Part shown: piece after piece, positions 1-57,626 of the stretch
How positions within the stretch are numbered: the first letter of the stretch is position 1
Layout: each line of letters begins with the position of its first letter
IMG/VR virus record: IMGVR_UViG_3300027021_000002
Span: 67,572-125,197 of that record
Length of the DNA: 57,626 nt
DNA from: a virus
Reading direction: 5' to 3' (one strand)
Made by a program: the position numbers and the translations under genes
Notes under the pieces: generated by a model
Database searches by the model: none
The model's input: the letters and a program-made list of their open reading frames with translations, nothing else
Told to the model about the DNA's origin: nothing

Positions 1-1
1 G

Positions 2-190
2 AGTCACAGTTACAATAGGCGCAAACATGAGATTGATAGGTTTAAGAGGGGAGAATCCGCCTTGCAATTCAAAAAGGTAAAAGGCGTATGGAAGATCAAC
101 ACCGAGAAAAAGGACAAGCAGGAGGGCATTAAGGGGTCTCCGGGCACGTCTGGATGTGTTGGGTGTGAGGTAGAAGATGTACAAGCTTAA
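2..190 (+). CDS. partial hypothetical protein (5' truncated)
   Basis: Open frame from the window edge to TAA at 188-190, overlapping the next start. Confidence 0.55.
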   Translation, partial: SHSYNRRKHEIDRFKRGESALQFKKVKGVWKINTEKKDKQEGIKGSPGTSGCVGCEVEDVQA

Positions 191-467
191 AACGGTTGAT
201 CTTGTAACCATGATATCTGATGTTTTTGACAGAAAGACAGTAGAGAGAATTGAGGATCTTGGGAACGGAAAGCCTTGCCCGATTAACTTTTATATTGATT
301 TTATGACATCGGACTCTTTGAATGTGGTTTGTACATATGCTGACGGGACACAGGAGAAATATCGGTTTGAATGTAGTGAGATCGAAGACGATTCTGAGTT
401 TTCGACATATCCTCCCAACGAATTATTTTATGAAACATTTAGAATGCCAAAAGAACCAAAACATTAA
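177..467 (+). CDS. hypothetical phage protein
   Basis: 96-aa ORF, GAGG SD; stop TAA begins a boundary palindrome. Confidence 0.75.
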   Translation: MYKLKTVDLVTMISDVFDRKTVERIEDLGNGKPCPINFYIDFMTSDSLNVVCTYADGTQEKYRFECSEIEDDSEFSTYPPNELFYETFRMPKEPKH

Positions 468-490
468 ATAGACTATTTTAAGTAAAAGGG

Positions 491-907
491 GTGATTAAAA
501 TGGGTGAATACGAGTTTCATGACAATATCACAAAAGAATTACTCGATGGTGTCAAGACTGGAGATTTAATTAAGGTAAATGATTGGAAGTCTCCACTCCG
601 CGTCAGAGGTGTTTCTGAAAACTATTTCGTAATGTCGAGACGAGCGTTTGGAAAATGCATATATTCCGTATGTGAAAAGAAACCGTGGAAAGGAATTCGG
701 TACAACGCTATGGTTGGTGGCATGTTTCATGTTGGGCGTGATAATTACATATTTGGTGCGCCGATTGATTTTGGCGATACTGATTATTACGATTTTGATA
801 ACCAAGAAGCCACAGCCGAGTATTTAAATTTATTTGAATCTGATGAGTGCGAATTATCTTATCGAAACGCAATACCAATTTATAAACTGTATATAAAAAG
901 AAATTGA
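491..907 (+). CDS. hypothetical phage protein
   Basis: 138-aa ORF directly after a palindrome. Confidence 0.75.
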   Translation: MIKMGEYEFHDNITKELLDGVKTGDLIKVNDWKSPLRVRGVSENYFVMSRRAFGKCIYSVCEKKPWKGIRYNAMVGGMFHVGRDNYIFGAPIDFGDTDYYDFDNQEATAEYLNLFESDECELSYRNAIPIYKLYIKRN

Positions 908-924
908 ATAGATGGAGATTGATA

Positions 925-1362
925 ATGGATAAAGCAGAGATCAAGTATATTGATATCTCGTTTGAAAATTGTGAAGTTGTTCGAGTAGTAAAAAAGGATA
1001 TACATCAATTATATATGTCGGGAATTACAAGACAGTTCTCTTTTACTAATGGTTACGGGGATACATATTGTCACGAGAATCTTATTGCAAATTATATTAT
1101 GTTATCCCTTAAAGATCCCGCCAATACCCTGGATGCGTATATTAGCGATTGGGGACAAACTGAAAGGCCATTTGATCGCATTAAAAAGCATAACGACGTT
1201 GTATGTTTGCATATCCACTACGAAGACGATAGCGAGGAAGAAACATACGCTTATTGGGAGGGCGAAGATGACTACGAAAATCGCCATCAGACATACGAGT
1301 GGAGCGACAATATGCACCGGCTGAAGATTATAATTGATAAAGATTATGTGCGAGGCGTGTAA
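925..1362 (+). CDS. hypothetical phage protein
   Basis: GGAG SD before ATG 925. Confidence 0.7.
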   Translation: MDKAEIKYIDISFENCEVVRVVKKDIHQLYMSGITRQFSFTNGYGDTYCHENLIANYIMLSLKDPANTLDAYISDWGQTERPFDRIKKHNDVVCLHIHYEDDSEEETYAYWEGEDDYENRHQTYEWSDNMHRLKIIIDKDYVRGV

Positions 1363-1363
1363 T

Positions 1364-1624
1364 ATGACAGCATTACAATTATATAAATTTATCCAAAAAC
1401 ATCATCTTGAAATTGATTGGCGGGGCGAAGAACTATTGTTATGGGTTGAGTTTCGTTGCATTGATGAGTTTGCCAGGATGATAAACTCTGTGTTGGACGA
1501 AGGCGGCATACAGGTACATCTGAGAGTAGACTGTGTAGTTTTTGATATTGTTGAACTTTGTGAATGGTTCGATATAGATCCAGAGGAAATCTTGGAAAAA
1601 CCAGAGCATGATTATTGGCAATGA
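1364..1624 (+). CDS. hypothetical phage protein
   Basis: GAGG SD before ATG 1364; stop begins a palindrome. Confidence 0.7.
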   Translation: MTALQLYKFIQKHHLEIDWRGEELLLWVEFRCIDEFARMINSVLDEGGIQVHLRVDCVVFDIVELCEWFDIDPEEILEKPEHDYWQ

Positions 1625-1659
1625 AAAAGATATTTTAATAAAGATGGTGGAGGAGAGAT

Positions 1660-2766
1660 ATGGCACCACAATTTGAGACGGGAGAAGTTGTCCGATACGT
1701 AGGATCACCTTCGGCACCTCGTAATAGATATGTCAAGATAATATCAAGATGCGGGAGTCTTGTTGACTATTCATGGTTGTATAAATTTTGGGGCTGTAAA
1801 ACAGATGAGTGGCTTCCAGAAAGTTATTTTGAAAAAATTGATTATAGCGATGAAAATATATTTACAAAAGTATCTTCTGGGGAATGGAAATTAACAGAAT
1901 TTAAAAAGGAGGATAAAAAGAATATGCCAAAGTTCAAGGTTGGCGAAATGGTAATACATAGATCGACAGGTAGGATCGTTACGATTAATGGCGTTTATGG
2001 ACAAGGTTCACCCACATATACTTTTAACGGTTGTCAACCGGGCGCATTTTATTTTGAAAAAGCATTTGAAAAAATAAAGAAGGAAGAGAGTATGCCCAAG
2101 TTTGAAGTTGGGGAAAAAGTTAAATTTTTAAAAAACGATTCAATTCAACAAATTATTGAAGTTGATGGCGGATTTTATAGGTTCGTCGGTAATCCAACGT
2201 TTTATCCAGAATTATATATTGCAAAACTAAGGGAAGACGAAAAGAATATGGCAAAGTTTAAGGTTGGGGAAAAGGTTAGGGTGTCGATATGTAGCGATCC
2301 GTTTTCTGGCCGAACAGTTACAATAACCAAAGTTGATAATGTGGGTATATATTTATTTTACAAAATCCGAGAAGACAATGAGAGACATTGGTGGAGTGAA
2401 GACATACTCGAAAAATTAAAGGAGGAAAAGACAATGGGAGAAGATTTGTTTAGGAATTTTACAATCAGTTTTACTACGCCGGAGCAAGAGGAGACACAAA
2501 AACCAAAACGTCGCCCTCACCCCAAGAAGATGCTTGATGATCTGGGAATTGAAAAGGTCATTTTATCTGAGAAGCGCGGAAAGGCAGTTACTTATGTTGA
2601 ACTGAAGGACGGACGTAGTGGTAAGGCTACTCAGGATGTTAAGGATACGCCAGATCCGTATGTTGGTATTGCTATTGCTACGTTGTCTGCTATGACTAGC
2701 AGCAAGGTAAACTTTCGTAACATGGTTGACTTCCTGGTTAAAAAAGGCCAATACATTAGAAAGTAG
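1660..2766 (+). CDS. protein with four tandem SH3/KOW-like (xFxVGExV) modules plus a C-terminal domain
   Basis: Repeats QFETGEVV, KFKVGEMV, KFEVGEKV, KFKVGEKV; internal SD+ATG before later modules. Confidence 0.75.
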   Translation: MAPQFETGEVVRYVGSPSAPRNRYVKIISRCGSLVDYSWLYKFWGCKTDEWLPESYFEKIDYSDENIFTKVSSGEWKLTEFKKEDKKNMPKFKVGEMVIHRSTGRIVTINGVYGQGSPTYTFNGCQPGAFYFEKAFEKIKKEESMPKFEVGEKVKFLKNDSIQQIIEVDGGFYRFVGNPTFYPELYIAKLREDEKNMAKFKVGEKVRVSICSDPFSGRTVTITKVDNVGIYLFYKIREDNERHWWSEDILEKLKEEKTMGEDLFRNFTISFTTPEQEETQKPKRRPHPKKMLDDLGIEKVILSEKRGKAVTYVELKDGRSGKATQDVKDTPDPYVGIAIATLSAMTSSKVNFRNMVDFLVKKGQYIRK

Positions 2767-2777
2767 AGAATTAACAA

Positions 2778-3062
2778 ATGGGATGGTTTAAGAAAAAGTC
2801 AAGCATAGAGGAAATCGAGCTAGAGCGCGCTTTACTTAAAATACTAAAGCGTTTTCAGGAATCTAAGTTTAAGCGAGGGCAGAAAGTTATCTTTGGTGTG
2901 AATTTAGATTATTTTCCTGTAGCCAAATATATTAAAGAAAGATCATTTGTAACTATAGATGAAGTTTCAATATGTGACGATCATTTTTACTATTATATTC
3001 GGGAATGTCCTGGTGATTTTCTATGGCCCGAAGATGTGCTCAAACCATACGAAGGTGAATGA
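2778..3062 (+). CDS. hypothetical protein with one SH3/KOW-like module
   Basis: KFKRGQKV...WPEDVLKP resembles the upstream modules. Confidence 0.65.
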   Translation: MGWFKKKSSIEEIELERALLKILKRFQESKFKRGQKVIFGVNLDYFPVAKYIKERSFVTIDEVSICDDHFYYYIRECPGDFLWPEDVLKPYEGE

Positions 3063-3091
3063 ATTTGTTAATTCATTAAAAGGGGTGTCAT

Positions 3092-3319
3092 ATGTCGGTT
3101 ATTAGTAAAGCAAACGAAGCAGATCTTTTAGATTTAGTTATACGAGTCGCTGAAGCAAATGCTATCGACCCGCGAGATGTAAAAATTGTCTGCGCATCCG
3201 ACAAATTGCCAGAAAGGAATTTTGTATATCTCGCGCAGTATTTTTCAAAAGAAGAGATGGTGGTAATTCGGCAACGTATTTTAGAACTGTTGGGAGATTA
3301 TTATGATTCGACCATCTGA
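3092..3319 (+). CDS. hypothetical protein
   Basis: AGGGGTG SD, 75 aa. Confidence 0.65.
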   Translation: MSVISKANEADLLDLVIRVAEANAIDPRDVKIVCASDKLPERNFVYLAQYFSKEEMVVIRQRILELLGDYYDSTI

Positions 3320-3731
3320 AGACGGTATTACTCATATCAATGTTTATTCAAAGGGTAAAACGGATCTTGGTAGATTCCTATCTAACTTCGCATATGCGCC
3401 AATAGAAACGGAAGACGGGCATTTTGATAGCATAGAGGGGTATTGGTATTGGCTATCTTCCAAAGATGATGCCTTACGCTATAAGTCAGGATGGGAAGCA
3501 AAGCGATACGGGCGTAGCATAAATGCGAAAGATTGGCTTGATAAAGACGAATTCAAAGACAAGATACGTAATGCAATAAAAATTAAATTAGAAACGCATC
3601 CAGATAGACTAGAAGAACTTAAGCAATTACAGTTACCGTTCACTCATTATTATGTGTATGGTGACAAAGTTAAGAATGTTCCTTCGGCGTGGTGGATTGT
3701 TGATTATTTAGAATCATTTAAGGAGAAGTAA
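3303..3731 (+). CDS. NADAR-like (T4 30.3-like) protein
   Basis: LSNFA...F.SIEGYWY and EAKRYGR motifs resemble the NADAR fold. Confidence 0.5.
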   Translation: MIRPSEDGITHINVYSKGKTDLGRFLSNFAYAPIETEDGHFDSIEGYWYWLSSKDDALRYKSGWEAKRYGRSINAKDWLDKDEFKDKIRNAIKIKLETHPDRLEELKQLQLPFTHYYVYGDKVKNVPSAWWIVDYLESFKEK

Positions 3732-3732
3732 A

Positions 3733-4089
3733 GTGGAAGACCAGCTACAATATAATCTTGGTATCCTTGATTCGTTCTTAAACCTCAAGCTAAACTGGAA
3801 TGGTAATTGGGCTAAACGGTTTACCAAAGCGCATATAGAAATCGTAAAACGTATAGTGATGATCTTGCCATATCAACCAGAAATTTTCCCCACTGCAAGA
3901 GAAAGTGTCTTATTGGAATATGATAATAATAAAGGTTGGTTTCTTTCATTTGAGATCCGAAAGAACGGCAGGATTGATATGTTTGGTACTTATAATAATG
4001 GAACAACTATTGAGGTTAAGATTTATAAAGAAGATATGATAGAAAGGGTTAATCAGTTCTATAGTGGAGAATTAAAATGTGGTGGATAA
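3733..4089 (+). CDS. hypothetical protein
   Basis: AAGGAG SD, GTG start; LNWNG...PEIFPT pattern. Confidence 0.65.
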   Translation: MEDQLQYNLGILDSFLNLKLNWNGNWAKRFTKAHIEIVKRIVMILPYQPEIFPTARESVLLEYDNNKGWFLSFEIRKNGRIDMFGTYNNGTTIEVKIYKEDMIERVNQFYSGELKCGG

Positions 4090-4253
4090 TAATAAGTATC
4101 GTTTGTCTTATTATCGGGGGACTCATATTTCACAGTTTAACATCGGAAACATATGAAGACAATACACTTTTATTGCTATTAGTTATTCTTGGTTTTGCTA
4201 TTTGTACAACAGGAAGTTTATTACTTCTTGTTGGAATCTTGAGAGTATTATAA
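4077..4253 (+). CDS. small membrane protein (58 aa, two TM segments)
   Basis: Hand translation MWWIIISIVCLIIGG...LLVGILRVL; GGAG SD; not in the ORF track. Confidence 0.6.
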   Translation: MWWIIISIVCLIIGGLIFHSLTSETYEDNTLLLLLVILGFAICTTGSLLLLVGILRVL

Positions 4254-4286
4254 TTGAAATTGAAATTTTAAGTAAGGGGAACATCT

Positions 4287-4856
4287 ATGCATACAGTATT
4301 TTTAATTATCGGCAAATCAGGAGCCGGGAAGGATACGGTAGTAAAAGAACTATGTAGCAGATATGGCTATAAGCAGCTTATATCATATACTACGCGACAA
4401 AGAAGATATGAAGGAGAGAACACACACCTATTTGTCTCTGAGGACGAGTATGAGGCGCACAAGGCGTCTGGAAGTATTGCCGGATACACGCTTTATAATG
4501 AAGATCATTATTTTTCTACTAAAGGACAATTGTATGAAAACGATCTATATGTGATAGATCCGGCTGGCGTAGACTATCTGAAGGACAGGGCATCAAACAT
4601 TAATCTCGTAGGCATTTATCTTGATATCAGTAAAAGAGAGCAGAAGCGCAGAATGAGAAAGCGTGGAGATAAACGTCGTGCTATTAGAAAACGCATCAAG
4701 AACGACAAAATTGCTTTTGCCAATGTAGATCCATCCTGGTATAAAATCGATGCATCCCAAGACCAAGAAGAAATACTGAAAAAAATTAATAAAATAGTGC
4801 GAAAACACTTGACAGATTCGAATAGTTGTGGTATATTAAAGACACCGACACAGTAA
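4287..4856 (+). CDS. gmk: guanylate kinase-like protein
   Basis: P-loop GKSGAGKDT, SYTTR, VIDPAG. Confidence 0.85.
   Translation: MHTVFLIIGKSGAGKDTVVKELCSRYGYKQLISYTTRQRRYEGENTHLFVSEDEYEAHKASGSIAGYTLYNEDHYFSTKGQLYENDLYVIDPAGVDYLKDRASNINLVGIYLDISKREQKRRMRKRGDKRRAIRKRIKNDKIAFANVDPSWYKIDASQDQEEILKKINKIVRKHLTDSNSCGILKTPTQ
4809..4837 (+). promoter_or_regulatory. sigma-A promoter
   Basis: TTGACA-17-TATATT with extended TG. Confidence 0.8.
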
Positions 4857-4880
4857 AAGTTTAATAATGAGGAAGAAATA

Positions 4881-5096
4881 ATGAATAGGCAAATGATTGA
4901 AAACGAGCCTTGTCCCAAATGTGGTGGTAAATTCAAAACCATTAAAGAACATAAAAGACTTCATGTAATCAAGCCGTTTAAAGAGATAGATTGGTGGTTT
5001 GATGTCACAAAGAAATGTTCTTGCTGTGGTTTTAAAGAAGATGGTTGGAGATTCGCAAATCCAAGTGAAGGATATATAGATTCTTGTCCTTGTTAA
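4881..5096 (+). CDS. zinc-ribbon protein
   Basis: CPKC...CSCC. Confidence 0.65.
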   Translation: MNRQMIENEPCPKCGGKFKTIKEHKRLHVIKPFKEIDWWFDVTKKCSCCGFKEDGWRFANPSEGYIDSCPC

Positions 5097-5113
5097 AATA
5101 CTGATTTCATTTT

Positions 5114-5272
5114 AGTGGGGTCGCGGAATAGGTAGACGCTATCGTGGGCGTAGCCCAAGGACGATATGGAGAGAACCAGGCAAGCGGCATAGCTCCGTTC
5201 AAACTCGCTAGGCACAAACGGTCCGTTGTGCCCCTGTAGGGTGACATAACCAACAAATCCCTACCCCCACTA
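5114..5272 (+). ncRNA. tRNA-like RNA A (T-loop insertion, enlarged anticodon and variable regions)
   Basis: Acceptor AGTGGGG/CCCCACT; D arm GCG-GAATAGGTAGA-CGC; T stem GTAGGG-TGAC..AAAT-CCCTAC. Confidence 0.75.
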
Positions 5273-5277
5273 TCTTT

Positions 5278-5417
5278 GGTGACGTAGCAGATCACATTAC
5301 GTGGTAACATCATTTCAGATGTCGAACCTCCTGCGTCACCCGCGAAAGTCTTCGGGCGGAGTATGTTTCTAAACATCATGGATGGCAGAGTTCCAGTCCA
5401 TACTAACCCCTCCGCCC
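5278..5417 (+). ncRNA. two candidate structured RNAs
   Basis: Closing stems GGTGACGTAG/CTGCGTCACC (5278-5340) and GGGCGGAG/CTCCGCCC (5354-5417). Confidence 0.45.
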
Positions 5418-5453
5418 TCTTAAAATCTAAATTTATTAAACGGAGAAAATATT

Positions 5454-5681
5454 ATGATTGTTGAAGAAAAGAAAACCTTCATTTGTGAAGTATGTAGATC
5501 AAGAAGTGACACCGCTCAGGAAGCTAAAGAATGTGAGGAAAGTCACGCAAAAATAGTTAATATAGACGAGACAGAATATTGGATGGGCCACGTTACACCA
5601 CATGCTATTTTTATCAAATTTCAGTTACCAAATGGAGAAACATTATCTAAGAGATTTATCGACGAAATGGAATGTGATTAA
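5454..5681 (+). CDS. hypothetical zinc-finger protein
   Basis: CEVC...CEESH; similar to 37208..37471. Confidence 0.7.
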   Translation: MIVEEKKTFICEVCRSRSDTAQEAKECEESHAKIVNIDETEYWMGHVTPHAIFIKFQLPNGETLSKRFIDEMECD

Positions 5682-5720
5682 TGAATCTGTACTTTCATTT
5701 ATTTCAGTTAGGAGTTTAAC

Positions 5721-6032
5721 ATGAATATTATCTATATAGATCACGGAAACGGTAAGGATTTTATTTTTCGTGTGTCAGATGAAATGGTTAAGCATGTCCA
5801 CAAGGGGGATACAGTTGTGACAGAAACTATGTATGGTATTGCAACGGGTGTTTGTAAAACGGATGTGGTCAAAATTCACAACGACGATGCGGTTTATTTT
5901 GCTCGAACGCATGGCGCATATCTACCCTTTAAACATATAATCGGAAAGCTATATCCTGAGTTAGAAGGTATAGTTATACGCAACATGCTCGATAGGCTTA
6001 TGAAATCAAAGAATGACGATTTACCATTCTAA
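5721..6032 (+). CDS. hypothetical protein
   Basis: AGGAG SD; ends in DDLPF. Confidence 0.7.
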   Translation: MNIIYIDHGNGKDFIFRVSDEMVKHVHKGDTVVTETMYGIATGVCKTDVVKIHNDDAVYFARTHGAYLPFKHIIGKLYPELEGIVIRNMLDRLMKSKNDDLPF

Positions 6033-6050
6033 ACAGGAGGAATAAAAAAA

Positions 6051-6302
6051 ATGAAGCCTTATAAATGTCCTGTATGTAACGGAACTGGAAAAGTCCCAAA
6101 TGGATTCTATAGTAATATTGGTGGAAAATATGGCGTTAGTACAAGTACAGAGCCGGAAGGCTGTAGGGCATGTAATTGTACTGGGGTTATTTGGGGACCA
6201 GATTCATTATGTGCGGAGAGTGATTTAGAAATATCGTGGCAAGGTGGACCACCACACGCCATTTATACTTGGCCCACCCCAGAACTACCTAATGGTAAAT
6301 AG
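6051..6302 (+). CDS. DnaJ-type zinc-finger protein
   Basis: CPVCNGTG and CRACNCTG. Confidence 0.7.
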   Translation: MKPYKCPVCNGTGKVPNGFYSNIGGKYGVSTSTEPEGCRACNCTGVIWGPDSLCAESDLEISWQGGPPHAIYTWPTPELPNGK

Positions 6303-6341
6303 ATAAATACAATATTTTAAGCAATAGAAAGGAGAGTTAAA

Positions 6342-6779
6342 ATGGCTGAAGATACTAAGCGTATAGTAGAAATTAATGGTGTAAAGATAGAGGTAGACCT
6401 TGCGACAGCAAAGCGTGTTGATGAGTTTCGTGTTGGGGATAATGTGAAGGTATTGCGCAAACGGTACAGCAATGAGTATGAGATACTTCCTGGTGTGATA
6501 GTAGAGCTTGTCAACTTTCAAAAGCTACCTACTATGGTGATCGCGGTGTTCTCTTCTGATTATAGCAAAGCGGATGTTACATTCATTAATTATAACGCAG
6601 AAACAAAGGATATTGAAATTGCCCCTTGTGGAGAGCATGAAATAATTCTTGAAAAGTCTGGCGTTATGGACAAATTCAATTACCAAATCGAAAAGGCACA
6701 GACTGAGTTACAAGAATTAATTAACAAACGTGATTATTTTGAAAAGCATTTTTCTAAGTATTTTGTAAAGGAAAATTAA
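6342..6779 (+). CDS. hypothetical phage protein
   Basis: AAAGGAG SD; FRVGDNV module and coiled-coil tail. Confidence 0.75.
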   Translation: MAEDTKRIVEINGVKIEVDLATAKRVDEFRVGDNVKVLRKRYSNEYEILPGVIVELVNFQKLPTMVIAVFSSDYSKADVTFINYNAETKDIEIAPCGEHEIILEKSGVMDKFNYQIEKAQTELQELINKRDYFEKHFSKYFVKEN

Positions 6780-6780
6780 A

Positions 6781-7037
6781 ATGGATCTTTCTAAAATTTC
6801 TACTGATGATTTATTGGAAGAATTGTTAACACGAGATGATAGCAATATACACGAAGTTGATCTCTATCCGAACATGATTATGGTGGATATCAAGATGGAT
6901 ATACAACGAAAATGATTGATGGCCCTGGCAGGGTATTCTATCTTGCAAATGGTCAGCGACATTGTATATACAATGCAGATCCTGTATTTAGCGAAAACGG
7001 ACATTGTATATTCTGTGGTGAGAAGTCAAAGCAATAA
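6781..7037 (+). pseudogene. frameshifted small gene (or sequencing indel)
   Basis: MDLSKISTDDLLEELL... continues in another frame near 6870 as EHDYGG...IDGPGRVF...CIFCGEKSKQ*, ending at a palindrome. Confidence 0.5.
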
Positions 7038-7086
7038 AAAGAAGAATTCATCTAATACAACAAAAGTTTAACAAAGGAATGGTTAT

Positions 7087-7425
7087 GTGGAGTTAGCATC
7101 GGAGGAATGGTGTGATGTTGAGGGATTTGAAGGATATAAGATAAGCACACATGGCAGAGTTAAGTCAAGACATAGAACCCTGAAGCCATATAAGGACGGA
7201 CGCGGATACCTAAGAGTGGATCTTGGTAGAGGAAACAGGCGTAAAGTACATAGACTAGTAGCTCAACACTTCATTGAAAATCCAAAGGATCACCCAATAG
7301 TAAATCACATAGATGGAAATCGTCATAATAACTCAGTTAATAATTTAGAATGGGTTACTGATTCCGGAAATTTAAAACATGCGTGGAAACGCGGGTCTTA
7401 TAAGAATAGGAGAAAGAAGAATTGA
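7087..7425 (+). CDS. NUMOD4/HNH homing endonuclease
   Basis: EEWCDVEGFEGYKISTHGRVKS (NUMOD4); HRLVA..F, VNHIDGNRHNN...NLEW (HNH). Confidence 0.9.
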   Translation: MELASEEWCDVEGFEGYKISTHGRVKSRHRTLKPYKDGRGYLRVDLGRGNRRKVHRLVAQHFIENPKDHPIVNHIDGNRHNNSVNNLEWVTDSGNLKHAWKRGSYKNRRKKN

Positions 7426-7426
7426 G

Positions 7427-7759
7427 ATGAAAAATCTTGAACTTGAGGTTTATAAAATAGGCAAATATAGTGTTTGCGTTAAATGTACCCATATAGCAGA
7501 TCATCTAAGGGGTAGCTTGAACATGGAGGACGAAGATACCGGGTGGGAAATTACATCTGATGACAACCCTGGTCTTTCTGAGTGGGAGTTGAATGTGTGC
7601 GGTTCATTACAAAAATATGATGATGATGAAGTGTGTCATACTTTTGATACTCCTGGAGAACGAGACGATTTTATAAATGCAATAAAAAGATTATTGGTGA
7701 AAATAAACAGCGAGTGTACTGTCGATAATTCCGTATTACAGCTTGAACGTGTTATTTAA
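7427..7759 (+). CDS. hypothetical protein
   Basis: AGGAG upstream of ATG 7427. Confidence 0.65.
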   Translation: MKNLELEVYKIGKYSVCVKCTHIADHLRGSLNMEDEDTGWEITSDDNPGLSEWELNVCGSLQKYDDDEVCHTFDTPGERDDFINAIKRLLVKINSECTVDNSVLQLERVI

Positions 7760-7780
7760 ATAAATAGAATTTTCATTCAC

Positions 7781-7900
7781 GATGGGGCTGCACGAGCGGC
7801 GATGTGTTGCGTAGTAATACGTAGACAATAATGGATAGGTGATATTAGAGTGCTCCACCTTAAAGTTGCTGTCTTGTAGGTTCGAATCCTACCCCCGTTT
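7781..7900 (+). ncRNA. D-armless tRNA-like RNA
   Basis: Acceptor GATGGGG/CCCCGTT; perfect T arm GTAGG-TTCGAAT-CCTAC; no D arm; two internal hairpins. Confidence 0.65.
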
Positions 7901-7906
7901 CTATTT

Positions 7907-7982
7907 GCTTCGGTAGCTCAGTCGGTAGAGCGCAGGACTGAAAATTCTGGCGTCAGTGGTTCAACTCCGCTCCGAAGCACCA
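7907..7982 (+). tRNA. tRNA-Phe (GAA)
   Basis: Cloverleaf, CAGGA-CTGAAAA-TTCTG, encoded CCA. Confidence 0.95.
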
Positions 7983-8124
7983 AAACCGTAGAGGATAGAA
8001 CAGGCAGCTATCGCGCCATGCGTAATACTAGGCCACCCCGTGACTCAGCACCGGACTGACGAGGGAATCAGCCCAAGCCTCTGGTCTTCAAAGAGATGTG
8101 GGAATGTCGCCCCACCTACGGTTT
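7983..8124 (+). ncRNA. structured RNA between the two tRNAs
   Basis: AAACCGTAG/CTACGGTTT closing stem with an abutting T-arm-like GTGGG..CCCAC hairpin. Confidence 0.55.
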
Positions 8125-8129
8125 CTTAT

Positions 8130-8203
8130 GGCTCCTTCGTTCAATGGTAGGACGCAACGCTTTCAATGTTGTAATATGGGTTCGATCCCCGTAGGAGCTA
8201 CCA
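8130..8203 (+). tRNA. tRNA-Glu (TTC)
   Basis: GGCTCCT/AGGAGCT; CAACG-CTTTCAA-TGTTG; CCA end. Confidence 0.92.
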
Positions 8204-8378
8204 GACGGGATGACTGGAATAGGTATACATGGATCGAGGTGCCGAGCGTCACGGTTGCAAACGTGTACCTTATAGCAACGCTCATGTAGGGTGACTATAC
8301 GAGTAACAATGTGTGAGTCTTTAATCTAAACGGCGGACTTTGACCGCGCCGCCTCTCGTCAAATCCCTACTCCCGTCA
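8204..8378 (+). ncRNA. tRNA-like RNA B (about 65-nt insertion in the T-loop)
   Basis: GACGGGA/TCCCGTC; GGAATAGGTATAC D-loop; GTAGGG-TGAC...GTC-AAAT-CCCTAC; starts immediately after the tRNA-Glu CCA. Confidence 0.75.
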
Positions 8379-8380
8379 TT

Positions 8381-8444
8381 AATGAAATAGGGTGCTCAAC
8401 GCCTGGAAAGCGCAGTGGTTTGGACAACTCAGCCCTATTTCATT
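8381..8444 (+). ncRNA. candidate structured RNA
   Basis: Perfect 12-bp closing stem AATGAAATAGGG/CCCTATTTCATT. Confidence 0.45.
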
Positions 8445-8455
8445 TGCCTTCATCT

Positions 8456-8523
8456 CCCGGTATCACATAGATTCATAAAACACCTCCTTTCTTACCTGTG
8501 CCCGGTGCCGGGTCGGGTGCAGG
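8456..8523 (+). ncRNA. anti-SD/anti-AUG-containing RNA, possible pseudoknot
   Basis: CATAAAACACCTCCTTTCT followed by a GC hairpin whose loop can pair with upstream CCCGGTAT. Confidence 0.5.
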
Positions 8524-8545
8524 ATTCAATTAATTGGGAGCACAT

Positions 8546-8725
8546 ATGGATAAGGATTATAAGCGATTAACTATAGCAAAAATACACAACGAAATGTTTC
8601 TTGGGCTATGTAAAGGTTTGCCTAGATATTGCGTAGATGATGACGGGCTAGCTTATTACGAAACGCCACAAGAACACGAAGAAAGACTTGAACGGAGTAG
8701 ACAGAATGAGAACAGCACCTTGTAA
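8546..8725 (+). CDS. hypothetical protein
   Basis: GGGAG SD before ATG 8546. Confidence 0.55.
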   Translation: MDKDYKRLTIAKIHNEMFLGLCKGLPRYCVDDDGLAYYETPQEHEERLERSRQNENSTL

Positions 8726-8876
8726 GGACTGTACAAATCGTATATTGGGTTGTCATTCAACATGTGAGAAGTATCAAGAATATGCAGCCCATCAAGCAAA
8801 GACTAACAATAATAGATTTCTTGATCATCTCAAAGATGAATATTTCAAAGAAAAATACAGAAAGGGGAAGCGTTAG
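8706..8876 (+). CDS. small Cys-rich phage protein
   Basis: PCKDC..R..GCHSTCEKY. Confidence 0.7.
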   Translation: MRTAPCKDCTNRILGCHSTCEKYQEYAAHQAKTNNNRFLDHLKDEYFKEKYRKGKR

Positions 8877-9169
8877 TGAGACGATGGTGGTGCGCACGTA
8901 TTATATTCCCGTTGCCAAAGAACTTTTCCGGTAACGATATAGACGCAGCAATTCTATGGCTCCAAACTTATCAAGCAAAATTAGAAGCAAGAAAACTCGA
9001 AGGCGAATATCCACAACGATTCAAGGTTAAGTGGTGGGAGAGGTTGTTGTTTGCTCGTAGTTTCGCTGGACCAATGAGACGCATTAAGAAGGGTATTAAC
9101 CCGAATGGTGAATGTTACTTTGCCGTAAGACCCGTAAGGGAACTAAAGGATATGGCATGGGTGGATTGA
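8876..9169 (+). CDS. hypothetical protein
   Basis: Translationally coupled ORF. Confidence 0.6.
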   Translation: MRRWWCARIIFPLPKNFSGNDIDAAILWLQTYQAKLEARKLEGEYPQRFKVKWWERLLFARSFAGPMRRIKKGINPNGECYFAVRPVRELKDMAWVD

Positions 9170-9177
9170 GGTGAGTT

Positions 9178-9363
9178 ATGAAACAGGTATGTGTAAGGTG
9201 GTTTGATGGTTATTTGGAATCCTTCGACGTGAACGAAGTAAGATTTGGAGCATATCTCTTATGGATGAGGTTGAATGACGGAGCAAATCGGCATATCCCA
9301 TTAAGTCAAGTCAGATGGTTTTCGGTTAATCCAGAATCACACGAAAATACAGAACAGAATTAA
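9178..9363 (+). CDS. hypothetical protein
   Basis: GAGGTG SD. Confidence 0.65.
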   Translation: MKQVCVRWFDGYLESFDVNEVRFGAYLLWMRLNDGANRHIPLSQVRWFSVNPESHENTEQN

Positions 9364-9422
9364 AACACAGTTTCATTTAAAACCTAACACACTAAAAATT
9401 AAATAAACAGGAGGAATATTAA

Positions 9423-10451
9423 TTGGGTTTTCAGAGGGCAACTAGACAAGACATATGGCTGAAGGTAGCCATATCAGGTGTAAGTGGTAGCGGCAAGACA
9501 TGGGGACTCCTTGAACTTGCAAGTGGTGTAGCAAAGAAATTACGTGAAGAACAGAAGCTTGGCGCAGATGATCCAGGCGGACGTATTGCGTTTATTGATA
9601 CCGAAAATGGTCGTGGTAAGTATTACGCAGACAAATTTGATTATGATTATATGGCGTTATTTGCCCCTTATACGCCAGAAAGTTATGTTTCCGCTATAGA
9701 CGAAGCTTTGCGTGCTGGATATAAGACTATTGTAATCGATAGCACTTCCCACGAGTGGTCTGGTGAAGGTGGATGTCTCGAAATCCATTCCAAAATTCCT
9801 GGTAATTCTTACACAGCGTGGCAGTCCGTAACTCCTCGACACAGGGCGTTTATAGAAAAGATTATCTCTTCTCCTGCTCACATTTTTGCGTCTGTCCGGT
9901 CTAAAGACGAGTACGTAATCGAGGAAGTCAACGGTAAGAAGGTTCCTAAGAAGGTTGGGGTAGGTGTTGACCAGCGTGGTCAGTTTGAATACGAGTATAC
10001 CGTTACCTTTGAGGTGGACAGGGATCGCCACATTGCATCTGCTGGTAAGGATAACACGAATATTTTCGACCAGTGGAACGAGATGCTGAAATCTTCTCAC
10101 GGAGAGATGCTTTACGACTGGGCGAATAGCGGAAGCGGTAAAAACATGAAAGTGCGTGATGTAGAGCCTAAAATTGAAAAGCCGAAAAAGGAAGAGGCTC
10201 CTACCAACTCTGTTGATAATGACCCTGTTGATTTAGTGAAGCTAATCAGTGATATTGATACACTGGCTCACGAGGTTGCTAAAATAGACGACCAGCACAA
10301 GAAAGATGTGTTAGAAGTGTGCAAGGAATGCTACGCAAACAACAAGGGCAACTACAAAAAACTGGCTGAAGATAGTAGCTTGACTGACGACCAAAAGGCC
10401 GAAGTTGCTGTTGCTATGCACGCCAAACTTAAAGCATTAAAGGAGAACTAA
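9423..10451 (+). CDS. Sak4-like (AAA_24) recombination ATPase
   Basis: GVSGSGKT, IDTENG, IVIDSTSHEW; adjacent to SSB. Confidence 0.85.
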   Translation: MGFQRATRQDIWLKVAISGVSGSGKTWGLLELASGVAKKLREEQKLGADDPGGRIAFIDTENGRGKYYADKFDYDYMALFAPYTPESYVSAIDEALRAGYKTIVIDSTSHEWSGEGGCLEIHSKIPGNSYTAWQSVTPRHRAFIEKIISSPAHIFASVRSKDEYVIEEVNGKKVPKKVGVGVDQRGQFEYEYTVTFEVDRDRHIASAGKDNTNIFDQWNEMLKSSHGEMLYDWANSGSGKNMKVRDVEPKIEKPKKEEAPTNSVDNDPVDLVKLISDIDTLAHEVAKIDDQHKKDVLEVCKECYANNKGNYKKLAEDSSLTDDQKAEVAVAMHAKLKALKEN

Positions 10452-10452
10452 T

Positions 10453-10824
10453 ATGAGTGTTGAGAACAAGTGGCATTTTGTAGGTAATATTGCGAGTGAT
10501 ATTGAGAAGCGGGAGACATCCGGTGGAACCACTGTTGTTAGTTTCCGGTTAGCAACCCGTCGTGCCTTTCCTCGTGAGGATGGCCCCCAAGCGGACTTTC
10601 GTCCGATGGTGGCGTGGGGTAAAACAGCAGAGTTTATAGCCAAGTGGTTTGAAAAGGGAAGTCGTATTATTGGCTGTGGGCGTATCGAGGATCGCTCTTG
10701 GGATGGACAGGACGGACAGAAGCATTTCATTACCGAGTGTCAGATCGACGAAGTGACTTTTGGAGGATCTAAGCAAAGCGGCAATACAAGCTCTAGCGGT
10801 TCTGGGGAAGAGTTGTTCGGATAA
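10453..10824 (+). CDS. ssb: single-stranded DNA-binding protein
   Basis: OB-fold SSB motifs VAWGKTAE, KGSRI..GRI; acidic tail. Confidence 0.9.
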   Translation: MSVENKWHFVGNIASDIEKRETSGGTTVVSFRLATRRAFPREDGPQADFRPMVAWGKTAEFIAKWFEKGSRIIGCGRIEDRSWDGQDGQKHFITECQIDEVTFGGSKQSGNTSSSGSGEELFG

Positions 10825-11186
10825 TGAAGTGTCGTTATACCCGTTGTCCTCATGGTGGAGAAGTGGATCGAGAAGAAGCAGTTCAGGATGGTCAAAAATA
10901 TTACCATCCTGACTGTAAACAAAAGGTAGATGCTCGAAAAGCAATCGTAGACGTGATACACGAAATTAATCCAAATATCGTATATGCGGAGCTTGGCAAG
11001 GTATTAAACAAACTGCTGTACGAAAGAGAATTAGGATTTGAATTTATGCTACGTGCAGTAAAGTATGCAAAGTATGCTGGAATTAATATCTATCGCGGAG
11101 CCACACTTTATAACCTTGTCAATAATCCAAATTTTCTAAAGTACAACGACAAATATAAGGCAAAACACGGAGAGGATAATATTTAA
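10824..11186 (+). CDS. Zn-binding replication-associated protein (possible helicase loader)
   Basis: CxxxxC...YHxxC; lies directly before the helicase as in SPbeta-like phages. Confidence 0.55.
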   Translation: MKCRYTRCPHGGEVDREEAVQDGQKYYHPDCKQKVDARKAIVDVIHEINPNIVYAELGKVLNKLLYERELGFEFMLRAVKYAKYAGINIYRGATLYNLVNNPNFLKYNDKYKAKHGEDNI

Positions 11187-12577
11187 TGCCCCAAGACCTC
11201 AAAAAACGGCTGGCTGAAGTAACTGATGTTAGGGCAGAGGGCAGCATTTTGGGGACATTACTAGGAGATTTATCAAGCATAGTTCATTGTGAACTGCTGA
11301 AGCCGGAACACTTTTCAGATCCAATTAACCAATGTATATATCAGGCCATATGGGACATCTACGAACAAGGCGTCAAACAGATCAATGAGATGACGCTGTA
11401 TACACAGCTTAATAGCTACAAAGATGTCCCCAAACTACTCGAACGATTGACATTAGACTACGTTAAAGAATATCGAGAGAAATACATGATGGTTGGTCTT
11501 AGTGATCCGACTCAGCTACAATTCCAAGTAAACCGAGTGATGTCCCTTGCATTCAAGCGCGATTTATTTCTGTCAATTACAAAATTTGAAGATGTCGCGC
11601 TTGACCCTTCTAAAGATAACGTGGTGGAGATCACGAACCTTATTACTTGCGACGTAGATCGCTTAAATGAAAAGTATATTTTATCTGAGAACGCGGAGAC
11701 CTTCGATGACCGCTATAAGGATCTGTGGCAAAACATATTGGCGAAAAGAAATGAGGACGGGACATACGGTATCCCTTCAAAGTATGACGTAATCAACGAC
11801 TACTTTACCTATGAGCCAGGAGAATTATATGTAGTAGTAGCGCGGATGAAACATGGGAAAAGCGCATTTTGTCTCAACGAACTTATAGATAAACTGGATA
11901 AGGGATACCCGTGCCTGTACCTCGACACAGAGAACACAGAGGAGAAGTTTTTCATACGCCTGTTGGCCCACAAAGCAAATGTAGATCAACGCTTGATTAA
12001 AAGTGGAAACTACGATTCAAGATGTGAGCCGTATATACAACGGGCAATGAGGTGGATTGAAGAAAAGGGTAAACTTCTATGTTACCGATACGACCCAGCA
12101 TGGACACCGGACAAGATATATACCGTGTGCAAAACTATGAAGCACAAGATAAACTTTCAGTTTATGGTATATGACTACATGAAAGACACCGAGAGTGCAG
12201 CGATGGGTGAGCAGTACAATCGGTTAGGCAATCTGTGTAACTTCCTCAAAAACAACATTGCTGGCAAGTTCCACGTTCCCGTATTGTCTGCCGCTCAAGA
12301 GGGCAGGGGTAATCAGGGTAAGAATCCTAGTCAAATGCACATCGCGGATTCGGACAAGATAGCTCGATACCTTACGGTTGCAATGCATTGGAGAAGGAAG
12401 ACACCGGAAGAGGTAGATACTGACGGGACTAATTGCGGGAACTATTGCTTGTCGATCCCGATTAGCCGTGATTCAAACATGACCGCAGATGATGAATATT
12501 TGGATTTTGATTTCCACGGCAGCACAATGCGTATTGAAGAGGCACAGTCACATGACCCACTAGGCTTATTCGATTAA
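11186..12577 (+). CDS. dnaB: DnaB-like replicative helicase
   Basis: Walker A ARMKHGKS, YDYMK, SAAQ, IADSDKI. Confidence 0.9.
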   Translation: MPQDLKKRLAEVTDVRAEGSILGTLLGDLSSIVHCELLKPEHFSDPINQCIYQAIWDIYEQGVKQINEMTLYTQLNSYKDVPKLLERLTLDYVKEYREKYMMVGLSDPTQLQFQVNRVMSLAFKRDLFLSITKFEDVALDPSKDNVVEITNLITCDVDRLNEKYILSENAETFDDRYKDLWQNILAKRNEDGTYGIPSKYDVINDYFTYEPGELYVVVARMKHGKSAFCLNELIDKLDKGYPCLYLDTENTEEKFFIRLLAHKANVDQRLIKSGNYDSRCEPYIQRAMRWIEEKGKLLCYRYDPAWTPDKIYTVCKTMKHKINFQFMVYDYMKDTESAAMGEQYNRLGNLCNFLKNNIAGKFHVPVLSAAQEGRGNQGKNPSQMHIADSDKIARYLTVAMHWRRKTPEEVDTDGTNCGNYCLSIPISRDSNMTADDEYLDFDFHGSTMRIEEAQSHDPLGLFD

Positions 12578-12594
12578 GAAAAGGATTAACATAA

Positions 12595-13602
12595 ATGTCA
12601 CTAGGCATCCAGGTAAAATATTATCTTTATAATCATACAGATCAGATAATTTCGATGCTTGAATTTCTTGGATGCCACGATATCACGGAATCTCCTAGGG
12701 AGATAAGATGTGCTGTACCAGACGGCGATAATACAACAAGCGTGTGTATTACTTTAAACGAGTTTCTAAGTACTAATGTCTACACAAGGCCCGGATACAG
12801 GGGCAAGGATATCATTGCTCTGGTACAGTATCTTAAAAAAATCAAAACTGCCACAGAAACCATGAGGTGGATCTTAGAATACTGTGGCGTCGAAGAAGAT
12901 AGTCAGGATGTGGAGCTTTACCCGTCAGAAAGATTCCTGATGGAATTGAGACGGTATGTGACAGAAGAATCTCAGGATGACGCAGAGCAACTAACAGATG
13001 ACTATATGCTTCAGTTCGAAGATCGCCAATCATCAGAATGGGAAGCCGAAGGGATTACTCTAGAGACGCAAAGGCAATATGGCGTCAGATATGACCCTCA
13101 GCGAAAGCGATATGTGTTCCCGATATATGACCATAAGGGACGACTGATTAACGTCCGGGGGAGAACCACTTTATCAAATTATAAAGAGCTGAACATACCG
13201 AAGTATCTCCCCTATTTTAAAGGTAAAGGCATGGTTCTATATGGAGAGTATGAACACAAACAAGATATTCAAGACGCGGGTAGCGTCATTGTTTTCGAGG
13301 GCGAAAAGTCCGTTATGCTTGCCGAGGAATACGGATATCGCAATACAGTAGCAATAGGCACTTGCTCTATCTCAGACAAATTAACAAAACGATTGTTGCG
13401 ACTGAAGGTTGATATCATCCTTGCCTTCGATAAAGGAATTAGCTTTTCAGACGTATACAAAGAAGCAAAGAAGCTGTCCCAATTCACAAACGTCTATGCG
13501 GTTTATGACAGGAGTAATTTACTTAATCCGAAAGATGCGCCAGTAGATCAAGGTTGGTTGGTGTGGGACATGCTTTACGAGAATAGGAAAAGGATTTATT
13601 AA
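12595..13602 (+). CDS. dnaG: DnaG-like DNA primase
   Basis: VFPIYD...GR, TOPRIM FEGEKS, AFDK. Confidence 0.85.
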   Translation: MSLGIQVKYYLYNHTDQIISMLEFLGCHDITESPREIRCAVPDGDNTTSVCITLNEFLSTNVYTRPGYRGKDIIALVQYLKKIKTATETMRWILEYCGVEEDSQDVELYPSERFLMELRRYVTEESQDDAEQLTDDYMLQFEDRQSSEWEAEGITLETQRQYGVRYDPQRKRYVFPIYDHKGRLINVRGRTTLSNYKELNIPKYLPYFKGKGMVLYGEYEHKQDIQDAGSVIVFEGEKSVMLAEEYGYRNTVAIGTCSISDKLTKRLLRLKVDIILAFDKGISFSDVYKEAKKLSQFTNVYAVYDRSNLLNPKDAPVDQGWLVWDMLYENRKRIY

Positions 13603-14373
13603 ATGGCTGAAGTTAAAAATATGGTTTGGTCTTATTCCAGACTTACGACATATGAGACCTGCCCATTTTGTTTCTATTTACAGTATATAAAGAAAGAATC
13701 AGATTACCCATCGGCGTTTGGTCAATACGGATCGTTTTGCCATGAATTGCTTGAAATGTATTTTAAAGATGAGATCCCGGATTTCTTGATGTTGGGCTAT
13801 TATAATGAGCATTTTACGCAACATGTGACGTGCGATTTTCCCCCAAACAAATGGAAAGACCTTGCCCAAGATTATTATCAAAAGGGACAAACATATTTTG
13901 AAACGTTTGAGGGCTTAGAGGGACAATACAAAGAAATCTTGGAGATCGAATCTGAGTATATCTTCGACATTGGCGACTACAAGTGTAAGGGCATTATTGA
14001 TCTGGTAGTTCGCAATCATGATGGGGAAATCGAAATTGTTGACCATAAAAGTAAGAGTGCTCCTAAGTCAAAAGCAGACCTAAAGGCATGGTACAAACAG
14101 CTATATCTATATGCAATTCCCGTATTCGAGAAGTATGGCGAATACCCAAAGCGATTGAATTTCAATATGTTTAAGCTTCAGGATTGGTATAGTACGGAGT
14201 TTGACTTGGTGGAATTTGAACAGGCGAAACAATGGGCGATAGATATTATTTATGCCATAGAAAACGACACAAGATTCAATACGGGAGATCCGGGAGATTT
14301 TTGGTGTAACTTCATTTGCGGAATGCGCGAACACTGTACCAATAGCAATATGTACAAGCCGTATTTAGATTAA
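13603..14373 (+). CDS. PD-(D/E)XK exonuclease, Cas4/AddB-like
   Basis: SYS..CP, GIIDLV, IVDHKS, QLYLY, C-terminal CxxxC..C. Confidence 0.85.
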   Translation: MAEVKNMVWSYSRLTTYETCPFCFYLQYIKKESDYPSAFGQYGSFCHELLEMYFKDEIPDFLMLGYYNEHFTQHVTCDFPPNKWKDLAQDYYQKGQTYFETFEGLEGQYKEILEIESEYIFDIGDYKCKGIIDLVVRNHDGEIEIVDHKSKSAPKSKADLKAWYKQLYLYAIPVFEKYGEYPKRLNFNMFKLQDWYSTEFDLVEFEQAKQWAIDIIYAIENDTRFNTGDPGDFWCNFICGMREHCTNSNMYKPYLD

Positions 14374-14409
14374 ACCTAATATTCAATACTTATTAGATTG
14401 AGGGCTAAT

Positions 14410-17400
14410 ATGATTTATATCCCATACCATGTTCATACCGAATTATCTTTGCTAGATAGCACGACAAACTATAAGAAGTACATAGATTTGTGCGTCCAGT
14501 ATGGCATACCCGCTCTTGGAATCACCGAACACGGGAACATGTTTAACTGGTATAAAAAATATCAGTATGCGCAAAAAAATGGTATCAAACTGATTATGGG
14601 ATGCGAGATATATCTGACCGAGACGCTTGCGGAGAAGGTGCGTGACAATTATCATACTGTACTGCTTGCTAAGAACCAAGAAGGGTTTGCTGAGTTGCTT
14701 CAACTTATATCAACCGCCAATGATGCTGACCACTTCTATTATGACCCCCGCCTTACTTTTGACGAGTTCTTAGGCATAAGCGACAATATTATATCAACGT
14801 CCGCATGTTTAGCTTCTCCGCTCAATCGTCTCTTACCAACCAACCCATATTATGAGCAGTTGGCGGCGAAATATACCTACTACGAGATTCAGCCCCACAA
14901 GGCAGAAGACCAGATCAAATACAACAAGCACCTCTATAAGTTGTCAGAGGGGTTTGGTAAGCCGTTGATTATGGGAACAGACACCCATTCTGCTACAGAG
15001 TTTGATGCTGAGTGTTGTGATATGGTTAAGACGGGACAAAAGTTTGAGTACGACGATTCTGGATTGGTATTAACTTTCTGGGAGCCGGATGCACTATACG
15101 ACACTTATAAATATCAGGAGATTCCAAGAGAAGCATACCAGAAGGCCATTCAAAATACGCTAGAGTTACAAAGCATCGAAGATCTCACTTTCGATACGTC
15201 AGCAAAATATCCAGATTTGTACGAGAATGCTGACGAAATGCTTGACAGAATGGTGTGGGATTCTTACCGTGACAAAATAGATAGAGGGGTTTTCGTAGAC
15301 ACCCAGGAGCGCAGAGATAGACTAAACGAAGAGATACCTGTATTCAAAAAGCAGGGTATGTCTAGCTTTATGTTGTTTATGTCCGAGCTGGTGAGATGGT
15401 GCCATAGTAACGATATCCCTACAGGGTTTTGCAGGGGTAGTGTCGGTGGTAGTTTTGTGGCGTATGTACTTGATATCATCGACTTGGACCCGATAAAGTG
15501 GAAAACAATCTTCTCCCGTTTTGTTAACGCTGATAGAATTTCGCTTGGAGACATTGATATAGACTTTGCTCCAGAAGATCGAGATACCGTATATGATTAC
15601 ATATATAATCGTTTCGGCATTGATAAAACAGCACGTATCTTAACATTAGGGACAGCCCAAGAGAAGAAAGCTATCGAAACAATATGTCGCGGTATCTATC
15701 CAGATATGCCGAATGACGAACGTGTTGAATTGGCGAAAACAATTAAAAATGAACTCATTAGTTTGAGAGATAAGTATACGGAGTGTTACAATGAACTTAG
15801 TGGTAAAGATGAAAAAGAATTGTGTTTTCTCAAACATGAAGAGTGTTTAGAGAATATCCCCGAAAAATATCAAGCAGAATTTCAATCTATTTATTCTGAA
15901 TTTGAATCACTTTCTCAGAAATATCCTGATGTGTTTCATTATTATCGCGCCACAAAAGGGACCATTTTAAACAAAGGTAAGCACGCATCAGCTATTGTCG
16001 CTAGTCCGATTGAGTTAGCAAATAACATTGGACTATGTATGAGTGAAGGTAAATGGGTAACACAGCTTGACATGGACGAACTGCATGATCTTAATTATGT
16101 GAAGTATGATATTCTTGGTCTTAAAAACATTGGTATCATCAAACAGACATATAAGCTGCTAAACAAATCCTACCCCAAGTCACACGAAATAGATTGGGAA
16201 GATCCATGGGTGTGGGAAGATATGATTAATTGTCGTGTTGGTATCTTTCAGTTTGAAAAAGAATACGCATTCTCATTACTGAAACAAATGAAGCCCGAGA
16301 AAACAAACGATATGACGCTATGCAATGCTGCACTTCGTCCGTCTGGAAAAAGCTATCGTGATAGATTGATACGACACGAAATTAATGTAAATCCATCAGA
16401 AGAAATTGACAAACTACTAAAAGAGAACTATGGATATTTAGTATATCAAGAGGATACAATCAGGTTTCTAATGCAAATATGTGGGTTAGATGGTAGTACG
16501 TCAGACACTATCCGTCGTCACATTTGCGATAAGCGTCTCGATAGGCTGCAACCATACCTCCCACAAATATTAGAGGGTTATTGTAGTTATTCTTCTAAGC
16601 CAAGAGAAGAGGCGGAAGAAGAGGCTAAACAATTCCTTCAGATAATTGAAGATTCAGCGCGATATCAGTTTGGCTATAATCATTCAACTGGCTATTCAAT
16701 GGTTGGTTATGTATGCGCGATGCTAAGATACTATTATCCAGCAGAATTTTTAACTTCGTTTTTGAATTGTGCTCAAAATGATGATGATATTCTAATGGGG
16801 CAAGATCTTGCGCAAATTAAGGGTATAAAGATTTTACCCATACGATTTGGTAAGTCACAAGATATGTATAGGCTAGACTCAGATACAAACAATGTCTATA
16901 AGGGTATTTCTAGCATTAAATACATGAGCAGTGCAGTTGCGAAAGAGCTATACGAATTAGCAAAGACGCACCCTAAGACTTTTACCGATATACTATTTAG
17001 GACTCATAATGAAACGTCTTGTGATATGCGACAGTTAGAAATTCTGATCAAATTAGGCTTCTTCCCAAGGGAATATGGGACCATGAAAAGACAAGTCAAG
17101 TTATTCGAGTTGTGGAGAGACAAGAAGTTGTGGCAACGTAAACAAATCAATAAAGATGAGGCCGAAGAACTTGGTCTATATCCTTTAATCACAGAATACG
17201 CGAGTGAGACAGAAAAGTTATATAAAGACATCGATATGTACGAGTTTCTAAAAGCGTATGAAGGGAGTTTGTCTAATGAAGACTTTAGTATTAAAGAAAA
17301 GCTCGATTTTCAAAAGGATTTGTTAGGATATATTCAATATGTTGACGATAGTATGCCGAAAGGGTATGTATACGTAACCGATCTTGATACACGGTACTCA

Positions 17401-17661
17401 CCAAGAGCGCAGGTATACGGGCTGAAGACTGGTAAGTCTATGACAGTTAAGATATATAAGGCTAAGAGGGGTAGGGGTGCTCCTGGTGTAAGCAAATACT
17501 TTAAAGATGAACCTTTTAATAAAGGCGACATTTTAAAAGTAAAAAGAGTGCAAAAGCAACCTAAAAGAATGAAAAATCAAGACACCGGAAAGTGGGAAGA
17601 AATACCGGGAACGGAGGAGTTGTGGGTGACGAACTATGAAAAAGTATCAAGTATGGCGTGA
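14410..17661 (+). CDS. dnaE: DNA polymerase III alpha subunit
   Basis: PHP domain HVHTELS...TEHGN; CRGSVGGS; DIDID; KYDILGL; YQED. Confidence 0.95.
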   Translation: MIYIPYHVHTELSLLDSTTNYKKYIDLCVQYGIPALGITEHGNMFNWYKKYQYAQKNGIKLIMGCEIYLTETLAEKVRDNYHTVLLAKNQEGFAELLQLISTANDADHFYYDPRLTFDEFLGISDNIISTSACLASPLNRLLPTNPYYEQLAAKYTYYEIQPHKAEDQIKYNKHLYKLSEGFGKPLIMGTDTHSATEFDAECCDMVKTGQKFEYDDSGLVLTFWEPDALYDTYKYQEIPREAYQKAIQNTLELQSIEDLTFDTSAKYPDLYENADEMLDRMVWDSYRDKIDRGVFVDTQERRDRLNEEIPVFKKQGMSSFMLFMSELVRWCHSNDIPTGFCRGSVGGSFVAYVLDIIDLDPIKWKTIFSRFVNADRISLGDIDIDFAPEDRDTVYDYIYNRFGIDKTARILTLGTAQEKKAIETICRGIYPDMPNDERVELAKTIKNELISLRDKYTECYNELSGKDEKELCFLKHEECLENIPEKYQAEFQSIYSEFESLSQKYPDVFHYYRATKGTILNKGKHASAIVASPIELANNIGLCMSEGKWVTQLDMDELHDLNYVKYDILGLKNIGIIKQTYKLLNKSYPKSHEIDWEDPWVWEDMINCRVGIFQFEKEYAFSLLKQMKPEKTNDMTLCNAALRPSGKSYRDRLIRHEINVNPSEEIDKLLKENYGYLVYQEDTIRFLMQICGLDGSTSDTIRRHICDKRLDRLQPYLPQILEGYCSYSSKPREEAEEEAKQFLQIIEDSARYQFGYNHSTGYSMVGYVCAMLRYYYPAEFLTSFLNCAQNDDDILMGQDLAQIKGIKILPIRFGKSQDMYRLDSDTNNVYKGISSIKYMSSAVAKELYELAKTHPKTFTDILFRTHNETSCDMRQLEILIKLGFFPREYGTMKRQVKLFELWRDKKLWQRKQINKDEAEELGLYPLITEYASETEKLYKDIDMYEFLKAYEGSLSNEDFSIKEKLDFQKDLLGYIQYVDDSMPKGYVYVTDLDTRYSPRAQVYGLKTGKSMTVKIYKAKRGRGAPGVSKYFKDEPFNKGDILKVKRVQKQPKRMKNQDTGKWEEIPGTEELWVTNYEKVSSMA

Positions 17662-17851
17662 AGATAAGTTATTGCACGAGTCAGAAGAATTTCTATCTGT
17701 ATACCAACTTCTTAAAAAGAGTATTAAGGGCGCAGATAAATTAAAAGTTAGATCTACAGCTAACGAAATAGAAGAATATAAAAAGGTTCTTTTTCCAGAA
17801 ATGGACAGAGACACATATTTAACAGTAAAGATCGTGGAGGACGAAGAGTGA
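17636..17851 (+). CDS. hypothetical protein
   Basis: Coupled ORF between dnaE and nrdD. Confidence 0.6.
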   Translation: MKKYQVWREDKLLHESEEFLSVYQLLKKSIKGADKLKVRSTANEIEEYKKVLFPEMDRDTYLTVKIVEDEE

Positions 17852-19776
17852 TTATCAACTTAAGTTATGACAAAGAATTTGAGGCATTGTGGAGCGACCT
17901 GGAAGACAAGTATCCGGTTAAGCTTTTTGAGATCGATGGGGTGGGGCGTAACCAATTAGATATGGCACGATCTAGCAAGGAGTACTTCAGTCGCAACAAG
18001 GACGTGATGGCTGATATCTCTGTGGATGCAAATGCAAACGTGTCTGATCGTAGCGTAGTGTCATATGACACGGAGATCCAGAAGCCATTTCAACGGCTGA
18101 ATAGTTATTACATGTTGTGGAAGTATGCTAGGCAATACTATGGGACAGAGTTTGCCAACATGATAGTAGAAGGACAACTAACCGGTGACTTCTATATTAA
18201 CGATTTCCATCACTTCTTTACGCGCCCGTACTGTTTTAATTATAGTACGTATGATGTGGCATTACAGGGGTTGCCCTATATAGACCGAATCAAATGCATT
18301 CCTCCGAAACATCTGCTTACCTTCAAACAACAGATGGAACAGTTTACCGTGTTCGCTTCTAATAATCAGTCAGGGGCGTCAGGTCAGGCGGATTTGTTGA
18401 TTATCATGAGTCACTATGTTGAAAAGGTATTGAGAGAGAGAAGTGATTTGGGGGTAAAGTTTAACTCCGAGGATGATGTGTGGCATTATGTTTCTGAATT
18501 ACTTACATCATATGTCTATACTGTTAATCAGCCATTTAGAAGTAATCAATCTGCATTTGTCAACATTTCCCTTTATGACAAGTATTTCCTAGATAAGTTA
18601 TGCCAGGATATTTATTTCGAAGATGGGACTAAACCCAATGTTGAGATTACACAAAGATTACAGAAAATTTATCTCGAAGTGATGAATCGAGAGTTAGAGC
18701 GTACACCAATTACCTTTCCTGTAACTACCGCGTGTTTTGTAACTAATGAAGATGGATCTGTAAAAGATACTGAGTTTAGAAAATTTATTGCTCAATATAA
18801 TCTTCGGTGGGGCTTTATCAATATTTTCACTGGGAGCAGCAGCACCTTATCGTCGTGCTGTAGGCTTAGACAGAATATGGAAGATATACAATATTTTAAT
18901 AGTTTTGGTGCGGGATCTACAAAGATCGGTAGTCTTGGTGTTGTTACTCTAAATATGGCACGCGCAGCTATTAAATCACGCAAAGATAAAGAAGAATTCC
19001 TGAAAGAAGTAGAACGACTAACTGAGATTGCGTGCAAAATTAATAACGTAAAGAAGCATATTTTAAAAAGACGAATTGACGATGGTTTTCTCCCACTGTA
19101 TACGCACAATTATATGGAACTATCCAAGCAATACCTAACCACCGGTGTCAATGGTCTAAATGAAGCTATTGCATTTATGGGTGAGGATATTCTTGATGAG
19201 CGTGGGCAAGAGTTACAGAAGGAGCTTATTAACAAAATCAATGAAACAAATGATTATTATAGCTCTCAATATAAGTCGCCTATCAATTGCGAACAAACTC
19301 CGTCAGAAAACAGTGCGGTAAAACTAGCCAATAAAGACCAATTGCTAAAATATCAAAATGAAATTGAATTGTATTCGAATCAGTTTATTCCGCTAACTAC
19401 AAAAGCTGATATGCTCGACCGCATTAGACTACAGGGAGTGTTTGACAACATGTTTTCTGGTGGTGCCATTTGCCACCTCAATGTCGAAGAACGTATTGAT
19501 GATCCGAAAATTATGGAGGATCTAATTGATGAGTGTGCCGAAAAGGGTGTTGTGTACTTCGCCATCAATTATAACCTCCAGGAGTGCGCTAACGGACACA
19601 TGGATGTGGGACATCGAGATCGTTGCGTGGTATGCGGAGCCGACATTGTAAACGATTATACCCGCGTGGTTGGATTCTTGACTAATACAAAACATTGGAA
19701 CAAAGTACGCAGGGAATATGATGAGCCATTCAGACAGTTTTATACGGTAGAGGGGGAGAGCCAAGATGTATCTTAA
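17848..19776 (+). CDS. nrdD: anaerobic ribonucleotide reductase (class III)
   Basis: SSCCRL finger, EQTPSE, glycyl loop YTRVVGFL. Confidence 0.93.
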   Translation: MIINLSYDKEFEALWSDLEDKYPVKLFEIDGVGRNQLDMARSSKEYFSRNKDVMADISVDANANVSDRSVVSYDTEIQKPFQRLNSYYMLWKYARQYYGTEFANMIVEGQLTGDFYINDFHHFFTRPYCFNYSTYDVALQGLPYIDRIKCIPPKHLLTFKQQMEQFTVFASNNQSGASGQADLLIIMSHYVEKVLRERSDLGVKFNSEDDVWHYVSELLTSYVYTVNQPFRSNQSAFVNISLYDKYFLDKLCQDIYFEDGTKPNVEITQRLQKIYLEVMNRELERTPITFPVTTACFVTNEDGSVKDTEFRKFIAQYNLRWGFINIFTGSSSTLSSCCRLRQNMEDIQYFNSFGAGSTKIGSLGVVTLNMARAAIKSRKDKEEFLKEVERLTEIACKINNVKKHILKRRIDDGFLPLYTHNYMELSKQYLTTGVNGLNEAIAFMGEDILDERGQELQKELINKINETNDYYSSQYKSPINCEQTPSENSAVKLANKDQLLKYQNEIELYSNQFIPLTTKADMLDRIRLQGVFDNMFSGGAICHLNVEERIDDPKIMEDLIDECAEKGVVYFAINYNLQECANGHMDVGHRDRCVVCGADIVNDYTRVVGFLTNTKHWNKVRREYDEPFRQFYTVEGESQDVS

Positions 19777-19921
19777 ACCAGAGGGCGATGAATATTGCCA
19801 ACAACATTGTAAATATTTTGGGAAAATCTATTGTGATATTGATGATCAAGACTTCAATGAGGTGTGTAATAACTGCCCGATAGATGATTTTATTGAATTT
19901 TGTGAGGGCAATGATATTTAA
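19766..19921 (+). CDS. small Cys-rich protein (51 aa)
   Basis: Hand translation MYLKPEGDEYCQQHCKY...CNNCPI; stop begins a palindrome. Confidence 0.55.
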   Translation: MYLKPEGDEYCQQHCKYFGKIYCDIDDQDFNEVCNNCPIDDFIEFCEGNDI

Positions 19922-19960
19922 AATGAATATTTTAATAAAGAAGTAAAGAAGGAGTAAAGT

Positions 19961-20212
19961 ATGAAAAAGACTGTAATTAAAATTGTTGGAAAACAAGCAT
20001 CACCAGATCAAACCAACGAAATAGAAGATGAAATACTCTGTAAACTAAAAGACAAGTTTCAGCTTGGGATCGGAGAAACTATTATTTATGTAAATCAAAA
20101 TTCTGAAACTTGCTGTGTTCTTGACGGAGAATATGATGAGGCATTTCCCCACTATGAAACTATCGCAATGAAGAGATTTGTCGAAAACACCATTAAGCTT
20201 GGAAAACGTTGA
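19961..20212 (+). CDS. hypothetical protein
   Basis: AAGGAG SD. Confidence 0.6.
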   Translation: MKKTVIKIVGKQASPDQTNEIEDEILCKLKDKFQLGIGETIIYVNQNSETCCVLDGEYDEAFPHYETIAMKRFVENTIKLGKR

Positions 20213-20688
20213 TGAACATCCTATCTATCCAACACTCCCTAAAACACAAAGCATTAGAAATCTACGTAGCGGGTTGTGCCGGTGATCCTCATTGCGAGGG
20301 TTGCCACAACCCCGAATCGTGGGATTTTAACAAAGGAGTAGCGTGGCGAGACTGTCTTGATGAAATCCGGGACAAGTGTAAACGCCACCCCCGTCTAATT
20401 AAAAATATTTGGATATTAGGCGGGGAACCCCTTGATCAAGATATAGCAGAGCTGACTCATATGCTGTCATGGCTAAGTTACACGCTAAGACTTCCTATAT
20501 GGCTATTTACACGATACGAATTGAACGAGATCCCATCAGTAGTTGCAGAGCATTGTGACTTTATCAAATGTGGGCGATATATACCAGAACAAGCCACACA
20601 GAGCTATGAGCAGTATGGAGTACAACTGGCTTCAGCTAATCAAAAGATATACGACGTAAGAACATCAAGTATGAGTTTTTGGAGGTAA
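20209..20688 (+). CDS. nrdG: anaerobic RNR activating radical-SAM protein
   Basis: C...HCEGCHNP, LGGEPL, SANQKI. Confidence 0.9.
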   Translation: MMNILSIQHSLKHKALEIYVAGCAGDPHCEGCHNPESWDFNKGVAWRDCLDEIRDKCKRHPRLIKNIWILGGEPLDQDIAELTHMLSWLSYTLRLPIWLFTRYELNEIPSVVAEHCDFIKCGRYIPEQATQSYEQYGVQLASANQKIYDVRTSSMSFWR

Positions 20689-20689
20689 T

Positions 20690-21184
20690 ATGAAAGTTTA
20701 TGTAGAGCGGTTAAGAGACGACATAGAATTGCCGGAGTACAAAAATATCGGTGACGCCGGTATGGACGTAAGAGCGGCAGAGGATATGATAATTCGACCT
20801 GGAGAAACATTGGTAGTTCCAACTGGTATAGCCGTTGCTGTTCCTGTTGGTTACGAATTACAGGTACGACCACGAAGTGGAATGAGTTGCAAAACACCGT
20901 TACGAATTGCCAACTCGCCCGGAACAATTGATTCTGGATATCGTGATGAAATAGGAATTATCATTTCGTATGAGGCAACTTTGGATAGGCATTGGCGACA
21001 AGTATTCGATTTGGGTATGGTTGGTAGTATTCCAAATTGTAGTACCTATAAAATTTGTAAGGGAGACCGTATTGCTCAACTCGTGCTGAAGCAAGTAGAA
21101 AAAATCGAATGGGAAGAAGTAGACGATATTACTGCCATCGAAGGTGATCGTGGTGGTGGATTCGGGAGTACGGGAACGAAATGA
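20690..21184 (+). CDS. dut: trimeric dUTPase
   Basis: AGMDV, RPRSG, GTIDSGYR, RIAQ, RGGGFGSTG. Confidence 0.95.
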   Translation: MKVYVERLRDDIELPEYKNIGDAGMDVRAAEDMIIRPGETLVVPTGIAVAVPVGYELQVRPRSGMSCKTPLRIANSPGTIDSGYRDEIGIIISYEATLDRHWRQVFDLGMVGSIPNCSTYKICKGDRIAQLVLKQVEKIEWEEVDDITAIEGDRGGGFGSTGTK

Positions 21185-21335
21185 CAACAGAAAAGTATAT
21201 CAAATATTACAGAGAGCATCCAGAAGCATTCTGCGAAAAATGTATGGGCATCTACATTGGTATCAAAAAATATACCTTAAGGCATTGTTTAAATGCAAGA
21301 AAATATTTTGGCTCAAATCGTTTCGTAGATATTAA
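21181..21335 (+). CDS. small hypothetical protein (start and frame uncertain)
   Basis: Track ORF 21144..21335 (..HLHWYQKIYL..) ends at a palindrome; an ATGA overlap at 21181 is out of frame with it. Confidence 0.3.
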
Positions 21336-21361
21336 AATGGTGTTTTCATTTAAGGAGTAAA

Positions 21362-22210
21362 ATGATAGATATTAACAAAGTGTATAATACGGAATGCCTT
21401 CAGGGAATGGCTCAGATAGATGATGGGTCAATAGATATGGTTCTCTGCGATTTGCCTTACGGTCTTACGGCACGAAACAAATGGGATGAAGTGATTCCTT
21501 TTGATTTATTGTGGGGACAATACGAAAGAATTATCAAAGATAATGGAGCTATCGTGTTAACGGGGAAGCAACCGTTTACATCCATGATGATAGTAAGTAA
21601 CCCCAAGATGTATAGATATAACTTGGTGTGGAGAAAGAATCTAAAAACAGGTAATCTTAATGCTCGTAAAATGCCGATGGGTGCATATGAAGACATTATG
21701 GTATTCTATAAAAAGCCTCCGACATATAACCCACAGCGCATACCGCGCACATATCAAATTCCTGCTGGCAATAAGTTTAATTCTCAAACAACAAATTATG
21801 GAGCACAGCGTAAAGAATATCTTGATCGTCAAAGCGATTGGTTAATGCCGGATGATGTAATAGATTATGAAGACGGGTACTCCCTTGATTCCTTAGAATT
21901 AGAAAGTGAGATGCTGTATATCAAATGTGTTCATAATTCTAGTGGTAAGATCCATCCGACCCAAAAACCAGTCGAATTATTTGAATGGTTAATTAGGACT
22001 TATACAAACGAAGGTGATCTTGTATTAGATAATTGTATAGGAGCTGGGACTACCGCCATTGCATGTTTGAATACCAATCGTGACTTTATCGGTATGGATA
22101 ATGGCAAGTGTGAAAAGAAGAAGAGCAAGTACTACGGATGGTGCTGGGCAGATGTAGTACAAGATAGGATTAATAATCATGTTGAACATAGAAAAGTGTC
22201 GGGGAGTTAA
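21362..22210 (+). CDS. DNA N6/N4 methyltransferase (beta class)
   Basis: DLPY precedes HPTQKP and VLDNCIGAGTT. Confidence 0.9.
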   Translation: MIDINKVYNTECLQGMAQIDDGSIDMVLCDLPYGLTARNKWDEVIPFDLLWGQYERIIKDNGAIVLTGKQPFTSMMIVSNPKMYRYNLVWRKNLKTGNLNARKMPMGAYEDIMVFYKKPPTYNPQRIPRTYQIPAGNKFNSQTTNYGAQRKEYLDRQSDWLMPDDVIDYEDGYSLDSLELESEMLYIKCVHNSSGKIHPTQKPVELFEWLIRTYTNEGDLVLDNCIGAGTTAIACLNTNRDFIGMDNGKCEKKKSKYYGWCWADVVQDRINNHVEHRKVSGS

Positions 22211-22345
22211 CTGCCCCATTCGTGATCAGTGTTTTCGCTACGTAGCACCCGTGGACCCCGATTGGCAAGATTGGGGTCAATTCGTGTATGACGACGTATT
22301 GCAAAAATGCGTAGATTTCTGGAAAGTATAAAGGAGGAAAATTAA

Positions 22346-22630
22346 ATGGGTTACAATCTAACTAAGGAAGAAAGAGAAACTATTATTATTTTCGACGAAG
22401 CTTCAGACACGGCGATATTGGACACGTCCAGCTTGCCGATGATGCGCAAAATGGGGAAGTTGTGTGATGAATTACCCGACGTATACAAAGTAGTAAGAAC
22501 CGATAGCCATGGAGCTAAGTATGAGTTTCCGAAGAGTCTTATTTCAATTCGTCGCCCTCGTATACTTACAGAGACGCAAAAAAGAGCAGTAGCAGAACGT
22601 TTAGCAAAAGGACGAAAAAAAACACAGTAA
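22346..22630 (+). CDS. hypothetical phage protein
   Basis: Strong SD; ERETII...YEFPK...basic tail. Confidence 0.7.
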   Translation: MGYNLTKEERETIIIFDEASDTAILDTSSLPMMRKMGKLCDELPDVYKVVRTDSHGAKYEFPKSLISIRRPRILTETQKRAVAERLAKGRKKTQ

Positions 22631-22646
22631 AAGTTTAATTATTTAC

Positions 22647-22675
22647 TTGACAACGTATTATAGTATGTGTATAAT
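22647..22675 (+). promoter_or_regulatory. consensus sigma-A promoter flanked by two ACAGTAA motifs
   Basis: TTGACA-17-TATAAT; motifs at 22624 and 22682. Confidence 0.85.
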
Positions 22676-22719
22676 GGAAACACAGTAAGGGATTAATTAT
22701 TTTGCACGGGGGTAAACGT

Positions 22720-23277
22720 ATGAAAATAGACTATTTGATCTTTGACTTCGATGGAACAATTGTAGATACTATAGAAGCATTCTGTAAGACATATAACCAA
22801 ATATTTTGTGGACAAGAATGTTTTGCTGCGGCAGATCCTACACAAGTTTATGATTATGGATTCAGGGATCAGTGCCCCCTTATTAATGATGTTCAGGATA
22901 TATTTGCATCACAATTGTTCTTTGATAATTTAAAACCAATGCGTGGAGCTTTACGAGTGTTAAAAGAACTTAGTGATATGTTTCCTATTATGATTTGCAC
23001 AAAAGGACATAATCTTAATATATCACAAAAAGCTAAGTATATAGAAGAGAATCTTGATTTCGTCAAGGATATAATTTATACAAATACAGAAGATAAACGA
23101 ATTATTAATATGGAAAATTGTGTTTTTGTTGATGATCATATAGATAATCTAAGAACATCAAATGCTACTATTCCAATTGCATATGGAGATCTGTATCCAT
23201 GGAATAGAGAATGGACCGGATTAAGAATACCAGACTGGGCAGTTGTTAAGCCCGTTATAAAAGAGCTAATACAGTAA
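22720..23277 (+). CDS. HAD 5'(3')-deoxyribonucleotidase
   Basis: DFDGTIVD, FVDD..DNL, YPWN. Confidence 0.85.
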   Translation: MKIDYLIFDFDGTIVDTIEAFCKTYNQIFCGQECFAAADPTQVYDYGFRDQCPLINDVQDIFASQLFFDNLKPMRGALRVLKELSDMFPIMICTKGHNLNISQKAKYIEENLDFVKDIIYTNTEDKRIINMENCVFVDDHIDNLRTSNATIPIAYGDLYPWNREWTGLRIPDWAVVKPVIKELIQ

Positions 23278-23300
23278 GAAATTAATAAACGGAGGGAAAG

Positions 23301-24005
23301 ATGAAAAAGATAATCGTAGTATTTATTGTCTTTATTGCAATACTAACCTCATTTAATATAAACGCTTTCGCGTCAGAGGACAATACTCCAGAACAGTTCT
23401 TTGAAAAGATGCTACCTTTGGCACTATATTATCAGAAAACAGAAGGAGTTTTAGTATCACTTAATTTAGGACAGTCTGCGCTAGAAACTGGATACGGAGA
23501 ACACCTAAATGATGGCAACAACTATTACGGATATACCTATTCATATAACGGTAAAGCATACTATAAAAGCTATGATTCTATGGCAGAGAGTATGGCTGAT
23601 TATGTACAGAACTTTTCAAAGTCGCGCTATGACCGTGTTAGGCTTGCTGATAACTATAAGGATGCATGTTATGCAGTAAAGGCATGTGGATATGCCGCAG
23701 ATGAAGATTACGCAGGTAAGGTCATCTCTATAATCGAGAAGTATGAGTTGTATAAGTATGACCAATACGAACCTCCCATATTTACCTGTTCTCGTGGAGA
23801 TCGTGGTGTGCGTGTTGAGATGGTACAAGAAATGCTCCTTCAGCTTGGATACGACTTGGACAAGTATGGGGTAGACGGGAAATATGGAGACGTGACCCGT
23901 AACGCAGTGCGTATATTCCAGCGTGATCACAATCTATTTGTAGACGGTGAGGTAAATACAGAGACAATGGAATTGTTGGCGTACCTAACGAAAGATGTTG
24001 CTTAG
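23301..24005 (+). CDS. secreted GH73 glucosaminidase with PG-binding domain
   Basis: Signal peptide (..AFA), QSALETGYG, NNYYG, GYAAD..Y, C-terminal DGKYG..T..AVRIFQ. Confidence 0.85.
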   Translation: MKKIIVVFIVFIAILTSFNINAFASEDNTPEQFFEKMLPLALYYQKTEGVLVSLNLGQSALETGYGEHLNDGNNYYGYTYSYNGKAYYKSYDSMAESMADYVQNFSKSRYDRVRLADNYKDACYAVKACGYAADEDYAGKVISIIEKYELYKYDQYEPPIFTCSRGDRGVRVEMVQEMLLQLGYDLDKYGVDGKYGDVTRNAVRIFQRDHNLFVDGEVNTETMELLAYLTKDVA

Positions 24006-24034
24006 ATAAAAGAGGTATTTTAAGTAAGGTATAT

Positions 24035-24110
24035 AGGGGAATAGCTCAATTGGCAGAGCGCGTGTGCTGGGAACACGAGTGTGTGGGTTCAAGTCCTACT
24101 TCCCCTACCA
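24035..24110 (+). tRNA. tRNA-Pro (TGG), atypical
   Basis: AGGGGAA/TTCCCCT, D and T arms, CCA; anticodon loop GCTGGGA. Confidence 0.8.
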
Positions 24111-24130
24111 AATAGAAAGGAGGACGGTAT

Positions 24131-26176
24131 ATGGAGTTTAAAGAGTTTAAAGTCTTATTTCAGAAACATTTTGCAGAGATGACGCAGGACGCGACACATT
24201 TATTCGAAATAGATCTGAATAAAGACGAAATGTGGGATCTATATCTTGATAGCTTTCCCGCAGGGACAAATGAAGTCTATCGGGAGAGGAGGGAATTCGA
24301 CTGTAGTTGTTGCCGACATTTCGTTAAGAATATTGGTAACGCGGTAGTAATCAAACATAATATCGTAGAGACAATTTGGGACTTTGAAACTGGCGATGAT
24401 AAATTTCAGCCCGTTATCAATGCGTTGTCTGCTTATGTGAGGTCTAATCTCGTTACAGACATCTTTGTAAGCAAAGATAAAGGTGTTGGAACAGATAAGA
24501 ACTTTGAACGTGCTGAAAACGGTGAGATTACGGAATGGCAACATTTCTATCTGGAGTTACCGGACAGATTTATTGATCGTAGTGGTAGATCTATCGGAGA
24601 TATTAAGGGATCTTTCCGTGATACGCGCAATGTTTTCAAGCGGTCTTTGGATGAAATTACAGAAGAAAGCTTGCTTACCATCCTGGAGCTGATTGCTCAA
24701 AATTCACTGTATAAAGGTGAGGAGTGGAAGGGTGTACTTACCGAATTCCTGAAACACAAGAGGGAATACGATAGGCTTCAAACAGATGCAGAGAAAGAGA
24801 ATTATACGTGGGAGCAGTCTGTTAAGGTTGGTGGTGCTATTGGTCGTATTAGAAACCACAGCATTGGTACATTGCTAATCAACGTAAGTGAAGATATGGA
24901 TCTTGATGAGGCGGTAAGGAAGTACGAAGTTATTGTTGCTCCTTCTAATTACAAACGTCCAAAGGCTATCTTCACCAAGAAAATGCTTGAAGAAGCTAAG
25001 AAAACCGTTGAAGAGCTTGGTTTTATGGACTCTCTAAGTCGTAGGTATGCAAAGCTTGACGACATTACCGTTAACAACATTTTGTTCGCGAATAGAGACG
25101 CAGCAAAACGTGTGGTCGGTGCTGATATATTCGAGGAAATGTCAAGTGATATTGCCATCGATCCGAAGAGATTTTCTCGGACCGAAGAAATTACCATTGA
25201 TAACTTCCTTGAAAATATCCTACCAACAGCTAAAGAACTAGAAGTGTTCCTTGAAAATAAACATTCTGGTAATATGGTTTCGCTTATTGCTCCAGAAAAC
25301 AAGGGTGCGAAAACCATGTTCAAGTGGAATAACGGATTTAGTTGGGCGTATGCCGGGAATATCACTGACAGTTCTATGAAAGAAAACGTAAAGTCTGCTG
25401 GTGGTAATGTTGATGGTGTATTGCGGTTCTCGATACAATGGAATGACGGAGATTATAATCCTAATGATTTTGACGCTCATTGTGTCGAGCCTCATGGCAA
25501 CCATATTTATTATGCACATAAAAATAACCGCAACACAACCGGACAACTTGATGTTGACATACAGCGTCCCTCTCAGAATCAAACAGCCGTTGAGAATATT
25601 ACATGGACAAACCGAAATCTGATGGAAAATGGTGTGTACAGATTTTATGTCCGTAACTTCGCTCATCGTGGTGGACGCAGTGGTTTCAAAGCTGAAATTG
25701 AGTTTGATGGGCAAATATTCTCTTTTGAGTACAACAAAGAGCTAAGAGAAAATGAAGATGTGCAAGTCGCAGAAGTTACATTTGATCGTAATGCCGGATT
25801 TACCATCAAAGAAAAACTCCCGTCCAATGTATCTTCCAAAGAGGTATGGGGGCTGAATACCAACCAATTTATCCCGGTGTCGGTCGTTATGTATTCACCT
25901 AACTATTGGGATGAGCAGGACAACATTGGACATCGCCACTACTTCTTTATGCTAAAGGATTGCGTGAATCCAGAGGTTCCCAATGGATTCTTCAACGAGT
26001 ATTTGAAGGAAGATCTCATGCAGCATAAGCGAGTATTCGAGGCATTGGGTTCCAAGATGCGTGTTCAAGATACAGATGATCAGTTATCTGGGCTTGGTTT
26101 CTCAGCGACTCGTAGGAATGAGTTGTTGGTTAAGGTTAAAGGTCAAACAGACCGTGTTTTAAAGATAAAGTTTTAG
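24131..26176 (+). CDS. large phage protein of unknown function
   Basis: 681 aa; CSCCRHF near the N-terminus; YfaP/DUF2135-like DFDAH..LDVD..AVENI. Confidence 0.75.
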   Translation: MEFKEFKVLFQKHFAEMTQDATHLFEIDLNKDEMWDLYLDSFPAGTNEVYRERREFDCSCCRHFVKNIGNAVVIKHNIVETIWDFETGDDKFQPVINALSAYVRSNLVTDIFVSKDKGVGTDKNFERAENGEITEWQHFYLELPDRFIDRSGRSIGDIKGSFRDTRNVFKRSLDEITEESLLTILELIAQNSLYKGEEWKGVLTEFLKHKREYDRLQTDAEKENYTWEQSVKVGGAIGRIRNHSIGTLLINVSEDMDLDEAVRKYEVIVAPSNYKRPKAIFTKKMLEEAKKTVEELGFMDSLSRRYAKLDDITVNNILFANRDAAKRVVGADIFEEMSSDIAIDPKRFSRTEEITIDNFLENILPTAKELEVFLENKHSGNMVSLIAPENKGAKTMFKWNNGFSWAYAGNITDSSMKENVKSAGGNVDGVLRFSIQWNDGDYNPNDFDAHCVEPHGNHIYYAHKNNRNTTGQLDVDIQRPSQNQTAVENITWTNRNLMENGVYRFYVRNFAHRGGRSGFKAEIEFDGQIFSFEYNKELRENEDVQVAEVTFDRNAGFTIKEKLPSNVSSKEVWGLNTNQFIPVSVVMYSPNYWDEQDNIGHRHYFFMLKDCVNPEVPNGFFNEYLKEDLMQHKRVFEALGSKMRVQDTDDQLSGLGFSATRRNELLVKVKGQTDRVLKIKF

Positions 26177-26191
26177 AAAGGAGAAAAGAAA

Positions 26192-26578
26192 ATGAGTGAA
26201 ATGAACATGTTTGAGGTTGCTACTAGGACAAAGATGCGCTTCCCTTTTCGGGGACAAGTATCTGTGGAGGATTTGTGGGATCTGGGAGTTGAAGAACTTG
26301 ACTCCATCTTTAAGGCTTTGAACGCAGAACTGAAGCAGACCCAAGAGGAGAGTCTTCTTAACACGCGCACCAAACGCGATAAGGAACTTGATATTCAGAT
26401 CGACATCGTTAAGTATATCGTCCAGGTTAAGCAGGAAGAGGACGCTGCGCGTCGTGATGCCAAGAAACGTCGTGAGCAGAAGCAGAGAATTATGGAGCTT
26501 ATGGCTGATAAGCAGGATGAAGCGTTGCGCAGAAAGTCTCTTGATGAGCTTCAGTCTATGTTGGACGATCTCGACTAA
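26192..26578 (+). CDS. coiled-coil phage protein, probable partner of the upstream gene
   Basis: MFEVATRTKMRFP..SVEDLWDL; strong SD. Confidence 0.75.
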   Translation: MSEMNMFEVATRTKMRFPFRGQVSVEDLWDLGVEELDSIFKALNAELKQTQEESLLNTRTKRDKELDIQIDIVKYIVQVKQEEDAARRDAKKRREQKQRIMELMADKQDEALRRKSLDELQSMLDDLD

Positions 26579-26585
26579 GAGGCAT

Positions 26586-26606
26586 GAGGGGAGCAACCCT
26601 CCCCTC
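26586..26606 (+). terminator. GC hairpin, probable terminator
   Basis: GAGGGGAG-CAACC-CTCCCCTC; weak U tract. Confidence 0.5.
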
Positions 26607-26637
26607 TATTCTCCTTATTGAAAGGAATATTTTAATT

Positions 26638-27192
26638 ATGATACACGACGGGAAGGAATACGTAGAGGTTGAATTCTATGGTGGACAAACCATTGAACAA
26701 GCTGTAAGGTGGTTACTTGAATATAAAGAAAAGGGCGTTTTGGCCTGTGGGGTGTTTAATACTGTAACTCTGTATTCCGACACGGTGACACTTGACTCTG
26801 CTTACAAAGAAATTACAGGTAAGTCAAAAGTAGAAGTTGACGCAGATCATCGCCGTTGGATAGAAGATGCAAAAAGGGCAGAAGAAGAACATAAAAAAGC
26901 TATTCCAGCATTGACAAAAATATGGAGACATAAGGGTAGAGAAGTTTTGGCAGAAGATAAATGGGATAAGTGGGATGAAATTGTTCCCATTCGATTAAAC
27001 GATTTGTACCATGGAATGGAGCTTGGAAATTGCCTTGATGTAGTAAAAATATTGAACAACGGAGGATCTTTTGACGAGGCTGAAGAGACACTTGCTAATC
27101 AGGGACATTCCGGCATGTCGTATAGCTTAGTATGTTCAATGGTAATGGAGTTTTGTGACAGAGGGAAAGATTTTTTCGAATACGTTAATTAG
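26638..27192 (+). CDS. hypothetical phage protein
   Basis: ATG 26638 right after a palindrome; QGHSGMS motif. Confidence 0.7.
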   Translation: MIHDGKEYVEVEFYGGQTIEQAVRWLLEYKEKGVLACGVFNTVTLYSDTVTLDSAYKEITGKSKVEVDADHRRWIEDAKRAEEEHKKAIPALTKIWRHKGREVLAEDKWDKWDEIVPIRLNDLYHGMELGNCLDVVKILNNGGSFDEAEETLANQGHSGMSYSLVCSMVMEFCDRGKDFFEYVN

Positions 27193-27226
27193 ATAAAACA
27201 ATTATTTTAAGTAAGGAGATTCGTTT

Positions 27227-27409
27227 ATGCAAATATGTCCAGAATGCCGTGGTGCGAAAAGGGTAATTTGTTTCGGGAAAGAAACCACGTGTGCGTCATG
27301 TAGTGGCACGGGTGAAGTACCAGATGGGTTTGATCCAATCAAGGCCAGTATCTACCATGAAGTAAATAGGCGTATGAGGCTAGAGAGCGAAGGGCTGTGG
27401 GATAGGTAA
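27227..27409 (+). CDS. DnaJ-type zinc-finger protein
   Basis: CPECRG, CASCSGTG. Confidence 0.65.
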   Translation: MQICPECRGAKRVICFGKETTCASCSGTGEVPDGFDPIKASIYHEVNRRMRLESEGLWDR

Positions 27410-27410
27410 T

Positions 27411-27626
27411 ATGAAAGCAATCACAATCGAAGAAGCAACCACAAACTTTAAATATAAGCAAGAGCACCGCCGCGCCTTTCAGAATCTATTCTATCAGAGG
27501 TTAGATGGTGGCGTGATTCCGAAGATGGATCTCGACGCGCTCATGGAGGGGCAAAAAGAGGATAAATCATTGTATGCGCTGGCGTGCAAAAACTTGATCA
27601 AAAAGTATAAAGAATTAAACAATTAA
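27411..27626 (+). CDS. hypothetical protein
   Basis: 71-aa ORF within the operon. Confidence 0.6.
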   Translation: MKAITIEEATTNFKYKQEHRRAFQNLFYQRLDGGVIPKMDLDALMEGQKEDKSLYALACKNLIKKYKELNN

Positions 27627-27647
27627 ATTTATAAATTGGAGTAGTTT

Positions 27648-27878
27648 ATGAAAAGTAATATGCAGGGAGCCACCGAAGAGTATCGTCATATGTACGAAGC
27701 ACTTAATGAATTTGATAAGTATTTATTTAGTATCGGATGGGGACTTGACGACGCTCCATATCATGGATGGCATGGTGATCCGCTAAAAAATGAATGTGAG
27801 ATATATAAAAATATATCACAAAAATATGAAGAGTTAAAAATTGTTTTAGAAGAAGCATTAGATATAACGGGGAAGTAA
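27648..27878 (+). CDS. hypothetical protein
   Basis: GGAG SD. Confidence 0.6.
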   Translation: MKSNMQGATEEYRHMYEALNEFDKYLFSIGWGLDDAPYHGWHGDPLKNECEIYKNISQKYEELKIVLEEALDITGK

Positions 27879-27884
27879 TTTAGT

Positions 27885-28205
27885 ATGAGACCAATAGATG
27901 CTGACGCACTAACACAAGATATTCTATCACTAACCGTTCTATACGACAATGAGTATTACAAAGGTAGAGCAGACGAGCGTAATGATATACTGCAACGCAT
28001 TCAAAGTGAACCGACCGTTGAAAAGTGCGGCAAAATTGTTTGGTTCGAAGAAAGAGTATGCGGAAATCCGCTTGATGGCTACGAGTATAACTGGGGATGG
28101 CAGTGTAGTGAATGCGAATATGTTTTTGATGACGAGTATGATGACCCGGACTGTTCCCCAGACGTGAAATATTGTCCAGACTGTGGAGCGAAGATACTAA
28201 AATAA
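27885..28205 (+). CDS. phage zinc-ribbon protein
   Basis: MRPIDADAL...CSEC...YCPDCGA. Confidence 0.75.
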   Translation: MRPIDADALTQDILSLTVLYDNEYYKGRADERNDILQRIQSEPTVEKCGKIVWFEERVCGNPLDGYEYNWGWQCSECEYVFDDEYDDPDCSPDVKYCPDCGAKILK

Positions 28206-28235
28206 AAGGCGCATTTTAATTAAGGAGGAATGACG

Positions 28236-28382
28236 ATGACAGAAAGATGTTCTATTTGTGGTCATTGGATGGAAGAACGCATGCAATATGGAGAACCATT
28301 ATCCATATGGTACAAATGCGTAAACCCAGAATGCCCAAATGGAAAAGAAACAAAGATAACCTACGGCACATCGACTAATTAG
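28236..28382 (+). CDS. small zinc-ribbon protein (48 aa)
   Basis: Hand translation CSICG..CVNPEC; lies between palindromes at 28203 and 28388. Confidence 0.6.
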   Translation: MTERCSICGHWMEERMQYGEPLSIWYKCVNPECPNGKETKITYGTSTN

Positions 28383-28424
28383 ATAAATGAAAAGAAACTT
28401 TTAATAAAGAGAAAGGAGGATAAT

Positions 28425-29429
28425 ATGTCTATTTGTAAATTTTGTGGAGAAGACGATGGGAGTACCTTTTATACGTGTAATGCTTGCGGAAAAAAGTTTT
28501 GCCATACATGTTTTAAAAAATATGATCGTCAACAATGGTTATGCCCAGACTGCATCAAAAAGCACAACCCAAGTCTATGGCGCGAAAAGAATGGAATTCC
28601 AAAGAGGGGAGGTGAGGGAATGAAGTACAAGGTTGGCGATAGGGTACAAGTAAAAAGCCTTGAAGAACTTGAAGAGTATGACAATGGCGATAATGAATAT
28701 ACCATATACGAAAATATGAAAGAGTTTGCTGAACAAATCGTTACCATCGAAGCTATTGATCCATATGGTAATGGAGATAAAGACTACCATATCGAAGAAG
28801 ATGATGGCGAAGATTACTGGACCGATGATATGTTTTCGGGACTTGCAAGCGAATGCAAAACTCCAAAATCTCACAAATTTAAAATAGGTGATATTGTACA
28901 CGGCGTAAAAGGTGCTCCATACACTTTCACAGATGAAGATATGAAACAAGGGCAAGTTATTGCTGTATACGATGTAGATTGCGACGATGAAGATGATATT
29001 AGGGTAAAGATCTTAGAACATTCAAACAATTTTCGAGTTGGTGATGAATGGAAGGTTAATAGTAAGTATTTCAAACTCGTCGAGCCAACAGAAAAAGAAA
29101 AACCAATTAACCCATGGGACACGTTGTTCAAACGAGAATATCCATCAATATGGGGAGGCTTAGATGCAACAATATCGGCTACTCCAACGTGGATATCATT
29201 CGGGGACACATGGGGAGCAGATAGAACCACTCGCAACCCCGGAGACCGTGTGCGCCTAAAGGACGCCGAATTGCTAACTAATATCCTCAACGAATCTCCC
29301 TGGGCAGACAGAGGTATTCTGCAAAGGGCTGGGCAAGTTGTTACTATTGCTGGACCACATAGTCTTAACAAGACGTGGTACAAAATAAAGGAAGACACAA
29401 ATACTTATTCAGAAGAAATGTTTAATTAG
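28425..29429 (+). CDS. Zn finger plus SH3/KOW-like module protein
   Basis: Cys-rich N-terminus, KYKVGDRV, KFKIGDIV; internal SD+ATG at 28620. Confidence 0.7.
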   Translation: MSICKFCGEDDGSTFYTCNACGKKFCHTCFKKYDRQQWLCPDCIKKHNPSLWREKNGIPKRGGEGMKYKVGDRVQVKSLEELEEYDNGDNEYTIYENMKEFAEQIVTIEAIDPYGNGDKDYHIEEDDGEDYWTDDMFSGLASECKTPKSHKFKIGDIVHGVKGAPYTFTDEDMKQGQVIAVYDVDCDDEDDIRVKILEHSNNFRVGDEWKVNSKYFKLVEPTEKEKPINPWDTLFKREYPSIWGGLDATISATPTWISFGDTWGADRTTRNPGDRVRLKDAELLTNILNESPWADRGILQRAGQVVTIAGPHSLNKTWYKIKEDTNTYSEEMFN

Positions 29430-29443
29430 AAAGGAGGAGAAAG

Positions 29444-30262
29444 ATGAAGTTTCAAGTAGGAGATATTGTATGCGGCACATCTGACGAATATGGATATACA
29501 AATACGCATATGACCAGAGGTGAAGTGACGGGGATAAGAGAAGACGGGAAAGTCTATATAAAAATTTTAGAACATACTTATGGGCACTGTGTAGGTGACG
29601 CGTTCCCGGTTGATCCAGATGATTTTAAATTGATTAAAGAAATAAAGAAAGGAGATGTAAAAATGACTAAGAATGCACGGAAGGTAAAGAAAGATTTTGA
29701 AGCAAAAATCGAGGAGATGGAGCAGGACTTTAAGAATCAGATGAAGTCCAAGGACGAAGAGATTGAGGAACTTCAGGAGAAGCTTACGAAGAAGGACCGT
29801 GAGTTTGCCAAGAAGGATGCAAAGAAACAGTACGACCACGAGATGGAGATCGAAAACATTAAGTTGTCGAACGCTCGTGAAATGAGCGAGAAAGACATCG
29901 ACCACACCGAAGAACTTACCGAGCAGAAAGAGACCATTATTGGCCTCAAGGCAGAGAATGAGCGTCTTGAAAGCACCGTTAAAGCCTTGAAGAAGCTTGG
30001 TGTGTCCGAAGAGATCCTAGCTGAGAATAGCACCTTGAAGGCCCAGGTAAGCGGACTTGAGTACACCGTGAAGCACATTACTGATTTGCTTGATGAGTGC
30101 CGTTCTGAGAAGGACTTCGATAAGGTATATGGTCTTATTAAACAGGCTCAGGAATATGCTGATGAGCGTACACAGAAGATTATGGATTCCGTATCTAAGA
30201 TGATTCCCGACATGCCGGAAATAAAGGTTGTGAGTCAAGTTGTTACACCGGAGGAAGACTAA
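29444..30262 (+). CDS. SH3-like module plus coiled-coil protein
   Basis: MKFQVGDIV followed by a long heptad region. Confidence 0.7.
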   Translation: MKFQVGDIVCGTSDEYGYTNTHMTRGEVTGIREDGKVYIKILEHTYGHCVGDAFPVDPDDFKLIKEIKKGDVKMTKNARKVKKDFEAKIEEMEQDFKNQMKSKDEEIEELQEKLTKKDREFAKKDAKKQYDHEMEIENIKLSNAREMSEKDIDHTEELTEQKETIIGLKAENERLESTVKALKKLGVSEEILAENSTLKAQVSGLEYTVKHITDLLDECRSEKDFDKVYGLIKQAQEYADERTQKIMDSVSKMIPDMPEIKVVSQVVTPEED

Positions 30263-30277
30263 AAGTTTAATTACCAA

Positions 30278-30316
30278 GTGGTTGGCATATGGAAAAGTTG
30301 TCTGTGTGCCAACCAC
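30278..30316. other. intergenic hairpin
   Basis: GTGGTTGGCATA...TGTGCCAACCAC. Confidence 0.5.
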
Positions 30317-30340
30317 AATATCCTTAAATAAGGAGTAACT

Positions 30341-30709
30341 ATGAAAGATATAAAACTCCACCCCAAGAGTGAGAAATTAATCAAAGAAACTTTTGGCTGG
30401 TATACACAAGTAGGTCAGCCAATTGAAAAGATCAACGGTCGATGTGTGATACATATGTATCCAACCGAAGATACTTATGACGAAAACGGAGAGTTAGTCG
30501 GATATAGAGATGCATTATTCTTCAACGTTCATGTTTATGATGCCGAAAATAGGATCTGCTATATCAGAAATAGAGCTGACGCCATCACGACGGGTGATGT
30601 AGGCGTAACGGTTAAATACTTTAAAGACGGTAGTACTATGCTTGTTATGGACGGAAATATTGACATTATATACGGACAAGCAATTTGTATACACAAAGAA
30701 TTGAAATAG
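30341..30709 (+). CDS. hypothetical protein
   Basis: AAGGAG SD. Confidence 0.7.
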   Translation: MKDIKLHPKSEKLIKETFGWYTQVGQPIEKINGRCVIHMYPTEDTYDENGELVGYRDALFFNVHVYDAENRICYIRNRADAITTGDVGVTVKYFKDGSTMLVMDGNIDIIYGQAICIHKELK

Positions 30710-30732
30710 GAATTTTATGTAAGGAGTAAATT

Positions 30733-31257
30733 ATGATTGTTTTTATGTCATTGATAACACTAATGATTGTTGTTAATGCGTGGTGGAATTTGACCCCAAT
30801 TGATTGGTCAAGATATAGCAATGAACGCATTAAGGGTATTTTTATATTAATATTTTTATTTCTTGGATTAGTAGGATTTTTCGTTTTCCCATTTGTATAT
30901 CAATATGATGACACGACACAATTAGTTGTTACGTCTGAGGCTCCAATTTATTCCGTAGTTGATAATACTAGCGTTTCCGGTGGTTTCTTTCTTGGGTGTG
31001 GTTATACTGGGTCAGACCTTAATTACTACTACATTACTAAAGATGAATTCGGAGAAAATGTAAATAAAGTATCAGCAACTAGCACCTCTATCAAAACAAT
31101 AGATGGTGATCCAAGAATTGTCCAATACGAATATCAGCACACCAAAAAGGGACAGGGATGGTTTGTAATAAGGGCTTGGTTCCCACTCAAAAAGCGTACT
31201 GTGCTTGAAGTTCCCGAAGACACTATCAAATACGATTATAATATTGATCTTCAATAG
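30733..31257 (+). CDS. membrane protein
   Basis: Two N-terminal TM segments; GGFFLGCG. Confidence 0.7.
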   Translation: MIVFMSLITLMIVVNAWWNLTPIDWSRYSNERIKGIFILIFLFLGLVGFFVFPFVYQYDDTTQLVVTSEAPIYSVVDNTSVSGGFFLGCGYTGSDLNYYYITKDEFGENVNKVSATSTSIKTIDGDPRIVQYEYQHTKKGQGWFVIRAWFPLKKRTVLEVPEDTIKYDYNIDLQ

Positions 31258-31271
31258 GGAGGAAATTAATA

Positions 31272-31496
31272 ATGCCTTGTAATTGTCAGAGCGAAATGAA
31301 GAAAAAGTTTAAAGAGAAACTATATCCCAACGCAACCTCAATCGATGGTCAGTATGAAATATTATCTGGACGCGCCTATATGAATTACACAGTACACGAA
31401 GAGGGTAAAAAGAAGCCTGTCGAGGTTCCCGTTTTATTGAGTTATTGTCCGCATTGCGGAGAACCTTATGATACTTCAAAGCCGGAGACAGAATAG
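31272..31496 (+). CDS. small Zn-binding protein (MxCxC...YCPxCG type; resembles Tad1-like proteins only in this motif)
   Basis: MPCNC...YCPHCG. Confidence 0.6.
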   Translation: MPCNCQSEMKKKFKEKLYPNATSIDGQYEILSGRAYMNYTVHEEGKKKPVEVPVLLSYCPHCGEPYDTSKPETE

Positions 31497-31879
31497 TGTC
31501 TGACACAAAAAAATCATTTAAATACACCTATACTCGTCCTAGTCTTGACTGGTTCGAATATGTTGATGTTGAAATAAAACCTGACGACTATTACTACTTT
31601 AAACTTAATCGCAGATTTGGCCCGTCTTGGTGGCTTATTGGGACAAACCCAGTTGACGAACCAACATACCATTGGAAAGAAACAGAAATAGGGAAAATAA
31701 ACGAAGAAGACCTGGTACGATTTATTAAGTGGGCAGAAACCGATATAGGTAATAAGATAACCTCAATAGATATGATCTGCGGCTCATTCAACGTGTTTGA
31801 AGAAACAGAAAAAATTCTGAAACCATTACGTAAAAGTGGATGGGCACCACAAAAATACACCGAAGAATTATTTAAATAA
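31496..31879 (+). CDS. hypothetical protein
   Basis: Coupled GTG start. Confidence 0.65.
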   Translation: MSDTKKSFKYTYTRPSLDWFEYVDVEIKPDDYYYFKLNRRFGPSWWLIGTNPVDEPTYHWKETEIGKINEEDLVRFIKWAETDIGNKITSIDMICGSFNVFEETEKILKPLRKSGWAPQKYTEELFK

Positions 31880-31911
31880 AAAGAACAATTTAATAAAGGA
31901 GGATTAGTAAT

Positions 31912-32076
31912 ATGGTAGACATTGAGGATATGAAATCATGTATACAGGAATGGATGGCACAGGGGCCAAGTGCCGTTTGCCTCGCAAAAACGTATGCTGA
32001 AATCAGAACAGAATTAGATAAACAACTTGAATTTTGTATGACTGTATTTACAGAACCGGAGTACGACGAATCATGA
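31912..32076 (+). CDS. hypothetical protein (54 aa)
   Basis: Hand translation; AAAGGAGG SD. Confidence 0.55.
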   Translation: MVDIEDMKSCIQEWMAQGPSAVCLAKTYAEIRTELDKQLEFCMTVFTEPEYDES

Positions 32077-32231
32077 AGTTTGTGGTGGTGGTGCTGGCAC
32101 TAATTGCCTTCGTGCTTGTAGCGATTGGATTTGTAACTGTAAATACAAAGGTTAGTAAATGGTTTTTGTATTCTGGACTATTCTTGTCTGTTGTGACCAT
32201 GTTTGCTCTCGCAGCACTAAATTTCGTATAA
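32073..32231 (+). CDS. small membrane protein
   Basis: ATGA overlap; two hydrophobic segments. Confidence 0.6.
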   Translation: MKFVVVVLALIAFVLVAIGFVTVNTKVSKWFLYSGLFLSVVTMFALAALNFV

Positions 32232-32241
32232 GGAGACAATT

Positions 32242-32424
32242 ATGAAACACAGGACTGACAAAAGGGGTAAATGGTATAGAACCATGTGTCTCGAATGCAA
32301 TCTACGCTGTTGCAGGTCGATGAAATCTCGATTTCAATCATGGTGGGAGATGTGGAAGTATTTTAGAGAGTGCAAGAGTGACCAAGTAACTTTTGATAAG
32401 TTGAAGAAAGAGAGTATGAAATGA
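32242..32424 (+). CDS. hypothetical protein
   Basis: AAGGAG SD. Confidence 0.55.
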   Translation: MKHRTDKRGKWYRTMCLECNLRCCRSMKSRFQSWWEMWKYFRECKSDQVTFDKLKKESMK

Positions 32425-32738
32425 GCGGTGGTTATAGGGTAGTGACATTGTGCGGGAGTACGAGATTCAAAGACGCATTTGAACGAGCACAAAAGGAATT
32501 AACCTTACAGGGGTACATTGTTATTTCGGTTGGACTATTTGGACATGCCGATCAGGAATACGAAAAACGGATTACGGATGATGTAAAAATTATGTTAGAT
32601 GACATGCATAAGCGGAAAATAGATATGTCTGATGAGATATATGTAATTAATGTCGAAGGATATATTGGCGAAAGCACGGCTTCGGAGATCGCATATGCAA
32701 ATACAACAAACAAAATGGTTAGATATTTAGAATATTGA
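32421..32738 (+). CDS. NDT/DUF4406-like Rossmannoid protein
   Basis: TLCGS.RF...HKRKIDMSD.IYVIN..GYIGEST..EI.YA. Confidence 0.65.
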   Translation: MSGGYRVVTLCGSTRFKDAFERAQKELTLQGYIVISVGLFGHADQEYEKRITDDVKIMLDDMHKRKIDMSDEIYVINVEGYIGESTASEIAYANTTNKMVRYLEY

Positions 32739-32767
32739 AATGGCAATTTCAAGAAAGGAGAAAATCT

Positions 32768-33169
32768 ATGAGTTTAAAAGAAAAGTATTTAAAGAACTAC
32801 AGAATTGTTGAAACTAGAGAAGGAAATTTTTATTTAGTCGTACGCGATGCTGACTGTCCCTTTCGCGACGGAGGAGTGGATTTACTTTCTGGAGTAAACA
32901 ATGGTGCTGGATTTATGCTAATTGAGAGCTTTTCTGATGATCTTACTACACCAGACTTCTGTTATGAAAAAAGTAGATATGATATTATTGCGGTTTATAA
33001 AATCATTAACAATTTAATACATAAAATATTTAATGATAATGGCGAAATTGACAAATCTCAATTATCATTGATATGGAGACGCGAACCATCTCGCAAAACC
33101 ATGACCGTATCTCAAATTGAAAAAGAACTTGGTTATCCAATTGAGATCATCAGTGAAGAAGATGTTTGA
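32768..33169 (+). CDS. hypothetical phage protein
   Basis: YDIIAVY...LIWRRE...MTVSQIEKELGY. Confidence 0.7.
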   Translation: MSLKEKYLKNYRIVETREGNFYLVVRDADCPFRDGGVDLLSGVNNGAGFMLIESFSDDLTTPDFCYEKSRYDIIAVYKIINNLIHKIFNDNGEIDKSQLSLIWRREPSRKTMTVSQIEKELGYPIEIISEEDV

Positions 33170-33289
33170 ACTTATCTTTGTAGCTATCATTATGGGAACA
33201 CAAATCATATTTGCTTGTGCAGGACTATCGTTAATAATCGCTTTATTATATGGCGAAATTAAATTACTAAAAACAGAAAGGAATTAATT

Positions 33290-33640
33290 ATGCAGGTACT
33301 TGACATTGTAACTTTTCAGGACGCAGCAACCGCTACTGGTTACGGAACAGCACATGCTGTTGGATCAGCAAATCAGGTAGCAATCTATGTAACACGGACG
33401 GGAGACGCCTCTACGAGCACAGTAAATTTCGCTGGCAAAGATGTAGACGGTAATTGGTATGCGGTTTATGCAACCCTTCAGGTTGACGGAAGTAAAGCAA
33501 CGTCTACAGAAGGTAAAGACGAGTGTTGGATTATTGACACAACACCTTGGGTTGAGATCCGTACTGGTATTAGTGCAATCTCTGAGGGAGAAGACGACTC
33601 CGTGACCGTTAAGGGTAGGTTTGTAAATACGGCAGCTTAA
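33290..33640 (+). CDS. Thr/Ala-rich beta-sandwich protein
   Basis: Alternating beta pattern, DVDGNWY. Confidence 0.6.
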   Translation: MQVLDIVTFQDAATATGYGTAHAVGSANQVAIYVTRTGDASTSTVNFAGKDVDGNWYAVYATLQVDGSKATSTEGKDECWIIDTTPWVEIRTGISAISEGEDDSVTVKGRFVNTAA

Positions 33641-33663
33641 GTTAAAATGCTTCTTTCATCTAA

Positions 33664-33875
33664 GGGCGGGTCGGGGAATAGGTAGACCCTAGGCAACACA
33701 GATATGGGAATAGCCGTTTCATTTCCCAACCGAACGCATCAGCAGATGTGAAGTGATACCCGGAAGCCTTCGGCAAAGGTATGCGGTATAGAGGGAGCCT
33801 AGCAATGCCACGAGGCCACGGTGCGTCTTGTGTGGTGACTTTACGGGTTAGCCTGTCAAATCCACACCCCGCCCA
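33664..33875 (+). ncRNA. tRNA-like RNA C (about 100-nt anticodon insertion, T-loop insertion)
   Basis: GGGCGGG/CCCGCCC; GGG-GAATAGGTAGA-CCC; TAGGC/GCCTA; GTGTGG-TGAC..GTC-AAAT-CCACAC. Confidence 0.8.
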
Positions 33876-33899
33876 TTTCGTTTTATTGGAGGATAAAAT

Positions 33900-34097
33900 A
33901 TGAGTAAACCATATATAGAATTGATAGGTTGCGATAGCGGCGATTGGTCAGTATTAAGAGTTAATCTTGGAGAAGATTTCAAAAGAGAAGGGCACTCAAT
34001 TTCCGACTATGACTGGATGGCTTTATTAAATCTTCTAGGGTTTGAGGTAGATTACAAAATAATCAGCGATGAAGATATGGAATATGGGCGGTATTAA
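33900..34097 (+). CDS. hypothetical protein
   Basis: GGAGG SD. Confidence 0.65.
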   Translation: MSKPYIELIGCDSGDWSVLRVNLGEDFKREGHSISDYDWMALLNLLGFEVDYKIISDEDMEYGRY

Positions 34098-34098
34098 G

Positions 34099-34269
34099 AT
34101 GTATGCCGTGATTCAATGGGTATGCACTAAGAAATGCGCAAAACAAATACTGGGACACCTTAAGGATGCTGACGAGATGTTTTGGGATATGCGTCGAGAC
34201 ATTCTTTGTATCAAAGAAGATGGATGCGATAAACTCATATTTCCAAACGACTGTATAAAGTTTGTTTAA
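34099..34269 (+). CDS. hypothetical protein
   Basis: ORF ends just before a palindrome. Confidence 0.5.
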   Translation: MYAVIQWVCTKKCAKQILGHLKDADEMFWDMRRDILCIKEDGCDKLIFPNDCIKFV

Positions 34270-34305
34270 TGAAAATTATGTTTTAATAAAGAGAAAGTTT
34301 AATAA

Positions 34306-34851
34306 ATGAAAGTAGATATATTTAATACTGACAAAAAATACAATATTGTTTACGCAGATCCCCCTTGGAGCTACAGAGATAAGTGCCGCTCAGGTCAACG
34401 TGGAGCAGAATATAAATATCCATGTATGAATATCAGCGATATTAAAAATCTTCCGGTTCAATCTATTACCGATCAGGATTGTGTTTTGTTTCTCTGGGCA
34501 ACATTTCCAATGATTCAAGAAGGATTAGACACGTTAAAAGCATGGGGTTTTACATATAAAACAGTTGGCTTTGTCTGGGTTAAGAAAAATAAGAAATCTG
34601 ACTCATGGTTTTGGGGGATGGGTAACTGGACAAGAAGCAATAGCGAAATATGTTTACTCGGAACCAAGGGACGCCCTAAAAGAATAAGCGCGGGTGTACA
34701 TTCTGTTATTGATGATCGAATTGAAAAACATAGCAAAAAGCCAGACTCAGCACGAAAACGAATTGTAGAACTGTGTGGGGACATCCCTAAAATCGAACTA
34801 TTTGCACGGCAAAGTATGAGTGACTGGGATTGCTGGGGTAACGAAGTATAA
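34306..34851 (+). CDS. MT-A70 family adenine methyltransferase
   Basis: ADPPW, LFLWAT, HSKKP, IELFAR, WGNE. Confidence 0.92.
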   Translation: MKVDIFNTDKKYNIVYADPPWSYRDKCRSGQRGAEYKYPCMNISDIKNLPVQSITDQDCVLFLWATFPMIQEGLDTLKAWGFTYKTVGFVWVKKNKKSDSWFWGMGNWTRSNSEICLLGTKGRPKRISAGVHSVIDDRIEKHSKKPDSARKRIVELCGDIPKIELFARQSMSDWDCWGNEV

Positions 34852-34897
34852 AGCAGTAAAAGTTTAATAAAACCTAGATTTTAAGTAAGGAGTAAAC

Positions 34898-35473
34898 ATG
34901 ACAGATAAATCACTAATGGGAAGTAGGCTTGCTGGTGGTAACACAGCGTACAGTCGCAACCAGTCCGATTACTACCCAACACCACCAGACGCGACAGAAG
35001 CATTGTTGCAGCACTTATCCCTACCGCAAAATACATACATATGGGAACCAGCTTGCGGGGAGGGGCACATGGCTGATGTATTTATAAAACATGGACATAG
35101 GGTTATAGCATCAGATTTGATATATCAGGGATATGGGGATGGAGAGGTAGATTTTCTTACAGCAGATTTGCCAAATGGCGTTGAATGGATAATTACAAAT
35201 CCACCATTTAATTTAGCAGAAGATTTTGTTCGTCGCTGTTCTACACATGGTAAACCGTTTGCTCTTTTGCTTAAGTCACAATACTGGCACGCAAAGAAAA
35301 GATACGAATTGTTTAAAGAGGTTCAACCAACAGAAATACTTCCGCTTACTTGGCGACCAGATTTTCTATTTAAAACAAGGGGAAGGGGATCTCCCGTTAT
35401 GGATTGTTTGTGGTGTGTATGGAATGGCAAGGATACAAAAACATCATATCACCCGCTATTGCGCCCACAATAA
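34898..35473 (+). CDS. N6-adenine DNA methyltransferase-like protein
   Basis: DYYPTP, WEPACGEG, ITNPPF. Confidence 0.85.
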   Translation: MTDKSLMGSRLAGGNTAYSRNQSDYYPTPPDATEALLQHLSLPQNTYIWEPACGEGHMADVFIKHGHRVIASDLIYQGYGDGEVDFLTADLPNGVEWIITNPPFNLAEDFVRRCSTHGKPFALLLKSQYWHAKKRYELFKEVQPTEILPLTWRPDFLFKTRGRGSPVMDCLWCVWNGKDTKTSYHPLLRPQ

Positions 35474-35496
35474 AAATTTAATTATGAGGTGACATT

Positions 35497-35637
35497 ATGA
35501 GTAATAGAACAGCTTATGAATCATACCTACGATGGCATGAATACACACTTGGAGATATTGATGACCCAATGACTTATACAGAGTGGGAAGCAGAACTATG
35601 GAATATCGGAATTGATCAAGAAAGGAGTGGAGAGTAA
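35497..35637 (+). CDS. hypothetical protein (46 aa)
   Basis: GAGGTG SD; hand translation. Confidence 0.5.
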   Translation: MSNRTAYESYLRWHEYTLGDIDDPMTYTEWEAELWNIGIDQERSGE

Positions 35638-35900
35638 TGTGTAACTCATTATTATGGCTTAAACATGACAACGAAAACGGCGATGAAACATTAACGGCTT
35701 GTGTATCCCTAAAAATAGTACCAGATTATGGACTCACTTACAAATTAACCGCAACAGACATATTGGGGCAGGAAGTAATAGTAAGCAATGCTACGGGGCT
35801 AAATACCAAAGATTCAACCGAATTATTTAATAGAATAGCAGAACATGCACTTGCTTTTGATGTAGAAGGCCAACTAAGCGAAATCAAATTAGACAAATAA
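35637..35900 (+). CDS. hypothetical protein
   Basis: Coupled ORF. Confidence 0.6.
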   Translation: MCNSLLWLKHDNENGDETLTACVSLKIVPDYGLTYKLTATDILGQEVIVSNATGLNTKDSTELFNRIAEHALAFDVEGQLSEIKLDK

Positions 35901-35927
35901 AATTGCGCTTTCAAGTAAGGAGAGAAT

Positions 35928-36251
35928 ATGAATTACGGATCAAACTTCTTTATCCCTAACGGGGCACTGAAAGAAGATCGATTACGTCAAGAAGAGGCTG
36001 CTAAAAGAAATGCGATACATCGGTTTATGGATGAAATCGAATTAGACAAAGTGTATACATTCAGAATGACACGCGAAGAAAGATTTGATACTTTGTATGG
36101 CCCAGGAAGATATATTGAATATCGCTATGAGATAAACGCCGTGCCAGAAATCACATTATCAAATGTCAGTTCGTTAGTAGTTCCTCTTCCTCCTCACGAA
36201 CACTTTATATCTCGTGTATGGAAAAGTATTAAGTATATTGTTAAAGGATAA
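35928..36251 (+). CDS. hypothetical protein
   Basis: AAGGAG SD after a palindrome. Confidence 0.65.
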   Translation: MNYGSNFFIPNGALKEDRLRQEEAAKRNAIHRFMDEIELDKVYTFRMTREERFDTLYGPGRYIEYRYEINAVPEITLSNVSSLVVPLPPHEHFISRVWKSIKYIVKG

Positions 36252-36255
36252 GATT

Positions 36256-36510
36256 ATGATCAACACTAACCCCTTCGACCCAGATCCCGTAACTGATTGC
36301 GAACAATGTCCTAATTGCGGTACATGGTGTGTACCGAAAGATGATGAGGATGGACTATGTTTTAATTGTCGTACAGCAAAAACATATAAAGATTTTGATA
36401 GAGCAATGGAACAAGTTAAATCCGCCACGGACATTACAGACGATGATGTTGCAAAATTAACTGATATAGCACAACAATTCGGACAAGAATTAAAAGAAGG
36501 AGGAAATTAA
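36256..36510 (+). CDS. zinc-finger protein
   Basis: CPNC...CFNC. Confidence 0.6.
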   Translation: MINTNPFDPDPVTDCEQCPNCGTWCVPKDDEDGLCFNCRTAKTYKDFDRAMEQVKSATDITDDDVAKLTDIAQQFGQELKEGGN

Positions 36511-36512
36511 TA

Positions 36513-36734
36513 ATGGATGAAAAACGATGGTGGTGGGTAGTGTCATTTCTATACGGAAATGATAATCCAAGTCTTGGAGAGTACAAATGTGCTATAAATC
36601 GTGGTGAGCTATCTATCGATATGTACAATCTGTTTAAGGACGAAATATCAAAAATCTCTAAATCACCCAAAGATGAAATTGTATTATTGTCTGTAATAAA
36701 TTTTGGAGAATATAAGGAGACAAAAGATGCGTGA
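36513..36734 (+). CDS. hypothetical protein
   Basis: AGGAGG SD. Confidence 0.6.
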   Translation: MDEKRWWWVVSFLYGNDNPSLGEYKCAINRGELSIDMYNLFKDEISKISKSPKDEIVLLSVINFGEYKETKDA

Positions 36735-37032
36735 ACACAAATTTGTCATAGTAAGAACACGAAGGGGTAGCGTTGTAGATTGTTATAGCTTTATGACACC
36801 AGACTACAACAAAGGAAATACTTTGCCAACACTTATGAGTCCAAATAAAGTTGCTGACGAAATAGACTTATTGCATTTTGTAGGCGGTAAACTGGTGGTT
36901 CAGCTAAAAACAAAAAGAACTAATGGGGAAAAAGATTATACGGTTACAGAAGACGTACATTTTGAAGAAGGAATTGTGACCGGGGTAGAGATATATACGG
37001 AATTTGTTTCTGCAAGGGGTAGAAAGTCTTAA
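36727..37032 (+). CDS. hypothetical protein
   Basis: AAGGAG SD before ATG 36727. Confidence 0.6.
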   Translation: MREHKFVIVRTRRGSVVDCYSFMTPDYNKGNTLPTLMSPNKVADEIDLLHFVGGKLVVQLKTKRTNGEKDYTVTEDVHFEEGIVTGVEIYTEFVSARGRKS

Positions 37033-37207
37033 TTGAAACGGAGGTTTTAAGAAGTGCGTTGTATTAATGGAGAGGTATTTCTATCGTCAGAAGAAAAACA
37101 AACTATGAAAGATTTTAAAGAATGGCTAAAAACGTACTTGAAAAACTCCAATGATCCATATCTATTACCAATCAAACTAGACTTGTAAAGGGAGGAAGGA
37201 AAACAAA

Positions 37208-37471
37208 ATGAAAAGGATTGAACTATACGAGTGTGAGAAGTGCGGATTTAAGCACCAAGATGAGCAAGACTGTAAAGATTGCGAGGCTTCTCATTTCGGT
37301 GTCGGACAAATTGTAGATATCGACTACTATCCTGGCTCTATATATCCATCCCGCATCCTTGTAAAAGCTCCCGATGGGGAACATAGAGTATACAGTGTGG
37401 AAGAATTGGGCGAAGATTCGCCAGAGGTAACTTGGACAATTCGTATGAATAGAAAGAGAGGATTAGTATGA
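37208..37471 (+). CDS. zinc-finger protein
   Basis: CEKC..CEASH; paralog-like to 5454..5681. Confidence 0.65.
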   Translation: MKRIELYECEKCGFKHQDEQDCKDCEASHFGVGQIVDIDYYPGSIYPSRILVKAPDGEHRVYSVEELGEDSPEVTWTIRMNRKRGLV

Positions 37472-37610
37472 ATTTAATTATGAAGAAGCATGGCTGCTTA
37501 TATACAACCACAAACAACGTAAAGCGTATTTCCTTCTCGGACAAATTTGCTACCATCATGAATGATTCGATACACACTATTCCTACCCATAAAATTGTAG
37601 GGGTGTTCTC

Positions 37611-38072
37611 ATGAGGGTGATTGCATTTGATCAAGCCAAGGTAACTGGATACGCAGTATATGAGGGTGAAGATTTAGTTAAGTATGGCATTTTAGATTGT
37701 AGTCAGCATAAAGACATCGCCAAGCGTAATCACGGAGTTGTAAATCTTATTCTTTCAACGATTAAAAGATATAACGGCGAAGTATTTGCGATAGAGGATA
37801 TCCAGTATCAGGGCATATTGAGATCCTACAAACCCTTAGCTAGATTGCTCGGAGCCATCGAGGTTATGATGACCGAACATAACTTTGCATATGTTATCGT
37901 TAAACCCGGAGAATGGCGCAAGGCATGTGGTATCAAGGGGCGCAAGCGGGAAGAACAAAAGGCGAACGCAATCACTTGGGTAAAAGAAAAGTTTAATAAA
38001 GATGTGTCTGAAGATGAAGCGGATGCAATTTGTATCGGGTGGTATTTGGTAAAGAGAATGGAGAAGAAATGA
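37611..38072 (+). CDS. ruvC: RuvC-like Holliday junction resolvase
   Basis: IAFDQA..TGYA, AIED, EWRK, DEADAICIG. Confidence 0.85.
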   Translation: MRVIAFDQAKVTGYAVYEGEDLVKYGILDCSQHKDIAKRNHGVVNLILSTIKRYNGEVFAIEDIQYQGILRSYKPLARLLGAIEVMMTEHNFAYVIVKPGEWRKACGIKGRKREEQKANAITWVKEKFNKDVSEDEADAICIGWYLVKRMEKK

Positions 38073-38266
38073 TTTATGAGAACTGTAGTGCAGAAATGGA
38101 AGAAAAGAAGGTAGACGTTCAATTAGACATCGGAGAATGCTACGCAGTATTCAGAGACATCAGCGCATACATCTGCCCTGAGTGTGGAGCACAAGACATT
38201 ACGGACGCAGAGATTAGACTTGATGAGGCAGAAATAGTGCCGAAGGAAGGTACAAATGATCGATGA
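38069..38266 (+). CDS. YgiT/MqsA-type zinc-finger protein
   Basis: DISAYICPECG. Confidence 0.55.
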   Translation: MIYENCSAEMEEKKVDVQLDIGECYAVFRDISAYICPECGAQDITDAEIRLDEAEIVPKEGTNDR

Positions 38267-38468
38267 TTCATTGTCGGTGAGTGAGGCAACTGAGGTATTA
38301 CAAAAAATGTTTTCTGAAGCCGGTATGCTTGATGAAAATGGAAATTTTAAAAAAGAATACGCAGAAATAATAGATAGGCTTAATTCTATTCCATTAATTC
38401 ATGCCATACCAATTTCAGATATGGAAGTCGCCTTAAAGTTAACGAATCCCGGAAAAGATGAAAACTAA
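38256..38468 (+). CDS. hypothetical protein
   Basis: ORF ends within a palindrome. Confidence 0.55.
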   Translation: MIDDSLSVSEATEVLQKMFSEAGMLDENGNFKKEYAEIIDRLNSIPLIHAIPISDMEVALKLTNPGKDEN

Positions 38469-38567
38469 ATTTTATCTTAGAATACCTTTCACACGTCCCG
38501 TCTCCCGTCAGAAACATTATTTAATACAATAGAATCTAAACTTAAAACAATTCATAAGGGGTAAACT

Positions 38568-38675
38568 ATGGGTAAAATAACTTTCACCGTAATTGAACTA
38601 AATAAGCCATCTAGAGAGGCGATAGAGAATCTTAATCAAACCGTCTCCCGAATAATTAAATCCAAAAAGCCCTGA
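38568..38675 (+). CDS. 35-aa peptide, candidate recombination directionality factor
   Basis: AAGGGG SD; MGKITFTVIELNKPSREAIENLNQ...; convergent with the integrase across the putative attP. Confidence 0.45.
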   Translation: MGKITFTVIELNKPSREAIENLNQTVSRIIKSKKP

Positions 38676-38694
38676 AACACGGGCTTTTCTTTTT
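38664..38694. terminator. bidirectional intrinsic terminator
   Basis: AAAAAGCCC-loop-GGGCTTTTCTTTTT between convergent genes. Confidence 0.8.
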
Positions 38695-38706
38695 ATCTTA
38701 AATACA

Positions 38707-38748
38707 GTAAATGACTTACATGCCACTGGTGGCATAGATGCTATTTAC
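38707..38748. other. putative attP site
   Basis: GTAAAT-N7-ATGCCAC-TG-GTGGCAT-N7-ATTTAC, 4 bp from the integrase stop. Confidence 0.65.
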
Positions 38749-38752
38749 ACCA

Positions 38753-40294
38753 TTATAAATACTCTACCTCTAATACCACATTGTCATCTTGACGATTATA
38801 AATAATACGCTTCACAATAGTTTTCAGTAATATATTTTGCTCTTGAGGAGTAGACGCCTTTTGCCACTTTATTTTAAATTCTTCAATCCGACTATTTAAC
38901 TCAGCCCTCGTATATGTGGTTACGCTTGCTATCTCGTTCTCGATTCTATCTATATTTTTTCTAAGGTTTTTAATTTTATCATCTAGCTTTTTCTTTTCTT
39001 CGCCAAATTCAGTTAGATTATATACACCCATCGAGTATGCATCTTTAATTCGGACTAGTGCCTCGCTATACTGTTTAAGCTGCCTTTCTAAATCAGCTAT
39101 CGAAGATTCCTTTTCGGCAATGTCATTTTGATTTAACTGAGATTTTTCTATAATCTCAGTATCAAAATGGCTTGTAATCACCATATTATACAAGTTATCA
39201 TAAAACTCTTCCGACAGCTTAACACCACGCTGCGGACATTTTTCTCCCGTAGGATACGTGAAGCTACATTTAGTAAAATTGAACTTCTTTCCCGTTTTAA
39301 CTTCCACACGACCATTACCCGCATAATGCATAGCATGTCCACACAGTTTACAATACATAAGACCGCTAGTAGGGAAAGATCCAGACCTAGCCCTACTTGG
39401 CGTTTTAGAGTGTTTCTTCATGATCGCCAATATTTTTCTGTGTTCATCTTCAGTTTTTAATATCTCCCAATCACCGCGCCCAATATACCATTCTTCCCTA
39501 TCCCTTTTGCGCACAGCCTTCTTAACATTATTTTTATCTGTTTTATATTCGTATTTACCATATATTGAATACCCCATATGAAACTCAGAACGAAGTAAAC
39601 GCCTTATAGTATTATGACGCCATAAGCCACCTGTTGGTCCAGGATAGCCTAATTTGTTCATTTTGATCATTAGCTTTTCAGTGCTATATTCACCAGTAAG
39701 ATATAGCCTCTTCATCAATAGGTAAATTTCCTTTTGTTCTGGATCTGTCAATACGTCAGCATCAATTTCTTCTTTGCCTCTTTCGTTAATGAATATTCTT
39801 TTTCTATATATGTATGGATAAGGTGGTTTCCCATTAGTCCATTTTCCATCCTTAGCCCCAAGCTTTTTGCCGCGTATAAAACGCTCCTTAATTATTCTAA
39901 GTTCTGTGTTGGCAAACACACCCTGAATACCTAACATAGTTAGGTCGTTTGTATCATTGACGTTGTAAACCCTCTCTGGCGTAGCTATATAGCAATTCGT
40001 GTATTGCATGGTTTCAATTATTGTACCAAAATCTTTGCTGCTTCCCCTAGACAGTCTATCATAAGCAGCAACGAGTACGGCGTCCCATTTACCGTCCGCT
40101 ATATCATCTAGTAACACGAGCATCTTAGGGCGCGTAGCAAGCCTTTCTCCAGAAAGAAGATCCTCTTCGTACTCTGTATAATTCCACCCTTGTTTCGTGG
40201 CATACTCAGTTAATAGGAGTCTGTGTTTGGATAGTACATCTTCGTCATCTCCACGACTCTTTCTTAAATAAATAGCTACGTCTTTTATGTTCAT
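38753..40294 (-). CDS. large serine recombinase (integrase)
   Basis: YLRKSR, DRLSR, recombinase domain, CKLCG Zn ribbon, coiled coil. Confidence 0.95.
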   Translation of the reverse strand: MNIKDVAIYLRKSRGDDEDVLSKHRLLLTEYATKQGWNYTEYEEDLLSGERLATRPKMLVLLDDIADGKWDAVLVAAYDRLSRGSSKDFGTIIETMQYTNCYIATPERVYNVNDTNDLTMLGIQGVFANTELRIIKERFIRGKKLGAKDGKWTNGKPPYPYIYRKRIFINERGKEEIDADVLTDPEQKEIYLLMKRLYLTGEYSTEKLMIKMNKLGYPGPTGGLWRHNTIRRLLRSEFHMGYSIYGKYEYKTDKNNVKKAVRKRDREEWYIGRGDWEILKTEDEHRKILAIMKKHSKTPSRARSGSFPTSGLMYCKLCGHAMHYAGNGRVEVKTGKKFNFTKCSFTYPTGEKCPQRGVKLSEEFYDNLYNMVITSHFDTEIIEKSQLNQNDIAEKESSIADLERQLKQYSEALVRIKDAYSMGVYNLTEFGEEKKKLDDKIKNLRKNIDRIENEIASVTTYTRAELNSRIEEFKIKWQKASTPQEQNILLKTIVKRIIYNRQDDNVVLEVEYL

Positions 40295-40311
40295 AACGTC
40301 ACCTCGAAATT

Positions 40312-40340
40312 ATTGTACGTTAAGAACGCAATTAAATCAA
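40312..40340 (-). promoter_or_regulatory. sigma-A promoter of the integrase
   Basis: TTGATT-17-TACAAT. Confidence 0.6.
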
Positions 40341-40344
40341 GACA

Positions 40345-40374
40345 TAAAAAAAAAGACGACCCGAAGGTCGCCTT
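40345..40374 (-). terminator. late-operon terminator
   Basis: CGACC-TTCG-GGTCG hairpin followed by a T run on the - strand. Confidence 0.85.
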
Positions 40375-40390
40375 AAATAAAACTTCCGTT

Positions 40391-41605
40391 TTAATAAACT
40401 AATTTTGCTTTAGCCTCGTCCATCTTCTTTTTCAGGGATTCAACTATAGCTTTGTACGCCTCTATATCCCTTTTTAGCTTGGCGTTTTCTGCCACTATGC
40501 CCTCAGCAGCATTATTATCTTCGGTGGGGGAGACATAGGGGACATTGAGAAATGCGCACACGCCACGACAGATATCTTCAGCCGTTTCTTTTTGAAAGAA
40601 CTCTTTTAGCATCAAGTCTGCTTCGGGGCGATAATCCATAAAACCACACTCAACAAGTACGGCTGGCATTGCAGTTTTTCTAGTAACGTAAAATCCGCCA
40701 GCTTTAATACCACGATTTTCCTGCTCGGTTCCTTTAACCAATTCCTTCTGGATGAGCGCAGCAAGTCTAGGCCCAGTAGAGGATGTGCGATAATACCAAG
40801 TCTCAACGCCACCCGCGTTGCCGCCCCACTGATCATCACCAGCATTATAATGTATAGAAACAAATACATCTGCTTTGGCATTATTCGCAACAGCAACACG
40901 ATTCGGTAGTGAGTGATCCGCATCTCCGGGAGCACACATGACGGGAGTAATGCCACATCGTATAGCGGCCTGTCTTAAAAATTCGGCGCATCTACTGTTA
41001 AAATCATTTTCAGGTATATAAGAACCATCTTCATACTTAGGAGTCCTTTTACCAGAGGTCTTAGCGCCATGTCCATCATCTATTGCAAGAACCATCTTGC
41101 ACCTTCTTTCATAATCGAAATCGTCATAATCATCCAGGTCGTATTGCTCAATTAACGCAATCAAACGTCCGGCATATTGAGGATCTGTGGCATACCCACA
41201 TTCGTGAACAGCCACACAAGCATCTACATAATTTGTTGATTCTCTAACTGGTATATATCTGTCTTTGAGTAAGAATTGTGTATGGTCTCGTATGCTGTCA
41301 GCCCAAGAATCATATTTACGAAACTTTGCATATACACGAACTTTATATTTACCATTTGATTGTGGTTCATAAGAAATATAATCCTTTGGTAAATCAGAGT
41401 AATACTCAGTAGTAGCTATTTGTACAAAATCGTATTGGTCGCCATCTCTCCATTTGATACCAAATAAATTGTTGCCTTCTGCGTATTTACCCCACCCAGA
41501 TTCTAAAATCGCCTGAGCGATTGTCAAACTTGCTGGAACACCGTAATCTTTGTGTCCTTCTCTTGCTGCGGGTGCAACAGCGTCTATAAACTCCTGTTGA
41601 TTCAT
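40391..41605 (-). CDS. endolysin: GH73 glucosaminidase + Amidase_3
   Basis: AQAILESGWG/NNLFGIK/GYATDP; DDGHG, SIHYNA, LVECGFM. Confidence 0.92.
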   Translation of the reverse strand: MNQQEFIDAVAPAAREGHKDYGVPASLTIAQAILESGWGKYAEGNNLFGIKWRDGDQYDFVQIATTEYYSDLPKDYISYEPQSNGKYKVRVYAKFRKYDSWADSIRDHTQFLLKDRYIPVRESTNYVDACVAVHECGYATDPQYAGRLIALIEQYDLDDYDDFDYERRCKMVLAIDDGHGAKTSGKRTPKYEDGSYIPENDFNSRCAEFLRQAAIRCGITPVMCAPGDADHSLPNRVAVANNAKADVFVSIHYNAGDDQWGGNAGGVETWYYRTSSTGPRLAALIQKELVKGTEQENRGIKAGGFYVTRKTAMPAVLVECGFMDYRPEADLMLKEFFQKETAEDICRGVCAFLNVPYVSPTEDNNAAEGIVAENAKLKRDIEAYKAIVESLKKKMDEAKAKLVY

Positions 41606-41620
41606 TACACACCCCTAATG

Positions 41621-41660
41621 AAAAAAATAGTGCCATATGGCAAAATAACCACTGGCACTT
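41621..41660 (-). terminator. hairpin plus T tract between holin and endolysin
   Basis: AGTGCCA...TGGCACT followed by ATTTTTTT on the - strand. Confidence 0.5.
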
Positions 41661-41678
41661 CATAATTAAACTCTTAGT

Positions 41679-41870
41679 TTAAAATCCCTGACTATCCGTT
41701 GGGTTATTCAAAATGCCAAACAGGGTCAGCATTTCTATCACGGCGGTACCAACAATTTTAACCTCTTCGGCAATATTGTTAGGCACGAACAATGCCAGCA
41801 CCACAAGTACCTGAGCAAGTATACTTACCCACACAACTTTACTTTGCAATCTGTTTTGATTCATTATCAT
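41679..41870 (-). CDS. holin
   Basis: QNRLQSKVVW...FGILNNPT; two TM segments. Confidence 0.85.
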   Translation of the reverse strand: MIMNQNRLQSKVVWVSILAQVLVVLALFVPNNIAEEVKIVGTAVIEMLTLFGILNNPTDSQGF

Positions 41871-42229
41871 TTGTCCTCCTCAAGACAATTAGTTAAATAA
41901 TTATTAATCTCTTTCTTCGATTTAGAAAGATTTCCATTAGCTTTTTGTGTCTCAAAATAATCAAGCATACCTAAGTTGCAACGGAACAAGATCGCTATCT
42001 CTTTTGCACGAGCCTTGTTACATTCACGAAGTTCTTGAAGTTCTAATTTTACTTCTTTTAATTCCCCACGAATCTCATCAAAGATCTCCATGACGGGTTT
42101 CAGTGTTTCAGCTTTTCGTTTTTCATTCTGTGCCACGATCCACCCCACAAAAGCTACGAGTCCGCTAACTACTCCAAAAAGAGACACAATGGCACCAGCT
42201 ATGATGCCAACAATTTCCCACACAGACAT
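41867..42229 (-). CDS. holin-like membrane protein
   Basis: N-terminal TM plus coiled coil; in the lysis module. Confidence 0.65.
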   Translation of the reverse strand: MSVWEIVGIIAGAIVSLFGVVSGLVAFVGWIVAQNEKRKAETLKPVMEIFDEIRGELKEVKLELQELRECNKARAKEIAILFRCNLGMLDYFETQKANGNLSKSKKEINNYLTNCLEEDK

Positions 42230-42332
42230 GTAACTTCTTCCTTTGTGATTAAGATTTTAGAAGTTTCAATAAGAAGTCGCCGCACAGAACGGCGATGAAA
42301 TGAGCAATTTAATTCTAACTTACCGATTCGCG

Positions 42333-42806
42333 TTATCTTTCTCCCCAAATATTAAACACTGTAACTTCTGTATCAACCACACCATATTGAACGTTATATA
42401 TCCTAATCTTTATATAGACCTGTCCTGTCACAGCACTTACATCGACAGAGTTCGTCTCGCTTCCCTCGTTTGTCAAGGTGCCCGTGTCTACAATAAAATT
42501 GTTATCGGTATTTGCTGTCGCGACACCAAATTTAAAATAGTCACCACTCCTATGAGCCGCAAAATAAGTGTCTAAATACAGTGTATTAATATTAGTTACG
42601 TCAACCTGAGACAAAGAGCAACAACTACCACTACCCTCGCCAGTATTATAAGCAATTATTGTCATAGAAGCTGGATCTTTAACAAGCGTTACCGTGCCAT
42701 TATTTATATACGTAATTGCATACCCTCCGGTTCGAGTAGTATACTCATTACCTTCTTTGTAATAATAAACTTCACTAGAAGTCATTGGTCTCGCTCGAAA
42801 AATCAT
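42333..42806 (-). CDS. tail-associated beta-sandwich protein
   Basis: VDVTNINTLY, VDVSAVTG.VYI; late operon. Confidence 0.6.
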   Translation of the reverse strand: MIFRARPMTSSEVYYYKEGNEYTTRTGGYAITYINNGTVTLVKDPASMTIIAYNTGEGSGSCCSLSQVDVTNINTLYLDTYFAAHRSGDYFKFGVATANTDNNFIVDTGTLTNEGSETNSVDVSAVTGQVYIKIRIYNVQYGVVDTEVTVFNIWGER

Positions 42807-43090
42807 AGCACCAACACCTTAATCGGAATATCTATAGCCGGGGCACCACCATGGGCTTTAAGCACAATTGACCCACTTGTTTGCGACTCACCAGCAATCA
42901 ACGCACCCGCAAACGCCTCTACTTGTGCAGTTGTAGCCCCATCGTCAATATCAAATATAACCGGGCACGTAGCAGAATATATAGCGGCATTGCTTACGGT
43001 ATATTCGTCGCTACTCCAACTTGCAGAGGATAGAGTAGCAGTAAAGGTTTGAACTCCGCCGCCACCTATATTTACAGAACCTCTAGCCAT
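42803..43090 (-). CDS. tail fibre/accessory protein
   Basis: TLSSASWS...APAIDIPI domain. Confidence 0.65.
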   Translation of the reverse strand: MARGSVNIGGGGVQTFTATLSSASWSSDEYTVSNAAIYSATCPVIFDIDDGATTAQVEAFAGALIAGESQTSGSIVLKAHGGAPAIDIPIKVLVL

Positions 43091-43094
43091 ATAT

Positions 43095-43613
43095 CTACAC
43101 CACCTTCGTAACTACGTAATCAAAAATAATGGCGGTGCTAGGAGCAGAATTTGCATAAAACGTAAAGCCACCATTGTAAGAATCGTTTGCAGGAGATAGT
43201 CCACACGCAGACGCATCTGAGATTGAGTCTTTGTCTATCTTTACATCTACGATGTCGTCTTCCGTGACGGTCGTGTCGGCAAAATCATACTCATAAGCGT
43301 AATCGCTTCCAGATGCTACCCATCCAGAAGTAGGAAGGGTGTTGGCAGTATCTATAGTCCAAACCTCACTGGCAAACAGCATATAGTCAGCCATAGCGTC
43401 CTTTAACAACAGATATAAACCCTGCTGTCCGTCGCCGTCATAATCGGTTCCAATTGTGGCATAAGTAATCCCGCTAGTAGCTGAAGTCCAACTTAAATTG
43501 CCGGTTGTCGAACGGGGAAAAGTCATGCCAAGTTCGTCATACTTAGCTCTCTCGTCAGACATATTTACGCCAGAACTTGCATTAGGAGCTAACGGCAATT
43601 CGCTTTTAGCCAT
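43095..43613 (-). CDS. tail fibre/accessory protein
   Basis: TLPTSGW...YANSAPS related domain. Confidence 0.65.
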   Translation of the reverse strand: MAKSELPLAPNASSGVNMSDERAKYDELGMTFPRSTTGNLSWTSATSGITYATIGTDYDGDGQQGLYLLLKDAMADYMLFASEVWTIDTANTLPTSGWVASGSDYAYEYDFADTTVTEDDIVDVKIDKDSISDASACGLSPANDSYNGGFTFYANSAPSTAIIFDYVVTKVV

Positions 43614-43625
43614 TTAGCATCACCT

Positions 43626-43946
43626 CTATTCAACTGGGTCGGGGTGTCGTTTTAGAGTTTCTTTAATTTGAAGTGCTTGTGCCTCAGTAATCTTTTTATT
43701 AAATACTTCGCTTGTATCATCTTGAGCAATTACAGTACCCAATTCTTTATCAAAATTCACTTCATTTGCAATTGGTAAAATCGAAACATTGATTTCATTC
43801 GTCAGCCATCCCTGAAAGCCGGATTGAACCGCACGAGCAATTTCTTTCTTGTCGAAGCCACACTTGTCCCAATCAATTTTCCCATCTTTGTCTCTATCTA
43901 AATTAAGACCTAAAGCCTCTGATGTGTAGTAATAGTGTTGAGCCAT
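43626..43946 (-). CDS. hypothetical late protein
   Basis: AAGGAGG SD before MAQHYY. Confidence 0.6.
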   Translation of the reverse strand: MAQHYYYTSEALGLNLDRDKDGKIDWDKCGFDKKEIARAVQSGFQGWLTNEINVSILPIANEVNFDKELGTVIAQDDTSEVFNKKITEAQALQIKETLKRHPDPVE

Positions 43947-43975
43947 TAACCAAACCTCCTTTATAATAATTTCAA

Positions 43976-44275
43976 TTATTTTTTTAGGGCGACATAGGCA
44001 TTGAGCACACTGCCAATGCACCCCACATAAACCTCGTCTCCGCCAGCAAGACTCTCGCCAGACTTGTTGGGGATCACGGTTGTATTACTAGAATCATCGC
44101 CAGCAAAATAGAGGGTTGTTGCTTTGGTTGTGCTGTTATAGGCGGTAACGGTAGCAGATCTATAAAAGACTACATTGAACTTTTTCATGTAGCTTCTAAA
44201 GTATTTATCATCGGTCATGCGGCGGACAGCATCGTAAATACGCCTGTCTAAATTGCGATTTGTTGAAACGCCCAT
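43976..44275 (-). CDS. OB-fold baseplate-like protein
   Basis: ATVT...IPNKSG..L..GDEVYV. Confidence 0.6.
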   Translation of the reverse strand: MGVSTNRNLDRRIYDAVRRMTDDKYFRSYMKKFNVVFYRSATVTAYNSTTKATTLYFAGDDSSNTTVIPNKSGESLAGGDEVYVGCIGSVLNAYVALKK

Positions 44276-44280
44276 TTTAT

Positions 44281-45429
44281 TTAGATCAACTCCTCGGTCT
44301 TTGAGGCATGGATGGTCATTTGACCGCCAATACCCAAAGGAATTGTTAATTCGTTAATTAAAAATCGGTCTCGATTAAGACCAAGAGACGCATCGGTAAG
44401 CGTAATTACATTATCTACATCGAGGTGATACATGGGGATAGCTGTAAGACTAATTTCACTGTATAAGGCGGTCTTGCGCTTTAACTCGTAGTTGGCACGT
44501 GCCTCAGCAAGGGCATCCGTGTTGATAACTGAATCCTCGATGACCAATGTACGTTGATATCCAAGATTTTGAATTGAAGTAGGACTTGCAAGATTAGTAT
44601 TCTGTGCTTCATATAAAGCTATATTGCCATCTACATTGTCACCAATAACACGCACCGCATTATACACATCACTAAATTTATACGTTACAGTAGAACCAAG
44701 ATAGTTAAATTCTTCTGTTGAAAAATCCCATAGACTACCTTTGAAGTCATCATTAGAATCTTGTTCAAAAACCATTTCGCCATTGACATTGTAATAAACA
44801 TTCGACGAAAGCATACCCTGGATGTCAATAATGATATTACCCATCATGTCTCCAACTTCTTTTCGAAGCGTATAAGGTGTAACCTCACTCGCGTATGCCT
44901 GATCTAATACGGGTATTCTAATATCTGTAGGTAAGTCAGAGGTGCTTGTACCATTGAGTAATTCGCGCAAAACCGTATAAATGTTACTGCCAACGGGCAC
45001 TATATATGTAGAATTAAGTTCGCCACCAACAGTTCCATCCAACATACCAAATTTATCAACCGCTTTAATGCGTAAGGTCTTTGAGCTAATATAACTTTCG
45101 GCGTCAGGATTATTGAGAACAAACACGCCTTGTGGCAACCAAAAATCTTCCCCGTTTATTTCTTCACCAAGCCAAAGCTTAATCTTACTACCTAGCCATA
45201 AACCTTCAATATTGGGGAGATAGTCACCGCTTGTATTATTTAGCGTCAAATCGAGTTGTCTACGCAATCCGTTTACATTCGATATTCGCAAAGATCCAGA
45301 TGCATTTATAAGATCAGTAGTAATTGATCTATATACAGATTCATCTTCACGATGAAGAAGTTCGACTTTTATTTTAGGCTTACGATACTGAGTTCGAAGT
45401 TTGGTATAGTAATCATTTATCGTTGGCAT
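44281..45429 (-). CDS. tail hub/Tal-like protein
   Basis: Position in the tail operon; YNAVRVIG, ARANYEL. Confidence 0.7.
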   Translation of the reverse strand: MPTINDYYTKLRTQYRKPKIKVELLHREDESVYRSITTDLINASGSLRISNVNGLRRQLDLTLNNTSGDYLPNIEGLWLGSKIKLWLGEEINGEDFWLPQGVFVLNNPDAESYISSKTLRIKAVDKFGMLDGTVGGELNSTYIVPVGSNIYTVLRELLNGTSTSDLPTDIRIPVLDQAYASEVTPYTLRKEVGDMMGNIIIDIQGMLSSNVYYNVNGEMVFEQDSNDDFKGSLWDFSTEEFNYLGSTVTYKFSDVYNAVRVIGDNVDGNIALYEAQNTNLASPTSIQNLGYQRTLVIEDSVINTDALAEARANYELKRKTALYSEISLTAIPMYHLDVDNVITLTDASLGLNRDRFLINELTIPLGIGGQMTIHASKTEELI

Positions 45430-45432
45430 AAC

Positions 45433-46320
45433 TTAACTCTCCAACAAATCGGCGGCTTCTATAAAATCAAACGAAACCGAATAGACCTGTTCAGATAAGT
45501 CATCATTGATAGGCGTTTTTTGATGATTAATTGTAATACCGCGATACACTTCGCCCTTACGAGTCTTGAAAATCTTTTCTTGCCCGTTGTTAATAAACGC
45601 TTTTAACGTATCAAGTAATTCAACAGTCTGAGACAGATCACCGTTGTCATCTTCGCCAACAACAGCAGAAATGGTACAACGCATAATATTTTTATCCACA
45701 AACGAATAAGCATTGCGCTCAGTAAATGTTTCATACTCAGTCATCGACGTATCGTTTGCCATAGTTCCACTAATAGCGTTTAAATCGAATTTATAAGCAG
45801 TCCCGTCACTAGGATCTATAAGAAAATATCCATAGTAATCAACTGTTACAGGATCGGATTCTAATGCTTCTCCAACCTCTTCGTTTGTATATGGATATAT
45901 ATCATAAATATAAGTTTTACCTAATTGGGCAGTTGTATCTATACAACCGGTCTCAGTTATGTCTGGTTCACATATAGTCTCAGCCAAACTACTACCTTGC
46001 TCCCGACGTGTTACAGTCCATCCAACTAACGGATTACCAGAATCTATAACAACATTACCTGCGTCTAAGGTATCTTCAAAATTGGCTAACAAAATAGTAG
46101 TACCGCCCCATGACGGAGCGTATAAATCAAGTGTATAGGCGTCTACAACCGATTGACTAACCTCAACATTTTGAATGTGTAGTTTGTCAAAATAAGCAGG
46201 TCCAGATAAAGTTACCGTGTCATACGTCTTGTCGTCTGGAACAAGAGGGGTGGGGCCAGCAAAAATATTAAAACCAAAAGGTACAACGCCTAAAAAAGTT
46301 CCACTATAAGATGTAGACAT
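45433..46320 (-). CDS. tail protein (FN3-like plus distal-tail-like)
   Basis: DTT..LGKTYIY; YSVSFDFIE C-terminus. Confidence 0.65.
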   Translation of the reverse strand: MSTSYSGTFLGVVPFGFNIFAGPTPLVPDDKTYDTVTLSGPAYFDKLHIQNVEVSQSVVDAYTLDLYAPSWGGTTILLANFEDTLDAGNVVIDSGNPLVGWTVTRREQGSSLAETICEPDITETGCIDTTAQLGKTYIYDIYPYTNEEVGEALESDPVTVDYYGYFLIDPSDGTAYKFDLNAISGTMANDTSMTEYETFTERNAYSFVDKNIMRCTISAVVGEDDNGDLSQTVELLDTLKAFINNGQEKIFKTRKGEVYRGITINHQKTPINDDLSEQVYSVSFDFIEAADLLES

Positions 46321-46331
46321 TCACTAACCCC

Positions 46332-48785
46332 CTATGCTTCAGGATATATCCACTGTTGAATAGATACGTAACTCGGTGTTACAGCGATAAAATACACACC
46401 ATCATTTACATCGATAGCATCAAAGATCTCAAACAAAACGGAATGCCCAGCAAACTGAATGTAAAAATAATCATTTGTTAAATCTGTTTTAAACGCAATG
46501 CGAAGATAGTCAGATGTACTACTGTTGGTTAAGTCGAATATTGGAAATAAAGAAAATCCAGCATATTGAAAATTCTTGACCCCACCAATGCCAGTTGGGA
46601 GTAAGTCTGGACTTAACGCTCCATCCTCGTCAACAACAGTAAGCGTGTCTGGATCTAACTCATAAAAACGACCAAGATAATCGGTCGTGCCCTTAATACC
46701 ACCGATACCAGCCACATTGGTACTCGGAGCATTGATACCAACACCACTTAAATTGGCTAAGGTATCCGGGTCTATTTCATATAGTTTATCTGTTGCGTCG
46801 GCGTCACAATGGAATAATCTATCATTCATTCCGCCAATACCATTTGGATAAGTACTTGGAGAAGAAACCCCAACTCCACTTAAATTGGCTAAGGTATCTG
46901 GATCTATTTCGTATAGCTTGTCAGAGTCCCGATCACAACAATATATTTTATTGTTGATACCACCAATACCAGTAGGAGATGTACTCGGAGAGGCAACCCC
47001 AGAGCCGCTTAGATTCGCTAGTGTATCAGGGTCTATCTCATATAGCTTACTCGCGTCGCTGTCGCAATGATATAAGCGACTATCAGTGCCACCCACACCA
47101 CCAGGGGCGGCAGATGGGGTAGACACCCCGCTTCCACTGAGGTTGGCAAGAGTATCTGTATCAAGTTCAAAAAATTTATCTGAAGATCCCGTACACAAGT
47201 ATAATTTTTGTGCATTCCCGCCAATCCCAGCCGGAAACCAATCTGGAGACTCTACTCCATAACCACTCAAATTAGCAAGTGTGTCAGGATCTATTTCGTA
47301 CAAACGTTGCGCCGTAATATCACACGCATACAATCGTTCAGCTATTATAGTGGACTCATAATCATCGTTGCCGGAACAAAAAAGTCTTTCTTGTATACCG
47401 CCAACATCAACGGGCACAAAATTTGTTATTGTAGAACCAGTCCCACTCAAATTGGCCAGTGTGTCAGGATCTATTTCGTAAAAGGCTTCTGTTATATAGT
47501 CACAATGAAATAACCGACTAGCCAATCCGCCTATTCCATGGGGATAAGGACCAGGAGTGCTTACACCAACACCGCTTAAATTAGCTAATGTATCTGGGTC
47601 TATTTCATAAAAAACTCCAGAATTATCATCACAATGATAGACGCGACCATTGGTTCCCCCAATACTTTTAGGACTAGTATTTGGAGTGGATACACCACTG
47701 CCACTAAGGTTAGCCAAAGTCGTTGGGTCGATCTCATAAAATTTAAGTGTAACTGCACTACTTGTATATAAGCGATTTTGCGTTCCGCCTATACCCATAG
47801 GTGTAGCTCCGGGAGTTGTTACGCCTCCCTCGCTCACGTCAAGTAAGGTGTTAATACTAATTTGATAGATTTTATTTAATCCTGCGTCCACAGAATATAA
47901 TCGCTCTACCTCAGCCGCAAATGGAGAAAATACGAATGTACTTGTGAAGTCAACGGGAATATTAACGTCCCAATACGCGGTTCCATTTTCTTCTATTTTT
48001 AAAAATTTTCCACCAATATGATTATCGACATATGATATTTCGCCCGTACTAGTACCGCTATTTTGATATGCACCGCCCCAGTCAAGTACAACACAAGCGG
48101 TACTAGACGAGTTTGTAGCAGTAGGAGTAATGTTAAGAGATGGCTCCGCGTAATCAACGTAAAACCAACGTGTTGCTGTAGTAACTGTTATTCCAGCTTG
48201 ATTTGTCACTATAAACTGGATTCCATACGCTCTACCATCGCCTATAAACCCATCAAATGTGTATTTTACGTTTGACGAATAAACAGTACCAGATGAACGC
48301 AATAACTCGGTAGGACTCCATCTATATAAATTAGCAACAAACGAAGTGGCGGAAATATCTTCTGCTTGTGTATAGTTAGCCGTAAATTCATAACTTTGCG
48401 TATTTATGGTGCTCAGGGACACAGGAAGCGGAATACTAACGGATGGAGTACTATATGCGTTAAATACCACTTCGCGAGAAGTAACATAATCCGTAGCATT
48501 GTAATAAAGTTTAATAGACCATTTGTACTGGTTCCCATTAACCATACCCGAAGTGGCAGACACAGGGACGGTTATCGTTAGCGTATCATTATCATACTTG
48601 GGGTCGGAACTAATGTCTATTTTTGCAGGAGTATAGACACTAGCTCCAGTCGCGTTGTTGTATATAGTAAGCTGATAGCCGACACAAATTGTCCCTCGAA
48701 TTGTTAAAGAAAAATCATTTTCTTCGTCGGCATCGATTGTAGAATTGGCAGGGGACATATTAATAGGAGAGTAGAGGACACTCAA
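46332..48785 (-). CDS. tail/receptor-binding protein with beta-propeller repeats
   Basis: About ten 43-aa repeats RLYxCD..YEIDPDTLANLSG..GIGG. Confidence 0.75.
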   Translation of the reverse strand: MSVLYSPINMSPANSTIDADEENDFSLTIRGTICVGYQLTIYNNATGASVYTPAKIDISSDPKYDNDTLTITVPVSATSGMVNGNQYKWSIKLYYNATDYVTSREVVFNAYSTPSVSIPLPVSLSTINTQSYEFTANYTQAEDISATSFVANLYRWSPTELLRSSGTVYSSNVKYTFDGFIGDGRAYGIQFIVTNQAGITVTTATRWFYVDYAEPSLNITPTATNSSSTACVVLDWGGAYQNSGTSTGEISYVDNHIGGKFLKIEENGTAYWDVNIPVDFTSTFVFSPFAAEVERLYSVDAGLNKIYQISINTLLDVSEGGVTTPGATPMGIGGTQNRLYTSSAVTLKFYEIDPTTLANLSGSGVSTPNTSPKSIGGTNGRVYHCDDNSGVFYEIDPDTLANLSGVGVSTPGPYPHGIGGLASRLFHCDYITEAFYEIDPDTLANLSGTGSTITNFVPVDVGGIQERLFCSGNDDYESTIIAERLYACDITAQRLYEIDPDTLANLSGYGVESPDWFPAGIGGNAQKLYLCTGSSDKFFELDTDTLANLSGSGVSTPSAAPGGVGGTDSRLYHCDSDASKLYEIDPDTLANLSGSGVASPSTSPTGIGGINNKIYCCDRDSDKLYEIDPDTLANLSGVGVSSPSTYPNGIGGMNDRLFHCDADATDKLYEIDPDTLANLSGVGINAPSTNVAGIGGIKGTTDYLGRFYELDPDTLTVVDEDGALSPDLLPTGIGGVKNFQYAGFSLFPIFDLTNSSTSDYLRIAFKTDLTNDYFYIQFAGHSVLFEIFDAIDVNDGVYFIAVTPSYVSIQQWIYPEA

Positions 48786-48814
48786 TAGTAGTTCCCCCTT
48801 TGTTGAAAGTTTTG

Positions 48815-51800
48815 TTACCTTTTAAAAACAGACAGTTGCTCTAACCCGTCCACAAATTCAGCCGGGTCATTAGATGAAACGTTGATTTCATTAATATGAA
48901 TTGTGCGAGAATTACCTTGAATTGTTGTTGGTTGGCCTTTCAGCATATTCATAATGTTACTTAAAGCAGGAACCAATGTGCGCTCCCACAATTGAGCAGT
49001 GGGCTTATTAAGAACGATCTCGTCCTTGTGAAGAATAGCAGGACCAGTGTTCGGAACCTTGCCACCTTTTTCGTAAGCAGGAACACCACCAAGATCTGTA
49101 ATTTTGTGACGTGTTACATTCATGGCGGCAAGATACGCCGAAGACACGGCGGCATTCGGCGCATTTTTATGAGCCATATATTGTTGTCTAAGTATTTCTT
49201 GTAGCCGCGCTATCTCGGCAGCATTATTGTTACCAGAAGACCCACCTGAACTACCACCGCTAGAACCACTTTTACCTTGTGCCCTGCGTAACCTATCCCA
49301 CTCCGCAATCTGCTTATCAACACTATTCTTTGTTTTTCTCTCCATGTCTTTAAGGTGATCTTCAAGTGCATCGATCTGCATATTGTAGGCGTCAATCATA
49401 TCCTGATGTTTTTGGATTTCTTGTTCGTGCTGATAATCCCTACGCGCTTCAGAATACCTTTCTTGCAAGTCACTTAGCTCGTCTTCGGCACGCTCGACTT
49501 CGCGAGGATCTGCCACCCACTCAAATTGACCAGTTTCAGCATTATATAAGCGAACGTTACGTTCGTTCCGTATGTTAGCAAGTTCTTCGCGTTTCTTAAC
49601 GATGTCGAGCCGCATTTTTTCAAGATCGGCAAGCTTCTTCTCTTTTTCGTACTGCTCGTTAAGCTGATCGATTATTTCTTGTTCGGCTGCGATCTTATCT
49701 TTCAGCGCATCAATCTGATCTTGAATGGCCTGTTCTGCGGCAGAAATACCACCAGAGCCAGAGTCGCCAACACCAGACAGATTGATAGGGGAGAGGTCAA
49801 TTCCGCCGAAAGCGTCTGTCATAGCTCCAAGCACATCTAGTTGGGCATCTATCTGAGAAAGCAATGCCGCATAATGAGATCCACCCCCGCCACGTTGTAA
49901 TGTAGCAATTACCTGACTACGCAAAGCTTTTAGAGCTTCTTCTTGAGAGCCATAGTACTCACGCCATTTTGATCCAAGATAAGTAATTAATGTCTCTTCT
50001 GTTTTAGCTTTAGCGTCGGCAAGAGATTGAAAATTCTCCGCATCGGCACCATAAGCAAGCACAAGCTGATTATAAAAGCCCTCATAGCCTTCAAGTAATG
50101 AGTTGAAATACTCTTCGCTTTGCAATAAGATATCCTGATAGGCTTGAAGTTGAACTTCTTCGTGCTCAATTATTTTATTTTTCAAATACTCTTCTAATTG
50201 AGCATGGTCGTGAAGATATGAAATAATCTCTGGATATTTTTCTATAAGATTGTCAAGGGTAGAAGGAGAAAGAGCACCATCAGAACCTAAACTTTCTAAT
50301 GCTTGATAAAGATCGTTAATTTCGCCTGTTGTATTATTAAACTCTTCGGTAAGTTCTTCAACCGACCTTAGTACTTCCTCATTCGCCCCGCTTAAAGTTT
50401 CTGCCCATCTTTTGGCACGTTCTTCTGAATCGATATATCCATCCCGAAGTAGTTGTAACTGCTTAAGTGCATTAACGTCACCTTCGGCAGCAAGAGCATC
50501 CAGCAAAGAAATTTGTAACTCTCTTGCCTCTTTATCCATTTCTTCGAAGGCTATTTTAACTTCTTCGGCGGCGTCACGCTCTGCATATAAGTTTTCTAAA
50601 ACTTTTGTTACAGCCTTACGACGCAATTCGGGAAGGGGATTATCGTTTACTGCGGCAAGCTCTTTCTCTAGTATCTCTATAGCCGTATCAATATTGTCAT
50701 AGCTTGGTGTAGTAAATACACCTAATCTAACTTTATACGGTTCATTTTTATCAAGAAGAGATTTTGCCTCCAAATAGCTATGTTCATTTAATAGCCGAAA
50801 ACGATCAGCCTCTTCAAGCTTTAGTTTTTTAACCAAATTTATATTTTCTTGAAGTGACTTATTTTGTAAATCTATCTGCTGCCCAGTTTCACCAAATTTA
50901 GTTTTGAGCTGTGCCTCAATATCAATTAACTCTAATTTTTCTTCGCCATTTAATGATGTCTGATTTGCAAGTTCTTCGTAACGGTCAGATAGTTGGTCAA
51001 GCGTATTAATACTTTCTCGCATCTTATTTGAAGATTCTGCCACATCATCCGCCATGTTTCGCATTCTATGCGTAGCATCTTCAATAGCTTTACTTAAAGC
51101 AATAACACCGGCTATAACCGCCGCTACAACAACCGTGGACATCGCTGCGCTAAAACCATTGGCTGCATCTCTAGCCATATTCATATTTCGACCAAGATTA
51201 AAAAACATCTTGCCTAAACCATCTAAAATGCCACCAGTTTTTAACATATTGCTATTTGTAATGATTAAGGCAAAAATAGTGGTAAGAACAACATTCAACA
51301 AGCCCAGCTTATCAATAATATCAGTAAGTCCAGTTCCAAAATCAACAAAAGATTTAATAGTATCAGTTGATATGGTGTTGCGCCACATATTTTGCACAGA
51401 AGATGTAAACTTTTCTGTTTTACCCCGAATAGAATCTAAGTACTTTTCGTTTTCCCTGGCAGCACTACCAGCACTCTCCATAGAGGTTTGGTATGCTTCG
51501 TCTATACGTTCCCAGTTGGATAAAACGGCATTAAGAACAGTACTCTGACGTTTACCAGAAACAAGCTCTGATAAATTAGCTAGATCTAAATCTGACATGT
51601 CTTCGTAAACGCCAGCCAAATCACGCAGGATATCAAAAGTAGATCTGAAATCACCGTTAGAATCTAATAGGGTTATACCGAATTTCTCAAAGTTTTTTTC
51701 TAGCTTTGGCACCAGTTCGGCAAGATCTTCGCCTTCTTCACCAACACCCCGTAAACGTAATGCTATTGTGCGTAGCCCGGTCGCAACACGACGAGGGTCA

Positions 51801-52600
51801 CGCATGACCTCGGTACCGCCAGTAATAAGAGCAATAGACTGGTCGAGGTCGTTATTGGCCTGTCGTAGCGTAGCAGATTCTTTACTTATACCAGACGCTA
51901 AATCGCCAATAGTAACAGCGTAATTATTTGAAACCTCATTAAGCTTATCTACAATAGCACCGGCAGAATCAGCTTCTAAGCCAAATCCGCGCATAGTAGC
52001 AATTAGAGCAGAGGTAGACTCGTTGACATTATCTATATCGTCAGCAACGTTCGTTAATTCTAATGCTTCCGTAGCAAGACCAAGGCTTTCTTGCATCGTG
52101 TAGCCCATACGGGCAAAATTAGTGGTCGCCTGAATAACTTCTTCGCCTGTACGCGCAAGTTGTTTGCCAACATGAAATGCAGTATCCGCAAATTGTGCAT
52201 ATTCTTGCTCAGTAGCATCTGTAACTTTCCGTAAATCAACTAATGCAGTATCTAGGTCTTTAATAGTTTCAATACCATTAGCGATTGCACGAATAGCCCC
52301 GTAGTAAGCAACTGTGACGCCGCTCCAAATCATAAACTTGTAAGCAGCAGTTCCAATTGATTTGCCGAACTCCACCATGCCTTTAGTGGCACTCTTGGTT
52401 TCGTTGGCTACTTCGTTAGAGGCACCAATAAATTCTTTTATATATTTTTTTGCATCTTTTGTGCCATCAGCAACGCCCTTTGTGGCAGAAGCAGTACCAC
52501 TAAGAGATTTATTAATTTGTTGCACCTGAGATTGAATAGCCTGTTGACTCTTCGGAATATCAAGTTTGGCGGTCAATAGTATATTGAGACCATCAGCCAA
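48815..52600 (-). CDS. tail tape measure protein (TP901 type)
   Basis: LRKVT...FARMG...DKLNEVSNN, TM-like segments, coiled coils. Confidence 0.92.
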   Translation of the reverse strand: MADGLNILLTAKLDIPKSQQAIQSQVQQINKSLSGTASATKGVADGTKDAKKYIKEFIGASNEVANETKSATKGMVEFGKSIGTAAYKFMIWSGVTVAYYGAIRAIANGIETIKDLDTALVDLRKVTDATEQEYAQFADTAFHVGKQLARTGEEVIQATTNFARMGYTMQESLGLATEALELTNVADDIDNVNESTSALIATMRGFGLEADSAGAIVDKLNEVSNNYAVTIGDLASGISKESATLRQANNDLDQSIALITGGTEVMRDPRRVATGLRTIALRLRGVGEEGEDLAELVPKLEKNFEKFGITLLDSNGDFRSTFDILRDLAGVYEDMSDLDLANLSELVSGKRQSTVLNAVLSNWERIDEAYQTSMESAGSAARENEKYLDSIRGKTEKFTSSVQNMWRNTISTDTIKSFVDFGTGLTDIIDKLGLLNVVLTTIFALIITNSNMLKTGGILDGLGKMFFNLGRNMNMARDAANGFSAAMSTVVVAAVIAGVIALSKAIEDATHRMRNMADDVAESSNKMRESINTLDQLSDRYEELANQTSLNGEEKLELIDIEAQLKTKFGETGQQIDLQNKSLQENINLVKKLKLEEADRFRLLNEHSYLEAKSLLDKNEPYKVRLGVFTTPSYDNIDTAIEILEKELAAVNDNPLPELRRKAVTKVLENLYAERDAAEEVKIAFEEMDKEARELQISLLDALAAEGDVNALKQLQLLRDGYIDSEERAKRWAETLSGANEEVLRSVEELTEEFNNTTGEINDLYQALESLGSDGALSPSTLDNLIEKYPEIISYLHDHAQLEEYLKNKIIEHEEVQLQAYQDILLQSEEYFNSLLEGYEGFYNQLVLAYGADAENFQSLADAKAKTEETLITYLGSKWREYYGSQEEALKALRSQVIATLQRGGGGSHYAALLSQIDAQLDVLGAMTDAFGGIDLSPINLSGVGDSGSGGISAAEQAIQDQIDALKDKIAAEQEIIDQLNEQYEKEKKLADLEKMRLDIVKKREELANIRNERNVRLYNAETGQFEWVADPREVERAEDELSDLQERYSEARRDYQHEQEIQKHQDMIDAYNMQIDALEDHLKDMERKTKNSVDKQIAEWDRLRRAQGKSGSSGGSSGGSSGNNNAAEIARLQEILRQQYMAHKNAPNAAVSSAYLAAMNVTRHKITDLGGVPAYEKGGKVPNTGPAILHKDEIVLNKPTAQLWERTLVPALSNIMNMLKGQPTTIQGNSRTIHINEINVSSNDPAEFVDGLEQLSVFKR

Positions 52601-52628
52601 TGACCAACACCGCCTTTATATTAAATTC

Positions 52629-52657
52629 TTGACAGAAATTAGTAGATATGATATTGT
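52629..52657 (+). promoter_or_regulatory. sigma-A promoter
   Basis: TTGACA-17-TATTGT with extended TG. Confidence 0.65.
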
Positions 52658-52686
52658 TGTCTCATATTAAGCAAAGAGATGGTTGT

Positions 52687-52974
52687 ATGAAAAACAACAA
52701 AATTAAAACGCTAATCACAATATTTATTATTGTCTCTGCTATTTTTCTCATTTTAGGATTTCATAAAATGTTTGCCTATGATGGATATAGAACAAATGCA
52801 TACGTTGGAGGAGACGCATATAACTATATAATCAACTCCAATTATGCGACCGGATATTTTGTTTTATCTATGTTCTTTGGGATGGTATCAATAGGACTGG
52901 GCATCATTAATACCATAAAAGAAACTTTATCACCAGATATAAAAGAAGAAACACTAGACGATCCAAATACTTAA
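52687..52974 (+). CDS. two-TM membrane protein (moron)
   Basis: NAYVGGDAYNYIIN between TM segments; own promoter. Confidence 0.7.
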   Translation: MKNNKIKTLITIFIIVSAIFLILGFHKMFAYDGYRTNAYVGGDAYNYIINSNYATGYFVLSMFFGMVSIGLGIINTIKETLSPDIKEETLDDPNT

Positions 52975-52987
52975 AATCTGTTTTATA

Positions 52988-53048
52988 CGCACTTATCCCC
53001 TCACATACCCAAAAATTTAACACCCACAATATATTGGGGATAAGGGCG
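52988..53048. mobile_element. MITE-like element / IS1595-type end
   Basis: TIRs CGCACTTATCCCC / GGGGATAAGGGCG; 19/25 match to the IS end at 57602-57626. Confidence 0.55.
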
Positions 53049-53060
53049 GTTCACCAAACT

Positions 53061-53089
53061 TTGACATAATTCCCTCAATCATGTATAAT
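53061..53089 (+). promoter_or_regulatory. consensus sigma-A promoter
   Basis: TTGACA-17-TATAAT. Confidence 0.85.
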
Positions 53090-53114
53090 TCATTCAGAGA
53101 GTGAGGGAGTTATT

Positions 53115-53351
53115 ATGTATACAGTAAATTTTGTTTATTCAGATGGAACAATAGAGGAGTATCCCCACATTGATAAACTCAAATATACACAATATGGTGT
53201 TGAAGAAACCCTAACAAATGACGAAATTCTAACGCACGAATTTCCACTTACCTACATTTACGAGTTTCATCTATTTGCTAAAAACGAAAAGTACACAATA
53301 CGCAAAACAGATAATATAAACAAAATTAAAGTTTCTAAAGAAGAAGATTAA
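53115..53351 (+). CDS. hypothetical protein (moron)
   Basis: GAGGGAG SD; own promoter. Confidence 0.7.
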   Translation: MYTVNFVYSDGTIEEYPHIDKLKYTQYGVEETLTNDEILTHEFPLTYIYEFHLFAKNEKYTIRKTDNINKIKVSKEED

Positions 53352-53470
53352 ACTTCGACCTCAATATTGATCTTTGCAGCAGGATGGTCTTTTTCTATCT
53401 CGCTTATTAAGTCCACTAAGTGTTTCACCTTATCATGTGGGGTTTTCTTTATATAAAAGTTAATAGTCAT
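53348..53470 (-). CDS. small hypothetical protein (40 aa)
   Basis: AAAGGAG SD on the - strand; convergent with the previous gene. Confidence 0.55.
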   Translation of the reverse strand: MTINFYIKKTPHDKVKHLVDLISEIEKDHPAAKINIEVEV

Positions 53471-53499
53471 TTTCAATTTCTCCTTTAAATTAAATTCTT

Positions 53500-53552
53500 T
53501 CCCCTCACATACCCAAAAATTTAACACCCACAATATATTGGGGATAAGGGCG
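53500..53552. repeat. 53-bp perfect direct repeat of 52996-53048
   Basis: TCCCCTCACATACCC...GGGGATAAGGGCG identical. Confidence 0.9.
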
Positions 53553-53564
53553 AGTTTCCCATGT

Positions 53565-53705
53565 TTAACCCAATTTAGATTTACTATCTAATTTACCCCG
53601 CAACCTTACCAAAACACCATATGCCTCTTTGTATGACAGATCCTCATTTTTAAGCATTTGATAAAGTTTTTCCGCAAGTTCTTTTTCCTTTTCAAATTCT
53701 AACAT
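53565..53705 (-). CDS. small hypothetical protein (46 aa)
   Basis: AAAGGA SD; MLEFEKEKELAEKLY... Confidence 0.5.
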   Translation of the reverse strand: MLEFEKEKELAEKLYQMLKNEDLSYKEAYGVLVRLRGKLDSKSKLG

Positions 53706-53764
53706 TTTTATTTTCCTTTCAATTGTTGTATAATATATCCTAGAAATATATAGGAGGTATTATT

Positions 53765-53977
53765 ATGTTTCAGGATCGAATCGCACATGATTTAGCCTTA
53801 ATCAAGGTTAGAGTTGCCTACGAGAAGTCAGTTAAACAGCAACGTCCAGAACCTATCAAGGCATTAATAGAAGAATCCTTTGATGCGGTTAAGATATATA
53901 AAGAAAGTTACGATAAATATCTTGCCGAATTAGAAGAGAACGGCATTGGAAATCCGGTACCATCAATCAACATTTAA
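53765..53977 (+). CDS. hypothetical protein
   Basis: AGGAGG SD; TATAAT upstream. Confidence 0.65.
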   Translation: MFQDRIAHDLALIKVRVAYEKSVKQQRPEPIKALIEESFDAVKIYKESYDKYLAELEENGIGNPVPSINI

Positions 53978-54000
53978 ATTCGACTTTTAATTAATGAAAG

Positions 54001-54030
54001 TAAGACACCCCAATTAAGGGGTGTCTTGTT
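54001..54030. terminator. terminator hairpin between convergent genes
   Basis: AAGACACCCC-AATTAA-GGGGTGTCTT. Confidence 0.75.
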
Positions 54031-54061
54031 AACATATAATTTTATGCTAGACATACTATAA

Positions 54062-54262
54062 TTAGGTGATATTTTCATAGGAACATACTAAGTTATTTGA
54101 CCCAGAAAACTTTGTTTCCGTTGGGAATATATAATTTCCATAACTATCAAAAACCTCAGACTCGTCAAACTGTTCAATTACTTCGCTTTGACTATCTTCA
54201 CAATCTAACAACTCATAAGCATCTTCAATGGAGTATTCATGTTCATTTATTTGTATCTTCAT
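54062..54262 (-). CDS. small acidic protein
   Basis: GGAGG SD; downstream of the protease. Confidence 0.55.
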   Translation of the reverse strand: MKIQINEHEYSIEDAYELLDCEDSQSEVIEQFDESEVFDSYGNYIFPTETKFSGSNNLVCSYENIT

Positions 54263-54285
54263 ATCCTATTCCTCCATATTTATTG

Positions 54286-55239
54286 TTAGCCAGAAATTAT
54301 AAATGTCATGCCCTTATCGCTTTCAATATATTTTATGCTATTAGTATGCTTATATGCGCTAAGGACATATGAATGATGAACAGAAAGAACTCTATCTTGT
54401 AAAATTTGGTCTTTTTCAAGAGCAAAAACTTTTAAGCCCAATTTTCTACAATCTTCGTAATCATAATGCTTATCATGCACCATAGACGCCTCGTGACTAG
54501 CAAGTTCCTCCAATATCTTTTCAATAATTATATCACGATTGCTTCTATACTTAAACATACAAGTACTCAACCAGCCAGAAACAAGCGTTCTTGATAGACG
54601 AACTACGTTATCACACTCTCCAACAAATGTAGGTCTGTACTTACCAATAATTTCTTTCCATATTAATGATTTATTCGGAACTTCAACGGATTCTTCAATT
54701 GCTCTTTTGAATTCGGCAAGCACGCCTTCGGCGGGAACGTTTTTATATTGCGGGTCAATTGGTCCAAGACTTGATTGTTTTCCCATAATTATTTCTTTTG
54801 AGGCACATGCAATCATTGTCCCTGCTGACATAGCCATATGTGGAACAATTACTCTTATATCATTCTTAAACATCTTTCTAAGATATTTAACAATACTTTC
54901 AGTTGCTGTTGTAATACCTCCAGGAGTATGTAATATTAAATCTAACCCCTTTGTTTTATCACGCATACTAACTGCATTCATAAAGCCATTAATGTCATTA
55001 TCATTAATCATTAATTCTGGGTTTGGATTAACTAAATTACGACTGTGGAGCCAAGTAGAATAGTAACAGATGACATTTCGTAGTGTATGCTGTGCTAATT
55101 CATTTATATATTTTTGGCGCATTCCAAATAAAACTCTTGGAAAAATTTTTTGTAACTTAGCATTATCCGGTGGGGCACCATTCAATGATATCTTGACTTG
55201 AGTATTAAACTCTGTCTCTAATGTGGTGTAATTAGCCAT
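54286..55239 (-). CDS. SDH/ClpP-fold serine protease (S49-like)
   Basis: LILHTPGG, AMSAGT, LGPIDPQ. Confidence 0.88.
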   Translation of the reverse strand: MANYTTLETEFNTQVKISLNGAPPDNAKLQKIFPRVLFGMRQKYINELAQHTLRNVICYYSTWLHSRNLVNPNPELMINDNDINGFMNAVSMRDKTKGLDLILHTPGGITTATESIVKYLRKMFKNDIRVIVPHMAMSAGTMIACASKEIIMGKQSSLGPIDPQYKNVPAEGVLAEFKRAIEESVEVPNKSLIWKEIIGKYRPTFVGECDNVVRLSRTLVSGWLSTCMFKYRSNRDIIIEKILEELASHEASMVHDKHYDYEDCRKLGLKVFALEKDQILQDRVLSVHHSYVLSAYKHTNSIKYIESDKGMTFIISG

Positions 55240-55328
55240 AAATCCACCTCCAACAAAAAGATACCTCAGTATATCACAATTTGGTATTTTTTGTTGAAGA
55301 TTGCATATGGGTAGTGGTATTATTTGTA

Positions 55329-55584
55329 TGCGGGGGACAACCTTACTACCTTAATGTAATATGAAGGATGCAATGCCCTTGGAGGTATTTGTTAAGAACG
55401 GGCGCAAACCCGTATTACATATAAGGGGGATTTGCTCATGCAGAAGCAAACCATTAAAGTCGAAACACAGCTAGTTCAACAAGGGAGCCACGTTTATCTG
55501 GTGACCAGGATTCACGAACATGGACGTGTTCGGATCATACGTAGGTTGGTCCGTTAAAGACTAGGTAAGTCACTGTCCCCCGCA
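55329..55584 (+). ncRNA. folded transcript enclosing a 39-aa ORF (55438-55557)
   Basis: 11-bp terminal IR TGCGGGGGACA/TGTCCCCCGCA; leader pairs over the SD. Confidence 0.5.
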
Positions 55585-55604
55585 CCTTTTAAGGGGGTAC
55601 ATCT

Positions 55605-56180
55605 ATGATAAAATGTCCGTCATGTGGTAGAGAAAACATATCTGACGATGCTGTATTCTGTTCATATTGCGGGAGGCCGTTAGAAGTAGAAAAAGAACAA
55701 GTAAATCAAGAAGAGCCTATTGAGGTGCCAAAAGAAAAGAAGGATAGATTTTGGATACCAGTAGCTATTATCCTTGCTGTAATTGTTCTGTCTGTTGTTT
55801 TAATGATTATCCTTGATGATAAAACCCCATATACAAATACAACACCCGTTTCAGTAGCGAGTTCAAAACCTACGCCTACTCCAATTCCCGTACCTAAAGT
55901 TAAAATTCTAAATCAAGAAATCCATAGCAATTACCTTGATTCAGATGACTATATGCTAGCTGAAGCAGACATAAAAAATAATAGCAACATCACTTTGTAT
56001 TACGTCAAGGTGAACCTAGAAATCATGGACGAAGATAAAAACATCTTGGACACAGAATGGACTTTTGCGGTAAGCAATGAAGGGATACGACCCGGCGCAC
56101 AAGCACACTTCGATATCATGTTTAAGAAAATCGAAGGAGCAGAATGGTACCGAATGTACGTAGTAGATTATGACTGGTAA
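55605..56180 (+). CDS. zinc-ribbon + TM + FxLYD-like membrane protein
   Basis: CPSCG..FCSYCG, TM, Pro/Thr linker, Ig-like IKNNS..YVKV domain. Confidence 0.75.
   Translation: MIKCPSCGRENISDDAVFCSYCGRPLEVEKEQVNQEEPIEVPKEKKDRFWIPVAIILAVIVLSVVLMIILDDKTPYTNTTPVSVASSKPTPTPIPVPKVKILNQEIHSNYLDSDDYMLAEADIKNNSNITLYYVKVNLEIMDEDKNILDTEWTFAVSNEGIRPGAQAHFDIMFKKIEGAEWYRMYVVDYDW

Positions 56181-57626: not shown

Follow-up and report, generated by a model that had tools for sequence, protein, structure and literature searches.

A family of phage non-coding RNA genes, in which a body resembling tRNA-Leu carries one or two folded and exchangeable modules, is represented three times in the window analysed here, a 57,626-nucleotide stretch of IMG/VR virus record IMGVR_UViG_3300027021_000002 (positions 67,572 to 125,197). 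Comparison with other members confirms the three elements as genuine non-coding RNA genes, the host genome being judged that of a temperate Firmicutes-like phage. The family is large and, apparently, undescribed to date, as at least 422 unique members were recovered (all family counts being lower bounds), including at least 226 with an insert in the T-loop and at least 196 with a plain UGCAAAU loop. The latter form is present, unannotated, in the phages SPP1, phi3T, SBSphiJ and LP65, and the hosts span the Bacillota, Actinomycetota and Alphaproteobacteria. The architecture, a 7/6 tRNA-Leu body plus one or two folded modules, is unlike that of any natural RNA family found, and what is new here is the exchangeability of the inserts. 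As to function, the best guess, which stops somewhat short of being probable, is that a stabilising tRNA chassis displays RNA modules directed against host defences.

The preliminary description of this DNA had identified three plus-strand elements sharing a 7-bp acceptor, a D-loop and a T arm, and their positions, strand and common core all hold (Table 1). Each core comprises a 7-bp acceptor, a Leu-type D arm, A15:U48, U54/A58 and an unusual 6-bp T stem; pairing in that stem had been recognized, albeit as 5 bp (GTAGG/CCTAC, GTGTG/CACAC) instead of 6 bp (GTAGGG/CCCTAC, GTGTGG/CCACAC). The T-loop of every copy is indeed interrupted, with inserts between U54-G55 and CAAAU of 10, 66 and 19 nt in place of the earlier estimate of about 8 to 65 nt, and the middle domains are indeed unrelated, although they measure 96, 55 and 140 nt and not up to about 100 nt. 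The copies have neither an anticodon arm, with its 7-nt loop, nor an encoded CCA, as first described, and all three have A73 as discriminator.

Table 1. Positions and parts of the three elements and of adjoining features in the window
Feature	Position	Strand	Remarks
Copy A	5114..5272	+	acceptor 5114-5120/5265-5271, D arm 5121-5139
Copy A middle module	5140-5235	+	96 nt, three hairpins
Copy A T arm	T stem 5236-5241/5259-5264, T insert 5244-5253 (10 nt)	+	
Copy A 3' end	discriminator A5272	+	no encoded CCA
Copy B	8204..8378	+	first base directly 3' of tRNA-Glu CCA
Copy B D arm (degenerate)	8211-8230	+	
Copy B middle module	8231-8285	+	55 nt, possible pseudoknot (read by eye)
Copy B T arm	T stem 8286-8291/8365-8370, T insert 8294-8359 (66 nt), consensus CGAG/CUCG helix	+	
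Copy B discriminator	A8378	+	
Copy C	33664..33875	+	D stem GGG/CCC
Copy C middle module	33690-33829	+	140 nt, multibranch
Copy C T arm	T stem 33830-33835/33862-33867	+	
Copy C T insert	33838-33856	+	19 nt: linker + 4-bp hairpin
Copy C discriminator	A33875	+	
tRNA-Glu(UUC)	8130..8203	+	CCA encoded; zero spacer to copy B
Gene-junction palindrome	5094..5111	+	2 nt 5' of copy A
Gene-junction palindrome	33643..33660	+	3 nt 5' of copy C; kept in sister phages L695, L696
Putative sigma-A-type promoter	4809..4837	+	11/12 near-consensus, extended -10, upstream of copy A; consensus match only

Because long unalignable inserts suit a covariance model poorly, the family was searched by descriptors, blind anchor tests and weight matrices. 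When matches were chosen on T-insert words alone, a fully paired 6-bp T stem was present in 96 of 103, and a search on pairing only reached the Leu D arm in 73 of 103; when they were chosen on the T arm, the D arm was present in 109 of 113. By these sequence comparisons, the blind searches confirm the predicted fold. Across 12 aligned members, 95 % of cells are paired and both sides have changed in 12 of 16 pairs, and the RNA strand is marked by an excess of G-U over A-C mismatches, both in unselected T-stem pairs (25:5) and in extension stems (105:33). The blind sets, the covariation and the G-U bias thus agree with the original view of a selected fold as opposed to decayed tRNAs. A position-weight scan trained without the window members scored copy A at 85 and copy C at 66, and had zero passing matches in six shuffled genomes and the reversed genome. 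Copy B, whose D arm has one additional nucleotide and whose D stem is degenerate, is for that reason absent from both the weight-scan and the descriptor matches; nevertheless, with 7/7 acceptor and 6/6 T-stem pairs, exact family words in its T insert and a D-loop variant that recurs in seven other members, it is by sequence clearly a family member. Minimum-energy folding recovers the drawn structure for copy A only, copies B and C adopting it at a cost of about 5 kcal/mol, so that the support comes from cross-family comparison and not from folding energy.

The nearest relative of the scaffold is class II tRNA-Leu of bacteria and phages (RF00005), with which it shares the 7-bp acceptor, U8, a 3-bp D stem, a Leu-type loop, A15:U48 and U54/A58/C56; an 18-nt D-arm word of the family matched 120 genome sites, 110 of which are tRNA-Leu genes. 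In contrast to tRNA-Leu, the family has no anticodon arm, a 6-bp T stem, G55, an optional T-loop insert, an unconserved discriminator and almost never an encoded CCA, and the 7/5 stems and 7-nt T-loop of tRNA are replaced by 7/6 stems and, in the window copies, an interrupted loop. The top half thus measures 13 bp, and the extra T-stem pair is kept in nearly all members. In the place of the anticodon arm lies a middle domain of 21-232 nt that is unrelated between members.

Such retention of tRNA features makes it conceivable, if somewhat unlikely, that the tRNA body is itself the active part, i.e. a non-translating mimic of tRNA-Leu that absorbs tRNA-binding defence nucleases, sensors or LeuRS, the inserts being tolerated as folded filler. 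The tRNA-Leu identity set (A15:U48, G18G19, A20a and U54:A58) is retained along with C56; these nucleotides are LeuRS identity elements, and leucylation can proceed without the anticodon and variable arms (PMC9976931). Scaffold sequence is conserved far beyond what pairing needs. However, the A73 seen in every window copy occurs in only 55 % of members without an insert and 42 % of those with one, CCA is encoded in only 9 of 382 members among the matches listed, and the 6-bp T stem and G55 also speak against a mimic, as does a covarying module that is kept across unrelated elements and so does not behave as filler. The narrower suggestion, a decoy for anticodon nucleases, is on the whole unlikely for lack of an anticodon loop, although tRNA pieces are present in a few inserts.

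The inserts themselves are both diverse and structured. At least 625 inserts fall into at least 567 clusters, and among 29 orthologous pairs sharing both flanks, 14 have unrelated middles. In sister phage L696, the orthologue of copy C keeps the acceptor, T stem and T insert around an unrelated 50-nt middle, and in sister phage L695 another RNA, one that lacks tRNA arms, occupies this site. The middle modules reassort independently of the T modules. This clustering, together with the exchange between orthologues and the L696 case, accords with the earlier proposal of a tRNA scaffold displaying variable cargo. Within the modules, pseudoknots are more frequent than in shuffles (33 % vs 15 %), T-arm-like hairpins are in excess (13 vs 1.3 and 8 vs 0.3) and GNRA loops are enriched. 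One pseudoknotted module is common to phi3T, SBSphiJ/Goe17 and two Bacillus plasmid records, with compensatory changes, and covaries across three unrelated Bacillus elements. The modules thus appear to be under selection for structure, although their folding z-scores are modest (means of -0.5 and -0.8). At the base of the T insert a 4-bp CGAG/CUCG helix covaries; the GAC/GTC closure formerly drawn there did not hold up, as among the 210 members listed the base facing the A of GAC is U in 125 and G in 77. A few inserts contain tRNA pieces. No covariation linked the D-loop with the insert linker, and pairing between middle and T modules was at chance level. Modules had no match among Rfam antitoxins, CRISPR repeats or other families, and three modules compared with plasmid or phage records had no match outside the scaffold. 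A suspected likeness of the copy B module to ToxI was set aside for want of Rfam support.

In the favoured reading, the elements are phage non-coding RNA genes on a chassis derived from tRNA-Leu, whose acceptor, D and T arms form a compact tRNA-like core that closes and protects two insertion sites, one at the anticodon/variable-arm position and one within the T-loop. Each site carries a folded module that is exchanged as a whole from one related phage to another, and recombination between the conserved blocks of the scaffold is the probable route. Host enzymes that process tRNA ends probably free the RNA from the transcripts of phage operons; the abutment of copy B on a tRNA CCA, and the location of 12 other members no more than 6 nt from a tRNA or tmRNA among the matches listed, are consistent with this. 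In members without an insert, pairing of the closing stem stops at 7 bp; in most T-insert members it runs beyond the acceptor (at least six of eight pairs in 59 % vs 7 %), and G18G19 is found in 68/94 (72 %) of insert members vs 100/109 (92 %) of the others. These two traits argue against standard RNase P/Z ends for the T-insert class, most of which may instead be held by the extended closing stem. The element is not a translating tRNA; its modules would most likely be RNA decoys or ligands directed at proteins of host defence or regulation, their diversity being the proposed outcome of arms-race selection. Phage RNA antitoxin mimics acting against ToxIN, cited in 10.1101/2022.08.27.505566, offer a precedent. 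A broader and more tentative idea is that of a natural RNA display platform, with one tRNA-derived chassis supporting aptamer-like RNAs by the hundred, all interchangeable and each neutralising its own, different protein of host defence or regulation; just as tentatively, that platform could be seen as the equivalent, in RNA, of repertoires of anti-defence proteins. Should the modules act against host defences, the family would amount to an extensive catalogue of RNA effectors from phages and to a natural scaffold ready for use in expression; otherwise, it may help to explain the abundance of unexplained structured RNA in phage tRNA regions. In either case, its frequency and its presence in the classic phages SPP1 and phi3T open it to immediate testing.

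Members are intergenic, lie on the coding strand of their neighbours and frequently occupy the slot preceding terminase where temperate phages keep tRNAs. These features, and the junction of copy B with tRNA-Glu, would suit a cis-acting signal, tRNA-like punctuation for host RNase P/Z cuts in polycistronic phage transcripts with neutrally drifting inserts. That explanation is nonetheless quite improbable, as it accounts for neither the tandem and multi-copy arrays, nor the structured and horizontally shared modules, nor an insert at the very elbow read by RNase P, nor the RNA without tRNA arms at the copy C site of L695. Less probable again is a selfish or hitch-hiking non-coding cassette that moves as DNA through conserved blocks acting as recombination sites and brings the phage nothing; presence or absence at orthologous sites, a very patchy distribution and the junction palindrome that copies A and C share with protein genes would fit, but the G-U bias and tRNA tertiary nucleotides imply function at the RNA level, no target duplications were noticed and no recombinase is linked, the commonest neighbour being terminase at 43 of 397 loci among the matches listed. 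Least credible of all is a new small intron in the T-loop or a set of guide or antisense modules for a phage protein, both raised at the outset: uninterrupted members exist and excision would yield a canonical UUCAAAU or UGCAAAU loop, but no true tRNA was seen to contain the insert, its in silico removal restores no functional tRNA by joining exons as a group I/II or archaeal-type intron would, its length ranges between 1 and 101 nt, it has neither a ribozyme core nor an Rfam intron match on the elements, window inserts match their own genome only at chance level, the two modules are not complementary and no protein is linked at the 397 loci listed.

Searches for known relatives and partners were likewise negative. 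Rfam, at gathering and E-value thresholds for the window and 47 family loci, and at E<=10 for copies A and B, matched no element, and ARAGORN found no tRNA in them. An IMG/VR protein search returned no relatives of the window phage, which were reached instead via cluster members. Among the 397 loci listed, no neighbour family (the top ones being terminase, HNH, YopX and DUF722) exceeded 43, and neither DUF3800 nor a CCA-adding enzyme was found in the phage's own record (80 % complete). The literature searched, excluding the supplementary files of Weinberg 2017 and Fremin 2023, contains no description of the family, and 200 of the 408 files of Fremin 2021 contain no match.

Several known RNAs share individual traits. 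In the tRNA scaffold that Ponchon and Dardel reportedly engineered in 2007, a foreign folded RNA takes the place of the anticodon arm; the present family differs in being natural, in carrying cargo at a further site, within the T-loop, and in exchanging its cargo between phages. T4 species 1 (band C) and band D are stable non-coding RNAs with tRNA-like ends, encoded in the phage tRNA cluster and of unknown function, and are alike by description only, whereas in the family the Leu D arm is fixed and the modules are exchangeable. YrlA Y RNAs (RF02553) and the tRNA-like domain of tmRNA (RF00023) are also non-decoding, elbow-bearing and phage-carried, whereas the family has unpermuted arms, a real D stem and no Rfam match; neither Ro60 nor another partner was linked at the 397 loci listed, and ARAGORN found no tmRNA tag reading frame. 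Phage pseudo-ToxI mimics and type III antitoxins serve as a functional model for the modules, being phage RNAs that are short and pseudoknotted and that neutralise a host defence; they are, however, tandem repeats, unlike single modules in a tRNA frame with no Rfam antitoxin match and no toxin gene at the 397 loci listed. Allo-tRNAs, selC* tRNAs and tRNA-Sec share a non-canonical top half, at 8/4, 9/3, 8/5 or 9/4 with an anticodon arm as opposed to 7/6 without one; tRNA-Sec likewise has 13 bp there and binds EF-Tu poorly, and some allo-tRNA-like genes are non-translating (PMC7609411). As a minor observation, the palindrome preceding copy A occurs as the same motif at more than 20 gene junctions.

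Copies A, B and C, the three tRNA-shaped elements of the preliminary description, are present where it placed them. Each has a complete acceptor stem (7/7), U8, a tRNA-Leu-type D-loop, U48, a complete T stem (6/6) and U54-G55 followed by an insert and then CAAAU, with A73 and no CCA. ARAGORN, which calls eight tRNAs in the record, calls none of the three, and Rfam, which returns three tRNAs and one skipping-rope RNA for the window, has no match to them even at E<=10. A weight matrix trained on family members other than these copies scores copy A at 85 and copy C at 66, with zero matches in shuffled or reversed genomes; scans miss copy B because its D arm has an extra base and a degenerate stem, and this copy carries the exact T-insert words of the family. 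Folding energy alone backs only copy A, the drawn fold costing about 5 kcal/mol in B and C. Copy B starts at the base right after a tRNA-Glu CCA, and a cut at its first base would be the simplest explanation for this.

The fold of the wider family is under selection, as had been claimed from the three copies, and blind sets, covariation and G-U bias bear this out. Among metagenome matches picked on T-insert words alone, 96/103 have a full 6-bp T stem and a search using pairing only picks out the Leu D arm in 73/103; among those picked on the plain T arm alone, a D arm is present in 109/113. Aligning 12 members gives 95% paired cells and changes on both sides in 12 of 16 pairs, exceeding every shuffle and slid control. 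G-U outnumbers A-C at unselected positions (25:5 and 105:33), which fits an RNA encoded on this strand.

The consensus insert follows U54-G55-A-C with a UAUA linker, a 4-bp CGAG/CUCG helix around a variable module, U or G, and CAAAU. This helix is perfect in 33 of 43 sequence variants against 11 expected, whereas the GAC/GTC closure first proposed fails, G standing opposite the A in 77/210 members. G18G19 is kept in 68/94 insert-bearing members versus 100/109 plain ones, whose UGCAAAU loop is uninterrupted (Fisher p about 3e-4, members not being independent), and the closing stem extends beyond the acceptor in 59% versus 7%. These differences suggest a weakening by the insert of the elbow that RNase P reads, offset by a longer closing stem; copies A, B and C have no such extension.

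The proposal of a tRNA scaffold displaying variable cargo has gained ground, since modules are exchanged both across the family and at copy C. The 625 inserts recovered fall into 567 clusters (lower bounds), middles are unrelated in 14 of 29 pairs with both flanks and acceptor in common, and middle and T modules reassort independently. In the sister contig L696, the copy C orthologue agrees with copy C in acceptor, T stem and T insert, with one change turning an insert-helix G-U into A-U and a compensated D stem; its 50-nt middle is unrelated to that of copy C, aligning no better than shuffles. In sister contig L695 the exact site of copy C is occupied by another stem-closed RNA, about 55 nt long and lacking tRNA arms; a search of the window's genome for its central motif found nothing.

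The modules themselves are under structural selection. Their folding z-scores are modest; H-type pseudoknots are enriched (33% vs 15%, and 12% vs 3%), and T-arm-like hairpins and GNRA loops are also over-represented, a few long middles possibly being mis-parsed tandem copies. One module, common to temperate phi3T, lytic SBSphiJ/Goe phages and two Bacillus plasmid records (one SPbeta-like), lies inside the scaffold every time and shows compensatory changes in two helices crossing a third.

Tentatively, and at somewhat less than even chances, a tRNA-derived chassis is predicted to stabilize and display interchangeable folded RNAs, which would probably act as decoys in phage–host conflict. Its main rival, in which the tRNA body would serve as the decoy in its own right, is unlikely: the family keeps the tertiary identity elements of LeuRS, an enzyme for which the anticodon arm is dispensable (PMC9976931), but conservation does not extend to A73. 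A processing signal fits less well than the chassis and is improbable, and a selfish cassette, also a poorer fit, still more so. Least probable is the intron or guide earlier suggested, given that no real tRNA among the matches listed carries the insert, excision restores none, and window inserts compared with their own genome give no sign of guide or antisense cargo. A translating tRNA was rejected (no anticodon, a 13-bp top half, encoded CCA in only 9/382 members). tRNA mimics are already known as a kind; should the modules turn out to be the effectors, an architecture of exchangeable modules would form a new category.

Pattern searches with the D-loop and T arm find at least 115 viral loci, 82 with the full scaffold, and a genome scan by D-arm word returns mostly tRNA-Leu, plus plain elements. 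All scans pooled, the family has at least 422 unique members, at least 226 with and at least 196 without the insert. The plain form is unannotated in SPP1, phi3T, SPbetaL1, SBSphiJ, Goe17, LP65 and EFDG1, both arms match in phiJL-1, and insert-bearing members occur in proviruses of Nitrobacter, Rhodococcus, Pseudarthrobacter and Streptomyces. The family is not a host core gene, since the T arm is present in only 1/400 other Bacillota genomes. Three variants (L628, L658, L665) seem to have one further insertion, a third, within their D-loop, and similar GC-rich sequence immediately upstream of the SPP1 and SBSphiJ elements is possibly another RNA module.

No partner gene emerged among neighbours within 2.5 kb at 397 loci, the commonest, terminase and HNH genes, each occurring at 43 at most. 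A tRNA lies within 1 kb of 12% of insert-bearing and 28% of plain members, and several loci adjoin ROOL, drum, skipping-rope or tmRNA.

The 100.6-kb record, about 80% complete, encodes DnaB, primase, Pol III alpha, NrdD, a serine recombinase and an amidase, a gene content that suggests a temperate phage whose host is anaerobic and Firmicutes-like; no DUF3800 gene was found in it. A palindrome, TAAAA-N-TTTCAT, marks more than 20 gene junctions of the window (e.g. 5094, 9361, 21333, 33643), also precedes copies A and C, and is kept in the sister phages.

Positions of the RNA elements and nearby features (window coordinates; L-numbers denote sister contigs L695 and L696 or single family loci)
Feature	Position	Remarks
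Copy A	5114-5272 (+)	T insert 10 nt
Copy B	8204-8378 (+)	T insert 66 nt
Copy C	33664-33875 (+)	T insert 19 nt
Stem-closed RNA	5278-5340	Directly after copy A; fold z -4.4; no Rfam match
Stem-closed RNA	5355-5419	Downstream of copy A; fold z -2.4; no Rfam match
Stem-closed RNA	8380-8445	Directly after copy B; fold z -2.7; no Rfam match
Separate tRNA-like RNA	7781-7900	Canonical T arm and a stem resembling an acceptor; D arm and CCA absent; fold z -2.8; YrlA score weak at 25 bits, far under cut-off
Skipping-rope RNA (RF02924)	7984-8123	Directly 3' of tRNA-Phe CCA; 63-nt insert in central hairpin
Resemblance to Firmicutes 16S 3' end (anti-Shine-Dalgarno)	8480-8495	Hairpin follows
Second small stem-closed RNA family	L695:947-1001; L696:1960-2015	In copy C's slot, after XepA-like gene
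GC-rich upstream sequence	L434:1430-1500 (SPP1); L435 upstream of 1499 (SBSphiJ)	
Member with degenerate tRNA-Lys(UUU) in middle module	L650:4903	ARAGORN call
TIR-domain protein gene	L024:6228-7118	Within 2.5 kb of a member; Rhodococcus erythropolis PR4 prophage
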